From assembly GCF_964355755.1 (NCBI RefSeq), contig NC_092673.1, positions 17,791,648 to 17,855,647 on the forward strand: DNA of 64,000 nucleotides. Reading direction: 5' to 3'. The DNA is from Antedon mediterranea. Taxonomy: Eukaryota > Animalia > Echinodermata. The notes beneath the pieces are model-generated. The model worked only from the letters and a program-made list of their open reading frames with translations, searched no databases and was not told where the DNA came from. Position 1 is the stretch's first letter. Every line of letters starts with the position of its first letter. This document shows, piece after piece, positions 1 to 64,000 of this stretch. The position numbers and the translations under genes were made by a program.

Positions 1-1577
1 ACAACATTGATTATTTACACAGTGCTCAAATAAAGGTTGTAAGTCCATAGACATTTTATTCTTATATTCTTCAATATGATAACAACATTGATTATTTACA
101 CAGTGCTCAAATAAAGGTTGTAAGTCCATAGACATTTTATTCTTCTATTCTTCAATATGATAACAACATTGATTATTTACACAGTGCTTAAATAAAGGTT
201 GTAAGTCCATAGACATTTTATTCTTCTATTCTTCAATATGATAACAACATTGATTATTTACACAGTGCTTAAATAAAGGTTGTAAGTCCATAGACATTTT
301 ATTCTTCTATTCTTCAATATGATAACAACATTGATTATTTACACAGTGCTTAAATAAAGGTTGTAAGTCCTTAGACATTTTATTCTTCTATTCTTCAATA
401 TGATAACAACATTGATTATTTACACAGTGCTTAAATAAAGGTTGTAAGTCCTTAGACATTTTATTCTTCTATTCTTCAATATAATAACAACATTGATTAT
501 TTACACAGTGCTCAAATAAAGGTTGTAAGTCCTTAGACATTTTATTCTTCTATTCTTCAATATGATAACAACATTGATTATTTACACAGTGCTCAAATAA
601 AGGTTGTAAGTCCATAGACATTTTATTCTTCTATTCTTCAATATGATAACAACATTGATTATTTACACAGTGCTTAAATAAAGGTTGTAAGTCCATAGAC
701 ATTTTATTCTTCTATTCTTCAATATGATAACAACATTGATTATTTACACAGTGCTCAAATAAAGGTTGTAAGTCCTTAGACATTTTATTCTTCTATTCTT
801 CAATATGATAACAACATTGATTATTTACACAGTGCTTAAATAAAGGTTGTAAGTCCATAGACATTTTATTCTTCTATTCTTCAATATAATAACAACATTG
901 ATTATTTACACAGTGCTTAAATAAAGGTTGTAAGTCCATAGACATATAGTATTCTTCTATTCTTCAATATGATAACAACATTGATTATTTACACAGTGCT
1001 CAAATAAAGGTTGTAAGTCCATAGACATTTTATTCTTCTATTCTTCAATATGATAACAACATTGATTATTTACACAGTGCTCAAATAAAGGTTGTAAGTC
1101 CATAGACATATAGTATTCTTCTATTCTTCAATATGATAACAACATTGATTATTTACACAGTGCTTAAATAAAGGTTGTAAGTCCATAGACATTTTATTCT
1201 TCTATTCTTCAATATAATAACAACATTGATTATTTACACAGTGCTCAAATAAAGGTTGTAAGTCCATAGACATATAGTATTCTTCTATTCTTCAATATAA
1301 TAACAACATTGATTATTTACACAGTGCTCAAATAAAGGTTGTAAGTCCATAGACATTTTATTCTTCTATTCTTCAATATGATAACAACATTGATTATTTA
1401 CACAGTGCTCAAATAAAGGTTGTAAGTCCATAGACATTTTATTCTTCTATTCTTCAATATAATAACAAACATTGATTATTTACACAGTGCTTTAAAAAAG
1501 GTTGTAAGTCCATAGACATTTTATTCTTCTATTCTTCAATATAATAACAACATTGATTATTTACACAGTGCTTAAAT
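1..1577. repeat. 81-bp minisatellite, about 19 copies, intronic in Roco gene A
   Basis: Unit acaacattgattatttacacagtgc...tcttcaatatgata recurs at 1, 82, 163 and onward with few variants. Confidence 0.97.
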
Positions 1578-1746
1578 ACTTTTTTTACAATTTTGTTTTA
1601 AATATTTATTTACTACACTATTAATTTTTAATAGAGAACAATTGCACTTGATAAAAAGATCTCAGTGTTTGAGTATTGATGTTTCAGAAGTTTTTATCTT
1701 CCTTTACTGTAGGAAATAATAGTTGTGCATATTTCTTTTTTCCTAG

Positions 1747-1836
1747 ATGTTCATGACATCGGAAGCCCTTTACATCGTAGTGTTTGATCTCAGTACCCCT
1801 CTTAATGATCCTGCCATTACCATTGATTCAAATGGA
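1747..1836 (+). CDS. Gene A module 1 Roc exon (MFMTSEALYIVVFDLS)
   Basis: tcctag acceptor, gtaagt donor, Roc strand motif following G3. Confidence 0.88.
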
Positions 1837-4800
1837 GTAAGTATTTAAAGACAATGTTAAGGTAAAGGTATTTGTGATTAAAGATACCTACCAGAAGAGT
1901 GAGACGATTAAGAAAAAAATATGACTATTTTATTTTATTTTAATCAAATAAAGATATAATGTGTAGTGTTTTTTTTCTTTCAGCATAAACGTAAACATCA
2001 TTGGACCAATCTCCAGTTCATATTATCTTACATCCAGACAGTTTATTCTCATAGTCGTATTGTGAGAAAAAACATAGAAAAGGGAGTTCACGAACCAACT
2101 ATTCTTATTGTAGGTACACATAAGGGGAAACTTGGCAGGACTGAAGAACAACAAAATGATGAGGTTATATACTTTCATTATTAAACTAGTAACCAGTATA
2201 CATTTCTGTTCTAAAAGCTAATTTAAAGAAAGTATGACTACTAGAGAGCTGTATTGAATACATTTATATCAAAAGTTCTTGAATGTATTCAATACAGTAT
2301 CCTAATGGAGGTCTTTATAAAGTTTTGAGGTGTACTTTTATCTTTTTTTACAACCAGGCCAAGATGTCATTCAAAAAGATCCATGATGTGATTAAAAGTC
2401 AACCATATGGAAAGCATGTATATCACCGATATTTTGCCATTGAAAACAGCCAAGAAACTACAGATAAGAGCTTTAGTGATCTCAAACAAGTTATTGATGA
2501 GCTTATGAAAGCTTTAGAAAAGGAAATTCCTTTGAAGTGGATGCGTTTCCGATGTGAACTAGATTATCTAAGAAGAGAAAAACACTTTTCTTTGTGTCGT
2601 TTAGGAGAGGTAAGTTTTATTAGCATCATTTTTTGTTTCTGTTTTTACAGAAAAAAGAAACATTTAACAAAAAAATTTATTAATATTACATTTTACACAG
2701 ACAATCCAATATACAGTTATTATTTATTTATTATATTTATTACTAAAAGACGTCAGTGAAGGAGAGGGCTAACCAGTTCAAATGCACTTCTACAACAACC
2801 AAAACCATATTTGCATTGGATAATGAAAAAAGAGTCAAGAAAACATTAATTATTTACAAAATTCAAATGTATCTAGGCCTAGAAACATTCAAAATAAGAC
2901 AAAAAATAGTAAATTAAAAATTTATTTAATTTATTTATTCTTGGTTCTAGAAATATCAGTAAATAGTTAAATATTTTGGCGCATATGGCGTTTCATATGT
3001 TTTAATACAAAAATAAAAATGCCAACTGGTGGACTATAATGCCTTGTCTACACTATCAAACTTTATGATGTGTCCAAATATGGTAGTGGTATGCCCATAG
3101 ATGGTAGTGATATGACATCATCATGTCCATACTGTATATGGGCACATAACTTTGTTTTGGCACATAAAGTTTGATAGTGTAGACAGAGCTTAACATATAA
3201 AAGAAAATAACTACAGCCTTGGGGCAAGTCAGAATTTTGTTATTAGCTAAAATTATGTAGATTGACAATTGACACATACACAAATAGAAACCCATGTGCA
3301 AACATCAACAGACAGTAATATTAACCTATTTTTATTATATTATTATGAAACTTATTTATATAACACCAATTGTTTTATATTGTTTGATGGAGGTTTGTAT
3401 GGTGAAATTAAATGTTGATATCAAGTTTTGCGGTACACCACCTATATATAGTTCTGTATTTGATTAATATACTTTGGTCGTCCTCAGGAGTGAGAATGCT
3501 TTGTGATAATTGTTTTGTTGTTATTGATTTTCCACATACAGATACAGAACAACATAAAATTCATGATGAAAAAAGAGTTGTGTGGCTGCAAATATGAACT
3601 TTAAGGCTTTCCCATGAACAAAACAATAAATGCACTTCAATTGAATAAGAATGAAATTTAAAATCTAAACAAACTTTTATTTATTTTATATTCAAAATTG
3701 TCAAAAAGTCAGTCTCTCCATGGTGATGTACTTTTGCTTCTGTATTTTTACCTCCGCCAAGGAGGTTATGTTTTCACCCCTGTATGTGTGTGTGTGTGTG
3801 TTTGTGTGTGTGTCTGTGAACAGCCTGGAGGCCACAGTTTTTATCCGATTCTAACCAAATTTGGACACAATGATCTATGCCCAAAAAGCTCGGACGAGTT
3901 CGAATTTGAGGGGGAAAGGTCATAGGTCAAGGTCACAACTAACAAAAAACTATTTTACTGCCTAGAGACCACAGTTTTGATCCGATTCTCACCAAACTTA
4001 GCCACAATGATCAATGACACATCATATAATTGTGGTTAAATTTTGAAGGGTCAGGGTCAAAGATCAAGGTCCACAAAAAAAAAAAAAAATCAAAAAATAA
4101 TTAAAAAAAAAAATCCTCAGTGAGACTTGAACCAGCGATCTCAACTGTGAGAGGCTGGATACATAACCATTACACCACACTGTCATCCACAACTTTGTAG
4201 TGTGCAGTTAACATATTTACACTTAGAACTAATAAAAAAAATGTAAAAAAAAAAATATTCAGGGGCCATTTTATGTAGGGGAATTTTACAGTAGGCGGAG
4301 GTTTGTACTCTCGGAGTACCCTCTAGTTGTATAATATTTTACAATGCGCTTTGGGATTCCATATGCTGCAAATATTTCAAACATTCTTTTTTGATTAATA
4401 GAGTCAAATGCACGCTTAAAGTCTTCAAAAAACATGTGTCCTATGTATTGTAAAATGTGTAAAATTCACTTTATATCTGTTGAATTATAGGCCTATCTGT
4501 AAAATATAGAAATTAGGAGAAATTTAGGGGAAATTTTGCGGACACTCTCGTGTTATGGAGTACTGTTGTTGTTGCGAACTCCTTGACTGATTGTGTCGAA
4601 TAAATAAATGAAAAATGAAATGGAAAATAATAAGAGTATATTTACATAAATTTTACAAAATATTCTGATTTTGAAATATTTTATTATTTCTTTAGCTGAA
4701 AATGCTGGCAAGCAACTATGGTATTGTTGACGAATTGGAAGTATCAGTCCTGCTTCACTTCCTGTATGATCTTGGTGAAATTGTTTACATGCCTGACAAC

Positions 4801-7800
4801 AAATTATTAAGAGATAAAGCAGTGTTAGATCCGATGCAGCTGGTTGAAATTGTTACTGCATTTGTAACAGTCATTCGACCAGAATATCCAGTAAGTAGGT
4901 TCATAAAAATCTTAATTCAGTGATCCTTGGGGAAATAATAGAGGTACATGTGAATTTCTATATCATTCATGTATCAAATGCAATATCTGACAGTTACCTT
5001 ATAGTTTAACATTGAGTGATTGTATAAGGGTTTAAACATGTAATTGCATCTATAATTCTGCTGTTTGATAACTTAATAAACACAAAATCATATGTATGGC
5101 TAATTGGCGGTATTTTTTTTAGCTGCCCATGTTTAGCAAAGCTTTTGATAAACTTGGCGAGGGCATACTGGAGGAAGACTTGTTGCGTGAATTATGGAAA
5201 AAGCGTAAAGTTGACGAAGGAAAGAATTTTGAGTTCCTTGTAGCACTGATGATTCAATTAGGTTTCATTTGTGAGAGAAAGACAACCAGCAGCCAAGATG
5301 TGGCAAGTACATCTACAGTAGGTTTTATTCAGTTATCTTTTATTAAGATTATGTAAAAAATATATTTTGGTGTGATACATAATTGGTGAAATTTTACATA
5401 AATTTTCAAAATATTTGTAGGGTTATGACATTTTGGTTAAACATCCTGCTGAAAGATGTTTTTAACATGTACAGGAAATGATCTTTACTTATTAAAAGAA
5501 ATCTAAATGGCATTTTACAAATCAACAATTTCAGGAATCTGTTGGAAAGCGATCATTCTTTGTGCCACTACGCCTTGCTTTCAAGACATCAAGTGAAGTG
5601 AAACCAGCGCCTGATGATTCACAATCTATCAGTATCTATTACGACTTTAAGGGATATCTGCCAGATGTATTGTTTCCATACATGATTATTGATTTCCTCA
5701 ACAAATTTCAAAAGAAAGGAGTTGACCCAATACTGTTGTATAATCATGCTGTACTCTACTTAGACCAAGATCATCATGTGACTTTATCTCTTGTCAAACT
5801 TGTGACTAAGAAGAATGAGCAAAAGTTCTTGTTAAAGGTATGACAGATTCTATTGCTATTTGAATGTTTAATATTTTTGATTGATTTAATTTTTAGTCAA
5901 AAGCAAAACCATTCTGTTAACAGCCCTGCAATTATCATAAATCAATAAATAGATCTTATTACTAGTTTTATATTCATTGTTGAGAATTTATTTTCAATAT
6001 TATAAATTTAGGATATAGAAATGTCACAACTAAGTTTTCCTTTCAGATGACTATTAAAAGAACAGCAAGTTTTGGTAATGAGAAATATGACCCTTCCTCT
6101 GAAGCTTGTAAAAAGGTTTGTAACAACCATTTGTTGATTACTATATGAATAATTGTTTGACATTACAAGATATTAACAATAATTAATTATATCAAATAAA
6201 AACAAAGAGTTTGCTTTCTGCTATTTGTTTAACAAAATGATGCCAGTAATCTATATTATAAGTGAGAGAGTTTGTCTGTCTGTCTGTCTGTCTGTTTGTT
6301 TGTTCGTTATACAAATTTTTGTTACTGCACGTAATCTTACATATGGGGTATCAAAATGACCGCAATTGTACCGGGAATGTTCAACATCATCCGCTGCCTA
6401 GGATCCAAGTTAGGGACCAAAATGTGGTCAAAACCCCCCACTTTCGATGTTTGTTCGTTATACAAATGTCTGTTTCTGCACGTAACCATACGTATGGGGT
6501 ATCAAATGATAGCAATTGTACCCGGAAGGTTTTAAACTACATTTACAAAAATTCCACCGACTTCTGGGGTTTTTGTGGGAGGGGTGGGGGGTGGAGGTTT
6601 GTTGTGGTGGTTTGTGATGTCATATTTGCTAGGGCTCGGGGTTGTAGGCTATCGAATTGTAAATTATACTATAAAGGTTTTACAGTATTTCAATTATCCT
6701 CAGGAAAGTGTTTGGGGAAATATAGATATAGATAATATACATATTTCAATCATTAACCAATATGACACCTATTCAATTACACATTTAGCAAAGTACTTTA
6801 ACCATATCCAGCTATGTATCGGTCTTTTGGATTGTCTCATTACAGACAGCCATTCCTGTGTGAACATACACACGTTGTTTACTGTTACTGTGTAAAACTA
6901 CACACCATGCCTCCAAGGAAAAAACGTCCATTGTGGGAGAGTGGGGTTTGGGAGTTGGGGTTCAGGGGATAGTGGGGATTTTGCTTAGACCAGAATTGTG
7001 TTTGGAAATGTTAAAGTATTTAATTATCCCTGGGAAAGCGGCTGGGAGTTTGGGGTGGGGATGTAGGCCTATCACCATGACCGAAACTGTATTTGGAATG
7101 TTTTAAACTACATTTGAAAACTGCCACTGAGGGATTATGGGTTGGGAGTGATAATAACATAATTTGTACTGGAACAGTCTTCAACACATCACCCAGTGTA
7201 TCTGGGGTGTGTTTGTAGGGGGAGGAGGAAGAGTGAAAATACTGGCGTAATGAAGTAGCCTATATGCTTGGAATTGTACTAGGAAAAGTTACTATATTTG
7301 AACTGTCTAGGGGAGGAGTTAAGGTGTGTTGATTGTGGCTGGTGGTGAGAGGAGAAAGAAGGCTGGAGGACCGCAGTATCTAAATTAGATACATGACCGA
7401 AACTGGGAATGTTTAAAACTACATTTGAAAACTGCCACTGAGGGATTATGGGTTGGAAGTGATGGCTATCATAATTTGTACTGGTGAGAGGAGAAAGAAG
7501 GCCGGGGGACCGCAGTATCAACATTATATATTTTAATTATCAGCCAATATGACACCTACTCATTTACACAGTTTACAACGTACTTAAGCCATAGGCCTAT
7601 CATAGCTATGTATGCCCTCTCAATTTGAAGCTAAAGTTTAATTGAATTTGTCCTTCACTGTAAAGGGTGTGGGGTGTTATTAAGGGGTGGAGGTTGGTGC
7701 GTATACGGAGATACTGGCGTCGGGTGTTATGTACTGAGAAGGCTTTAAACTCATTTTGAAACCCGCCCTGGGGCGGGTATAATTGCTAGTAAGTATTAAA

Positions 7801-10800
7801 ATTGTATTTTTGTTGTCAAAAGTCAATGAAAACTTTTTGGGGGCCGCATACAGGAAGTACTTTAAAAACAGAAGATCTTTAATGTGTACTACTGATTCAA
7901 AAGCATATATTTGATATACAATATTATTCTTATTGTGTGTCCTAAATTGTCAATTTGCAGTGTGCTGTACATTATGTTGTTAGAAATCAACATTCAATTT
8001 TATATTTTTAGGCATTGTCAACGGTTGAGATGTCATTTGAACTTCCTAAAGATGGTGGTAGAAGAGGGATTCAGTTTGAGAGATGCATACTTTGTGACAA
8101 GTGTAGTGATACATTAGGAAAGAAGCATATTCAAATTCTTGAGGATCTCCAGCATGAGAAGTTGCCATGTAATAAAGATGGCAAGCTTGTTGAGATGGAT
8201 GTGGCACGTTACAAGAGACTATTTGGAAGTAAGAATAATAATACAGTAGTAATATAACAAATGTACAGCATACTGTATCCTTTAATACATAATATTAGTT
8301 AATAAATCCCTTTAAAGGCATTGAATTAATATTGTTTTGCAGTATGTTGTCTTATACACATCATTTTTAATTTGTGGTAGAGTAGTTGCTGGGGCGGATC
8401 CAGAGGGGGGGGGGGGGGCCCACGGGGTCCGGACCCCCCCCCCCTAAATTTTAAGGGTGCCCTTTTTTTAGAGGTTCAATATTTTATTCGTGTGACATAT
8501 TTGTGTGTATATTAGTATGCACAGAGTAGGCTACACTAACCCCAAAAATTGTGACGCGTGATGATCTCTACTTAAACTTCTAAAAATAGATCGTTTCACA
8601 TACTACAGAGGGCGCATGTAAACTTTTTACGATTCAACTCCGCGTACGTTACCATGCGCGCTATGTCATTGACGCGATTATTTGTCCATTGGTAAACACA
8701 TTTTTGTATTATTATTCTGAAAATAATTGAACAGTAAACATAATTCTTTTGAGTATTTGTTTATTTACATATCATACATTCCATCAGATCAACTATTTTT
8801 AATTTCCATAATACATCCAACCAAACATGTAAAAAATGTAGTTAAAATATCGTACTATCTAGCGTGTACGACCATACGCGGTAGATTGTTTACTCAAAAA
8901 TCATCGAACGGTCCTTTACACTATTCAACCTTGTTTTTGTAGTTGAGCCTCTCATGACCTGGGATTTGTTTGTCTTCCTACGCCAAGATAATATAGTTCT
9001 ACAATCCATGTGCTTTTTTCTCTGAGAAATATTATAGGCCTAAGTGCCAAAAAAATGTTTTTTTCTCGATATGAAGCCTTTATTATTCAAATCTTTAGAA
9101 AAATCACACATACCATAAAGAAGGTTCATTTATTTCATTTTTGAAACAATATTTGTGAAAATTACGTGAGGCTCAACTACAAAACCACCATTTTGTGATA
9201 TGATGTCATCGTAAGCCAATCAAAGCTGAGCTTTCCCGCGATCGGCAGAGCTCACGGTTGAATGATTTTGGATTCTGGCTATTTGATTGGTGGACGCGAA
9301 TCACCCACAGCGGAATGTTTTCTCTCGCGTGTACCAAGAAGTCGTGATCTCTCTGTACTGAACGGTACTACACAAATTTAGAGCAATGAATTTGTACGAA
9401 TTCCGTTAAATAAACAACTCTATATATTTTATAAACATTTTTATTGATATTTCCAATGTTAATATATAAAAGAAATTACTATAAAAACGTAATTATATGT
9501 AATTATTTCAGCGAAAAATGGCGCAATTTGTTTACAACGTTCGTGGCTATAAAGCGTGGTTCCCACTAGCGACGCAACACACGGACGTAACGCAACGTAA
9601 GTGAATTGACCAATCACAAGCGATGGCTTATTCGCTTGTGATTGCTAACTGTATATAACTTTGCTTGTCATTGGTTAAAACGCTTGCGTTGCGTTTACGT
9701 CCTTGCGTTACGTTCTAGTGGGAACCAAGCTTTAATGATCATTTTCGGCAATGTTTTAGACCCTATATTTCGAAAACTACAAGTCAGATTTTCGTAATTC
9801 TTTCTTTATTGGAATATTGAAACAAAATACCAACAGATAATGTTTAAATTGGTTGAAAAATAACAACTTTTAATTTTGCATCGTTATCCCTGCTAATAAA
9901 GTGTTATTTCCGGCAAACTAGAAAGGTGCCATTTATCATGGATTTTGCGTGCGAGAGTGCCATTTCCGGCCATCTAAGTGTGTCCTGTAACAAAATTCGC
10001 TTCGCCACAACCCCCACCATGGGGGGGGGGGGGGGGCTGTTGCTCAAATACTCAATATCTGATGTGCCCTTTTTATTGCCGGACCCACCTCTCAAAAATG
10101 TCTGGATCCGCCCCAGAGTTGCAAAAGTTATGGTAACATTGCTAGATGATCATAACATTCTGTGGTTGTACAATTTTCTAATTCAATCCATAATCTCTTA
10201 CTTGAGAGATAAGTGATATAATGCAATTTTTTTCCAAAGAATTAAATGTCTGAGATGTTTATGTCTACATTTCTAAAAATTGAATTTTTTATCATCTCGG
10301 TGTTGGCACTATAGTTTAGCCACACACACTCTAAACATTTTAATGCTGATGTTTATTGATTTAATTTAAAATAATGTAAATCTGATTTTTATCAGTGCAA
10401 AAGAATATTCCATCGGCTATTGCTGCTCAGAGTCCAGAAATCATATTAGAGTATTTTAAAGCCTTGAAAGAGGGATATGTCCCTGTCAATCTTGGAATGC
10501 TTAAAGTGATTGGGCAAGAAGGAGTGGGCAAAACGTGCCTAGTCAATGCATTACTAGGAAAGAAGTAAGTACTAGTTATTAGTCAACAAACATTACGACA
10601 ACCAAACTAATGCATAGAAGATAGATTGACATCTGTTAAGTGATTGCCTTATTTAATATAATATATTTAATAATATTATTGATTTACGTCAGATTTCAGA
10701 AAAACCATTCTGTAACAAATGGCATAGCACTGACTACAACTGTTCGCTCAAAATGGGAAGAAGATAATGCTGATAGTGGTAAACATGATGAATTATTATA

Positions 10801-13800
10801 CAAATAATGAATGTTTATGAGTTGGATGGTGAGAATATTTCATGAGTTAAAAGATCGACTGCTCTATTTTTAATGAGGCAGAGCCGACTCATGAAAAATT
10901 CTCTCCATTCAATGAATACAAAATAGTCATTATTTGTTTTATAACACACCTACTTTTATTCGATGTATCTATCATAAATCATTGATGAATGCTAGGCCAG
11001 GAAGATAGGCCATTCAAAAAGACAGTGCTCCAACTTTGGATGTGGAGTAGAACAGTTATGATGGCATGCACAACAAGTTGATTTTTGAACGCAATCAGCC
11101 AACAACATCGTGTGGCAAACATTTTCAAATTGTTTACAAAAAGCCTAACATGCTTTCAATCAATCTGGCAACTGTGGCATGGTGTCAGCAGTTTAAGTTT
11201 TATATAATTTACATTATACAATTGTTATTTACAAGCAAGCTATGTTACCGTGTTTTAATGCTAAACTGTATTTTTTAATGAAATTGAATTACATTAATCA
11301 ATGAGTTTGACAGTGGTAAAACGTCCAGATTATAGTCACATATCAATGTATTCACTTAAATCAAACATACTGTACGATCTACACAAATATGTAAACTTTG
11401 GTTTTATCCCAACAGGTGATCCTTTAAAACAGTTTGGAAAATTGGTTGCTGACAAACTGAGGAGAGCATGGTTAAATAGAAATGTATGTCAACAATAATG
11501 TAATACAAATAAATATTACTGACATTTCCGCTATCAAACCAACCATAATAAGTGAATGTTTTTGTTATGAATTTTGAAAGTTTTCTCAAAGTTAAGTTAA
11601 GTTGGAAAGTAAATGCTATTTTATTTACACTATTAAAGCTAGACAATATTATTATGTCAGGTTGAAATATCAGCTATAGATGATGACGACCGTGTTGATA
11701 TTGTTGATGAAAATAGTATTGATAACAATGGTGACAATAATGATCATGGCAATGATGTAAATGATGACAACCACGACAATAATGATGACCATGGCAATGG
11801 TGTTAATGATAACAACCACAACAAAGATAATGATGACAATGGCACTGATGTTAATAATCACAACCACAACAATGATGATGAACATGGTTTGTAACTTCTC
11901 CTTAATTTATTCTTCCAGTCAATAACACTGATAAAAAGAATATTATTAAGAATTGAGTATTATTGATATTAAGAGCGGTTGACTACAAATATCAACCTAT
12001 TGTGGCCAAATGTAAACAAAATGGATTTTCTTCATACTTTGATAATTAATCACACTTTATGTAAATATAACAAAACTGAAATATTTTTGGAACAAAATTA
12101 ATTGTTGCAATGGTAACAATTAACGCCAATTTTACCAATTTGGCATGTGAATTTTGCCCTTAATTAGATATAGGCACCTCCAAAAAAAAAGAATTTGTGA
12201 ATTGTTTTTGTGAAATCTTGCTCTTATGTAAACTTGCATAAAGAAAGTAAGGGACTGCCAATTTTAAACGTAATATCCTTTATAGATTAGATCATAGTTC
12301 AAGAGTTATTTAGATTTTCCCTCCAATGAAGTACATGGAGACCCAAGTTGTTCAATCCACTACCCAATATATTTATAGAAAACACAACTTCACCTAGAAG
12401 GGACACAGGCCCTACACAGACTGATGAAAGTGCGCGTAACTTACTCTGAAACACGCCGTTTTTACTCCACAGAAATGAATTAATTTACTTTTGGTTTTTA
12501 TGCTATGATCAATCATTGAAATTCATAAATCGTAATTCATAAGTCTGACTTCATTAAAAAATAGGAGGTGTACAACTTGTGAAAGTCGATATGTTGACAA
12601 AGTTAAAAAATATTATGTTTACACGTTTTTGAGAAACGCATGCACAAAAATAGGGTGGAAAGAAAGAAGAATAATACAGAAAAAAAAAGATGATCTCATA
12701 CAATTTCAATAATGATAACAAGGACCATTATGATGCAACAATGTTATGAAATAATATTTGTTTTACCTACAGATACTGAAACTCTATTGAATACAGATAA
12801 AAATGTACTTCAGAATTTTGAACTAAATGAGAGAGAAACCTATGATACCTTCAACATCTGGGATCATGGGGGACAAATGATGTACCATGGTATACATCGT
12901 GTAAGTTATAATTGTATTTGTATGTAAGTACTTTATATAGTATATAGATATACTTTGGTATTATATTAACATTGATATTTTATCCATATTTCTATAATTA
13001 CTACACAATCTGTAAACTCTACATAAAGTTGTATTAGTTAATCTTGTTTCCACCTAAAGTAACCTATTTAAATGTAGAAATACATATTTTAGTACAAAAG
13101 ATTACAATGTCTTTCCATGGTACTAATTTATTTTTTTGAAATGCACTACTATTACCTTACCTACAGTAAAGCCTGATTTTTGTATAATTTTGTCCACATG
13201 TCAATACAAACCCTTGGTAAATGTCTCATTTAACGTCGACTAACGTCGACAGGAAAACAGGCTTTTAAACAGTCTACCAAGTGCTATATTTTCAGTAACT
13301 CTTAATTTATGGTTTTTGTTTTCAATTTTTACTGGTTCAGGGTATTCATGAATTTGTACTACAAAAAAATTGCTTTATTGGAATGAGTATGAGTCGCATC
13401 TAGCTTGGCTAGTTAGTTAAGCCTGATCTGTTTGTCTGGCTGACAACAGGAGCACATATTGCAAAAAAACTTTTTTCCACCTGCTCCTCCCAAAACAAAT
13501 TTAGAACTTGACAGCAAACAAACAATTTTTTTTAGGCCTAATTAGTAAAATTTTTTATATACATTATTTTTCTAAATGTTCATGACATCAGAAGCACTCT
13601 ACATTGTAGTGTTTGATCTCAGTAGACCCCTTAATACTTGTGCTACTGTCATTGATTCTACTAGAGTAAGTATTTCAAGATATTGTGATAATAATGTATT
13701 TTCCCCCAAAAACATGAAAAATGAAGATTAATAAAATCAGACTTTAAATAGCCCATTTTGCAGTTTTAATAAAGTTATTTACTTCTGTGAAAAAAAATAA

Positions 13801-16800
13801 ATAAATAAGTATTTCACTTATAAAAATACAAAATAAGTGGTTAATTTTAAACAAAAACTACTGACAGAAAACTAATGTGCAAACATATTGCAGTTATTAT
13901 GTAAAAACGATTAGTTTTGACGTTAAATGTGCAAAAAGAATTCCTACAAATGTACAAAAAGAATTTCTACAAATGTGCAAAAAGAATTCCTACAAATGTG
14001 CAAATTATTTTCTCTTGACAACAGTTATAAACCATGTGTTGTTATGCGCACATCAAATTATTCAACACAGGGGATGTATAAAAAACACACTACCTATACC
14101 TAATTACTACAATCATGAGTGACTCTTGAATTAATTTATAATCATCATAATTCTTGAGATTTTTAGTACGTTTAGTATATTTAAAGATGTATTGTCGCAC
14201 TGAAAAAATAATTCTCACCACAATTTTTGTTGAATATGCCATTTTAATGTAACATAATAGTTATCCACTTTGACCAAAAATTGGACGGAAAAATGTATTT
14301 ACCTGAAAAAACTGTAATTGATTGAATTTAACCATTTATTAGGTTATATGCAATATCATGCATGTATATTGATTCTGTCAAAATCTTTATTTATTTATTC
14401 TTTCCTTAGCACTATTTCCTTAGTCAATTTTTCACAGTAAATTCCTTATGGCCAGGAATCGATGTGGTTATGTTTCACGATGGGCAATCAAAAATTTAAC
14501 GAAATCATGTTTGTTTCATATATCAAGCATGAATCACAATTAAACAAAATTTGGTATTTCAGGTCATATTTCATCATGTGGCAATACAATTACGTGCGTA
14601 GCGCATAATGCATGCGTACGCTCGCTTAACATTTTTTAAATAGTTTTTTTTAGTTAGAGTATGTTTCAGGCAACTTTAAGCGTTTAAAAAATTGCAATGA
14701 GTGCGTAGATTTTTTAACCGGCACTGCACGTTAAACGTTGATATGCACTCATTTTGCCCGATTTCTGTTTTACAACTTTTCTTTAATAATATCATCATGA
14801 TTCACTTTTCTAATTGAAATTGCGTTATACGAGCACGTCAAAAGTGACAGGCTATGCACATGTAAGTTAACAAAATAGTGAAAATATGCTAAATTTTAAA
14901 ATTATTATAGATCGTCAGAATGCTCGGGAACACCTATTTTTCATTTCATTTTCTTGAAGTGTATGTATCATATGTATGATTTACTATGAAATTAAGAGAA
15001 CAAAAGTTGATTAAGTCATCATCAATTGCATATTAAATTTTTTTTTTAAATTAATTTTGACAATCCAACAAATTATGACATTTTCTTAGGCCGAAATAAT
15101 AAACTTAACATTAACTTTCTTCCTTAAAATGTTCATATATGAAAAGTTAATAGTATATAGTTTGACATAGTTTTGTCATTGTTTATAATTTTTAAAGATG
15201 CCATCATAGTAACAAATTATAATTCATTGCAGTATGTAATAATCTATTTGCACCAAAGTGGTTTACTGCATAGTAAATACATGGAGGAATCTTTCTACAA
15301 CTGTAAGTCAGTTGTGTATGGCTCAGTGGTCTGTGCTCGTGTCTATGGCATTCAAGGTACCGAGATCGAGTCTCACCTTGGGAAACGAAACAAAATCAGA
15401 TTTTTTTTTAATATCCGTATTGTTTGTTCAATTTTATTTCTTATAGTGTATAGATTATACACATGATTTATAATGAAATCTCGATAAAAAGTAACTTATG
15501 TCTTTATTATTACTGTATGTAACAAATGTGGTTTATGACATTATACGCAGAGGGATCTTTGATCGGATTGTGATACCGGCTATTGTATTTGCGTTAGGTC
15601 CTATCATATATTATAAATAATTAAAGATTCTGGGAAAATCAATCAATCAATATATTATTTAAAAATTTAATATCTTTATTTAAATCAATGCATATAACCT
15701 ATAATTTGTCATAGTGACGAATTAAATCTACCGGTAGTAAATATTTGTAATTTTATAAGTGAAAACATAATTTTTTTTTTCTATGGAAGTGATTAACTTT
15801 ATTAAAACTACAAAATGATTCATATTCTGATTTAATTAATCTTCATTTTTCATGTTTTTGGAACATCATTAATAGAATTTAGGAGTTTATTTTAATAATT
15901 TTATAATTGAGCTTATTCCAAATAATTTAGTCCTTAAATAAATATAGATCTATTACTGGATGTAAATTTTGAGAAGGCCATACACATTTTCATGCAATTT
16001 CTAAGAGTTTTTGTCACTCTAAACTCTAAACTGAAATGTCATTTTAATTGAACATTATTTTGCAGAAAAAGCGTAAACATCATTGGTCCAATCTTCAGTT
16101 CATATTATCTTTCATCCAGACGGTTTATTCTCATAGTTGTAAGGAAGTGAAAAAAGACACTGAGAATGAAGTGAAAAAAGACACTGAGAATGAAGTTCAC
16201 AAACCAACTATCCTTATTGTAGGTACACATAAGGGTAAGCTTGGTTGTACTAAAAAAAAACAAAATGATGAGGTAATACTATTTCTGTTTATATATTAGG
16301 GAGTTTTCGCAGGAGCACGTAAACGTTAACTTTATTTCCCAACGTGCAACATGCAAGCTCCACTCCCTTTGTAAACAAATCGATCTGCGAGAGATCACTT
16401 ATTTTTATTAATTAGGCGGTAAAGTGCAGGGAAACAAGAATTTCTGTATATTTTCGTTCTGCAGAAAAACTCGCTGAGATTTTCACTGTTTCTAAGGACC
16501 CTTCCACATGTGTCTGCTCTACTTTTGGTTAATGCATTGAGCAAAATGTTGTCAATACCTTTGGCAAATTCAAGTAACAATGATTCCCGTCTAACTTTCA
16601 GATGAGGTAGACTAAGCAGTTCAAGTGCTTAGCCATACGATTCAAATTGCTGGCCAAGGATAATTCTGCAAGCACCTTTCTGTAATACTCTCTAATTCTT
16701 TAGTCTGTGCATCAGTTAATCCAAAATGCCAGACAGGACAAGCATATTCTAAAATAATTAAGAAAACAAAAATGGGAAATTTAAATTTATGTTTTAATTA

Positions 16801-19800
16801 AGCCAAACAATAAGAATTGTGCATCACAATATCCTATTTATCATATGCATGATTAAACAAGCCTAGCTAGGTGTAGTATCTAAGGCGCCAAGGTATTCCA
16901 TTATTTGTTTTAAAACGAGCAGAGTATGTTGTGTGCGCGACACATGCGTTTCGTTCTACACTTCCCGTCGAAATCAAAAAAGAGTATGTTGCGCAACTGT
17001 TGGCTGAACTACGCTGTTATGCAAATAGTAGAATGTTGACATCATCCGTTAAAGTTTACGTGCTCCTCTGAAAACTCCCTGTTATTAAAAATTGAGAATT
17101 AATACATTGTTGCTTTAAAAGCTACTGGTGTATGTATTCAATACTTTATTTTTTCAATTAAAATATTATTGTCCTTGCAATATATATAGACAAATTTGAA
17201 TTGTTTATTATAACCAGGTAAATAAGCTGTTTGATGAGATTGATAAGGCACTTGAAGACAAACCATATGAAGAACATGTACATCGACCATATTTTGCCAT
17301 CGAAAACAGCAATGCTGCAGATGAGAGCTTTATTGAACTCAAACAAGTTATTGATGACCTTATGACAAAACTAAAAAAGGATGTTCCTTTAAAGTGGATG
17401 CGTTTTCGATGTAATCTACATGATCTAAGGAAGCCTTTTCCTTTGTATCCTTTAAAAGAGGTAAATGTTGTTTCTTTATTGAATGCCACACTTATATAAG
17501 TTGGCTATGCAGATTTTTTTCATGTTTTGAGTTGCAAAAATGTGGTAATGTAATGAACCTATCACAACAATAATGCTTGCTATAGCTTTTGTACGATGTC
17601 TTTGTTGTGTAATGTTTCAAGAATTTTTCAAACATGCTCCTTTATGTTACACTATATTATACTACACTAATTTACAAAAAACTTTTTTAATGACATTTGG
17701 ATGTAAAAAATGAATAGAATTTCATAGTGGAATAATACATGACATTTGTTATTTCTTTAGATCAAAACACTGGCTTCTAAGAATGGCATTGTTGGCGAAA
17801 GGGAACAATCAATGGTGCTTAACTTCTTGTACGATATTGATGAAATTATTTACATGGCTGACAGGACATTATTAAGAGATCAAGTGGTGGTAAATCCAAA
17901 TAGCTTGGTTAACATTGTCACCCAATTTGTAACTGTGGTTCCACCAAAAGTAAGTAGGCTCATATCAAATTACAAACAAGTGCTCAATATCATTTCTTTT
18001 TCCTTTTGGAAAAACAGTATTTTCTAAATTTTAGAGGCAAGATAATTTTGAACAGTAATGGAACTACTGTATAGAACTATAGAATACCCATCTATGTTTC
18101 CTTTGGTAAAAATGATGTTTTCACACGTCAAATCAAATGACATCATGATTAGTAAAAGCAATAATATCGTGACAATACAATGATTTTATTGTTTTTATTT
18201 ATCATGACATCATTTGATTTGAATTTTAAAAATATTATTTTTATCAAAAACAGCATAATAATTATCTTATAGCTCTAGAACAAAAACCATTCTAATTTCT
18301 TTTGTTTTATGTAAAAAAATGCATACTTATCTATTTATCATCGATCGTGGTGGTATAATGTATAAGATTATATGTGATCCTTAAAACTTGTTATTGTGTC
18401 TATTTAAAGCAATGATGCGTTGTCATTCTCCTTCAGTTTCTGAATATTCTGTCACTGAACACACAATCACATTTGTGGCTAATTATTGGTGCTTTCTTTT
18501 AGCCGACCGAGTTTATAAAGGCTTATCGTAAGCTTGGCGAGGGCATACTAGAGGAAGTCTTGTTGCAAAAATTTTGTAAAGAGTGTAAAGTAGATGTATG
18601 CAATGTAGAGAATTTTGAGTTCCTTGTAGAACTGATGATTCAATTAGGTTTCATTTGTGAGAGGGAGACAACCAGCAGCCAAGATGTGGCAAGTACATCT
18701 ACAGTAGGTTTTGTTTCTTTTTATTGTTTATGTAAACCATTTTAAAGGGCCAACTGAGACAAGTTTACATTTTTATGCTCTTTACTTTGTATGGCATTTG
18801 ATGAAATAAATGTTTGTTGAACTTGTTGATAAATTAATAATTTCTAATGTGTGTAATATGATTTGTCTGTGATTTTACTGAATAGTTGATACACAATTTT
18901 AGCCTTGTTGATACACAATATTTCTACTAAAAGATATTTTTAACATATAAATTAACTGATCTTTGGTTCTTTTAAATGACATTACACAAATTTATCAATT
19001 TCAGGAATCAGATGTAAAGCGATCATTCTTTGTGCCACTACGCTTTGCTTTCAAGACAACACGTAAAGTGAAACCAAAACCTGATGATTCACAATCTATC
19101 AGTATCTATTACGACTTTGAGGGATATCTGCCAGACGTATTGTTTCCATATGTAGTTAATGAATTCCTTTCCAAATTTCAATCTGATGGATTTAAGACAG
19201 AACTATCGTGTAATTATGCAGAACTTTACCTCAACGAAATTCATCATGTGACTTTATCTCTTGTTAATTTTGAAACTAAGAAGAATGACTCATCTTTTGA
19301 GCAAAAGTTCTTGTTAAAGGTATTGTACAAACTCTAGTGAATATTTAATAAATATCACAAATATATTTTAATTTGATAGAAGTTAAATAAAAAGCAAAAC
19401 AATTTATATATTATTTATTTGCTTATAGTATATATTATTTATTTTATTAAGGTCTTTATGCCAATTTATTGTCAATTTCATAAATCTGTTAAATATCAAT
19501 TAAAGAATTTACTTTTCATACATATCAACTCAAATTCTAATATCAATTATTTTGGTTATTTTTTTACAGATGACTATTAAACAAAACAAGAAATGTGACC
19601 TATGTCCACAAGCATGTCAAAAGGTATGTTATGATTGTGTTTTTGAGATATTAAGAGTAGTGTTTATACATTTTACATCCATTTGTCTATTGCATACAAA
19701 AAGTGTTGTATATTAACACTTAATAGAGTATTAAAAATATGTAATTCTGTAAAAATAATCATCATTGAATAGTGGCTGGGGTTCAGGAATTGTTTAAAAA

Positions 19801-22800
19801 AAATGCTTGAGGTTATCTGGAGACAACTGTTGCTGATACACGGTATAGTATAGTCTCTAGATCACCTCATAGCAATAAAGTAGCAATGATTTGAAGAAAA
19901 TGTATAGCAGTAGCCTACCTTTTGCATATATTTTAATAAATTTATAAAAATGTTTCTTTTATTTAAAATACATATGTTATTTATTTAGTTTTAGTTTAGT
20001 TTTCATTTCTTTTTACAATTGTATTGTAAATAATTAAATTCAACATTTTTCAACGCTTCTGTTCAATAAAGTAGCTGTTATTTTATTTTGTTTTGTAAAT
20101 TGTCTGTTACAGATATCTCTAAATTTGTATTTAATTTATATCTTTAGGCTTTGTCAACGGTTGAGAAGACATTTGAACAATCTAAAGATGGCGGTAGAAG
20201 GGGGATTCCATTCAAGAGATGCATTCTATGTAGTTGTAGTGATAAGAAAAAGAAGCACATTCGAAAACTAGATACATCCAAGGACGAGTTACATTGCAAC
20301 ATAACTGGCAAGGATTTTTGGACTGATGTTACATGTTACAAGCAGCTATTTGGAGGTAAAGTAGTAACAGACTACAACTTACAAGTTTAATTATATTTCA
20401 TTTATTTCAACAATATAGTAACAATGCTATAGGCTGATGCAAAAATGTTGTTGTCTTCATCAATTTGGCAAATGTATTTCTCCTCCACTCCACACCAAAA
20501 AAAGACCTCAGTTAATAACTAGCACATGGTGGTGAAATCACTCACGGAATCACAGAATATACAATTGTCAATTTAAGCGTGTAACTAAATAACTGAATAA
20601 ACAGTGGTCGAGGTTCTTAAATAGTGGACATCCCGATCAATAATGAAATCTAAACATTGTTAGTCACATGATTACAGAACACACAGTTGGATGTAAATAA
20701 ATGAGCAAGCTTTTTGACTAAAACAGTTGTAATCCACAACCCTGTAAAATACTGTGTGTTGTCACAGCTCTCCAATATTGATACTATAAAACAGGATACA
20801 AAATAAAGAATAATAATGTACTGTGCTATGACAAACAAACGATTTTTGTCCTGTAATTGAATTATATATACACTTATTTCACCTTTTACAGAGATATCTC
20901 CTGTTACAGTTCCAGATCAAACATGTATTCAAGGTAATCACAAACTTGACTAGGTTTCTCTTTCTGTTCTAAATTAATGTAGCTAATGATTATTTATAAA
21001 TCAAAGAGCTGCATAGGCAGGGTAGATGGAAGAAAATCAAAATCAAACAAGTTAAAACTTCTTCAATATAAATTTATTAATATGACATGTTTCGGGGATA
21101 GCCCAACATCAGGTCATAATCATCACCTGATGATGGGCTATGCCCGAAACATATATTAAGGATCATATTTAGGTTTTTGTGTCTCCAGGACATAAATATG
21201 GGTGTTTGATTTTTTTTACCACATTTTGCAAAGCCATGTCCTGGTTGCCAAGAAATCAGAAAATTTAACCAATTTTAAGCTGTGAGAATTTACACTTTTT
21301 TTCAATATTAATTAGTTATAATGAATTTAAGGGAAATTAAAGTGTTATAAAACTCAAATCAATTGTTTTCTGTACTTTCCAGTGACTCTGAATTTAAATT
21401 CAGATTCAATTTGTACTCTCCAAGTAATGTCTTCTTTACTTATAAGACTCTTCCCCCACAAACACCTGAACGTTTAGTTTGTGTAACAGTTGATTTTGTA
21501 ATATTACTGTGGTTTATTGTATTACACACAACGTGAAATTGAGAAAGCCATTTTACATTCCATTGGTTGCTCTTATAATTATTATTATAGTGTTCTACTA
21601 TGTTATGTTATCTACATATATAAGAGTTATTTTCCTGGTGATTAGTGTATGTGTAGTTAATTGCACTAAACTTATAATATAGATAATAAAGAAAATATAA
21701 AATACAGATCATATATTGAACACTTTACTTTTCACAGATGTGCCAAGTAATTCTCCAGCTGATCCATTACTTGCATCAGGTGACCAAGCCAATGGTAAGA
21801 TCTATTTTTTGGCCATACATACATTTTGTATAAATTACAAAATTTAAATACAGTGTTTAATAAAGACAGCATAGCTTTTAAATGCTTGAAGGAGAATAGA
21901 ATTAAATAAATACATTAAACCATCATACACCATATTAAACAACTCCACTTCCAAAGACTTGTTTAAGACCTTTGACAATGATAGTAAATTAATTCACTCA
22001 TGCTTATTTTTGGCACTTCTTTTCCTTTAAAAAACTAGTTTTTAATAAACAGACTAACGTAGCTTTCAACACAGGCAATGTGTATTATTAAATTCTAGCA
22101 ATACTATCAGGTTTATCTGGTATCAACTTCTTTGAGAACAAATTTTAAATTGCTGATTATTTGCACTTGTTCAATCATGAAGCATGTGTGGTCTAATGGT
22201 TAAGATGCTTGTCCTGGTTTGTATTCATATCCAAGCATTTGAAAGACACAATTTTTTTTTTTTAAAGTGGAAATATTTTGTGTTTTAGTCAAGTCAATAA
22301 AACGAAAGTTTGTACAATACCATAAACACTAAAATGTACTTGTATACAGTATTTACAATGTTAAAAAGTATACAAATAATGAATGTTTATGAGTTGGATG
22401 GTGGAGAATATTTCATGAGTTGACAGAGGCTATATATTTGCTATATATTTAAGTCGGCGATCCACCATCAACAAATACAAACATTCATTATTTGTTTTAT
22501 AGCACACATACCTATTATTCCTAGTTTAAAAAGTAAAAAGACGATATGAAAAATTAACAGGCAATTGAAACTGATCAACTGTAGGCTAATTCTGTGTTTT
22601 TTCCACTTCTTGTATAATTAATTAAAATCATACAAATGATCTGAAGCTAATCTTTTTTGGGTCTAAATTAATACAAAATCAAAAACTGGTCTCTCTCTCA
22701 TGGCTTTGTTTTGCAAAAATTCTATGGACATCCATGTGTACTGCATGCAGTGGATATTTACATTAGAACAAATTTGAAAATGGACCAAACATGCATTGTC

Positions 22801-24955
22801 ATTGATTGAAAACAACACATTATTTACTTGAAATTTAATTTAATTCATTTATTTATTGTCTTTTCAGGTCAACTAGACAATCCAATGTAAGTAGTTTATG
22901 GGTTATCTAACTTTAATTTAACAACACTCACATTAACTCAGCAACACCAATTGTTATTGTTTTCGTTGCTGTTGATAGGTGTCAATTGGGGTCATACTAA
23001 TCTATGCCCTGTATCGCCCGGTAGGGTTTATATAAAATGTTATCAAGTACACAGTAACATTATATTTAATGTTATTGTGATATGGAATTGTACAGTTTAT
23101 ACATTTTTAATGTAAATAACTGTCAAAATTCGAAAAGAAAAGTACAACAATATTTTAGTTGATAAAAACTTGTGTCTGGAAAGAAAATATATTTAAATAT
23201 ATAAATAGTATAAGTTAAATTTACCATTAGAGAATGTTAATAACGTGTACTTGATATCATTTTACACCATAAAATTTGTGCCATCAAACTCTACTGGCCG
23301 TAGATTAGTATGACAAGTCAATTGACAACAAGAGAAGAATTTTTACCATGCTATTTTTTTTTTTACAGTTTTATTCTGAAAATGTTTCAAATACAGTAGT
23401 TATATTTGACCATTGATACAAAGTTATGACATACAGACATGTATAGCAAAATTAGTATTTACAATGATTATGTAAAATATTTATAGATAAGACAAACAAG
23501 AATGCATTGAGGTTTTTCTTGTAACATGCTCTCATGATTTTTGTATGGAGCATCATCAAATATAATACTCATCCTGTTAGCAAGAAGCCACAAAGTATGA
23601 TTTGAAAAACAAAGAATTTTAACTTTCATTACTGAATCAATACAATTTTAACATTTTGTTAATGAATGATCACTTGTTTATAAGTAATTGTATCAATTAG
23701 GTAATGTTAAACAACAAGAAACTATTGTAATATATTAATACTTGTGTTTCTGTTTTTCATTTCTAGTCTGAACCAAATGAGGTCTTTTTGGAAGTTTTTA
23801 AAAGGTATTTCTTTTTTTATTATTTTTCTATTTCTTGTTAGTTCAGATTCTAAAAAAAGTTTAGTTTGTTGTTACATTGTTTTTCTATTAGAAGATTGGA
23901 TGAAATTTGTAAGATTTTTTTCTTCCTTAAATAGTAATTACCTCCTCCAAGACGGTTATATTTTCACCCCTGTATGTTTGTGTGTGTGTGTGTGTGTCTG
24001 TGAACAGCCTGGAGGCCACAGTTTCATCCGAATCTGGCCAAATTTGGCCACAATGATCTATGCCCAATTTTGAGGGGAAAAAGTCATAGGCCAAGGTCAC
24101 AACTACTGGAACAAAAAACTATTTTACTGCCTAGAGACCACAGTTTTTATCCGATTCTCACCAAACTTAGCCACAATGATCAATGACTCATCATATAATT
24201 GTGGTTAAATTTTGAAGGGTCAGGGTCAAAGATCAAGGTCCACAAAAAAAAAAGAAATAAAAAAAAAAAAAAAAAAACCTCAGCGAGAATTAAACCAGCG
24301 ATCTTAACTGTGAGAGGCTAGATACATAACCATTACACCAAACTCTCATCCACAACTTTGTAGTGTGCAGTTAGCCTATTTACACTTAGAACTAATAACA
24401 AAAAATTTTTTTTAAATATATATATTTTCCACGGATATTTTATGTAGGGGAATTTTACAGTAGGCGGAGGTTTGTACTCTCGGAGTACCCTCTAGTTATA
24501 AATTGTATTTTAGCTAATATTATATATATCCCAGTAGGATGGTCCGGTAGAGTTTTATGGTATTAATATTGTATGTGTTTTTAAGCATCAAGGAAAACCA
24601 ATTTCATGTTCGCCTTGTTGTGTTCATGACAATAAAGATTTATCTTATCTTATCTTATCTTATTAGTTATAAATATTGATAATCTTATAAACTCAAGCAA
24701 AAGTATTTTTGTTCTACTTTGATTTCAGAACACTGGTGTATAGTCACTTCTGTAGTCACTGTATTCTTGTTTTGTCTACTTGTAATCACTGTAATCCTGC
24801 TGCTATGCTTTCCTGAAGCACAAGCAAGAATTGGCTTAGGTGCAACTTTTATGCTTGGTAGTGGTGTTCCATTAATCTGGTATATGCATAAAAAAATGAC
24901 TCGTGCTCAGCAGTCAGAAAACACAACGGCAGGCACACAGACAACAACAGTCTAA
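1747..24955 (+). CDS. Roco gene A (5'-truncated by window): tandem Roc-COR modules plus C-terminal 2TM; 26 visible exons
   Basis: Exons chain in frame: 1747-1836, 1984-2163, 2358-2609, 4696-4890, 5123-5317, 5535-5837, 6047-6115, 8012-8228, 10396-10564, 10693-10778, 11416-11483, 11661-11886, 12773-12900, 13576-13665 (AA acceptor), 16066-16272, 17218-17460, 17761-17949, 18503-18703, 19005-19319, 19570-19623, 20148-20355, 20892-20933, 21738-21794, 22868-22886, 23767-23804, 24729-24955; total 4068 nt ending in TAA. Roc motifs GQEGVGKT, TNGI, WDHGGQ, IVVFDLS, VGTHK; COR motifs IPLKW, LHFLYDLGEIVY, FFVP. Confidence 0.8.
1984..2163 (+). CDS. Gene A module 1 Roc exon with G4-like ILIVGTHKG
   Basis: tttcag acceptor, GT donor; paralogous to 16066-16272. 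Confidence 0.9.
2358..2609 (+). CDS. Gene A module 1 Roc end / COR start (FAIENS...IPLKW)
   Basis: cag acceptor, gtaagt donor; paralogous to 17218-17460. Confidence 0.9.
3747..4328 (+). mobile_element. Non-autonomous Helentron/HINE-type element, copy 1
   Basis: Sub-terminal inverted repeats cctccgcc/ggcggagg, (TG)n microsatellite, 3' hairpin gtactc-tcg-gagtac, ctagtt end; second copy at 23937-24497. Confidence 0.8.
4696..4890 (+). CDS. Gene A module 1 COR exon (LHFLYDLGEIVY...VLDP)
   Basis: COR-A motif; tttag acceptor, gtaagt donor. Confidence 0.9.
5123..5317 (+). CDS. Gene A module 1 COR exon (GILEEDLLRELW...LMIQLGFIC)
   Basis: COR motif, splice sites, paralog at 18503-18703. Confidence 0.9.
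5535..5837 (+). CDS. Gene A module 1 COR exon (FFVP...GYLPDVLFP)
   Basis: COR-A/COR-B motifs, splice sites, paralog at 19005-19319. Confidence 0.9.
6047..6115 (+). CDS. Gene A module 1 small COR exon (MTIKRTA...EACKK)
   Basis: tttcag acceptor, GT donor, phase 0-0; paralog at 19570-19623. Confidence 0.8.
6250..7789 (+). mobile_element. Non-autonomous Helitron
   Basis: A|TCTATATTATA start, (TGTC)n, 3' hairpin acccgccc-tg-gggcgggt followed by CTAG|T; internal duplications. Confidence 0.88.
8012..8228 (+). CDS. Gene A module 1 last COR exon (Cys-rich, RCILCDKC), phase-1 donor
   Basis: tttag acceptor, gtaaga donor; paralog at 20148-20355. Confidence 0.88.
8389..10116. mobile_element. Non-autonomous DNA transposon with 5-bp TSD (hAT5-like)
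   Basis: TIR ctggggcggatccaga / tctggatccgccccag, TSD agttg on both sides. Confidence 0.85.
9553..9731. mobile_element. Harbinger-like MITE nested in 8389-10116
   Basis: TIR agcgtggttcccactag / ctagtgggaaccaagct, TWA flanks. Confidence 0.7.
10396..10564 (+). CDS. Gene A module 2 Roc P-loop exon (LKVIGQEGVGKTCLVNAL)
   Basis: atcag acceptor, gtaagt donor, Walker A GxxxxGKT; not in the ORF track; same length (169 nt) as paralog 58663-58831. Confidence 0.92.
10693..10778 (+). CDS. Gene A module 2 Roc switch I exon (HSVTNGI)
   Basis: Phase 2-1 fit; Roc G2-like T-x-G-I. Confidence 0.82.
10799..10950. repeat. Interspersed hairpin-type repeat, related copy at 22371-22506
   Basis: Shared aaataatgaatgtttatgagttggatggtg...cattatttgttttata. 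Confidence 0.6.
11416..11483 (+). CDS. Gene A module 2 exon (GDPLKQFGKLVADKLRRAWLNRN)
   Basis: aacag acceptor, gtatgt donor, phase 1-0 fit. Confidence 0.78.
11661..11886 (+). CDS. Gene A module 2 Asp/Asn/His-rich insertion exon
   Basis: gtcag acceptor, gtttgt donor, open frame, phase 0-1 fit. Confidence 0.75.
12773..12900 (+). CDS. Gene A module 2 Roc switch II exon (FNIWDHGGQMMYHGIH)
   Basis: Matches the Roc WDxxGQxxYxxxH motif; tacag acceptor, gtaagt donor. Confidence 0.92.
13576..13665 (+). CDS. Gene A module 2 Roc exon (ALYIVVFDLS) with mutated acceptor (AA instead of AG)
   Basis: Paralog of 1747-1836 with intact frame and donor; acceptor reads ttctaa. Confidence 0.65.
16066..16272 (+). 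CDS. Gene A module 2 Roc G4 exon (ILIVGTHKG) with 24-bp internal duplication
   Basis: tgcag acceptor, gtaata donor; EVKKDTEN twice. Confidence 0.9.
16298..17080. mobile_element. Non-autonomous TIR element (Harbinger/ISL2EU-like termini)
   Basis: agggagttttcgcaggagcacgtaaac / gtttacgtgctcctctgaaaactccct; absent from the paralogous intron 2164-2357. Confidence 0.7.
17218..17460 (+). CDS. Gene A module 2 Roc end / COR start (FAIENS...VPLKW)
   Basis: accag acceptor, gtaaat donor; paralog of 2358-2609. Confidence 0.9.
17761..17949 (+). CDS. Gene A module 2 COR exon
   Basis: LNFLYDIDEIIY; tttag acceptor, gtaagt donor. Confidence 0.9.
18503..18703 (+). CDS. Gene A module 2 COR exon
   Basis: GILEEVLL...LMIQLGFIC; splice sites. 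Confidence 0.9.
19005..19319 (+). CDS. Gene A module 2 COR exon
   Basis: FFVP...GYLPDVLFP; splice sites. Confidence 0.9.
19570..19623 (+). CDS. Gene A module 2 small COR exon
   Basis: MTIKQNKKCDLCPQACQK; tacag acceptor, gtatgt donor. Confidence 0.8.
20148..20355 (+). CDS. Gene A module 2 last COR exon (Cys-rich)
   Basis: Paralog of 8012-8228; phase-1 donor. Confidence 0.88.
20892..20933 (+). CDS. Gene A linker micro-exon (EISPVTVPDQTCIQ)
   Basis: tacag acceptor, gtaatc donor, phase 1-1. Confidence 0.6.
21738..21794 (+). CDS. Gene A linker micro-exon (DVPSNSPADPLLASGDQAN)
   Basis: ttcacag acceptor, gtaaga donor, phase 1-1. Confidence 0.65.
22868..22886 (+). CDS. Gene A 19-nt micro-exon
   Basis: ttttcag acceptor, gtaagt donor; phase 1-2, compensated by the next exon. 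Confidence 0.55.
23767..23804 (+). CDS. Gene A 38-nt exon (LNQMRSFWKFLK)
   Basis: ttctag acceptor, gtattt donor; phase 2-1 restores frame. Confidence 0.55.
23937..24497 (+). mobile_element. Helentron/HINE-type element, copy 2
   Basis: Colinear and highly similar to 3747-4328. Confidence 0.8.
24729..24955 (+). CDS. Gene A terminal exon encoding two hydrophobic (TM-like) segments and stop
   Basis: tttcag acceptor, phase 1; WCIVTSVVTVFLFCLLVITVILLLCF and IGLGATFMLGSGVPLIWYM followed by HKK. Confidence 0.78.
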
Positions 24956-25400
24956 AACAAGAACAATAGATATGACATAATCAATTAACTGTATGTTTAA
25001 ATACATCATGTCATATTAAAAAAATGACTCGTGCTCAGCAGTCAGAAAACACAACGGCAGGCACACAGACAACAACAGTCTAAAACAAGAACAATAGATA
25101 TGACATAATCAATTAACTGTATGTTTAAATACATCATGTCATATTAAAAAAATGACTCGTGCTCAGCAGTCAGAAAACACAACGGCAGGCACACAGACAA
25201 CAACAGTCTAAAACAAGAACAATAGATGTGACATAATCAATTAACTGTATGTGCAAATACATCATGTCATATTAAAAAAATGACTCGTGCTCAGCAGTCA
25301 GAAAACACAACGGCAGGCACACAGACAACAACAGTCTAAAACAAGAACAATAGATGTGACATAATCAATTAACTGTATGTGCAAATACATCATGTCATAT
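24890..25400. repeat. 128-bp tandem repeat, 4 copies, spanning the gene A stop codon
   Basis: atgactcgtgctcag at 24896, 25024, 25152, 25280. Confidence 0.95.
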
Positions 25401-28009
25401 TACAAATTTTAAATGCAAAGAAAGAACTTGTAAGAGTGCTGAAGATAGATGTGGAATGATTCAGCACAATTGATTGCAAGAACAAAAATAACAAAATGAA
25501 GGGGAAAGGTGTTGTGTCATGAAAGAAAACATTCCAAAATTGTATATATTTATAAGTAGAATAATTAGTAGTATAGCTTTTATAACTTTGTAATATGAAA
25601 CACCATAAAAAGAACAAAAAATACTATACAAAAATTACAAGGTCAATATCATGTGTATGGATGACAGGATTACATCACAAAAGAAGACATGAATACAAAT
25701 GAAACATTAAAATATTATAAACAGGATAATACTGACAGTAGCAAAGTAATTGTGAAGCTTGTCACAATGATGAATGGCTGAGCTCTAGAGGGGTTTAATT
25801 TTGAAAGCAAAACAACCGATTATTAATGGTGTGAATAAAGTAACTCCAATTTCTTGACAAAAGAAACATGACAAATTTTCAAAAACCAGTTAAATGGCAG
25901 CCATAAAATAACGGTTAAAAACACCTAATCGATTTTAGTGTTAGAATGTTCTGGTTATCGCTCTGTACAATTTTTAGCTGCAAAAACAGTTATTTGATTG
26001 ACATCCGTTGACCTGGAGTCAACTACACTTTAGTAACGTTTAAAATGACTGTCTGAGTACATTGCATTTTGGGTACTGCTAATGATCACCCACTGGTTTA
26101 AACGGTTATTTGGGAGTCCAAATTTAGCAGAAATGCAGTTAAATATAAACTTTTTAATATATTTTGAAATAAACGATTTATTTTGCGTTATGCAGAAGAA
26201 AGAGACCATAAGGAAACCAGAGAGTTTTTACTCCTTGCTGGTACATTGATTTCAAGTTCTAAATTGGACAAACAGACATGCTTGCTATTTTGTCTAGGTA
26301 TCATACCTTGTACAGTACATATAAATCAGTACTAAGTATTTAGTAACAATAGAAGCCCATACAATGTGTTCTTCATACATTTTGTCTGTATTTCAACTAT
26401 AACATGTAAAGTAATGTCCGGTATTAAAAGTTTGTCATTTGTTGTGTCGGTTGGTGCCGTTGGAATGTAGACCTAATTTACATTCTATGAGTCACTCCCT
26501 TTATAATGATTGTGTAGCAGAGAGAAAACATTTTATTACTCTTTTTTTTTTTGTATATAATATTAATATGGTTGCTCACGTTTAAAGTAGATTTTTAATT
26601 ATAATACTAAACTGTATAAAAACTCTACCTTGATGTTTGGTACTTAGACTTGCCACAAGTCTGTATGTATTGTCTTTTTTATTTATTTTTTTTATTTCGA
26701 TTTTTGTCTGAAGCTCAAGTAGTATACGTATGAAACGCCATATGTGCCAAAATATATATTTGTTTACTAATTAGTAATATTAAGTCAAAACTCCGTCTGG
26801 AACCCAGACTAGGGTGTACTGTTTGATCTCACTCTGTTAGCTGTATTGACTATGTTATATTTTATCCATAGTTGATTGACTTAATGATAGTTTTCAGTGA
26901 CATTGATTATAACATTCACATTAATAATTTATGATTATTTAGATTGTGGTTACCAAAGTGGTATTAATGACATCATTGATAATTATCGTACCATGCTATG
27001 TAATTTTGATGTGTAAATGTACTGATATCTTATATTACTGTAATTTTCATATCTATGAAACAAACCCAAATAAATACAGATTGTTGAATATACCACGACA
27101 GTAATAAAGATTTCTTAAATAAAAATTGGTGGGAGAACAGAGCAGCCGACTAAGTTTTTATTGTGATCAGAAATGATACCATTATTGAAAAAAATGTTAT
27201 TGAACTGAAATACTATAGTAACAATTTTTCGACAATTTATTGTGGATAATATTAATATTCACAATCTGTAGTTGTTGACAGGTGATAATGATAACTATTA
27301 ATATACCAATCTGTGTGAACTGTCATCTTAAAATGTCTGTTTAATTCATATTTTGCAATTTCAATGTTTTTATTCTTAATGCTGCATTTTGGGTAAAGTT
27401 TGACCTACTGTAATTAATATAATAATTCAATCCACAATAACATATTTGTCTTTCTTTTCTAAATACAGTAAATGAACAGAGTTTGAATAGTAAAAATAAA
27501 GAGGCAAAATACCCTGGAACTGGAAGTACTTTGGAAAGTCTTACAATTTTATTTTACTTGAGAGAACCAGTTAATTATATAGTTTGTTAATTAATTAATG
27601 ATATTGATGTGCAGAATTACAAAAACTAAACACATGGAAATGAGACCAGGTAAACGAAAGCAAATAATTAAATCCTTGCACCCTCTAATCCTTACCATAC
27701 TAGACATAGACACAACTTTTGTTGAATCCCATTGTGCTACTAAACACCACTTCTCTAGCCCTGTTCCATATTTGATCCGATTATTAAACAAACAATGATT
27801 AAATCTAAATTAATGTTTGATGAATTGTTTATACAGTAGTGTTCAGTTTTTGTACAGTACTAAATTATATTTTTTATGAATACATTTTATGATGTCTGTT
27901 TGTTGAAATGATTTGAAATGTTTTTTTCACTTTTAATAAAAATTTTGTAAATTAAAACTCAATTCAGTGTTTATGCTGCTATTTAATGTTTATATATTTT
28001 TTATAAATA

Positions 28010-31000
28010 CTAATGAATGAAAAACTCATTTGTTTATTTTTAAGGATAGTGTTTTTTGAAGGTGTAGATTTTAACATCGAGGAGATCATTATATCAAAAT
28101 GTACGTGCTTAGCTATTGTTAAAAATTCATTGTAGTACAGGAAAACTATGAAATATGGTTGAAAAAATTGCAAAAGAATTTATTTCACCACAACGCATTT
28201 CTATAAGGTCCCTATATGAACATATTAAAAGTCTAGAAAAATCCAGGTAGGGGAAATAGGTTTTTTTAAACAAAATGTCCGCCAATGGCGAAAATGCCTA
28301 AAAAAGGACAAAAAAACAGTAGATCTAATTACCACTTTATAGCGGTTTTTACAATGATTTTTATATTTCTTTACAGTTTCGAAGATCTGAACTACAAAAC
28401 ACATTATTTTAAGTGCTGTTAATTAGAAAATGGCCGCAAAACAAATGTTTAAGTATCTAGATATTCCTATTGTTATAATATATAAAACGCAGTCCTTCCT
28501 ATGCTTAATACATAGGATTACGGTGTCTAAAAATAAATCAGTTCATTCACATTTTGTACTGTTATAATATATTACAACATTGGTGGTGCCAGTGGGGAGG
28601 GGTATAGGGATGGGAGATCATATGGGAAGGGTGAGGGAGTCTGTCCGACCCCCCATCCCCTCTCCCCAATTGGCTATTTTCGGGAGTATATGTAGACAAT
28701 ATGATGATATTTCCTAATATAAAACAATACCCCATTGAGTGCTGTTTCAAGGATTTACATTTTTAAAAGTGACTAAAACTACCCTTTACCGGTATAATAT
28801 TGTCTGAACATCTGGGTGCGCTCCCATTGATGGCCCAGCCAATTGATGCTAGCTACGCTCTCTCCCCATCCCCCCCCCCCCCACCCCTCATCGGGAAAAT
28901 CCTTGCGCCATCACTGGACTACAATCTATTACTGTATTTATTCGGATAAACGCTACATTTAGAAAATTCGAATAAAGCCCCATAGGACATTGTTTTGAAT
29001 AACCTACACCACCGCACCCCTCCCCCGCCCCCATCGGACATCATTTTGAATTTATTTCCACGAATGTACGCCCCGCCACATGCATATTATACACAATATT
29101 GTATTTTAACACATTTCTATTTGTAATAGAATTCACTGAATGGCATGATGGTGTTGTATTTGTTCACATTACACACCCACAAAAATAAACGCCGCTCCGA
29201 ATAAACTCCTCACGACGATTACACGCCCCACTACCCTCCTTAAAAATCAACCACCAAGGGCATTTATTCAAATAAATGCGGTAATTTCACTTTCATCTTA
29301 TCAGTATCTCATCCTCCATCTATTGGTGGGGAATTGAGCATGTGCTGTGCCGTAACATTCTTAAAAAATAGTGGAACAGCAGTCCAAACCATATTTTCTG
29401 CAACTGCAATTCATTTTACTACAACCTTTCAGGTACATCTAATCAACTTTAATAGTTTCTCTGGTACTGGTAGTAAATTGGGCATCAATACTTTCCATCC
29501 CTCATGATAGTCTGTGGGTTGAAGAATATTTCCTATCCACTGCTATACCTGGTAATACAGTTTTTTGCAGCAAGGGAATAGATTTGCTTTTTGCAACTTT
29601 CTCAAAGAAAAGTAGGCTGTTTAAATTCTCCATTGACTTCCCTCCATATATAGCTACCAATGCCAAATTCCTGATGCAATGTTTTCTTCTTTTTTTTGGA
29701 AACTGTTTGGTTTACAGAATTTGACATACAACTCCAACTGTGATGTGATGATTTTTAAGACCAAAAAACCTTTTCCTAAACCAAATTTACCTACGGCCCA
29801 TAATTATAACCATTAAACACAAGAGTTTACTTTGCCTTCACATAACGTAACAAACATACATGGTACATAATAAATGTCTTGAAATGTTGCTGTTTCGGGC
29901 CAAGAGGTTTGATGTAGCAGTGTATGATAACATACAGTGGGCAGTGAGATGAAGGTTTCTGAGTAGTCTAGCAGTGTGTATGGAGTCAATGGAGTAAAAG
30001 AGGGCTGCAGGAAAAGTACAAGGTTCTTTTTTAACAAATGATGTATTGTGTATGACTGTATCACATAGCCATCAATGATGAAATAGTATATGTAAGGGAA
30101 TGTGCACTGCTTCTCTACTGATGAATATGGTTGATTTTGACCCATGTGTAATAATATGTTCTTTCCTCTTAAATTAATATTCTGTCACGGTTGCTTCATT
30201 CATTGATTTATTACCGTATGTTCTCGATGGGGGAGCACTGTGAATGCATGTAAAGTCTTTTCTTGGTGTGAAGCTCTGTAAAAATTAATTTGCTTTTTAT
30301 ACATGAAATCCAGGGATGTGATACTACAACCCATCTATTTGGTATAGGAAAAGGTGTTAGTCTTAAAAAGTCATAACACCTGGGCAGTAGTATGCTTACA
30401 AACTCTGTAAAACCAAACATCTCCAAAAAAAAGAAAAGAAACCATCGCATCAGAGGAATTGGCATTGGTAGCTATATACTGTATGGAGGAATATGTTCTG
30501 GGAGAAAGTAGCAAAAAGCAAAACAGCACTTGAAATAAAGTCTATTCCCCCAACAACAAATGCTGCAAAATGTCATTCCCTGCATGTCTATTACCATGGT
30601 ACAGCAGTGGATAGAAAGTACTCTTCAACCCACAGACTGGGCCGGGATGGAAAGTTACAAATGGCGTGATGTGTCCATCAAATTTACCACCAATACCACG
30701 GCATCAGCACATGCTTAATTCCTACCTATAGACAGAGGATGATAACTGGACAAGGAAAATGAATGGATTAATAGATTGTAAGATTGTATAATTCTATTGT
30801 TGTGACAGTACAAATGTAGTCCTGCATTATAATGCAGGACTACGGTGTCTATTATTATAATCGTGGTGATATCTTGATACTTAAATGTGTGTTTTTGCTG
30901 CTAAATAGCACTTAAATTAATATGTATATTGCAGTTTAAATGTTTGACACTAAAGAAATATGAAAATCATTATAAAAACTGCTATCAAGTGGTAATAGAT

Positions 31001-31375
31001 ATACAATATATGTTTTTTGTTCATTTTTAGACATTTTTCGCCATTGGCGGCCATTTTGTTAAAAAAAAACCCTATTTCCCCTACCTAGATTTTTCTAGAC
31101 TTTTAGTATGTTCATATAGGGACCTTATAGAAATTCATTGTGGTGAAAAAAATTCTGTTGCAATTTTTTCAACCTTTTACTGATTCTGAGCATATCTTTC
31201 CTGTATATTATAGGAATAATATCCATTTACACAGCTATAATGTGTTACGTACACAAATGGTGATTGCGCCCTCTATAAAAAATAAAATGTATTCACTCCA
31301 ACAAACCACTGTACTCTCGCAACATGTTATTCTAAGAATGTCAACACACAAGAAGTAAGTTTTTGTTTCATTTTT
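28010..31375. mobile_element. Degenerate long inverted-repeat (foldback-like) structure
   Basis: Arms about 28010-28480 and 30865-31375 are reverse complements (e.g. tttctataaggtccctatatgaacata / tatgttcatatagggaccttatagaaa); inner arms about 29285-29680 and 30480-30765. Confidence 0.7.
28932..29281. mobile_element. Tc1/mariner-pogo-like MITE
   Basis: TA|ctgtatttattcggataaacgc ... gcatttattcaaataaatgcgg|TA. Confidence 0.6.
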
Positions 31376-31727
31376 GGCATACCATATCATATACGGAATT
31401 CTTTATACTGCATTATTTTAATGGCAGATCTTTCTTCTTTTAATTTTTTGGATCTTATATTCGTATCCTAGGCTAGGCCTAGCCTAATACTACTCTAGGC
31501 TAGCCTATATTGCAATGCTAGGCTAGCTAGGCCTACTACTTCTAGCCATGCTCTAGCTAACAAAGGCCTACTACTACTAGCCTAGGCTTTTAACCCTAGC
31601 TAGGCCTACTACTTGATAGTACTATAGTAGGCATAGTAGAGTAGAGTAGGCATGGAGGAAGTCTCCACAACTTGTTAGTTAAGAGATAACAGATGTCAAC
31701 TGCATTGGATTGGATTGGTCCTCAGAC

Positions 31728-32474
31728 GAGGCAGGTCAAGTCGGCCCTAAACCGTCTCGGCCAAGGCCCAAAGTCAAGTCGGCCCCACGTCAAGTCGGCC
31801 TCAAGTCAACTCGGCCTCAAGTCAACTCGGCCTCAAGTCAACTCGGCCTCACGTCAACTCGGCCAAAAACTAATTGGTCAACTCGGCCACAATAAAGTAT
31901 GGAACGCAAAAAGTGCTTAATATTATTATGATTCTTACTAGCCTAAGTATCCACGCTTTAAAAAAAATGAAGAAATAAAAAAAATAATATAATTAAATAA
32001 TATCATATAAAAAAATGAACTCATTGCCGATATGAATATAAGTACCCGCGTGTTACAAAAACACATGCAGGTACCGCATTTTAGTAAATCGAAGACGGAG
32101 GCCTACGTTTCACCATTTGGCCATAGAAAAAATAATCTTACATATCGTTTTTGTCCATGATGATTTGCTTTTTAAAAAAAGGGAATCCCCCGGTCAGTGA
32201 AAACACGTAGGTAGCAGTTGTAGATATCGAAAAAGCTGCCAAAGGCGCAGGGAGGCGCAGCTATGAATTGTTTTCAATTGTGCAATTTGAAATTTTATTA
32301 AACGTAAATAAAGGAAAGTTGGTGAAATCATTCCTATTTTGTTTGACCGATTATTTTTTGGCCGAGTTGACGTGAGGCCGAGTTGACTTGAGGCCGACTT
32401 GACTTGGGGCCGACTTGACTTGGGGCCGACTTGACTTTGGCCGAGACGGTTTAGGGCCGACTTGGATCGAAATC
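31728..32474. mobile_element. MULE-like non-autonomous element with 16-bp subterminal repeat arrays
   Basis: Arrays of tcaagtcaactcggcc at left and their reverse complement at right; no TSD recognised. Confidence 0.72.
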
Positions 32475-33068
32475 ACGTAAACACATGGATGAGAATGTTT
32501 TAGCGTTCATGTTCGACTCATTGAGGAGATCAGGGTTAACATTTTTTTTAAAAGCCACAAAAAAAATAGAACAAAAGCAGAGAGTCGACCCTGCAACCCC
32601 TGCCTCTGGGGCTATACCCTTATCAATACACCAAGCCATCCATCTCGTTGGTCGAATCGGGTTTTACTTTGTATATGAATGGAGAAAAAATATATTATAT
32701 GTAAGCTTTTTAACCAACCAATCAGAACTTAGTTGACGTCGTTTCTATACTTGTATAACCACATAACAAACAGGCCTTCCATTGGGTTTCCCTGATCTCA
32801 CAACAAGCATTCAAACACAGCGTTGTGGTCTTTCATTTTAAAAAAAACATAGTGTGGTGGTCTTTTGTGTTCATGATGCATCAAACAACTACAATGCACT
32901 GTAAAGTTTGACGTGATGCGTAAAAAACTACTGAACTTTTCTATTTAATACTGAAATTTACTTTAACAATTTGAGAACTTGCAATGCACATAGAATATGA
33001 TCATGGACCCATCTAATTTATAGGTCCATGGTATCAGATTTGTGATTTGTGATAGTATGTGTACTGAC

Positions 33069-35243
33069 GAATTCGATCCAACTCGGCCCTAAACCGTCTC
33101 GGCCAAAGTCATGTCGGCCCCACGTCAAGTCGGCCCCAAGTCAACTCGGCCCCACGTCAACACGGCCCCACGTCAACTCGGCCTCAAGTCAACTCGGCCA
33201 AAAACTAATCCGTCAACTCGGCCTCCAGAAACTATGGAACGCAAAAAGTGCTAATATAGTAGTTAATCACAGACGGTTGGACTAGGGCCTACATAATAGA
33301 CGAAATAAAATGGAAAATTCAATATAAATTATAACACACTGGGCCTGATCGTTTTTCGTTTAATCGATAGGTAGTATTTATTTATATTGTTTGAAATAAA
33401 TAAATATTTCTTCACATTTTGTATACAGGAATAACTGTCGAAGAAGACATTTTAATAAATAATATTTACACAATATACTTCGGTCTACAACTGTATACAT
33501 CAATATAAAAAGAATAAAATGATATTAAAATCATAACAAATCAAGAGGCAAGAAAACAAATTGCATAAGCATTATGGGTAGGCTATAGGTTACATACACA
33601 CCCAGACATGAATGTGCATTTTTTTCAAATAGGCCTTACGGTTTTTTTTGTATGACATTTTTATGTTCATTTCGTTTCTATTTCATAATTATTCATAATT
33701 AATACAGTACACCATGGGAAGAGAGAAATTTGCTTCCATAACAGTCCATAGGGATGTGATTATGATTTTATTGTATTAAATTATGGATTCATGGAATTTG
33801 TCATGGTGTGTGTTGTTACTATCATCGGGAATCTTGTGTCCCGTTTTGTAATATTATATTTAATTAAACTAAAAAGAATAATTTCTTCCTCACTATCATC
33901 CGATGATCATCCAGAAACGGCTGCCATTTTAACGTCACGTCACAAAACGGAACAGGTGTGAATGTTTAAAACGGAACGGTGAGCGGGCGCGCGTCACGTT
34001 GAAAAAAACGGCGTCGTCTTCCGTTCCGCGAAACGGAACAGGTACGGACGGTGGGAATGCCCTTTTAGGTGATCAATTTTATTGAACAATACAGGGCGCG
34101 GTGGGTGTTAAAAAACAGATGAGAATGCTAAGACAATGTTGTTTAGGAATTCCGTTGTTTAGGACTCAAACAATATGTTTTAGTTTTTGCTTGACAAAAT
34201 AAAAAAACGCCATTTTTTTCATGATGATTTCTTCAGTAGTGTGTTTTAGATTCATTGGATTCTCCATTATTTATTTATTTATTTATTTGTTTATTTACCA
34301 GATTTCTATAGCGCCCTTTTCATGAAAACTCATGCTCAAAGGCGCTTCACATCATAAAGACAAACATCATAAGCAATACTGTAATTACAAAAATAACCTC
34401 AAATTATACGAAATAAGATTTCTTAAACTAAGTTATAAATATTCTTACTGTACATTAATTAAAATCGCATAAAATAGAAAAATAAAATGAACGATATACA
34501 AAATACAATTTATTTACATATTAATTATAATCAAATCACAAAAGTAATAAAAACAATTTGAATAGCGCACAATTGCAATAGAACTTTAACATGACAGAAC
34601 ATTCCGAATTTGTTTCCATAATCTCTTCGTTAGTTTGATTGACATCGTCAATAAATGTGTGAAAGATCTTGTTACTGTAATACCATTTTAATGTCACATA
34701 TAGTTATTCACTTTGACCGTAACATATTGCTAATAATTTGAGAGAGAATAAATACACAAAAAAAACATTTTTATTTTACTGTATTAATCTAATAATATCT
34801 ATATAATATATAGGCCTTCTAAGAATATTTCGATTATTTCTGGGAACATCCTTGTATAAAAAAAAAATGGCCGAGTTGACTTGAGGCCGAGTTGACTTGA
34901 GGCCGAGTTGACGTGAGGCCGAGTTGACGTGAGGCCGACTTGACTTGAGGCCGACTTGACTTGAGGCCGACTTGACTTGGGGCCGACTTCAGGGAACATT
35001 TTCGCCAGTGTAGCATAGCAAAAAGCTATACAAAACAACCTTATTGCTACACATTTTGAAAATTGTGTAGCAAAAAATACTATACAAAACTATGTTTCTC
35101 GACTTAAAAATCAGTTTGATTAGCAATATTGCTAAACAAAATTTTTAAATGAAAATTTTCCCTGGACTTGACTTGGGGCCGACTTGACGTGGGGCCGACT
35201 TGACTTTGGCCGAGACGGTTTAGGGCCGAGTTGACCTGCACCC
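33069..35243. mobile_element. MULE-like element of the same family
   Basis: Same inverted repeat arrays; G...C termini; flanking duplication gtactgac (33061-33068 and 35244-35251). Confidence 0.82.
34990..35164. mobile_element. Small CAGGG-ended MITE with 5-bp TSD nested in the MULE repeat array
   Basis: cagggaa...ttccctg, TSD gactt; second copy at 44070-44244. Confidence 0.8.
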
Positions 35244-35574
35244 GTACTGACAAGTATCTGTCATCTATTATCAGATATCAATTGTGTGGTAAAATTGTCA
35301 ACTACTGTAGATGTTGTCTTATGATTACCTCATCCTTTGGAAGGAACATAAAGTTGTGAACAACCTAAATACACATTTTAATTTATATGTCAAGTAGGAT
35401 AATTGTAGGTGCTGTACTATGGCTACTGTAAATCTGAATTCAGTTTCCAGTTACAGCATCGAAAATACTTAAATACTTAATTTATTGTGCCTTAAAAGTT
35501 TAATTTGTTTATTAAAAGAATATTAGTATTTCTAATCTAGAGTATATTACAAAGGATTGTGTTGTTTTTTTTGT

Positions 35575-35880
35575 GTGTTAGATTGTGCACATAAGGCATG
35601 TGTATTGTTAGATTGTGCACATAAGGCATGTGTATTGTTAGATTGTACACATAAGGCATGTGCATTGTTAGATTGTGCACATAAGGCATGTGTATTGTTA
35701 GATTGTGCACATAAGGCATGTGTATTGTTAGATTGTGCACATAAGGCATGTGCATTGTTAGATTGTACACATAAGGCATGTGCATTGTTAGATTGTGCAC
35801 ATAAGGCATGTGTATTGTTAGATTGTGCACATAAGGCATGTGCATTGTTAGATTGTACACATAAGGCATGTGCATTGTTA
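35575..35880. repeat. 30-bp minisatellite, about 10 copies
   Basis: gattgtgcacataaggcatgtgtattgtta repeated. Confidence 0.97.
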
Positions 35881-36104
35881 CCTCACAAAATAAAACTGAT
35901 AGGAAATTTAATTTCATTATGCAATTATTTTATCTTAATTCAAGGGCAGCTTTTGTAATATATATATATAGATATATATATTATGCACCCATTTACATGC
36001 GATTTTACATGAAAAGAGGGTACAAATCAACATTAAAAATGGTTAAAATCGGCAATTTTTTTTAAGTTGAACCGAGTTTAACTTCAACGTTACGATCGGT
36101 AAAA

Positions 36105-36256
36105 CTGACTGACCAATCAAATACTGTAGTTCATAAATTACGTCATCATAGTTTGTGAAAAAATACGTACGCGTTGACAATTCTTGATTTTTTAGAACGT
36201 GACGATGTTTGTTGTACTCTTTTAAAGTCTGATATTTCAAAATAACAAGTGTAAGT
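36105..36256 (+). promoter_or_regulatory. Candidate promoter and non-coding first exon, possibly of gene B
   Basis: CCAAT (gaccaatca), CRE-like ttacgtca, local CpG enrichment, donor gtaagt at 36251; no transcript evidence. Confidence 0.25.
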
Positions 36257-36722
36257 AAAACTAAATTTTAATATACAAACAATTTAATTTAATGTTTGTC
36301 TTTAGTATAAAGCCTAGATTAAGATATCAGCGAAAACATGTCCTAGACCGGCCTTGGCTTTGCAAAACTTTACGTACATGTGTCCCAGCAACGTCGAAAG
36401 AAACCATTAACGATCGCGTAACAAATGTGTAAAAATTTGCGACGGGAAAACAGGCTTTAGGCTATTGGTGCATCAAAAAAAACAGTTCCGTATATTAAAT
36501 ATGGTCTACAAAACCCACTATATTCAGATAATTATATGACAAGAATCGACTGGCCAAAAGTCTCAGATGCTATCTCGGGGCGTCTAGAAAAAAATTGTTT
36601 CCGGGGAACATGCCCCCCGACCCCGTAAACGATTATTTTCCCATATCGGCCCCCTCTTTATCAAAATCCTAGATCCGCCCCTGTAATTAGTCAGTAAAAC
36701 ATATTTTCGTGGCTTAGACTTA

Positions 36723-36881
36723 AGCCGATTTTCCACTAGGCGAATTTGTTCGCGCGAATCGAAAGCGCCAGCTTGTACGCATGTGTATTCATGTTTACAT
36801 CTTCCACATCCTTCTCTACGCATGCGTATTAGCTGACGCCTTCGATTCGCGCGAACAAATTCGCCTAGTGGAAAATCGGCT
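36723..36881. mobile_element. Harbinger-like palindromic MITE
   Basis: About 40-bp perfect TIR agccgattttccactaggcgaatttgttcgcgcgaatcgaa; TTA TSD. Confidence 0.85.
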
Positions 36882-37771
36882 TTAGAGCACTCTTTATACT
36901 AATGGAGATTTGGATGTATAAGTTTCATCCGATTAACAAATGGTAACATGCATTGACAGTTGACAAACATTTTGTGGTTTTAATAAATAAAATAATTAAT
37001 TATATAATATAGGGTAAATTACACAGAAAAAAGTAATGTGATGATGTGCGTTTGCCTAGCCTTTGTTTAAGGTGCACTTTCACCTTGGCTGGAAAACCCC
37101 AGGGCAATTTACAGTCATTTTTGTCTTTTCAGGTTTAGACATGCAAGTGATTATTAATTTCCAATAGACCATATCATAAAAACCTATCAAAAACTGCGTT
37201 TGTGAGTTTGTTCTCTGTTGATATAAAATCTTTTATTTTCCATTGAATAGGTTGACATGCAAGACTGATTAGGAAGTCATATGACAACAGATATCCAACA
37301 GATATGTTGTGTGAGAATAAATGCTGTTTTAAATGTCGTATTAATTCTTTTTAATTGTGGTTTGCTGTCTTTAAATTAGCTTTTGATTGTCATGTTGATA
37401 CTGAGACTATCTTACCTATTGAACAAACAATATTATTTATGTAATTATTAGAATCAGGGACATTTCGGATCAGTCATGGAGGAAACAATTAAATAGTTTT
37501 TTCCTCCATAGACCAAGATCTGGTTGGTAGTTTGCAATAGTTATACAATTTTAAAAGAATGATTTTTTAAACTGAATAATCAACTATTTTACTATATGGT
37601 TTACAATTTTTATAAAAATTTTGATTTTCTCTTTGTGAAAAAAATTGGTCATACTTAAAATTGCAGTGTAAGGCAATAATTGTCCCTTTTAAGTGCTTAT
37701 AACATCATGTAATTGTGCGTTATTTTTTTATGCTTACTATGGAATGACATATAATGCCTGCGTGTTAATAA

Positions 37772-39403
37772 TTAGTTATCCGCTTAGTAGCAGATAACTC
37801 CTTGTGATTGTATTGGATCAATTTTTTTTTTCTGTATATGTTCTTCTTTCTTTCTCGCTATTTTTGTGCATCGCGTTTCTCTAAAATGTGTAAGCATAAC
37901 ATTTCATAACTTTGACAACATGTGGACATTTACCTGAAGTTGTGCACCTCCTATTTTTGAATGACGTCATAGTTGCGCAGCGTGACTTGCGCGCAATTTT
38001 ATGAATTTCAATGATTGATCATAGATTAAAAACCAAAAGTCATTTAGTATTGGCACTTTGACAAAATTTAAGTCATATCAAGGGCAAACTTTCTACGGAT
38101 TAAAAATGGCATGTTTCACAAGAAGTTACGCGTGCACGCGCATTTAAAATTTCAAAATGCGCAAAATGAATTTCTAATCAACTTTTTACACGTTTCTTGT
38201 CATTTTGAGCATGTCAAAAATTCCCACGGGCGCGCCATTATTTACGCGCGCGGTGCGCACGTAGCGTTGAAAACATATTTTTTTCTTTCCTTTCCTAGTA
38301 ATTTTGGAAACAATTTAGACCTTTTGCACTTAAAATAACACCATACGAACACGTTAAATTAGATTAAATTATCGGATCATGCATCAATAAGGCTAAACAA
38401 ACATTGTGATGTCATCGTATGGCCACAGGAATGTAAAATATAGGATTTTTATCTTTTTCGTTATTGCTCATCACATTCAATGGAGCGCATCACGCTTATC
38501 CGTATTCCATTTTCTCCAACATTTTAAAATTGTTTAGGTCAATCAACTATCTTTCGCATGAGTTAAAAATATTTTTATTTTTATGACGTCATCATGTCTA
38601 AAAATGTAAATAACGTGGGTCACTTATTTTCATCTTTACAGTAAATTTTAATCTGTTATAGCTCGTAAGAATAAAAAGTGATAACCATGATTAAAACGTT
38701 TTCTGGAAGCTATTGGATTGTAGATACGAAATCATGAGAACATTTTGCCAATTGGATATTGTGACATCATCATATGACCAGTTAAATAAAAAAAGTTGTG
38801 TTTTCGTCTTTTGCGTCATAGCTCACTACATTTCAAAGAGTGCGTATCAATATTTCACGTATTCAAATTTCTTCTACACTTTAATATGTTGTTGCTAAGA
38901 TAATTTCCTTCCGAAATTGCTACCTTCGTGTTTCATTTTGAAACCGTCAACATGTTAAAAATTTGAATAAATAGCGGGTCCCGTAATTTCACCTATTCTA
39001 CACTGTATGTGATATGTATACAGATTATACTGTGTATAATATGACACAAAATAACAGAATTCAGCAATAAAAACATATCATATTCTTCAGTTCAGGTCAT
39101 AATAATTTTGATATTGAAAATGTGTGTAGTTGGTCGCTTTCTTGTCGATGCTTTTATTGTAGAACGTAATTTATTTATTTTTCTCTGTTCTGGGTTGACC
39201 AACTAGCATTGGTCTTTCCATGCCTCCTTTTATTGTTTTGTCTTCTTTGTTATGTATATGGCTGAAATTGAATAAATAAAAAAATTAAAAAATAAATAAT
39301 GCCATAATCTTTTTCTGTGTGCAATATTCCAACATATGACGTGCACGTGGCGTTTGTCGTGCGGATAACTAACTCTTCAAAGTGACGAGTTTCATGTCTA
39401 GTT
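37772..39403 (+). mobile_element. Helentron/HINE-type element (second family)
   Basis: Sub-terminal IR agttatccgc/gcggataact, 3' hairpin aactc...gagtt, ctagtt end. Confidence 0.7.
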
Positions 39404-39449
39404 TTTTTATTCATATTCATTAAATCAGCCATCATAAATAGGCTAAGTG

Positions 39450-41157
39450 CAGGGCTCGCAGAATCGCTTGCCCGACGTCCCGCGGCAACCAAATAAATAC
39501 GTCGGGCAACTAAAATTTAACATGTCATGTCCCGACGGGCAACCTCTTAAAATCACCGAAAATGTCCACGATGTTTTACAGGGGTTGTGAAATACTGTAA
39601 CAATGAAAATAATAGTCGCGCACGAACGAATTCTCTTGACGTCGAGACCAGTTTAGTGTTTGTTAAGTAAATGTATGGATCGGAATTCGGTGGTATGGAA
39701 CGTTATCTTCAGGAGCCAAAACATGTGTTTCTATGCAGTCGGGCGTATCAAGTCGTTGCGTATGGAGTTTCCAGGTCTGTCATATAGCACGCGGTCTCTT
39801 GCGGCATCCATTGATCGCGAAATAGGAAGCGTTGTCAACTCCCTGGTTGAACTCTCGACTTTTAACTTATTTGAAGTTATTATACCAGGGAGTTTCTAAT
39901 TAACAACTCCCTAGTTATACTATAAACCAAATAAAATAGGAGCTAGTATGTTTTTGTTTTTCTCAATTATTGCCATCATTTTACGGTGGTAATAAAATCT
40001 GAATCTACTACTTATAAGTATTAATTATGTGACCTACAGCGACAGCCTAGATAGTAGATTAGGCCTATGTTTAATTACATTCATGTTATGTATTTTGTGT
40101 GTAATAAATAATTTGCTGAATTACTGTAATTATTGTTCAAATGTACAGTTGCATTGAAAATACAGTATATTATTAAATTATAATAAATACGTAATTTTAA
40201 TTGTCTGTGCCAAATAGGCACCGGGAGTTGGATTCGGCGGCCGATGTTTTTAACACAGGCAAGTAGGCCTACCATTTTTTTTATAAATATTACAGAATAT
40301 AAATTTAATAGGCCTAATAATTTATTTAATAAATACATTGAATACTTAAATAGTTACAGTATATTTTTTATTATCAACATTGAAAATAATACACTTCTTC
40401 GGGTATCGCCGAGAGTTGAACTTTCAAAAACTCCAACTTGGCGGAGCACGTGGTTTTCACCACAATTCGGCACAGTTCCCTTGTGTTGTTTTCAATCACC
40501 AACTTGTGCGAGCAGATGGTTGTTTTTATCCAACCTGTGCGAGCTTCTACTGAAACAACAAGTAAACTTCCACAAGCCCGCACTCTCCACACACCGTACC
40601 CATGTGCTCCTACTACGTACGGCAGCTGCTGTGAGGTTTTAACATCATTTTGAATATCGCAAAATAGCTTGATTTCGGAATTTCATTGCACAATAGAAGG
40701 TAAAAGTTTTTTTGCTCCCAAAGTAAACCCACGTGAATACGCCTTTTTCATTCACGAAACGGAACACATCTTCGATCGATGACAAACAATGCCGTGCAAC
40801 GGAGCGTAACCAACAGAAATAACATAGCGTTTTCAAGGGATTTCAGGACACCATGTTTATTAAACAATCGCAACTCTTGCACGGAGGATCGTATGAGAAA
40901 ATAAATTACTGTAAAATGTTCTTAAAAGATTGGCCTACATCACTGTGTAATTGAAAAAATTTGAAAAATTGTTTTCACTACTTAAAATCCATCGAAAAAA
41001 ACACCACAGTGTATTAGCATAGGCGTTTTTCACCGACGTTTTTCGCGGTGCAGTCGCGGTATAAAACGTTAAAATTAAGTTAAAATAGTGGGCAAGTAAA
41101 AAATGATGAGGGCAACTAAAATCTAAAACCAAATATTTTAGGATTCTGCGAGCCCTG
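39450..41157 (-). mobile_element. hAT5-like DNA transposon, internally deleted
   Basis: TIR cagggctcgcagaatc / gattctgcgagccctg, 5-bp TSD aagtg; minus-strand FTWVYF...FYC at 40645-40836 resembles a decayed TTF zinc finger. Confidence 0.82.
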
Positions 41158-44069
41158 AAGTGTAGTTTCATTTACAACATAATAATGATATTTAAACCTA
41201 TTTTAATGAAATATCCACTTTGGTAATATTTATTATTTTTCAAAAAATCTTAGATATCAAAAATATCCTATAATTTGTTTTATTACATATAGTCTATGTA
41301 AATACATGAACGTGATTGGTTGAAACTGCATCACATGACTACCGCTGCGTGGATCGTAAATCGTATATATCCTCGAGTACGATGATATTGACTGAGTAAT
41401 TTTCCCGTAATTATCGTGTCCCTGTCATTAAACATATAAAACCCAGCAAATTCTCGAGTGCGATGATATTGACTGTAATTTTCGTGTGGCAACACTCGCG
41501 TCATCTACTGGGTCTTGAACTCGCGATGAAATTGTCATTCCATTGCAAGACAACGCCTCATGTACTGCGCCACGGAACTTGCTTGAAGAAATTAATCAAC
41601 TAAACTATTTAAACTATGCATACATACCGCCTTCATTTGTTATTAGTCCTCCCTAGATGTGATGAAAGACCGTTTGTGATTGGTTAATACTCACAGTAGT
41701 AACTCAGTATGCGCGCGACGCGGTGAACATCCGATGATTCGGCACGAAGAAGACAAATTATTATTTATTCGGCCTACCTGATTATAATATTAATGTATAG
41801 GCTTATTGGTGGAAATTCTTCTGTTATTATTTAAACGATCTAGGCTAGTGATTATTTTATTGCCAAGGAATCAGTAATTAGTAATTACTGTATCTGTATA
41901 TTATTCTTCGCAAGGTAAGGTGTCTAGGCAGCTTGTTTACATACAATAAAAAAAGGAGGCCTAGCCTAGCTACCAGACCCAGCAGATATTCTACTTGTTG
42001 TTGGCTATGTAATATAACAGATATCGCCTTTTATATCGGTAAAATATAAGATTTGACATCCATCGGGAATGATATTATGTTCTCGGGGAATTATATATTT
42101 CCCTCAGCTGGTGCTTCGGGAAATATATATTCCCTCGAACATAATATCATTCCCTCTTATATGTTACCTCTAAGCAGGCAATAGCTGTATAATAATGAGT
42201 TAAAAATTATATTATTATTATTGCTTTTAACTTTGATGAAACTGAAAAAAAAATGAAAATATTATGAGGATAATTACAGCATAATTGACAAAGCTAATAT
42301 GCACACGCACTTTTATCAATCATACTTTGACTTTTGACAAGATTGCCTACATTTTTAGTATTACTTTACAATACTTGGTGTTGTATATTCTGCAACAGCC
42401 GCTCCATAATCTTTTCTTCCTTATATCTTTACTCTTATTTTAAAAGTTAATACTAACAAATTTAATTAAATGAATGTATCTAATGATCAAATAACTGTTT
42501 TCTCATCGTAATTTATTTACAAAATGTAAAAAACCATCAACAATTTTTAATAAACATAATGTACTGTACATTATACATCGTACATTCCTATCATAACAAA
42601 CTATTCAAAACTTTCTATTATTTAAAAATCGAAGAAAATCTGGTCTCAGATCCATCCTATATGTGTTTCTCGGAGACTTGGTTATCGGAGGGAAAGTCGG
42701 ATTGAACGTTTTGAGATTTGTGGTTTCCAGTTATTTCGAGGAATTCCCTGCTACAATTGTAAATAATAAGTGCAATGATTTTGCACAATAATAAAGTTAA
42801 ACAGCCTAATTAAATTGCACAAGAGAAGCTGTTGCACAATTTGATACCACAAAAACCTAATGAGGAACATACATAGCCAATCCCATCACTCACTGCACAG
42901 CCGACCACTTTTCTTTCCAAAATTCTCCTCCACAATATTAGTTTGTGTGTGATTTGTATTTATTTCTTCTAGGTTGCATTTGCTATGTATTATTTGTATG
43001 GCATTTGATGGAATAAATGTTTGTTGAATTGAATTGAAGTCCTGGGTGGGCTATTGCACCATTGGTGACCTCTTAAGATCTAAAACTTTGGCATTTCTAC
43101 TATACTAGTAGTACAATAACTCACTGACACTGACAGACTATAGTAATCTACAGTTTAAATTCTGCAGACACAAGTTGGGACTGAAATATTGGAATCTAAC
43201 AATGAGTAATCTAACCAGGCAGTTTTCATGGGTGGTTTATAAGTTGTATTAAAGTCCAGTAATTGTTGTTACAAATAACTACATATCAATATCAATCCAT
43301 GTGTCAAATAACAATTTTTACCCTGGATTTCTGTATAAATGTTATAATGAACTTTGACTTGTATTAATTGAGAATACCTGTTTTTAATCCCACTATCAGA
43401 AAGGATTACATAATCGCAGCCAATAAAAATGTAATTCAAACCAAATTAATAATATGTCTGAGAACTTACTTACAGTAGACAGATTAATTAACAATTGCAA
43501 AATGATTTTTTAAGCATTTTATAGCAATTATTTATAATAAAAACTAGATTTGAACTTGTCATGGTAATGAGTTAGGCTATTGCACAACGCATTGTAACAC
43601 ACACATACTATTATATTAAGCTTTGTCTATAGTAGGCTGCACTACGACAATTGTACGAACAGCATAGCAGTAGGCCTAATCCATTTCAGTCGATCAAAGG
43701 GGTATTTCTACCGTTCAACAGGCGTCAACATTTGACCGTATTAGCATTGTAAACAGTTTAGTTGATGGTTTAGTTTTTATTTTACGCAACTCGCGTTTAT
43801 TTAAACATTTGAATATGATGACTTTTTCAAAATGAAAAATAAATTCATATGTCTGAAAGATACTTGTTTGAGTAAATTGGAAGAAAACTGATAAAAATTA
43901 AGTAAGGAAATAAGATGTTGTAGCTGCTCACAATTAAAATAGTGAGATAGATAGTAGTTTTTGTTTCATTATGCAATGATAAATAAAAAAATAAAATTAA
44001 TGTGATGTGAAGTAAGATTGATGCCCTCCCCATGGATATATTTTTCCCTTCTTGATATACCTTACTAAG

Positions 44070-44244
44070 CAAGGAATAATTTCGCCAGTGTAGCATAGCA
44101 AAAAGCTATACAAAACATCCTTATTGCTACACATTTCTGATATTGTGTAGCAAAAAATACAATACAAAACTATGTTTCTCGACTAAAAAATCAGTTTGAT
44201 TAGCAATATTGCCAAAGAAAATGTTGAAATGAAATTTTTCCCTG
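44070..44244. mobile_element. Second copy of the 34990-35164 MITE
   Basis: Near-identical body tttcgccagtgtagcatagcaaaaagctatacaaaac. Confidence 0.8.
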
Positions 44245-44674
44245 AGACTTACCAATAATTAACCAGTATATAGGCCAATAAATAATATTATAAATACTAT
44301 TATTACAACATAAAATGGCATAGTAGCCTCAACTAAACAACCAGAGCCCCAATTAGCCTTTAGTGAAAATTGTTTTTTATACCTAAACAATTCCTTCAAA
44401 ATACACATTATTATCCTAAAGCCCAAAATATTATTAATTTGCACCCTTTTTTTTATAAAGCTAACATTGTATTATTATTGATAATTGATATTGATATTGA
44501 TAATTTGTGAATCTTTATTTTACAGTTGTAATTCTACATGTTATCCTATTTCTTATAGAATTACTTTACATTTACTTTACCTACTCAATGTGCAAGGCGT
44601 CCTTTAAATTGAGTAAATGGCTCAGCCCAGAGATATATAAAGAGTTACAACATTGAATGATTACATTTACCTAC

Positions 44675-47600
44675 TGTAATATAATGTTGGGTTGTTGAGG
44701 TACCAATGAAAGACTCTGACTCGCTTGACTGTCGTAACACATATATTATTTATTCAGTATAATACTTCAGTACAATATACAACTATAAGTATAGATAAGG
44801 AACGCGGAGGATCAATGATGCTGTCGGTGAGGTGTGGTGTGTGTAGGTCTGCTTCTGGAGAAGTGGTTGTAAGGTGTGTCTGGGCCCTTCTGAAACTTGG
44901 GAGTATATTGGCTCAGTTCATTTGCATAATGTCATTACATCATCTGTGAGGGTAACGATTGGTCCTAAGTTGATCCAGGGGTGTTTAAGTGGGAGTGATT
45001 AACGGTGTCATAAGGTATTTCTGTGATGGATGACACTGTCAAATCTGTACTTAAATAGTGTCGATCACTCCTAGTTTTAACGATGGGAAAGTCACAAAAT
45101 TAAGCTAAGTGTTTTCTTTAGGGACTCTATTATAAACTAAATGGTCATTAAAACATCTGGACAAACTCTCCTTTGGACTTTCTGGGTCAAGTTTGTGAAC
45201 CTATCTGAATTCCGATACAAAGGTCAATTTCTTAAATATAAAAGTATATCCTTATATTACATCCCTCTGTTTCCCTTTTTTTTTTTCTAATCTATTTAAC
45301 ATATAAAAATGGTTATAATAGTAAGTGGCATGCAAAATTAAAGTTATATAAAAGAAAAAAACATTATTATACATATATGCAAAATTGAGTTAGCCAAAAC
45401 CATTGACTCTGAAGTGTAACCTTATCACTTTCACTCTCTCTCTTCTCTCTCTTAAAAAAATGTAATTAAAAATGAATTTGGTATAAAATTCGCGTAAATC
45501 AAACATAAATCAGTTGAAAATAAAAATACAAAACTTATAAATAGTATGTTACATTGAACATACATCAAATTGTGCGACAACTCATCGCGTTCTAATGGTC
45601 TTCAAATATAAATCAATCAAATCAAAACGTAAAATTCAAGAAACTGTGGCTGATTAGCCTAAAATCAAATATCAAACTTAATCACTTAAAACTTTAAAAG
45701 AAACAAATGTGTGTGTCCCGTTGACACAAACTTATCCACAATATATCATTATCGTCACAACTTTATCGATTTAAGCATTTATATTTACAGGTAATTACGA
45801 TTTCAATCAATCGACAAATTCGACTTTTGTACTCAATGTCAAAAAAATTACGATTAAAAGTACTAAGAAAATCTCCTGTTATTGTATATCAATTAATTAA
45901 TGCTTGAGATTAACGACTCAAAGGTTAAACAAAATATTTGTTACAAAATGATTGTCGTTCTTTTTAATATCTCAATATATCGATCATTCAAAATTCAAAA
46001 TTAATCATTATCAAAAAACTCGTTACAAAATCAATACTTAATCATAAATTCAATTCTCTTTTAACTGAAATCACATCATTACTAAACAAATCTCATCAAA
46101 TACGTAGACTATGCTATCATTTAGCAAATGTCGTAATTTAAAAATAATCTTGCAAAAAAAATTTTAAATCAGTAATTTGTTGCATTATACAAACGTTTTA
46201 TGAATCGTTTTGGCGATCCACTTATCGGTATCTGTTTATCTTTAATGATCTCTTTAATCAATTTATCTGTATCGTTATATCTGTCAATATTCCACCAAAA
46301 TTTGCGATCATTAGATTCGTGTTTTGTTTCATCAGTGTTACGTTTGGCTGAAGTCGGTTTAGAATATGAAACTAAAACTTGGAAATGTCCTGCTTTAAAT
46401 CTACCTCGGTTTAATGTCATACTTGAATCATTAGGTGCTGTCATAATTAAATTAGTTTGTTCCTTAATTTGTTCTTCTTTCATTTGGAATGGGGCTGCTA
46501 ATCCCATGTTGTTCTCTACACAGTCAATGTAAGGTTGCAAGTTAAGGGGTTCAAATTTAGTTGGATGTGTAAGGGTATCTGATTGCAATTGGGTTGGTGT
46601 CCTATCATGTTCGTTGACAAATTAAACATTGTTTTCGTTATTTACTACGTTAACGGTGTTCTGAATTTTCTCATTATTATCGGCGGGTTTATTCAACAAT
46701 TATTTTAACAATTAAAAAAACAATTTTAGTGTGTATATATGTAAACTCTCACTATTTCAATCAAGGTTACAAATCAAAATCAAAATGGTTTTGACTTACC
46801 CCAAATGCTTCGGATCCAATTAAAAATGAATTAAAGGAATGCAAAAGTGTTCAAAAATGTCTAAATGTTCAAACAACGAATTAAAAAAATGTTAAAAGTG
46901 CTCATCAATGTTCAAATTTTCAAACAACGAATTAAAAAAAAGTGCGAAAGGTGTTCATCAATGTTCAAAAAAGTAAATGTTAAAAAAAACGATTGAAAAA
47001 AACGGCGTGAAGTTGAAAGTCTCTAAACGAAACAGTTCTTGTCCGCTTGCTTCTGTTTTGATTCTTCTTGGGTCTTCCTCGATTATCTTCTTTGTCTTTA
47101 TCCAATGGTTATAATTTCATAAAATTTCTGCTTGTCTCGATTTCATTCAAATATAATTTCAGCTTGTCTTATGTGTCTTCCTCGATTATCTTTTTTGTCT
47201 TCATCCAATGGTAATAATTTGATCAAATTTCTGCTTGTCTCGATCTCATTCAAATATAATTTCAGCTTGTCTTTTGATTGAGTCAAAGTAAATTTCTCTC
47301 CTTTCAAACAAATATGGTTATTTTTGTCTTCGTCTTCGTCTTCGTGTCTTGTTAAGTGTTTATTTCTTGTTTTCTCACTCCGTTCCTTATGAAATTTGGG
47401 TCTTCCACCATGTAATATAGTGCTGCGTTGTTGAGGTACTAATGAAGGACTCTGACTCGCTTGACTGTCGTAACACATATATTATTTATTCAGTATAATA
47501 CTTCAGTACAATATACAACTATAAGTATAGATAAGGAACGCGGAGGATCAATGATGCTGTCGGTGAGGTGTGGTGTGTGTAGGTCTGCTTCTGGAGAAGT

Positions 47601-47997
47601 GGTTGTAAGGTGTGTCTGGGCCCTTCTGAAACTTGGGAGTATATTGGCTCAGTTCATTTGCATAATGTCATTACATCATCTGTGAGGGTAACGATTGGTC
47701 CTAAGTTGATCCAGGGGTGTTTAAGTGGGAGTGATTAACGGTGTCATAAGGTATTTCTGTGATGGATGACACTGTCAAATCTGTACTTAAATAGTGTCGA
47801 TCACTCCTAGTTTTAACGATGGGAAAGTCACAAAATTAAGCTAAGTGTTTTCTTTAGGGACTCTATTATAAACTAAATGGTCATTAAAACATCTGGACAA
47901 ACTCTCCTTTGGACTTTCTGGGTCAAGTTTGTGAACCTATCTGAATTCCGATACAAAGGTCAATTTCTTAAATATAAAAGTATATCCTTATATTACA
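44675..47997 (-). mobile_element. Non-autonomous LTR retrotransposon (Gypsy-like 4-bp TSD)
   Basis: 587-bp LTRs 44675-45261 and 47411-47997 with tgtaatata...tatattaca ends, TSD ctac, minus-strand PBS-like TGGTGG at 47410, polypurine tract at 45262-45290; no pol motifs seen. Confidence 0.93.
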
Positions 47998-48802
47998 CTA
48001 CTCAACGTGCAAGGTGTCCTTTAAATTGAGTAAATGGCTCTGCTCAGAGATATAAAGAGTTACAACATTGAATGATTAGAAGCCATTTTTGTGTCTAAGA
48101 ACTTGCAAGCTGCATGCATGCTCGTTTATTTTGTACAGTGTTTTCCTGTAGTTCATCCATTATTTTTAGATCTATGAAACAATGCTTAGATGCCGTATTT
48201 TAGTAATTTATTTTATTAATGGTCTTGATTCGGTAGCCTACAGTATATATATTTTTTTTTATAATAAAAAAATAAACGCTACATGCAAGTTCAATCAAAG
48301 CATGATCCAATATAACACGTCATATAACACACAATTCACCTCTCTTTATATATGGCTCTGCGTTTTTGACACAAGCTGCGCCGACAACTTTATTAAATTT
48401 TAGAGACTCATTTATCATTTCATTTGTAATAATTTGCCTTTATTATTTTAATATTGTTCATACCCTTTTCAGTATATTAACAAATATATCCACAACACTT
48501 ATTTTATTTAGTCAGCAAAGCATGCATTATATATTTAAAAATATTACATAGTTATACTGTATATATATTCTGTTGATACAAAATAAAAGGTACGTCTAGT
48601 ACCGCGAATAATTAAAAATCAATCAATCTTATAATGTACTACTAGCACAAGCGCAAATACTTCTGTACACTTTTCACTATTTGCATACTTTACATGATAA
48701 ATATAGTTCCTATCAAATCAGAGGATGATATTTTATTAACAATTTTTTTCACAGAATAAATACGATTGATAATAAGGAAGTTAGTGGTGAAGTTTAACAT
48801 CT

Positions 48803-48827
48803 ATGAACAACATGGCATCTACTAAAG
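48803..48827 (+). CDS. Gene B putative start exon (MNNMASTK)
   Basis: Acceptor ttcacag ending at 48754, ATG, donor AG|gtatta in phase 1. Confidence 0.55.
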
Positions 48828-51319
48828 GTATTATTATCATTATTATTACATTTCTTTACCCAGGGTAGCCCAAACAGTTTAAACTTGTTTTCATTGGTGC
48901 CCAGTATGCAACATTATACATTTTTACAAACTCAGCAGATACTTAGTTATTAAATACAGCAAACAATACACTTACAGAAGTCTCAAATCAACTGGCAAAT
49001 TGTTCCATATATTTGTTCCACTAACACAAAAACTTGTGAGGTAACTCTCCTTTTTAGTAAAAGGGACCTTACGTTTCATAACAGTGGACTGTCTTATTTT
49101 ACTAGTTGTTTAAAGTGCCGTGAATAGGTTTGTCATGCCTATGGGTGTCAAATTGTTGAGACATTTGAAAACGAGAGTGGCTTTTTGTAATACCACTCTT
49201 TTGGGAAAAAGGAAGCCATTTCACTTTTAAAAACATTTCTGATGATGGGATAAGAAAATCGCAGTTTGGAATTAGTCTAGCTGCTCTTTTCATACACTTG
49301 TTAAAGACACCTTCCCTACGTTTTTTAGATCTATTTTAAGATCACAAACTATATTTAATGTAAAAATAATACTATATATGGTCCTATTGCGATAACTTTT
49401 TCGTCTTTAAATGGTTAAAAATGTGAAAAATAAGTCGATTCTAATAATTATAGCGGCCCGCTATAAATCCCAAAATGCATTGCGCACGGATTGATATTTC
49501 TGTTTTTCTTCTGTAATTCACCCACTTTTCGATTGATCGTGAGCCAAAATAAATGGAAGACTCCTAACTTTTCAGCGAAAATACCGGGTTTTCCCCAATT
49601 TGTATTAACGGAGTCTGGCAAAAATAGAAAGACAATTAATGCAGCAACTATACAACATCAGGCTAGGTATGTAGCTAGCGTACGATGTTCGTACGTTACC
49701 GGTGTTTACCAGCTAGGCCTACAAAACTAAGCCTAGGCCTAAAGACCGTCCACGAGAGGTCAGTCGCCGCGAGCTACTTGAGTAGTGCATTGTTTCTCAT
49801 CATAAATCATAATTTACCATAAAACGTACATTTAAGACAAGGAATGACCTGGTTTAATGTTTTTAAAGTAATATATATGTATTATTTTTACAAAACGTCA
49901 CAAATTGTAGGGAAGGTGTCTTTAAGCAAAGTATTATATGTGATATATATCGCCCTCCCCATACTGTACAGCAGTAGTCCAGCGATGGTCTAACTGAGCT
50001 TACATAGAGTATGCGTGGAGGGGGGGGGGGGGGGTGCGGGCACAATACCGTACTCTGCTTAACATACCAAGTTTATATGTAACTGTTTTCATCAATTATT
50101 ACCCCTAGGCATTTACAACGTATTTCTCTAACAAGTACAGTATCAATATTAATATTACAATCTACATTGGAAATTTTTTTTTTGGATCTGATGAGAGCAT
50201 AGATTTAGTCTTTTTAGCATTTATTTTGACATACAGTATAAAATTACCAAACAAATAACAAAAAATAGAATCTCTTGGCAACTGAATTCAAAGTAAAGTT
50301 GTGCATTTGGTCAATTCTTTAGTTACTACCAGATAAACTTTACTTATATGCAGATGAAACCACAATATACATCTTGCATCTCATTTTTATATTATAGAAA
50401 TCTCGGAGGCTGATTTCAGGCAACTGGTGGCTGAAATAGAAAATTGGTATGATCGGAATGGATATCTCACAAGACTGAAACTTTTATACAAAGACCATCT
50501 GCAGTTCGGTAGAGCTAAAACTGTTTGGGATCTACTGAATGATTTATCAGCCTCTGGAAGTTTGAGTTCATCAAACCTTACTATTCTATATGACACAATA
50601 ACGGTAACCAAGCAATTTGGCTTCCAGTCAAATGTTGAGAATCAACCTCCAGAAGATATTAAGGATCATGTAGTATCAATGTTGACACCTTTCAGACAGA
50701 AAGTTTATCAGTTAGGACTACAACTGAAAGAGAGTGATGTATACAAACTAGATGCTTTATATAACACTCCACTGAAGAAATATCAAGACAGCTGGAGTAT
50801 GATAATGGACTTTGAACATAGAGGGATCATTGATGAGGATTCCACAAAGATGGTTCAATTTCTTAGATTTTCAGAAAAAATTGGAATGACAAAGGCTAGA
50901 AGGATTTTTGTTGGTTGGTTTATTTGTTTTTTATTTTGTTTCTTTCAAATCATTGTTCACTGCTTAATAATATTTGCTACATACAGCACAATCAAGTGAG
51001 CGTACTGAACCAATCAAATATTTTAGGCAGATTCAAATTTGTTCATTGGTTTGTTTGGGTTTTTTTGCCAATTTATTGTAACTTAAAAGCACTCCATTGT
51101 CATTCAATCAAATAATTTATTAGTAATTAATTAATACATAATGTATAGGTATTCTATTGACAATTTATTATTACTTTAACATTTATAATGCTTGCTGAAA
51201 TCAATCTGAAGTCATTGTATTGCTTTTAATTCTAATATAGTTTTGATATTGAAACAAGTAATTTCTGTCCAAAATACTGAGACGATGAATGGAGGTTATA
51301 GCTGTAGATGTACTGTATG

Positions 51320-51351
<32 letters not shown>

Positions 51352-54300
51352 GAACTTAATTTACTCAAAGCAAAATTAAACTCATAAAGTCAGTTAATTA
51401 TAGAATAGAAATATATCATTGGGATTAGAATTCCTTTTACCCTTAGCATTATTTTTTAAATATTTTTTATTTCAACAATATTTTACAAGGGTGGTCCATC
51501 CAGCCGAAGCTGATCACTAAGGACCCTCACATAATTGCGTTGCAGAATTTTCTGGGATTTTTTTTTTTTATATAACCTATTCGAAGTGGTGTACTTTTTA
51601 TTAGCAACATTATTAAGTGACGAACTACAAACGAGTCTGTAGTGTTTTTTGGCAAGTTTATAACATAAAAATATTTGGCGGACCTAGGCACAGTCTTTCC
51701 ATATACCAAACCAAAAACGTTGTCTAGCAATTGTGCTGTTGCTATACCACCAGTTTACTGCCTTTCTTGACCTAGTACTATTTTTAGTGGTACCGGTATC
51801 GCAAGAATCATGAATAGCAGCAGAAATTTGTTTTCATAAGTTGTCAATAGAGGACTTTTTTTAATACTGAAAACCCGTAAGGGTCTCATAAGGAATTTGG
51901 CCTGTCCCCTTGTTAAAGCAACGGTTGCAAATAATAGCAGCCTGTTTCACTGCATATGTCCAAAAAGTTTGGAGGAGTCCAGAATCAAGTAATATGCATC
52001 TTCCTATCTCAAAAAAGGTTCTTCCAGCAGTGCCGTTCTGGTGCAAAGAATACCTGCCTTGATGTTGCCATCTTGGTCCCAAAGTGTAACAGTTTTATCC
52101 CCATGCATTAGCACAACACTCCGTTGATGCATGAAACATCAGCAAGTTACATGTAGTTGTTTTTATTCGCTCTTCACTCTTTGTCATCATGGGTGGCACT
52201 ATGATAATAATTACACCATTTGAACAGTTGTGTGTTTTGCTCAGAAATGCATTCACTTTATGTCCACTGCCTCCGCAGTTTGGTTTTGCTCTTGTCAGCA
52301 TCATAATGTTATCAGACAATACATTTTCCTTACTAAATCTTTTTGTTGCGGTTCTTCAATTCTTCTTCGATTTAGTGTGAATGTCATTACTCCTGTACTA
52401 TTCGGTGAGGTTGAATATTTTAAAGCATGAACTTATTCCATACATATGAGCCTATTCACAGACTTAAACCTATTCATAAGTATGAATTCATTCACACAAT
52501 CATGATGAACTTATTTATAAATATAATCTTTTTTTAAATATAAAAACCACTTTATAAGAACACGGATTACATTTTCGATTCATCAAAGGAACATGTATAC
52601 CAGTAAATCTTATTACAAAACATCTTGGATAAATCTCGATGCTCAAAAATAAGTTTCTAAATTTGAAAATAGTGTATGTTACAGTTGCAACAACTAAGAG
52701 AAAACTAAACATATCTATTTTCTTTGGATTCCTATACAATACAAGTACAGTGAGCTTAATGATATTTCTTTATAAATATTTTTACATTTAGTCTAACCGT
52801 TTTAAACATCTTTACAATGTAAAGATATTTTCATACTCATCTTCAATATTACATCGTTCAAAATGATAATTTTCCATTTATACATTTTTTCGTATACAAG
52901 AAATTAAATAATGCAGGAGTTAGCTAATTTCCAAATTTCATTCCAACTCAATTCATACATATCTTTTCCATTTTTCTTAATTTTATGATATACATAATTG
53001 TTTTCATGATCAGTTCTCAATTAATATGTTAGACATCAATACAAATAAATTTTGTTATATATCAGAATATCATAGACATTTGAGAGGCGTTCATTTTCAC
53101 AAGTGGTTGAAAATTTTAGATAGGCCGTGAAAACGAACCCTTCTCCCCTCTAATTTCTACGACATTCTAGCAAAGAATGACAATTTTAGATAGGCCCTAA
53201 AAAACGAACCCCCTCTAATTACTATGATATTCTGATATACTGTATAACTATTTTTTTTTATTAATGTCTAACATAGAGTTGAGAACTGATCGATTATGAA
53301 AAATATTTATGAATTTGAATTGAATTGAAATATATATATACTGGGTAACCTCTTCAGTCAAAGACTGGTCTCCCAGAGGGCCCAGTTGGTGATCAGTGGC
53401 TGTGATGTACTAATACACCGGGGTAACCCCCTACTCGTCTCGAAAGATGTACTAAGTTCTTTAAAGTGCACACGAGCTAGATGTGTACACTGGACCTACG
53501 GTTTATAGTCCTTATCCGAGAAGACTCGTTCTACCACCAGAACCATGGAGTGAGTGAGCCTCGAACCCCTGCCGATGTTATGGCTACGTAATTACGGTTC
53601 CACTGTCTTAACCGCTCGGCCACTCACTCACTCGAATATCACTATAGAACTTTAAAAAAACAGAGGGGACATTCTAGCAAAGGGGGGTTGAAAATTGTTG
53701 ATAGGCCGCATAAAAATGACTGTTAAAGAGAAGATATTAGTAAGCTGTCTCCTAAGGCGTTGTAGTGCTGTTGCATATCGTTCCGCTCTTAAACTATATT
53801 CTGTAATTGATTCATCATACACTTAAGTATTTCCCATGCCTCTTTACCTTTATCTGGAGTGTCACGCATGACAAGCTCCAGGCTCTGATCATCAATGTGG
53901 AGTACAAATTTCTGAGTTCCCTTTCGAATTGGGCGCATCGTCTGTTGGTGTTGCTTTGCCAGTTATTGTGTCTGTTAATTTCATTCCGGCCAGATGGGCT
54001 AGTAGAAATGAGTAGACCATAATTCATAATGTTCTGCTTCTCCGTCAAAATAAAGTTGCTTAGAGCTTGTGATGCTGGGCCCATAACCTGTTGTATCCAG
54101 CTCAGCCATTTTAGGTTAGGTCCTAAGGACACCAACACTCAATCGAAATTAATTGCAAAAATAGTATTTCTATGCTATGTACGCTATGTGCACAAAAGTG
54201 TGTGCGCAGTGCAAACAATTTTGTTATGCTCAAAATGCGAAATTGATTTTGAGTATTTTAAACACACCATTTTTATTTTATAAAAAGGGCATTCCACAGT

Positions 54301-57300
54301 ATTGTGACATAAGTTGACAATTTTAAAATTGTGTATTGTACTGTACATAAATTAGAACATATTCAGATTTGATTTATTAAGTTATTCATCATCATACATA
54401 GTACAATGATAATTGTTTTCTTGGCAGAAAAACACAAGCAAAACAATACACACATAATATTTACATTCATGATCAACATGGAAATTAGCAACTGATAAAG
54501 CAATATAAAATACAAATGACTTCATCTTACAAAATTTGCATCTTAATTTATACTAAGAAACATTCACTGGTCTAATGTTAGACACCAGTGTACTGATATA
54601 CTGTAGGCCTATGAAATATTTTTGTCAAATACTAGTTTCTCATCATTACCATTCCAAATTATTCGCATTATTGCCTTTTAATTTAGAGTTAAATTTTGTT
54701 GTATCCTAATTCGAGTAACATTTTATGTAAGTTTTTTATTTTTTATTATTACAAAATATGTTTTTGTATTATACTCTATACTGTATATACAGTAAGAATG
54801 AAGAAGGTAGATTGATTAATTAATTTGTCAGATGTATTTTATATTCTACATAATTTACTACGATAAGCCTATTATTACTTTTGTAATTATTCATTTAGTA
54901 TTGATATTTTGTCTATATACAGAATCATCTGAAGATTTTCGGACAAAACCAACATCTTGGGAAATGTCGGACTTACAAACCAAGTTCAACCACCTCAAAT
55001 GTGATCTTGGCAAACACTATGATGGGGAAAGATACCTTTGGCTAAAATGTTGCTTATTTGATGTTATTCCTAGAGCAGACCTCACACGTACTGATTTCAT
55101 AGCAACTGATCTGTTCAATGCGCTCCATGACAACAGTAAAATCAAACCGGATGATGTCACCATCCTTTTTGAGGTTGCCGAATTATCAGGTTTGCAGCTT
55201 GCTGTAGATCTTGTAAAGCAGTATATGGAAGATAACAACGTCAAAGGTACTGGTGACAAGTTATCCTCTTACCGGAAACGGTTATTTAGGGCTCTGAAAG
55301 AAGTTGGACCAGACAAGTTACAAGATGTCGTTGCTTATTATGGCATTCGAAGATTTGGTTTTCAAAACATGTGGGACGTAGTGTTTTACTTGGAAAGCGT
55401 TTTACAGCTTGAGGATGAACCATCAAAATTAAATGTGTTTGCTGCACATATTGGAATGCGAGCAAGAAATATTTTATGTAAGTATTTAATTTTCTATTAT
55501 AATATTTTATTTCTGTTCCATGTGGAAGAAAGAAAGTTATGGATAGGTATCGTTAGACTGTTATGCTTTATCATCATCATTACTTCATCATAATTATATC
55601 TCAGTCGTTGTCATCACTATTCATCATTATCAATCAAAATAAAAACTATACTAATGCTATTATTATTGTTTTATTACATTATATAGGCCTTCTTAAAAAA
55701 ACAGTACCCGAGTCAGTGTCAGGGAGGATATTTGGAGGTAGTGATTATTCTATTAAAATTCAGACAATGTTGGTACAAGTATCGTATTGGTATGACGAGC
55801 ATGATTCACTTGATATGCTGAAGGTGTTGTGCAAAGATCTGATAACGCCTAACAATGCTCTACAAAATGCTGACACCACCATGGAGTTGTTTGATTTATT
55901 GCAACAGGCTGGGTGTCTTTCCACTACCAACTTTAAAGTTCTTATCGATATCATCAATATCACCGGTACCAAAGGTGCTCTTGAGGCTAACAAATATCTG
56001 AAGAACATGTTTGATGAATCTGATCATCATGTTACATCTTTTACAACGTATCGACAGAAACTGATAGATTTCGGCAAAACACTTTCCCAAGACAATTTAA
56101 GAATGCTGATCAGTCTAAACGATGTTTCTAGGAGACAATGTGTCAACCAGTGGACTGTGATACTAGATCTTGAACAAAGGGGCATCCTGAGGGAAGATAC
56201 ATTGCAATCATTTATCAAACATTTAAAGGAAAATAAGATGACTGTTGCTGCTGAAACGTTAGAAGGTTAAGTTAATTCTCAGTATTATGTACTAAATAAC
56301 TGATAAGTTTGTCTGTGTACTGCAAGTATAGATCATGAAATGGTTTAATTTCTACTTTTTAAAATTAACTCTATATTATAATTAAAATAAGAGGAGAAAA
56401 ACAGCTTTTTTTCAGAACTCAATATTTATTTTTTACTTAAACTATGACACACACCTACAGTATTCTATTTTTTGGTCTGAAATGCTTTGTGTTCTTCTCC
56501 TTATTTCTCCAGTTTTTGTGTTGTGTTAATATTTTTATAATATGTTACTATTACTGTATTTATTACAATAGCATTTTAATTAATACTTTTTTTCTTGTTT
56601 ATTGGAGTCTATAGTTAACATTTTAAATTCTTTTTTTTAATCTCATAATGTAATTTTATTTATTATATAATAATGTAGTATTTATATAGTTTGTAGATTT
56701 ATTTTGTCAGATGTATTTTATATTCTACATAATTTACTACGATAAGCCTATTATTACTTTTGTAATTATTCATTTAGTATTGATATTTTGTCTATATACA
56801 GAATCATCTGAAGATTTTCGGACAAAACCAACATCTTGGGAAATGTCGGACTTACAAACCAAGTTCAACCACCTCAAATGTGATCTTGGCAAACACTATG
56901 ATGGGGAAAGATACCTTTGGCTAAAATGTTGCTTATTTGATGTTATTCCTAGAGCAGACCTCACACGTACTGATTTCATAGCAACTGATCTGTTCAATGC
57001 GCTCCATGACAACAGTAAAATCAAACCGGATGATGTCACCATCCTTTTTGAGGTTGCCGAATTATCAGGTTTGCAGCTTGCTGTAGATCTTGTAAAGCAG
57101 TATATGGAAGATAACAACGTCAAAGGTACTGGTGACAAGTTATCCTCTTACCGGAAACGGTTATTTAGGGCTCTGAAAGAAGTTGGACCAGACAAGTTAC
57201 AAGATGTCGTTGCTTATTATGGCATTCGAAGATTTGGTTTTCAAAACATGTGGGACGTAGTGTTTTACTTGGAAAGCGTTTTACAGCTTGAGGATGAACC

Positions 57301-58831
57301 ATCAAAATTAAATGTGTTTGCTGCACATATTGGAATGCGAGCAAGAAATATTTTATGTAAGTATTTAATTTTCTATTATAATATTTTATTTCTGTTCCAT
57401 GTGGAAGAAAGAAAGTTATGGATAGGTATCGTTAGACTGTTATGCTTTATCATCATCATTACTTCATCATAATTATATCTCAGTCGTTGTCATCACTATT
57501 CATCATTATCAATCAAAATAAAAACTATACTAATGCTATTATTATTGTTTTATTACATTATATAGGCCTTCTTAAAAAAACAGTACCCGAGTCAGTGTCA
57601 GGGAGGATATTTGGAGGTAGTGATTATTCTATTAAAATTCAGACAATGTTGGTACAAGTATCGTATTGGTATGACGAGCATGATTCACTTGATATGCTGA
57701 AGGTGTTGTGCAAAGATCTGATAACGCCTAACAATGCTCTACAAAATGCTGACACCACCATGGAGTTGTTTGATTTATTGCAACAGGCTGGGTGTCTTTC
57801 CACTACCAACTTTAAAGTTCTTATCGATATCATCAATATCACCGGTACCAAAGGTGCTCTTGAGGCTAACAAATATCTGAAGAACATGTTTGATGAATCT
57901 GATCATCATGTTACATCTTTTACAACGTATCGACAGAAACTGATAGATTTCGGCAAAACACTTTCCCAAGACAATTTAAGAATGCTGATCAGTCTAAACG
58001 ATGTTTCTAGGAGACAATGTGACAACCAGTGGACTGTGATACTAGATCTTGAACAAAGGGGCATCCTGAGGGAAGATACATTGCAATCATTTATCAAACA
58101 TTTAAAGGAAAATAAGATGACTGTTGCTGCTGAAACGTTAGAAGGTTAAGTTAATTCTCAGTATTATGTACTAAATAACTGATAAGTTTGTCTGTGTACT
58201 GCAAGTATAGATCATGAAATGGTTTAATTTCTACTTTTTAAAATTAACTCTATATTATAATTAAAATAAGAGGAGAAAAACAGCTTTTTTTCAGAACTCA
58301 ATATTTATTTTTTACTTAAACTATGACACACACCTACAGTATTCTATTTTTTGGTCTGAAATGCTTTGTGTTCTTCTCCTTATTTCTCCAGTTTTTGTGT
58401 TGTGTTAATATTTTTATAATATGTTACTATTACTGTATTTATTACAATAGCATTTTAATTAATACTTTTTTTCTTGTTGATTGGAGTCTATAGTTAACAT
58501 TTTAAATTCTTTTTTTTAATCTCATAATGTAATTTTATTTATTATATAATAATGTAGTATTTATATAGTTTGTAGATTTATTTCGCATGCTATTGTTCAT
58601 TTTTGCTTGATTGTTGAACTTAATTTACTCAAAGCTATTTTAAAATCTTATTATATTTTTAGATAATTTTCCAACATTTCAATATCCCAATATTGCTGCT
58701 CGTGATTATCAAGATGCATACAATGAAGCCTTGAAAGGAGGGTCTGTCAAAGTGAATCTTGGAATGCTTAAAGTAATTGGACAGGAAGGAGTGGGTAAAA
58801 CATGCCTCATTAATGCATGTCTTGGAAAAGA
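48803..58831 (+). CDS. Roco gene B (3'-truncated by window): about 10 DED-like domains followed by a Roc P-loop exon
   Basis: In-frame exon chain 48803-48827, 50398-50913, 54923-55477, 55687-56265, 56802-57356, 57566-58144, 58663-58831, all GT-AG and all joined in phase 1. Confidence 0.82.
48835..50130 (-). mobile_element. L2/CR1-clade LINE 3' fragment
   Basis: LYVSSVRPSLDYCCTVWG and KRAARLI...PSSEMF...WLP join after removing the nested element; (AAT)n tail. Confidence 0.75.
49305..49921. mobile_element. Kolobok-like non-autonomous element
   Basis: TTAA|agacaccttccctac ... gtagggaaggtgtct|TTAA. Confidence 0.8.
50398..50913 (+). CDS. Gene B tandem DED-like exon 1
   Basis: FRQLVAEI...LKLLYKD...WDLLNDL...GSLSSSNLTIL and FRQKVYQLGLQL...IMDFEHRGII; phase 1-1. 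Confidence 0.85.
51550..54095 (-). mobile_element. Decayed Ty1/Copia LTR retrotransposon with deletions and insertions
   Basis: Copia-type PBS GGTTATGGGCCCAG at 54088-54075; gag-like FYFDGEAEHYELW and DDQSLELVMRD...GKEAWEIL; knuckle relic NCGGSGH; integrase-like RCILLDSGL..TFWTYAV..AA..CNR...PYE. Confidence 0.85.
53330..53633 (-). mobile_element. tRNA-derived SINE
   Basis: Minus-strand A box TGGCCGAGCGG, B box GTTCGAG, central core, LINE-like 3' hairpin tail. Confidence 0.8.
54923..55477 (+). CDS. Gene B tandem DED-like exon 2
   Basis: LKCCLFDVIP...DLFNAL...IKPDDVTILFEV and SSYRKRLFRAL...WDVVFYLE; tacag acceptor, gtaagt donor. Confidence 0.88.
55687..56265 (+). CDS. Gene B tandem DED-like exon 3
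   Basis: LKVLCKDLI...MELFDLLQQAGCLSTTNFKVL and TYRQKLIDFGKTLS...ILDLEQRGIL; phase 1-1. Confidence 0.88.
56802..57356 (+). CDS. Gene B tandem DED-like exon 4 (duplicate of exon 2)
   Basis: Identical translation to 54923-55477. Confidence 0.85.
57566..58144 (+). CDS. Gene B tandem DED-like exon 5 (duplicate of exon 3, one V>D change)
   Basis: QCVNQW vs QCDNQW. Confidence 0.85.
58663..58831 (+). CDS. Gene B Roc P-loop exon (LKVIGQEGVGKTCLINAC)
   Basis: tttttag acceptor, gtaagt donor; paralog of 10396-10564 with the same length and phases. Confidence 0.92.
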
Positions 58832-59600
58832 GTAAGTAGTAGGACAGTGAAATTGACATTACAAACTAATTGTGAGCAAACTAAGAATTACAAACCAGCC
58901 AACTTTTATTGATTTGTTTTTGATAAACTACTACTTTCTAAATATTGCAGTATAATAGATCTAACAATAGTTGAATAAAAACTTTTAGAAATATATAAAT
59001 CAGTTACTACCTAATCATAAAACCATCAAATTTTCTATAGATTATAGAATTTAATTTTAATCTTGTATTCTTTCTAGGAAAAAAAATCATACGAATTGTT
59101 GAGTAACTTGACTTCCTAAATGTATAATTTGCTTCCAATATTCTTAAAGTCATGTAAGGCACAATTGGCTAGTTTTATGTACATTCTTTAATTTAACTGT
59201 ACAAAAAGGTATTTTACCAAAACAATTGAAGGATGCAAATGTTGTACCTATTTTCAAAAGAAATGGAAAACCCAAAGACGAAATGAAAAGCTATCGTCCA
59301 GTGTCTTTAACTCCCATAATTTGTAAGATTATTGAGAAATTGCTTTGCTATCATTTAAGGGAATATCTAGAATATAATAATATCCTTTCAGAAAATCAGT
59401 TTGGGTTTAGACAAATGTATAGTACTGAACTTTTACTTTCAAAGGTTTTTCATTCATGGGCACAGAGCTTAGAACTTAAAGGCTGTAAAAATATTGATAT
59501 TATTTTTCTTGATTTTTCGTCTGCATTTGATAAGGTGTCTCATAAAAGATTAATTAAGAAACTTAATAACTGTGGCATTGGTGGAAACACTAATGCATGG

Positions 59601-62600
59601 CAGGGCCGTAGCCAGGATCTGTCAAGGGAGGTTCGGACAATAAGTATTTTATTCCACCCAATCATTCACACATGAATTAAAAAATTCATCGACAAACGAA
59701 ATATAGCCTATATTCATTCCTTTTAAATATTAGGCATATTGCCAAGGCTAATAATCGATTTGTCCATAATTATTGCGTTTTGCCGGGGGTTTTCCATAAT
59801 CTAAGGCCAATTTTTAGGCCAAATCATAATTGTGCGTAATACGTCATAACACATGTGGTTTTTTTCTTGAGGAAACCGGGGTGGCGACCTCGTGGGTTGA
59901 TGCATGGAGAAATCAGTTTTCTGAAACCATGATTTCTCCATGGTTGATGTCAGTAATTACCACGTTGTTTGATTTTACGACGCGAGATCGTGTTTTCCCC
60001 CGGAAGGCCTACAGTACAGTGTTAACTGTTTGGCTTAGCATCAACCTTATTATTCGATGTTTTCCTTTACTAAACACTGGGAAATATCACTGTGTTTTAT
60101 TTGGTAACTGTCCGTTCAATACTTAAAAATATATTTAAGCTTCATATATATTTTATTTATATTAAAATATCTGGTAGTGACTGCCGCTATTTTGCCTGTT
60201 GTTGTTACTGATCGTTCAGGCGTGCAATCGGCCAGTCTAGTCAAAGATAGTGTAGTAGGAAGATGTTACACTTCGCTCAAAAATTAGAGAACCGCTCGAG
60301 ATAGGGCGCCTCTCACGACGAGTAGGGATAGACGAATCTGAAACATGAGGAGCGCAATGGCAAAGCCCAATGAAAATGGTGTTTTCGGCAATAAATTGAA
60401 AAAATAAGCCACAAAAAACAAACAAAAACTTCTTTTTTGTCTTTATTATACAAAGTTAAAAATTAATATGATGTTTTCATACTGTTTTTGGATCTTTTTA
60501 ATTGTTAATACATTTATTTGGAGTGAGTTTTGTCATGACATGACTGTAAACACTGAGCTAGGATCAGGAGGAGGCTTACGCGCGCCTGTAGACGCATTCA
60601 TGAATGGATGGTGGTCATCTCGTACCCAAACCAACCCGTACCCAAACCAACCCGTACCCATAAAAACTCTTACCTATCTTGGTAAACCCCAGTTAAGTCT
60701 GAAGTCATAATGCTAATTTTACAGTATACAGTATTGTTGTTGACAAACAATATATGATTTATGAATAAATTATAGCAATTCTTCTGCAATTTCTATAAAA
60801 CTCTAGGGGTAGAATCTTCGTTTCTATAGAAATTATCTGTTTCTATAGATTAACATAGAATTCTAAAACTTCTATAGATAGAATATTTTGTGTAAGGGTA
60901 GTATAATGAAAGGGGGTAAAGTAGGCCTCCCCGCGGATATTTTTTCCTTGATATAACCTTACCAATAATGAACTCATCATTGGCTTATAATTAATATTAT
61001 CAATAATGTTAGGCATTACATAATCAGGGCATATACAATTACGATGAATGCACGAACGTTCGGAGTGTTACAAGCATAATATAATAATTAGTTACAGTAT
61101 TATTAAATTATTAAAATTAATAGATAATTAACAATAATTGTTTTTTTTTTCAGTAAAAAAACATACTCGTAGTCCTAAATTCCTATAATGTTCAAGCCTA
61201 CTGGTACCGTATTCAGTTTATGCAGATCGACTATTTGTATAATATTATTGATTATAATAAATATTGATTGATTGATTGATTATTGATTACATGCCATACT
61301 ACCTATTCTCTTTTATTACCCTTAGAAATAAACCATACGTAATGGATTATTATATAGGCATACACAGTGTAGGCCTATTTACCACTATAGGCTCCTAATA
61401 TATTTATTCACTCTGATGAAGAAGTGTTTCTAAAGCTAGGTATTACATTTTCTATCTATGTCCAATGATAAACAATTAAATGTAAATAATTTTAAAAAGT
61501 TCAATTGATTTGCAAATAAAAAAATTAAAATAAAAGAAATAAAATACGAGTAGATAAATTCCAGGTACCTAAACAATTCCAGGTAATTGAAACACAAATT
61601 TGTATTCCAAAACATATAAATATGATTCATTTGCACTTTCTATAAAGATAACATTACATTTTATATGTTAATTCTTATTAAATCTTAATTTTACAGTCAT
61701 ATTATTCTTCTGTTATATAGCCTATTTCCTATACAATAACTTTCCGTATCCCTACTCGACGTGCGAGGCGCCCTTTAAATTTTAGCTCCATGTTGTCTCG
61801 CTTTTATTTGCATTGAACGAATAGGAAGTGTAACATCTTCCTACTACACTATATCTTTGGTCTAGTGTAGCAGCACCTAGCGTTGAAATAACTCATTGTT
61901 TACTTGACAATGACATGCTGATAATGACTTTCGTTGAATAAACAACTATACGTTGAAAGCCGTTCAACACAACGCAAACACAACGCAACGACAACGTGTT
62001 GAATGCGTTGTGATTTTTGCAATTAATTCTGTCCTGTACTGTAGTTCTGTATTTCCGATGCGTGTAGTAGTACCCTATTTATCTTCATTTCCGTACGTTC
62101 GTAAATATTAGGCCGAATTTCCGTAGTAATTTATAGACGTTCCGAAATTTGAACCGTGTTATGCGGGTAGTAGAGCAAAGTTTTCTTCTTTCTGCAAATG
62201 TCCTATCATTATTTTCTTTGTTTTATTTGGAGTGTGGTTTAAAACAACACTTTTGTAAAGTTTATAGTGGATAAATAGAAATGAATTTTTGGAAATTGTG
62301 GTTTTAACATCTGACTTTATTTAGCATTTTTAAATGAATTAAAATTCCAAATTATACAATTTAACCTTTTGCTCAATATATTTATAGCAACAGCTTCATA
62401 TTTTTTGTATAACTTTTTAAAATTATTAATTGATAATTAATTTACATTAATTGAGTACAGTTATTAGAATGTATTACCGTACCAAAAGTACTATCATTGG
62501 GGACTTACCCGTGACGTTCGCATTGAACGAAAAAAAAATTTATCATGAATTTTACGTGCGAGAGTACCATTTGCGGCCATATAGGGGTGTCATTTAACAA

Positions 62601-63343
62601 TTTGCTTGCTCAAATACTCAGTGTCTACAGCCCTGGAGTCTTTGGGCAACCCTCTTAAAATAGTCCTGCGACCGCCCCTGATAGCTCTATCTATATTTAT
62701 TTACAGCAATTTGTTGAGGAAACTAAATATATCAATGTAAATAGGTGGTATTGCTACAGTTGAGTAGGCCTACGTATCGGCTGGTGGTCTAGAACAAAAT
62801 AATCGAATGCTATAATGTAAACTACAGTACATGATACCATAGACATTATAGTGTAATATATTAATATTCACTATAATCCTCTATGATGATGATACACTAT
62901 ACTTCATAGCCACACATACATATTGTAGGTAACCACAGCGTTCCATTTTTTTATGTACGTCGGAAGGCTATATACTTTATGCATGCTGACTGCCAGTGAT
63001 CGAAACAATAGGTACGCGGTTGTCTAGCTGTGTCCTTTGTACGATTCGTTGTGCCCAAGCTCGCGCCAATATCATGTTACATCCTGGGACCAAAAATTTG
63101 TATTATTTTTCAGGCGAAAATCGGCAACCAATTCATTTGTATTCACGAACGAGTTTACAAATTTTTAAATTTACAAATAACCTTTTGTATTGTGGGGCAC
63201 GTATTTGGAGGATTTTCAGAGATGAGAGTGGTGAGGTATTGGGGATGTTGTGGATGGGGTTTCGCAGTGGGTTAGGGGGGGGGGGGGTTCGCTGTAAAGG
63301 GGGTTCGCCCGAACCATAAAAACCCCCCCTGGCTACAGGCCTG
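59601..63343. mobile_element. DNA transposon with 5-bp TSD inserted in the LINE
   Basis: TIR cagggccgtagccagg / cctggctacaggcctg, TSD catgg; removal restores NAW-ITDFLSNRRQRV. Confidence 0.9.
60242..61859. mobile_element. P-element-like non-autonomous element nested in 59601-63343
   Basis: TIR caaagatagtgtagtaggaagatgttacacttc, 7-bp TSD gtctagt. Confidence 0.78.
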
Positions 63344-64000
63344 CATGGATTACAGATTTTCTTTCAAATCGACGCCAAAGGGTTATTTACGGAGGAGAAG
63401 GTCAGAGTGGGTAAATGTTACTTCAGGGGTACCACAAGGGTCAGTTTTGGGCCCTTTTTTATTTTTGATTTACGTAAGTGATATTGTAAATAATATTTCT
63501 TCTTCACTTTTTCAATTTGCTGTTGATCACACATTATCACGTCCTATTTATAACAATAATGATTGTAAATTGCTTCAAAAGGATTTAAATTTAATTGCTA
63601 AATGGGCAAATGTAAACAAACTTCCCTTAAATCCTGTCAAGTGCACCGTAATGCGCATGTTACAAGATGTAAAGAGATCGTTAACTGGGATTATACCATA
63701 GAATCAGACAATATTCCTAAAGTTACAGAATTCAAATTTCTAGGTGTGTATGTAAATAGTTCGTTGTCTTATCATACACAAGTTATATGTTGTAAAGCAA
63801 GCAGATTGCTTGGTTTCATTTCAAAATGTAGTAAAAATATGTCCTGGTTAGCTATGTTGAACTTATACAAAGCTCTATTACTTCCAGTGGTTACCTACTG
63901 TTGTTCAATGTGGGCACCATTTGAGAAATCATATATTAATAGAATAGAAAGTATACAAAGGAAAGCAACAAGGATAATAATGTTTAGAAAGGAAGGTTCC

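What the first reader, a model, noticed from the sequence alone, without database searches (positions are those of the whole stretch)
1747..58831. Clustered poly-DED / Roc-COR / 2TM gene family: candidate Roco-based death or immune receptor system
Seen: two tandem paralogues share a 169-nt Roc P-loop exon (NLGMLKVIGQEGVGKTCL). Gene B shows the family N-terminus (five tandem-DED-like exons) and gene A shows the C-terminus (Roc-COR, Roc-COR, linker, two hydrophobic helices). Known: Roc-COR is a nucleotide-dependent dimerisation switch (LRRK2, DAPK1, MFHAS1), and tandem DEDs nucleate caspase-8/FADD/cFLIP filaments. Inference: a full member reads DED(n)-(Roc-COR)(n)-2TM, a kinase-less membrane-tethered switch that could seed DED filaments, analogous to NLRs with Roco replacing NACHT. 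Clustering, copy-number change and rapid divergence fit an innate-immune family. I know of no characterised protein with this architecture, but I cannot search, and neither gene is complete in this window.
Basis: partly seen in the sequence, partly recalled or inferred. Interest (0 to 1): 0.92.

Follow-up and report, generated by a model that had tools for sequence, protein, structure and literature searches.

The report
Feather-star Roco GTPases with death-effector cassettes
This gene cluster, likely from a feather star, mixes LRRK2-type GTPase modules, caspase-8-like death-effector exons and a predicted membrane anchor; the same death-effector cassette sits on a feather-star NLR-type protein, so the genes likely encode an immune or cell-death switch, though neither their splicing nor their function has been shown.

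Summary
The exons are real. Gene A (1747-24955) reads Roc end-COR, Roc-COR, linker, two hydrophobic helices. Gene B (50398-58831) has five phase-1 exons, each a tandem DED (caspase-8 tDED, Z 17), then a Roc P-loop exon. Relatives form a large uncharacterised crinoid family: one Antedon model is tDED-Roc-COR-tDED-2TM, another tDEDx4-Roc, and related cassettes sit on an Anneissia tDEDx5-NACHT-LRR protein, which supports the NLR analogy.

- Only three DED exons are distinct; two come from a 99.8%-identical 1.9-kb duplication.
- DEDs follow COR in 37 of 41 relatives and precede Roc in 5, so there is no single DED(n)-(Roc-COR)(n)-2TM plan.
- Gene A's second Roc has an AA splice acceptor.
- The guanine-specifying G4 Asp is lost.
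- No repeat sensor domain is visible.
- No transcript links any exons.

Roc-COR with death folds or 2TM tails is already listed in sponge, placozoan, mollusc, algal and prokaryotic surveys; I found no paper on this crinoid tDED family. The scan had noted other Roco immune candidates but not this one. Verdict: new variant of a known kind, likely an NLR-like death or immune scaffold, untested.

The parts
1747..8228 (+). Gene A unit 1: end of Roc plus COR. Exons 1747-1836, 1984-2163 (G4 GTHKGK), 2358-2609, 4696-4890, 5123-5317, 5535-5837, 6047-6115, 8012-8228 (ends phase 1). The P-loop and G3 exons must lie upstream of the window.
   Evidence: Open 500-codon chain with AG/GT sites; COR-A E 3e-6; 77% identical over 500 aa to XP_071948791.1
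10396..10564 (+). Gene A unit 2 P-loop exon, 169 nt, phase 1 to 2, GQEGVGKT
   Evidence: 67% identical to the P-loop segment that directly follows a COR in XP_071947615.1
10693..12900 (+). Unit 2 Roc middle: 10693-10778 (G2 Thr), 11416-11483, Asp/Asn-rich insert exon 11661-11886, probable small exon 12379-12429, 12773-12900 (G3 WDHGGQ)
   Evidence: family matches. The 12379-12429 exon is chosen by phase only.
13576..13665 (+). Unit 2 Roc strand exon with a non-canonical acceptor (AA, not AG); a possible lesion, polymorphism or assembly error
   Evidence: not checked in raw reads
16066..20355 (+). Unit 2 G4 exon (GTHKGK) and COR: 16066-16272, 17218-17460, 17761-17949, 18503-18703, 19005-19319, 19570-19623, 20148-20355 (ends phase 1)
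   Evidence: COR-A E 1.8e-4; sister to XP_071948668.1 (COR-linker-2TM) at 100/100
20892..24955 (+). Gene A tail: linker exons 20892-20933, 21738-21794, 22868-22886, 23767-23804 and terminal exon 24729-24955 with two hydrophobic helices, a basic flank and a stop
   Evidence: In-frame chain of 126 codons. The terminal exon is 39% identical to the 2TM tail of P0015 (E 5e-10). Linker words resemble P0011 and P0015 by eye. My hydropathy scan scored only the first helix above 1.5; the second is inferred from the alignment to P0015.
50398..50913 (+). Gene B tandem-DED cassette Z, phase 1 to 1; weak donor; no first exon identified upstream
   Evidence: Pfam DED E 4.5e-7; sister to the post-COR tDED of XP_071948801.1; lowest donor score of 27
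54923..56265 (+). Tandem-DED cassettes Y (54923-55477) and X (55687-56265), first copy
   Evidence: X: Pfam DED E 3.6e-9, AlphaFold pLDDT 87, caspase-8 tDED Z 17.4, rmsd 2.6 over 164 residues; 81-83% identical to cassettes of XP_071965522.1
56802..58144 (+). Second copy of Y (56802-57356) and X (57566-58144), inside a 1879-base tandem duplication
   Evidence: 3 differences in 1885 bases; junction not verified in raw data
58663..58831 (+). Gene B Roc P-loop exon, 169 nt, phase 1 to 2; no further family exon before the window ends
   Evidence: 88% identical over 48-49 residues to the P-loop segment that follows the N-terminal tDED of XP_071948801.1

Best explanation
The window holds parts of two predicted genes of an expanded crinoid Roco family, in which Roc-COR units, tandem-DED exons and a two-helix tail are exchangeable phase-1 modules, and the proteins likely work as NLR-like scaffolds whose Roc-COR self-association would cluster tandem DEDs to recruit FADD/caspase-8-type partners for cell death or immune signalling. 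Shown: exons, phases, folds, the family in two crinoids, varied module order, sharing of the cassette with a NACHT-LRR protein, loss of the G4 Asp. Inferred: the splicing of A and B; membrane anchoring with both ends in the cytosol; dimerisation through COR as in other Roco proteins; relaxed guanine selectivity; partner recruitment. Covalent strings of cassettes would act as a pre-built nucleus rather than a self-extending filament, because the DED2 Phe is missing. The trigger is not identified; my guess is disturbance of the protein itself or of a fused bait domain, not a repeat-domain ligand.
For: Tandem-DED fold: top matches are caspase-8, cFLIP and vFLIP. Roc-COR fold: LRRK1, CtRoco and LRRK2 at E about 1e-10 for the stand-in P0023; sequence hits. 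One RefSeq model holds tDED-Roc-COR-tDED-2TM, and gene B's P-loop exon is 88% identical to it. A second, more distant Roc carries four 96-100% identical tDEDs at its N-terminus. Cassettes 37-46% identical to Z head an Anneissia NACHT-LRR protein. The wider clade swaps Death, CARD, TIR, HEPN, GT4, Macro, KIX/TAZ, kinase and Ras-family domains, the pattern Kaur et al. describe for counter-invader AP-GTPases (PMC8195603). Expansion: 24 of 31 hits on one contig. Units 1 and 2 diverged under purifying selection, dN/dS 0.55, bootstrap 0.43-0.73.
Against: No transcript joins any two exons. Gene B has no identified first exon, and cassette Z has the weakest donor of 27. Gene A unit 2 has an AA acceptor; skipping that exon keeps the frame but removes a Roc strand. 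Only 8 of 31 Antedon models contain the clade's P-loop, which fits fragmentary annotation or decay. No LRR, WD40 or ankyrin sensor lies in the modelled parts. G4 Asp is absent in 19 of 19 clade-II proteins and both window units, so a GTP switch is not assured. The residue at the caspase-8 F122 position is aromatic in 3 of 79 cassettes (register set by eye). tDED without a protease is also the layout of the inhibitors cFLIP-S and vFLIP (established knowledge). No expression, infection or partner data exist.
Confidence: 0.5

Rival explanations
1. The tandem DEDs act as brakes or decoys, like cFLIP-S or viral FLIP: they would cap caspase-8 chains or absorb pathogen effectors aimed at DED proteins, with Roc-COR and the tail setting location.
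For: The cassettes carry no caspase domain. MC159, vFLIP and cFLIP are among the top fold matches, Z 12-14, and cFLIP tops the sequence-profile search. The DED2 FL motif needed for chain growth (PMC3477315) lacks its Phe.
Against: Related cassettes occupy the effector position of a NACHT-LRR protein, where death folds normally signal (PMC3879445). Repeated multiplication of cassettes raises valency, which favours nucleation (inference). A conserved aromatic residue two positions on (61 of 79) may replace the Phe.
Confidence: 0.17
2. The family is real, but these copies are decaying products of birth-and-death turnover or assembly artefacts, and the modelled long proteins are not made.
For: AA acceptor at 13574-13575. 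A near-identical 1.9-kb duplication. Reverse-transcriptase fragments right after gene B's P-loop exon, with no next Roc exon in the remaining 5.1 kb, whereas in gene A it follows after 128 bases. No first exon for B. Many Roco genes in brown-algal clusters are called pseudogenes (PMC11378527).
Against: None of the 33 modelled exons has an internal stop or frameshift. dN/dS is below 1. Unit 2 plus linker plus 2TM has a close counterpart in A. mediterranea. Near-identical tDED arrays occur in an independent Antedon model.
Confidence: 0.2
3. A and B are one transcription unit. The phase-1 donor at the end of COR would splice either to the membrane tail or across 30 kb to the tDED string and the next Roc, so the DEDs are inter-unit or post-COR modules, not a family N-terminus.
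For: Phases are compatible. All three cassettes are closest to post-COR cassettes, and 37 of 41 relatives have tDED after COR. No other family exon lies between 25 and 50.3 kb. Two Antedon models run COR-2TM-tDED (P0024, P0039).
Against: Gene A ends in a stop, with AATAAA at 25834 and beyond. N-terminal tDED-Roc occurs in 5 of 41 relatives, including the one closest to B's P-loop exon. The 37:5 ratio is biased by a profile that held a C-terminal tDED and by 5'-truncated models.
Confidence: 0.18

Closest known systems
Roco proteins, DAPK1-like kinase-less branch (Roc-COR plus death fold); LRRK1/2 and C. tepidum Roco as structural references
   Same: Roc-COR tandem with G1-G3 motifs; fold matches at E about 1e-10. 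Relatives with ankyrin-Roc-COR and Roc-COR-Death. Death, CARD or TIR fusions to Roc-COR are reported in Trichoplax (PMC11378527), Aplysia (PMC9334734) and sea anemones (PMC5094078).
   Different: Tandem DEDs in arrays, repeated Roc-COR units, a 2TM tail, no kinase or LRR in the modelled parts, and no G4 Asp.
AP-GTPase(Roc)+COR counter-invader proteins of Kaur et al. 2021 (PMC8195603)
   Same: Constant Roc-COR core with interchangeable effectors (section 15). The supplement lists prokaryotic LRR+AP-GTPase+COR+TM+TM ('COR+TM' 85 times) and one sponge APGTPase+COR+DED+TRADDN+caspase.
   Different: Those carry N-terminal LRRs and are mostly prokaryotic. 'DED+AP-GTPase' had 0 hits in supplement file 4 (stored cut). 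No crinoid tDED family was seen in the parts searched.
Brown-algal ROCO candidate immune receptors (PMC11378527; Ectocarpus work as reviewed in PMC4104024)
   Same: Expanded, exon-shuffled Roco genes, clustered in Ectocarpus, some with transmembrane-like C-termini and many pseudogenes.
   Different: There the shuffled exons are LRR sensors; here they are death-effector modules and whole Roc-COR units.
Metazoan NLRs with death-fold effectors, including crinoid tDEDx5-NACHT-LRR (XP_033103043.1)
   Same: Related tDED cassettes, array organisation and lineage expansion.
   Different: No STAND ATPase and no LRR here; the DED is more often C-terminal; membrane tail.
Caspase-8, cFLIP and vFLIP tandem DED
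   Same: Same two-domain fold, Z 17.4, rmsd 2.6 over 164 residues, 20% identity; DED1 hydrophobic patch kept.
   Different: No caspase domain; DED2 Phe not conserved; covalently repeated and fused to a GTPase-like core.

Membership tests
Roco (Roc-COR) | Roc G-domain with P-loop, switch-I Thr and WDxxGQ | tested here: met
   GQEGVGKT, SVTNG and WDHGGQ in unit 2; profile aligns to M. barkeri and C. tepidum Roco and LRRK2
Roco (Roc-COR) | COR directly after Roc | tested here: met
   COR-A hits on window exons and relatives; Foldseek to LRRK1, CtRoco and the COR domain (stand-in model P0023, mean pLDDT 50)
Roco (Roc-COR) | Nucleotide-dependent dimerisation | not testable with these tools
   Known for other Roco proteins (PMC4104024 passages); inferred here
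Canonical guanine-specific GTPase switch | G4 (N/T)KxD aspartate | tested here: not met
   THKG in both window units; Asp in 0 of 19 clade-II proteins and 54 of 131 aligned relatives; role of the Asp from PMC7952092
Tandem-DED fold (caspase-8/cFLIP/vFLIP type) | Two DEDs packed in tandem | tested here: met
   Cassette X: pLDDT 87, Z 17.4. Y and Z were not folded; they align to the same profile.
Tandem-DED fold (caspase-8/cFLIP/vFLIP type) | Exposed DED2 FL motif for chain growth | tested here: inconclusive
   Aromatic in 3 of 79 or 0 of 79 cassettes in the two possible registers, but hydrophobic at the Leu position (57 of 79) and aromatic next (61 of 79); register set by eye
Caspase-8 / cFLIP-L | Caspase or pseudo-caspase domain after the tDED | tested here: not met
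   The next exon is a Roc P-loop; no caspase family hit or 67
NLR | Central NACHT or NB-ARC STAND domain | tested here: not met
   Central domain is Roc-COR
NLR | Repeat sensor domain (LRR, WD40, TPR, ANK) | tested here: inconclusive
   None in the modelled exons; the 5' end of A and the 3' part of B lie outside the window; clade-I relatives carry ankyrins
NLR | Death-fold effector module | tested here: met
   tDED cassettes related to those on a crinoid NACHT-LRR protein
DAPK1 / LRRK kinases | Protein kinase domain | tested here: inconclusive
   None in the window; both genes are incomplete; 1 of 26 scanned relatives has an N-terminal kinase
AP-GTPase counter-invader proteins (Kaur 2021) | Variable effector modules around a constant Roc-COR | tested here: met
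Innate immune gene family | Expression in immune cells, pathogen induction, positive selection | not testable with these tools
   Only a pairwise dN/dS of 0.55 could be computed

The most novel reading that the evidence does not exclude
Crinoids run a second NLR-like receptor system built on Roco instead of STAND ATPases. It draws tandem-DED arrays from the same exon pool as their NLRs, multiplies them by ongoing duplication, chains several Roc-COR units in one membrane-tethered polypeptide, and uses a G-domain that has lost guanine selectivity, possibly switching on ATP.
Probability: 0.25. Interest if true: 0.88.

Novelty: new variant of a known kind. Interest (0 to 1): 0.6.

Why it matters
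Roco proteins have been proposed as immune receptors in algae, bacteria and invertebrates, but in the papers I read this rests on domain lists. Here a Roco clade and a NACHT-LRR protein of the same animal class share one effector cassette with a defined downstream readout (DED recruitment and caspase activation). That makes 'Roc-COR can replace NACHT as an immune switch' directly testable. A large Roc clade that keeps G1-G3 but lost the G4 Asp also offers a natural test of what nucleotide binding does in Roc-COR, a debated point for LRRK2 (own knowledge). If the copies are decaying, the locus is an ordinary birth-and-death cluster.

Tried and rejected
No genome was held for this window, so A and B could not be extended and family members could not be counted in this species.

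RNA: no RNA holder was listed among 9 runs; one was guessed to be RNA with share 0.05. Laying four runs on 9900-25600 showed no exon-exon joint among the 15 joints listed; 685 more were not shown. This is no evidence on expression. The table of differing letters was cut and did not show position 13575. The duplication junction and the AA acceptor remain unchecked in raw data.

The ESM Atlas look-up gave no answer. No complex prediction was run: filaments and Roco dimers would pass or fail by likeness to solved structures.

The full-length model of P0023 was poor (mean pLDDT 50; Roc N-half below 30), so the nucleotide pocket was not inspected. A single-sequence PDB search with cassette X found nothing at E 1; the profile and fold searches did.

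First exon of B: six ATG-to-phase-1-donor candidates in 25.5-50.4 kb, none with support. Extra family exons in 25-50 kb or after 58831: none by tblastn with 185 proteins or by six-frame HMM. Fourteen other ORFs: one weak RT hit, nothing else.

Rejected: five distinct DED exons (three are distinct); DEDs as the fixed family N-terminus; G4 loss as unique to this clade (77 of 131 wider relatives also lack it); positive selection (not shown). The direction of cassette transfer between Roc clades was not tested and is not claimed.

Homologue searches were limited to 2000 and 2942 residues, so longer multi-module proteins could be missed.

Literature: searches listed no paper on crinoid DED-Roco genes. 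These were judged from listings, and the library is open-access only. Supplement file 4 of PMC8195603 was stored cut and file 13 was not searched.


Full report
Source. The window is AT-rich, intron-rich animal DNA. All 39 hits of the first two homologue searches are Antedon mediterranea proteins, none listed as the window's own, so the source is inferred to be a feather star close to that species. No genome was held.

Observation. I rebuilt the exons by hand against splice sites. Gene A unit 1 is eight exons (1747-8228) with 500 open codons. Unit 2 starts with the 169-nt P-loop exon at 10396, has G2, an Asp/Asn-rich insert and G3 exons, then repeats the same eight exons in the same phases (13576-20355). 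Five tail exons end in a hydrophobic hairpin and a stop at 24955. Gene B is five phase-1-to-1 exons of 516-579 nt and a second 169-nt P-loop exon at 58663. Order, phase and family HMM scores down to E 9e-60 exclude chance. Three qualifications apply. The stretch 54820-56704 recurs at 56699-58583 with 3 differences in 1885 bases, so the cassettes read Z-Y-X-Y-X. The acceptor at 13576 is AA, and none of 12 nearby AGs rescues the frame. Both G4 motifs read GTHKGK.

Domains. Cassette X folds at pLDDT 87. It matches caspase-8 tDED at Z 17.4, rmsd 2.6 over 164 residues; the next rows are other caspase-8 chains, MC159, vFLIP and cFLIP, and single death folds start at Z 11 (Foldseek agrees). Each exon is therefore two DEDs; Y and Z were not folded but fit the same profile. 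Roc-COR is supported by Pfam on single exons, by profile hits to prokaryotic Roco and LRRK2, and by Foldseek of the relative P0023 to LRRK1, CtRoco and LRRK2 at E about 1e-10 (a low-confidence model).

Family. A COR exon pair found 31 Antedon proteins, 24 on one 36.2-Mb contig (positions on it unknown). Architectures include tDED-Roc-COR-tDED-2TM (XP_071948801.1), ANK-Roc-COR-Roc-COR-2TM (XP_071947615.1), COR-linker-2TM (XP_071948668.1), many Roc-COR-tDED, COR-Death and kinase-Roc-COR-Death (accessions). Only 8 of the 31 hold the clade's P-loop, so most models are 5'-incomplete, and all are predictions whose transcript support I could not see. A tree of 34 Roc-COR segments separates an ankyrin-bearing clade I from clade II, places both window units in clade II, and makes unit 2 sister to XP_071948668.1 at 100/100. 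A profile search of 1.84 billion proteins gave 4049 hits at E 0.001; the best 150 were listed. Of 20 looked up, 16 were crinoid, 2 brittle star, 1 centipede and 1 unnamed; I chose them for their architectures, so this is no census. Among 179 proteins, 41 hold both tDED and Roc or COR: 36 with tDED only after, 4 only before, 1 on both sides. The query profile favoured the C-terminal arrangement.

Shuffling. In a tree of 29 cassettes the window's three fall in separate, well-supported groups. Z pairs with the post-COR cassette of XP_071948801.1. Y and X group with cassettes of clade-I Roco proteins on another contig, at 81-83% identity to XP_071965522.1. Gene B's P-loop exon is clade II: 88% to XP_071948801.1 and 32-35% to clade I. 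If spliced as modelled, B is a mosaic across Roc clades; direction was not tested. COR ends, tDED exons, the P-loop exon start and the tail start are all phase 1, which permits this exchange.

Link to NLRs. Anneissia XP_033103043.1 is tDEDx5-NACHT-LRR, its cassettes 37-46% identical to Z. Antedon XP_071949336.1 is NB-ARC-TPR-tDEDx2. Antedon XP_071952312.1 has four 96-100% identical tDEDs before a Roc. The cassette is thus used on STAND and Roco cores alike, and near-identical arrays recur. Other members of the wider clade carry Death, CARD, TIR, HEPN, GT4, Macro, KIX/TAZ or Ras-family domains (35 of 138 new proteins scanned).

Switch and output. G1-G3 are intact. The G4 Asp, the main guanine determinant (PMC7952092 passages), is missing in 19 of 19 clade-II proteins (16 Gly, 3 Ala). 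It is present in clade I and the Anneissia outgroup and in 54 of 131 aligned relatives; 7 of 138 were dropped for gaps or no Thr. Relaxed nucleotide selectivity is an inference. Caspase-8 chains grow through the DED2 F122/L123 motif (PMC3477315 passages). In 79 cassettes the Phe position is aromatic in 3, or 0 in the alternative register, while a neighbouring aromatic is conserved in 61. Caspase-8-style self-extension is therefore doubtful; a covalent array could supply the nucleus instead (inference). The tail has a short loop and basic flank in the window and in relatives, so it would anchor rather than sense. Units 1 and 2 have dN/dS 0.55 (0.43-0.73) over 486 codons: constrained, fairly fast, no evidence of positive selection.

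Mechanism. Best reading (0.5): an NLR-like scaffold in which Roc-COR self-association clusters tandem DEDs that recruit FADD/caspase-8-type partners, with membrane-anchored and soluble forms. Rivals: FLIP-like brake or decoy (0.17); decaying copies or assembly artefact (0.2); a single alternatively spliced A-B locus (0.18, compatible with either function). No transcript, partner or phenotype was available.

Comparison. It is a Roco by the Roc-COR tandem, not an NLR (no STAND domain), not caspase-8 or cFLIP (no protease domain), and not a canonical GTP switch by motif. Precedents: variable-effector AP-GTPases (PMC8195603, section 15 and passages read; supplements searched), including prokaryotic COR+TM+TM and one sponge COR+DED protein; exon-shuffled algal ROCOs (PMC11378527, abstract and section 14; PMC4104024 passages); TIR or Death Roco proteins in Aplysia and anemones (PMC9334734 and PMC5094078 passages); death-fold effectors on invertebrate NLRs (PMC3879445 passages). 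Nine searches (listings only) showed no paper on crinoid tDED-Roco genes; the proteins stand in RefSeq as uncharacterised. Earlier scan notes held other Roco immune candidates but none with DED and none like P0023.

Verdict. Observation confirmed, interpretation partly supported, new variant of a known kind, interest 0.6.

Noticed in passing
P0091 (XP_033103043.1), P0155 (XP_071949336.1): Crinoid STAND proteins with tandem-DED arrays: tDEDx5-NACHT-LRR and NB-ARC-TPR-tDEDx2.
   Followed up: partly
P0051, P0063, P0055, P0077, P0087, P0072, P0143, P0034, P0096, P0102: Roc-COR proteins fused to TAZ/KIX, Macro, HEPN, GT4, OGFOD2-like, Ras-family, fn3, CARD or TIR domains, resembling integrated bait or effector domains.
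   Followed up: no
P0001 (XP_071965522.1): Roc-COR-tDED-ZU5-tDED model holding close relatives of both cassettes X and Y.
   Followed up: partly
P0119 (XP_071947213.1), P0106, P0108: The same cassettes in proteins without Roc: tDED-helical region-tDED, tDED with RING and NHL repeats, tDED with ubiquitin.
   Followed up: no
window 11661-11886: Asp/Asn/His-rich repeat exon inserted between switch I and G3 of Roc; its length varies widely among paralogues.
   Followed up: partly
window 24889-25406: A 128-bp unit repeated four times that copies the last codons and stop of the terminal exon into the 3' region.
   Followed up: no
window 1-1578: 81-bp satellite, 19.4 copies, 97% matches, in the intron before the first modelled exon.
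   Followed up: no
window 59148-59672, 63276-63698, 4289-4465: Reverse-transcriptase fragments; two lie just after gene B's P-loop exon.
   Followed up: no
window 44675-45261 and 47411-47997: 587-bp direct repeats, 99% identical, flanking about 2.1 kb with unassigned minus-strand ORFs; possibly a small LTR-like element.
   Followed up: no
window 53655-54138: Broken minus-strand ORFs that look like retrotransposon gag by recall; no Pfam hit.
   Followed up: partly
window 8012-8228 and 20148-20355: The last COR exon carries a CxxC pair, later His and Cys residues conserved across paralogues; a possible zinc site, not tested.
   Followed up: no
window 28157-28496 with 30836-31174; 29509-29786 with 30337-30638: Nested inverted repeats around 29.8-30.3 kb, about 80% identical, like a decayed foldback or DNA transposon.
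   Followed up: no

Follow-up and report, generated by a model that had tools for sequence, protein, structure and literature searches.

Two in-frame Roc-COR modules, the second with a broken splice acceptor, in a Roco gene array of Antedon mediterranea

A stretch of 64,000 nucleotides from Antedon mediterranea (the window) covers a portion of a Roco gene array and contains two Roc-COR modules that lie head to tail on the forward strand and can be joined into one open frame. The modules are different paralogues, and we propose, with moderate confidence, that they were fused by unequal recombination and that the product would combine one switch with a crippled second one, a second COR and a predicted membrane anchor. 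Since a splice signal of the second copy is broken, the gene likely makes no intact double switch. The arrangement is real, though probably damaged at this locus.

Gene model and Roco membership

The joined model comprises 8 exons of module 1 (1747-8228), 13 exons of module 2 (10396-20355) and 5 tail exons (with the stop at 24955), all on the forward strand, and amounts to 4068 nt, or 1355 aa to the membrane tail, with no internal stop. AG precedes 25 of its 26 exons, the exception being the AA before exon 13576. Module 1 is visible as the second half of Roc and the COR, its P-loop and G3 exons lying upstream of the window. Its Roc exons after G3 are 1747-1836, 1984-2163 (G4, VGTHKG) and 2358-2609 (G5 and the start of COR), followed by COR exons 4696-4890, 5123-5317, 5535-5837, 6047-6115 and 8012-8228, the last with a phase-1 donor; all 8 acceptors and donors are canonical, and the 1501 nt contain no stop. 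Module 2 opens with the P-loop exon 10396-10564, which encodes the helix before Roc and G1 (GQEGVGKT), and continues with Roc exons at 10693-12900, in which G2 and G3 (WDHGGQ) flank an Asp/Asn-rich insert (11661-11886). These are followed by exon 6 (13576-13665; 90 nt, phase 0-0), with AA for AG at 13574-13575, and by the G4/G5 and COR exons at 16066-20355, the last again with a phase-1 donor. In the tail (20892-24955), four small exons precede a terminal one (24729-24955) that encodes two hydrophobic segments and the stop; this tail matches the tail of the related protein P0006 with an E-value of 9e-4.

Several repeats accompany this gene. An 81-bp satellite (1-1578; 19 copies, 97% matches) occupies the intron preceding the first visible exon of module 1, and two copies of a repeat element, 85% identical, are found in introns of the same gene at 3748-4341 and 23938-24512. 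The end of the terminal exon, including the stop codon, is present in four 128-bp copies (24889-25406), and exon 11661-11886 is itself built of Asp/Asn/His-rich 45-48-nt repeats between G2 and G3, a segment whose length varies widely among relatives.

Membership in the Roco family is indicated by Roc being followed directly by COR and, with relatives serving as proxies, by homology to solved Roc-COR structures. All of module 2 and the part of module 1 after G3 can be aligned over their full length with relatives scoring above the Pfam cut-offs for Roc and COR-A; single exons score below the Pfam cut-off, as fragments, the COR-A match on one module 1 exon having an E-value of 2e-6. When one COR exon of module 1 was searched, all 30 matches were to RefSeq proteins of Antedon mediterranea (64-97% identity, none identical). 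A profile built from 56 relatives matched 4wnr, 3dpu, 6hlu and LRRK2 best (E 1e-28 to 1e-11), and an AlphaFold model of the proxy P0007 (77% to module 1) reached a pLDDT of 83.5 and a pTM of 0.83, after a first run with 18 sequences had been poor (pLDDT 54.8). A complex prediction for the proxy COR domains P0007 212-566 and P0016 1-341 gave no answer (score 0.00, with alignments not used). Compared with characterized Roco GTPases (CtRoco 3dpu/6hlu/8r4b, M. barkeri Roco2 4wnr, LRRK1/2), the gene shares the order of Roc and COR but differs in having two modules per frame, a G4 motif lacking Asp and a long acidic Roc insert. Furthermore, most of its relatives carry DED, Death or membrane tails, in contrast to the LRR or kinase domains of known Rocos.

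The Asp of G4 is the residue that reads guanine. In both modules, G4 is THKG (1984-2163 and 16066-16272), and among the Antedon class-A proteins scored, 16 have THKG and 3 have THKA, as against mostly THxD elsewhere. With this Asp absent from both modules and from the Antedon class, GTP specificity itself is uncertain, and a loss of guanine specificity across the whole clade appears possible from the motif.

The junction between the modules

The initial annotation proposed that the last COR exon of module 1 is joined to the P-loop exon of module 2 across an intron made up mostly of one transposon, and the features it described are present. Exon 8012-8228 ends in phase 1 at the donor GAA/GTAAGA, exon 10396-10564 begins in phase 1 after TTTTATCAG, and the join reads RLFG-M-QKNIPS; the element at 8389-10116 makes up 1728 of the 2167 nt of the intron (80%). 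A tblastn search with 39 relatives revealed no TM or DED exon within the 8228-10396 intron (best E 0.48), and module 2 is indeed a symmetric cassette with phase 1-1 (13 exons, 10396-20355, 2184 nt). What did not hold up is the use of the phase match as evidence of joining, which is no better than chance. The other modelled modules (Roc-COR as well as DED pairs) are also phase 1 at both ends, so the fit proves nothing, and neighbouring modules would be read in frame whichever pair was brought together. Apart from the COR end of module 2, this is illustrated by the next gene of the array (50398-58831, forward strand), whose phase 1-1 DED-pair exons and phase-1 P-loop exon (58663-58831) show that the modules are phase-compatible.

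In the next gene, three DED-pair exons, or five counting a duplication, lie ahead of the Roc P-loop exon. The duplication is direct, spans 1885 nt (54820-56704 and 56699-58583; 99.84% identity) and includes two phase 1-1 DED-pair exons; it is either very recent or an assembly artefact. A CpG-richer segment at 41600-41920, which ends in a strong donor (41915), is a candidate promoter and first exon of this gene.

The DNA transposon-like element in the junction intron has 16-bp perfect terminal inverted repeats and a 5-bp target duplication, is high-copy in DNA contigs, and contains a nested palindromic element at about 9550-9734. Because the target duplication is intact, both flanks formed one site before the insertion, which argues against a mis-join. 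In one sample, DNA contigs from three runs bridge from exon to transposon end on each side and show no difference over 7900-8416 and 10088-10514 (or 10090-10514), although this is perhaps the assembly's own sample, in which case they are not independent; a contig from a second sample matches 8052-8208. Over 7900-13760, four contig sets gave no 8228^10396 joint among the 15 joints listed (306 more were not listed) and no entry for 13575 among the 40 of 210 differences listed, and no listed contig piece spans that base; one run that may be RNA covered introns and repeats as DNA would, so these comparisons weigh neither way. One candidate exon, open and in phase 1-1, lies within the transposon at 8788-8880; it had no homologue and was not retained.

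Outside the transposon, the intron retains 434 nt of DNA with a GC content of 25-27% and 0-1 CpG, compared with a CpG o/e of 1.3 at the likely 5' end of the next gene. As these 434 nt are CpG-poor and hold no exon with a homologue, module 2 probably lacks a separate promoter, though the transposon could provide one. The donor, the acceptor, this low-CpG flank and the type of junction seen in the predicted protein XP_071947615.1 (see below) make the proposed single transcription unit with two Roc-COR modules plausible. On the other side, the phase fit is family-wide, module 2 has a broken acceptor ahead of a core Roc exon, and the tandem already occurs among predicted proteins.

Splicing of 8228^10396 is suggested by the splice signals, and these are uneven. 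The donor at 8228 is strong and scores above 17 of 28 donors; the acceptor at 10396 is rather weak, with 5.3 bits and a score that exceeds 4 of 28. Module 2 could also be bypassed, because the acceptor of the tail at 20892 is both strong and in phase with 8228; an 8228^20892 splice would leave 627 aa in frame, counted from the first visible exon. The read-through stop at 8255-8257 is also present as originally described, with AATAAA 43 nt further (8255-8307, forward strand). Module 1 might thus belong to an ordinary single Roc-COR protein, ending either at this stop or via 8228^20892, with module 2 a silent, decaying insert. Besides the in-frame skip, the weak acceptor at 10396 and the broken one at 13576, this explanation could draw on the AATAAA and on P0008 and P0015, the ends of which may fit donor read-through. 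Nevertheless, we consider it unlikely, given that splicing would have to bypass 13 exons with 12 canonical acceptors in a module free of coding lesions. The AATAAA is not distinctive and does not prove termination, as 6 of 24 other internal donors have one equally near, at most 60 nt from the stop that read-through would reach.

Origin of the modules and the acceptor lesion

Modules 1 and 2 are 62% identical. The sister of module 2 is P0016 (SH-aLRT support 99-100), which covers only about 335 columns. An internal tandem duplication was rejected: in an AU test on 17 of the relatives' rows, a clade of module 1 and module 2 gave a p-AU of 1e-8, and 33 rows give the same picture (all trees are quick searches). 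A fusion is therefore likelier than a duplication. A search for the breakpoint by intron homology gave no signal (p 0.1-0.5), with 4 of 8 control intron pairs at p <= 0.02.

The COR ends of 27 Antedon mediterranea class-A relatives bear on what such a fusion would have removed. In 22 of them COR leads into a tail of at least 71 aa (DED, Death or membrane); the remaining 5 stop within 38 aa, 4 of these being modelled to end within 20 aa, which counts against the joined gene, and none of the 27 COR ends continues into a Roc. P0014, at one point taken for a Roc after COR, turned out to have a DED-like tail.

In the fusion that we favour, a deletion or unequal crossover would have taken the tail of gene 1 together with the promoter and first exons of gene 2, thereby joining two phase-1 introns, and the transposon would then have inserted into the joined intron. 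Transcripts starting at the promoter of gene 1 would be spliced from 8228 to 10396, and exon 13576-13665 would be either skipped in frame or mis-spliced, the latter leading to a premature stop. Fusions of this kind may arise repeatedly as phase-1 modules are shuffled in fast-evolving Roco arrays. The arrays are probably immune, a role suggested by the DED and Death tails and, by analogy, by proposals for other Roco arrays.

A further possibility is that the whole locus is an unexpressed array fragment, or that the two modules serve as alternative cassettes, each spliced onto one common exon further upstream. The 5' part of the gene lies outside the window, many relatives are annotated as fragments, and with all modules seen in phase 1-1, alternative use would stay in frame. 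Against this stand the fully canonical splice sites and open frame of module 1 and a dN/dS of 0.55 between the modules, which reflects past constraint only. On balance, we regard either variant as distinctly unlikely.

The AA at 13574-13575, which the initial annotation overlooked, is one base in one assembly; the exon's upstream donor is an ordinary GT, and the module 1 counterpart of the exon has an AG acceptor. No in-frame, open substitute AG was found in 12960-13665, and three AGs downstream of the AA lead to stops. Skipping the 90-nt exon would keep the frame, leaving 1325 aa when counted from the first visible exon, and would delete 30 residues after G3 of the second GTPase core, including a core strand seen in the predicted model of a relative. 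Judged from the sequence, the second switch is thus probably crippled. Module 2 is otherwise free of stops and frameshifts over its 2184 nt, with 12 canonical acceptors among its 13 exons, and since it has no coding lesion, it may be intact in other alleles.

The last point would be taken further if the tandem were intact and working, with the AA an assembly error, a minor allele or tolerated, and two live modules pairing within the chain or linking chains. The absence of stops and frameshifts across 4068 nt, the intact G1, G2 and G3 of module 2, and the direct COR-to-Roc junctions of XP_071947615.1 and of two Branchiostoma belcheri models that keep both modules speak in its favour, as does the dimerisation of CtRoco via the C-terminal half of COR, as described in the accessible part of PMC6337361. 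Yet the AA follows an ordinary GT donor, G4 lacks its Asp in both modules, and none of the 27 COR ends described above runs into a Roc. In addition, the linker between COR1 and the helix preceding Roc2 is just a few residues long and may not have the reach that a two-fold pseudo-dimer requires. We therefore rate an intact working tandem as rather improbable at this locus and retain the fusion with a crippled second switch.

Tandem Roc-COR chains in other proteins

A domain-architecture search for Roc-COR-Roc-COR, which the initial annotation had suggested, did find tandems, so that the window gene is not unique in this respect. Profiles for the P-loop, G3-G5, COR-A and COR-B, applied to the best 150 of 4508 library matches, identified a tandem in 4 of the 140 proteins that contain both Roc and COR; after an additional search seeded with one tandem, which biases the count upward, the number was 5 of 185 related predicted proteins. 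All five are gene predictions, which can fuse neighbours, and two of them, P0118 (with an odd linker) and P0175 (from Hondaea, with a TIR between the modules and no second P-loop), may be fused predictions.

The junction from COR to Roc is direct in three of the five tandems, one from Antedon mediterranea and two from B. belcheri. The former, XP_071947615.1 (P0001; ankyrin-RocCOR-RocCOR-TM), resembles the window gene in its direct COR-to-P-loop junction and membrane tail, and exon 10396 finds its closest counterpart, of the same subtype, in the second P-loop exon of this protein (67%). Its first module, however, belongs to a distant class and is 26% identical to its second-module type, so this predicted protein either arose independently or exchanged a module afterwards. 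The B. belcheri predictions, XP_019630255.1 (P0141) and LOC109462063 (P0179), have the architecture LRR-RocCOR-RocCOR-...-GT4 and, like the window gene, join two different modules directly; they differ in being of independent origin and in their other flanking domains. P0141 and P0179 both retain the two modules and share 78% identity across 1419 columns; among the 49 long relatives that were found, 2 are tandem. The amphioxus Roco set is large, with LRR, ankyrin, TPR, RING and SH3 fronts and GT4 glycosyltransferase, caspase, OTU and Death tails.

From these predictions, tandem Roc-COR chains are apparently a recurring, undescribed Roco architecture. Two Roc-COR units per chain were not found described in the accessible parts of the Roco-architecture literature, which include a count of about forty animal Roco domain combinations (PMC11378527), a figure of which may draw one. 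The closest functional precedent, by analogy, is the tandem IRG proteins: in mouse Irgb2-b1, as described in the accessible part of PMC3810784, adjacent clustered GTPase units share one frame after the spacer has been spliced out. This GTPase family is unrelated, both of its units are intact, and their expression and function are proven, whereas splicing of the window gene is predicted and its second unit departs from intactness by the single base of the AA acceptor.

Clustered and expanded Roco arrays with shuffled flanks and a proposed immune role, like the crinoid array, are described in the portions available of reports on brown algae and Trichoplax (PMC11378527, PMC4104024). There, LRR or flanking domains shuffle, in contrast to the crinoid array, in which the whole Roc-COR is a phase 1-1 cassette; a crinoid Roc-COR moving in this form was not found described, nor was any description of crinoid Roco genes found in the Roco and invertebrate-immune literature, a scope outside which the original Bosgraaf and Marin surveys lie. 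Two DED exons of the next gene are closest to the C-terminal tails of a distant ankyrin-Roco class (P0033, up to 83%), which indicates module exchange between Roco classes. The locus also shows the crinoid Roc-COR moving as a whole between modules of the DED, Death, kinase, ankyrin and membrane types.

The way in which GTP turnover is linked to dimerisation in Rocos, among them the Parkinson's protein LRRK2, is still a matter of debate, according to the accessible part of PMC6337361. A natural chain with two Roc-COR modules could not fully dissociate and would therefore allow a direct test of dimerisation models, for which the predicted A. mediterranea and B. belcheri tandems are better candidates than the damaged copy in the window. 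It is conceivable, if doubtful, that crinoids and amphioxus repeatedly evolved two-module Roco chains as built-in heterodimers or chain-forming units, the window gene being one of them and intact in other alleles. If such intact, recurrent tandems do exist, they would form a Roco class not described so far and offer a natural means of testing whether Roco activation needs a monomer-dimer cycle.

Follow-up and report, generated by a model that had tools for sequence, protein, structure and literature searches.

A tandem-DED exon array that may form the 5' half of a ROCO gene in the feather star Antedon mediterranea

The stretch of DNA analysed here, called the window below, comprises 64,000 nucleotides of the forward strand of the Antedon mediterranea genome (NC_092673.1, positions 17,791,648 to 17,855,647) and contains, on its + strand, five exons that each encode one tandem pair of DED-like units (a tandem DED, or tDED, cassette). 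Death effector domains (DEDs) are modules through which the caspases of cell death are recruited. These are exon 1 (50398..50913, 516 nt, cassette type 1), exon 2 (54923..55477, 555 nt, type 2, the most divergent), exon 3 (55687..56265, 579 nt, type 3), exon 2' (56802..57356, 555 nt), whose protein is identical to that of exon 2 (100% in tblastn), and exon 3' (57566..58144, 579 nt), which differs from exon 3 by one residue (99.5% in tblastn). A preliminary description of the locus had reported these five exons of 516–579 nt, with one tandem pair in each, and three divergent exon types in the order 1-2-3-2-3, all of which is confirmed, the types being 20–28% identical to one another. Every exon is open, is bounded by AG and GT, has a length that is a multiple of three and is in phase 1-1, and the chance of an open stretch of 171 codons at the local base composition is about 2e-6. 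The symmetry of the exons means that any subset of them gives an in-frame product.

At its 5' side the array is preceded by a start exon (48755..48827, +; acceptor at 48754) with an ATG at 48812, from which five codons lead to a phase-1 donor, and a second in-frame ATG at 48803; there is a stop in frame upstream, and the exon matches the N-terminus ahead of the type-1 cassette in a relative, P0015. At its 3' side, 518 nt past exon 3', there begins a first Roc exon, of an LRRK2-type GTPase, carrying the P-loop (58663..58831, +), the phase-1 acceptor of which is in frame with the array. An in silico splice model from the start exon to the Roc exon, tDEDx5-Roc, gives 989 residues, open throughout, with spacers of 17–21 residues between the five full cassettes. 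The array probably stands at the front of a Roc GTPase gene, which the preliminary description had missed. Rfam gave no matches across the window.

The Roc exon is 87.5% identical over 48 residues to its closest relative, P0014, an Antedon mediterranea model of the form tDED-Roc-COR-tDED-TM in which a tDED stands directly before Roc, and 81% identical to the Roc exon of a ROCO gene upstream of the array. The 55-residue Roc piece alone reaches only E 0.089 against Pfam Roc; the Roc of P0014 scores above the Pfam cut-off, and it is by the match to P0014 that the G1 P-loop of the ROCO GTPases is recognised. No ATG-bearing exon belonging to the Roc exon alone was seen. The next Roc-COR exon was not found in positions 58832-64000, the final 5.2 kb of the stretch analysed, while a control search recovers it at 10694; the remaining Roc-COR part either lies beyond the window or is missing. 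Other assignments of the DED exons were considered and rejected. They do not close the ROCO gene upstream, which stops at 24955 in a two-helix membrane exon, the array having a start exon of its own; nor do they belong to a caspase-8 or cFLIP ortholog, there being no caspase domain and the next exon after the array being the Roc P-loop; nor to an NLR, as there is no NACHT and tblastn of P0013 and P0015 against the window matches the DED exons only.

The DED-like nature of the domains, as originally proposed, is supported by Pfam, by profile matches in the PDB and by the fold match of exon 3. The Pfam check bears out exon 3, which lies above the DED cut-off of 35.9 bits (37.8 bits, E 2.3e-9, two stretches), but leaves exon 1 just below it (31.6 bits, E 2e-7, two stretches) and exon 2 at E 0.054 only; the membership of exon 2 follows from homology to P0016 and P0021, being 45–46% identical to cassettes of P0021, which is itself above the Pfam cut-off. 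Exon 3 alone found no PDB sequence with phmmer, and a profile of the three exons has caspase-8 tDED as its best PDB matches (E 2e-7). AlphaFold2, suggested earlier as a check on the array, gives for exon 3 a model of 11 helices (pLDDT 77.7, pTM 0.77) with the tDEDs of caspase-8, cFLIP and vFLIP as top Foldseek matches (TM 0.6–0.68, probability 1.00, E 2e-3 or weaker), so that the two-bundle fold of the caspase-8 tDED is seen in the predicted model of exon 3 only. The exon 2 model is poor in its first domain (pLDDT 63.9 overall, below 50 there) and has a caspase-8/cFLIP chain as its best Foldseek row at E 1.7 and probability 0.35; in the ESM Atlas exon 2 falls in DED clusters at 0.91, but with a weak recognition of 2043, below the 2300 mark.

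The E/D-RxDL charge triad, described as a DED feature (PMC4558505), is absent. As the preliminary description had noted, there is no clear RxDL motif: none stands at the helix-6 position in any of 20 aligned cassettes, the only R-x-D-L matches, in exon 2 and its nearest relative, falling elsewhere in the domain. Two residues of caspase-8, F122 and Y8, are described as driving filament elongation (PMC7864959). At these positions types 1, 2 and 3 have A, A and S for F122 (F in 2 of 20 cassettes) and A, C and V for Y8 (Y in 0 of 20), with the caveat that the cassettes align to caspase-8 at about 18–20% identity, which makes the register uncertain; the DED2 F122/L123 motif reads A-L, A-Y and S-L, which is not that of a filament-forming tDED. 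That these residues are not kept weakens the earlier suggestion that ten DEDs in cis would line up in advance and nucleate a filament of the caspase-8 type; as for the companion suggestion, a bait for pathogen DED inhibitors, nothing in the analysis points to such an inhibitor. Each cassette does resemble the caspase-8 tDED, the spacers would be short enough to hold neighbours close, and arrays of ten DEDs have at least two origins in crinoids; even so, with neighbouring cassettes only 20–28% alike, either reading is very improbable, a co-evolved interface being conceivable given so distant an alignment.

Exons 2 and 3 are repeated, with their introns, as one 1879-bp tandem duplication (copy 1, 54820..56704; copy 2, 56699..58583; both +), the copies being 99.84% identical with three differences in 1885 bases, introns included, at 54823, 56143 and 56600. 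The repeat is therefore a recent duplication, and the ten DED-like domains of the preliminary description, which do correspond to five tandem-DED exons, amount to six distinct ones. The near-identity, introns included, also raises the question of a false duplication in the assembly, with six DEDs in the genome at this locus. The base of copy 1 at 56143 is found in 0 of 4 sequencing runs, and the contig that crosses the junction carries 28 letters past 56704, below a bar of 31. Against this, the contigs of the sample that covers the locus best contain entry, tail-to-head and exit paths: a contig of run X4 passes from the tail of the unit into its head (56153-56732), run X1 enters the unit by a path of its own and branches precisely at 56704, and run X3 shows the exit path. 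Contig depth in X1, which is not copy number, is 22–33 inside the unit and 10–14 beside it. These supporting runs come from one sample, possibly the source of the assembly, and an artefact is very improbable.

All 34 of the named relatives of the cassettes are crinoid. The 154 relatives compared are predicted gene models named 'uncharacterized'; 110 have a single tDED, a ROCO part is present in 21 and a NACHT in 29, one or more tDEDs stand before Roc in 4, and the caspase motif QACxG occurs in none of the 154. Multiple cassettes are seen in P0019 (Anneissia japonica XP_033103043.1), with five tDEDs and NACHT-LRR, hence ten DEDs, in P0021 (Antedon mediterranea XP_071952312.1), with four tDEDs and Roc, hence eight DEDs, and in two DED-only models, P0020 (four tDEDs) and P0022 (three). 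As judged from these sequences, multi-DED arrays recur in feather stars and were built repeatedly by exon shuffling.

In a tree, each of the three window cassettes groups with different relatives and not with the others. Exon 1 is 61–69% identical to cassettes of crinoid NLR and ROCO models, while types 2 and 3 are placed after COR in their nearest relatives, at 75–83% identity (exon 2 is 83% identical to the post-COR cassettes of P0005 and P0017). Moreover, the intron between exons 2 and 3 contains a remnant, 35 nt long, of the final COR exon of the ankyrin-ROCO subfamily (55511..55545, with its copy at 57390-57424, +), which agrees with P0005 594-602 at 8 of 9 residues (E 0.025) and at which contigs of all four runs extend into COR-type sequence on one or both sides. 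The three cassette types thus come, on sequence grounds, from three divergent clades, and two of them trace to the 3' part of genes in a different ROCO subfamily. It would appear that a gene of start exon, type-1 cassette and Roc took in the 2-3 block from an ankyrin-ROCO tail, and that the inserted block doubled afterwards.

Such an origin, with its deletion relic and almost unmutated duplication, also suits a reading in which the 2-3 block is a mostly skipped passenger, the working product being a two-DED protein, start-1-Roc-COR, and the array a structural variant that arose recently in a cluster of genes with rapid turnover. The splice from exon 1 to Roc is in frame, and a single tDED is the usual state among the relatives. 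This is nonetheless unlikely, because both exons of the block are open from end to end and keep their AG and GT borders at 17–25% divergence from their nearest known relatives, and because contigs from paralogs join the type-2 exon donor to the type-3 exon start in two runs with exon-biased cover. By the same joints, the mutually exclusive use of exons, raised in the preliminary description as an objection to the array, is not indicated. Joints between exons 1 and 2, 3 and 2', and 3' and Roc were not among the contig matches listed. A contig of run X9 departs from exon 3 precisely where the donor lies, but the codons that follow in it correspond to the C-terminal end of the paralog P0043, so that it is uninformative on the array locus.

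The exon-3 donor is of importance because an in-frame TAA (56268-56270, +) lies two bases past it and is read only if the donor is unused; an equivalent TAA follows exon 3' (58147-58149, +). The donor has 5 of 9 matches to the U1 consensus, which is no weaker than the start-exon and exon-1 donors, those of the upstream ROCO gene having 6–7 of 9 (seven well-placed donors, one mis-positioned row having been dropped). Among relatives at least 50% identical to exon 3, 10 of 11 end within 15 residues past it. This stop, together with the weak donor and so many terminal relatives, makes a serious rival of a gene that ends at the 2-3 block, start-1-2-3-stop, giving a 556-residue protein with six DEDs and nothing else, which would likely act as a dominant negative in the manner of cFLIP-short or as a scaffold, with the second 2-3 copy and Roc behind the stop or confined to minor isoforms. 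DED-only multi-cassette models are known (P0020, P0022), cFLIP-short is described as blocking filament elongation (PMC7864959), and there is an ATTAAA at 56381, although the intron is very AT-rich and a lone ATTAAA is weak for that reason. On the other side, the Roc exon is open and, at 87.5%, conserved, and needs a phase-1 donor upstream; also, the nearest exon-3 relative with a continuation, P0005 (78%), is among the closest and runs on into ZU5. The six-DED product is accordingly possible, if the less probable outcome. As to the original claim of about ten DEDs in cis, the open frame and the precedent of crinoid gene models speak for it, and the exon-3-donor stop may cut the product at six.

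The reading that we prefer, with a probability of about one half, is that a crinoid ROCO gene has its 5' half in this stretch and places up to ten DEDs ahead of Roc-COR as an avidity-tuned docking array, the encoded product being likely an immune signalling switch. Nucleotide-dependent association of Roc-COR would cluster the DED cassettes, and the clustered cassettes would form a multivalent docking array for FADD/caspase-8-like or other crinoid tDED proteins. By analogy with what is thought of the DED of invertebrate DED-NACHT receptors, docking would serve immune or death signalling, with cassette copy number tuning avidity and not pre-building a canonical caspase-8 filament. A wider scheme can be put forward more tentatively, and is doubtful as a whole: splicing and the exon-3-donor stop would decide whether the gene yields a platform of 2–10 DEDs gated by the GTPase or an inhibitor made of DEDs alone; the mixture of cassette types would set out in advance a hetero-DED strand whose interface is non-FL, so that a single molecule would be the counterpart of the DISC; and a symmetric tDED exon would act as a lineage-wide plug-in, in more than 200 divergent proteins, on NLR, ROCO and other scaffolds, one to five deep.

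Vertebrate DED proteins are described as having one or two DEDs, with high valency reached only by polymerising (PMC4558505, PMC11874512). Natural single chains with six to ten DEDs that evolved on more than one occasion within one class of animals, joined to two different NTPase switches, would permit a direct test of whether high valency within a molecule can stand in for the nucleation of filaments. The cassette family, with 238 clusters at 50% identity, would point to a large undescribed crinoid immune family, and the locus shows shuffling in progress, with its three donor clades, deletion relic and almost unmutated duplication. No paper on crinoid DED arrays was found, and the locus extends the known shuffling of invertebrate death folds with a new variant.

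As in caspase-8, cFLIP and viral FLIP, the tDEDs of which are the best profile and fold matches, there are two DEDs per unit. The array differs from these in that five units follow one another, each in an exon of its own, and in being without the helix-6 RxDL and equivalents of F122 and Y8; further, in contrast to caspase-8, caspase-10 and cFLIP-L, the array gene has no C-terminal caspase or pseudo-caspase domain. Closer to hand, crinoid tDED-ROCO and tDED-NLR models share the cassette family, with arrays before Roc (P0021) or NACHT-LRR (P0019), and P0014 has its Roc subfamily in common with the array gene (87.5%). The P0021 and P0019 arrays consist mostly of copies of one cassette, at 96–100% identity in P0021 and 59–71% for four of five in P0019, whereas the window array joins three clades at 20–28%. 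For the DED-NACHT NLRs of amphioxus, sea urchin and Nematostella, the DED has been proposed to link directly to DED caspases, and there too a DED connector was shuffled onto an NTPase switch (PMC2575513); in the array gene Roc-COR takes the place of that switch and a tandem-DED array that of the connector, neither Roc nor DED arrays being mentioned for those receptors in the relevant part of that paper. The TIR-ROCO of Aplysia (PMC9334734) and the LRR-ROCO of brown algae, in which one repeat is described per symmetric exon (PMC11378527), are likewise kinase-less ROCO proteins with signalling add-ons, and recall the locus in symmetric exons, duplication and possible alternative splicing. What sets the array apart from them is the unit that is shuffled, which is a 170-residue effector-recruiting tDED and not a sensor LRR or a TIR.

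Six distinct DEDs, together with a fresh copy of four of them, head a probable ROCO gene (coding for a Roc GTPase and COR protein) in a feather-star cluster of such genes. The five exons concerned, all on the forward strand at 50398-50913 (type 1), 54923-55477 (type 2), 55687-56265 (type 3), 56802-57356 (2′, a copy of exon 2) and 57566-58144 (3′, a copy of exon 3), are real tandem-DED (tDED) exons. Each has AG/GT borders and an open frame, with a length divisible by three and phase 1 at both ends; the chance of an open run of 171 codons at the local composition is ~ 2e-6. The DED identity claimed for them is borne out by Pfam in exon 3, which clears the curated cut-off (E 2.3e-9), and in exon 1, where two stretches match (E 2e-7), whereas the Pfam signal of exon 2 is faint (E 0.054). 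In a PDB profile search with the three exon types, nine of the 13 sequences listed are caspase-8 tandem DEDs, the best match (E 2.2e-7) being to a caspase-8 tDED with an alignment that spans both domains. The AlphaFold2 model of exon 3 contains 11 helices (pLDDT 77.7, pTM 0.77; the remaining four models scored only 48-61), and all 29 Foldseek rows shown for it are tandem DEDs of caspase-8, cFLIP or viral FLIP, at TM <= 0.68 and with no row below E 0.001. The exon 2 model is poor and its fold search gave weak matches; exon 2 is counted as a tDED because of its homology with exon 3 (E 0.003) and with Pfam-positive relatives. The RxDL motif, already described as missing, is absent from helix 6 in 20 of the 20 cassettes (single exons coding a tDED) aligned.

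Ahead of the array lies a start exon (48755-48827, forward strand) with an ATG at 48812, an upstream in-frame stop and a phase-1 donor; the few residues that it encodes also stand ahead of the type-1 cassette in relative P0015. Downstream, a Roc P-loop exon (58663-58831, forward strand) shares 87.5% identity across 48 residues with P0014, a model from Antedon mediterranea in which tDED-Roc-COR-tDED is followed by a hydrophobic tail. Joined in silico, the start exon, five cassettes and Roc exon remain open over 989 residues, neighbouring cassettes being spaced by 17-21 residues. A query that does pick up the corresponding exon of the upstream ROCO gene finds no next Roc exon in the remaining 5.2 kb of the window; by eye, LINE reverse transcriptase-like fragments lie in this intron at 59148-59675 and 63276-64000 (forward strand). 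Since the first 25 kb of the window contain two further Roc-COR units of the same subfamily, the locus is a ROCO cluster.

These two units are consecutive within the upstream locus (1747-24955, forward strand). The reading frame is kept when the final COR exon of unit 1 (ending at 8228) is joined to the opening Roc exon of unit 2 (starting at 10396), and a single chain may therefore carry both units, possibly as an intramolecular version of the ROCO dimer; it is also possible that the locus is two genes, since read-through at 8228 yields a stop. Within the Roc insert of unit 2 is an Asp/Asn-rich low-complexity stretch (11643-11891, forward strand), comparable with the acidic insert of P0014. 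Behind the COR of unit 2 (20890-24955, forward strand) are several very small candidate exons and then a final exon (24728-24955, forward strand) that encodes two hydrophobic helices resembling the P0014 tail, such that the upstream ROCO is predicted to be membrane-anchored; the end of this exon falls inside a 128-bp tandem repeat (24889-25406).

The array had been taken to hold about ten DEDs. Five tDED exons are indeed present, but exons 2-3 and 2′-3′ form a single 1879-bp tandem duplication, the copies of which show 3 differences in 1885 bases, introns counted; therefore only six DEDs are distinct, the other four being the duplicate. Local duplication is frequent throughout the window, with an 81-bp tandem array at 1-1578, an array of 30-bp units at 35576-35880 and a 587-bp direct repeat (44675-45261 and 47411-47997, 99%). 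A false duplication of the assembly was tested against public contigs, and two points are in its favour: none of four runs compared shows the base that copy 1 has at 56143, and the junction-crossing contig of run X4 extends just 28 letters beyond 56704. Contigs do, however, contain each of the paths expected of two copies: entry into the unit in X1, where a contig ends exactly at the branch point, 56704; unit tail into unit head in X4 (56153-56732); and exit in X3 (58554-58784), these three runs being from one sample, the one that covers the locus best and perhaps the source of the assembly itself. Contig depth in X1, although not equivalent to copy number, is 22-33 within the unit vs 10-14 in five flanking contigs. 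The duplication is probably real and very recent.

Were exon 3 left unspliced, a stop two bases beyond its donor would give a product of 556 residues with six DEDs, a candidate form that would resemble cFLIP-short, and 10 of the 11 relatives at least 50% identical to exon 3 do end there, within 15 residues. P0005, an ankyrin-ROCO model 78% identical to exon 3, nevertheless continues past the cassette, and the exon 3 donor matches the U1 consensus at 5 of 9 positions, the same score as the donors of the start exon and exon 1. The ten-DED chain is also favoured by the Roc exon itself, whose acceptor requires a phase-1 donor ahead of it. Contigs of runs X8 and X9, which cover mostly exonic sequence, leave the type-2 exon at its donor into the type-3 exon start, in paralogs; joints 1-2, 3-2′ and 3′-Roc are not among the matches listed for the contigs examined. 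The odds that a ten-DED ROCO isoform is a main product are about even.

Word-index searches gave 14 longer relatives, all from A. mediterranea. In the full profile search, 238 clusters (50% identity) reached E <= 0.001, suggesting from sequence that the tDED family is very large. The best 150 of the 238 were listed, 140 of them new; all 20 new clusters looked up are from A. mediterranea or Anneissia japonica, names that extend neither to the other 120 nor to the 88 unlisted. With a counting profile built from the window cassettes and 17 relatives, 154 proteins have two DEDs (110), three (4), four (36), six (1), eight (2) or ten (1); NACHT occurs in 29, a ROCO part in 21 and the caspase motif QACxG in none. 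Crinoid models among P0019-P0158 also place the cassette on NHL/RING, TPR/NB-ARC and ZU5 scaffolds. The ten-DED protein is an NLR (NACHT plus LRR; XP_033103043.1, P0019), and ten DEDs per chain are therefore rare, not unique, among crinoid gene models; one eight-DED protein (XP_071952312.1, P0021) has Roc behind its array. A tree of 36 rows places the P0021 cassettes in one clade, the P0022 cassettes in another and four of the five P0019 cassettes in a third; the window's three types scatter among different relatives. The arrays therefore arose independently, and that of the window is a mosaic.

Type 2 is 83% and type 3 75-78% identical to the post-COR cassettes of ankyrin-ROCO models, two of which (P0005 and P0017) have a type-2 cassette followed by the beginning of a type-3 exon; 35 bases of the exon 2-3 intron match the closing part of the final COR exon in this subfamily. 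The simplest history would be that an ancestral gene of start exon, type-1 cassette and Roc acquired exons 2 and 3 as a block from the terminal part of an ankyrin-ROCO gene, the block doubling later.

As to function, caspase-8 filaments are described as growing when a DED1 accepts, in its Y8 pocket, the F122/L123 motif of the preceding molecule's DED2 (PMC7864959). By profile alignment, types 1, 2 and 3 have A, A and S at the F122 position and A, C and V at Y8, and the 20 cassettes have F at the former in two cases and Y at the latter in none; the alignment is distant, which limits the residue register, and the filament seed proposed in the preliminary description is weakened, no more than that. 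Direct recruitment of DED caspases has been proposed for the DED-NACHT receptors of amphioxus, sea urchin and Nematostella (PMC2575513). COR mediates dimerisation (PMC11378527), and Aplysia has ROCO domains linked to TIR adaptors (PMC9334734). By analogy with these, a Roc-COR switch would cluster the array, which, multivalent and of mixed specificity, would recruit DED partners. Such a gated docking array is better supported than a filament seed, although we infer every functional step. Among the titles and abstract openings searched, no crinoid tDED expansion, DED-ROCO protein or array of more than two DEDs was found, nor any description of the crinoid family; the architecture tables of PMC8195603 could include such proteins. 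The array itself appears as a variation on known invertebrate death-fold shuffling: where the DED-NACHT receptors, as described, carry a DED on an NTPase (PMC2575513), the window gene would combine a Roc switch with a tDED array.
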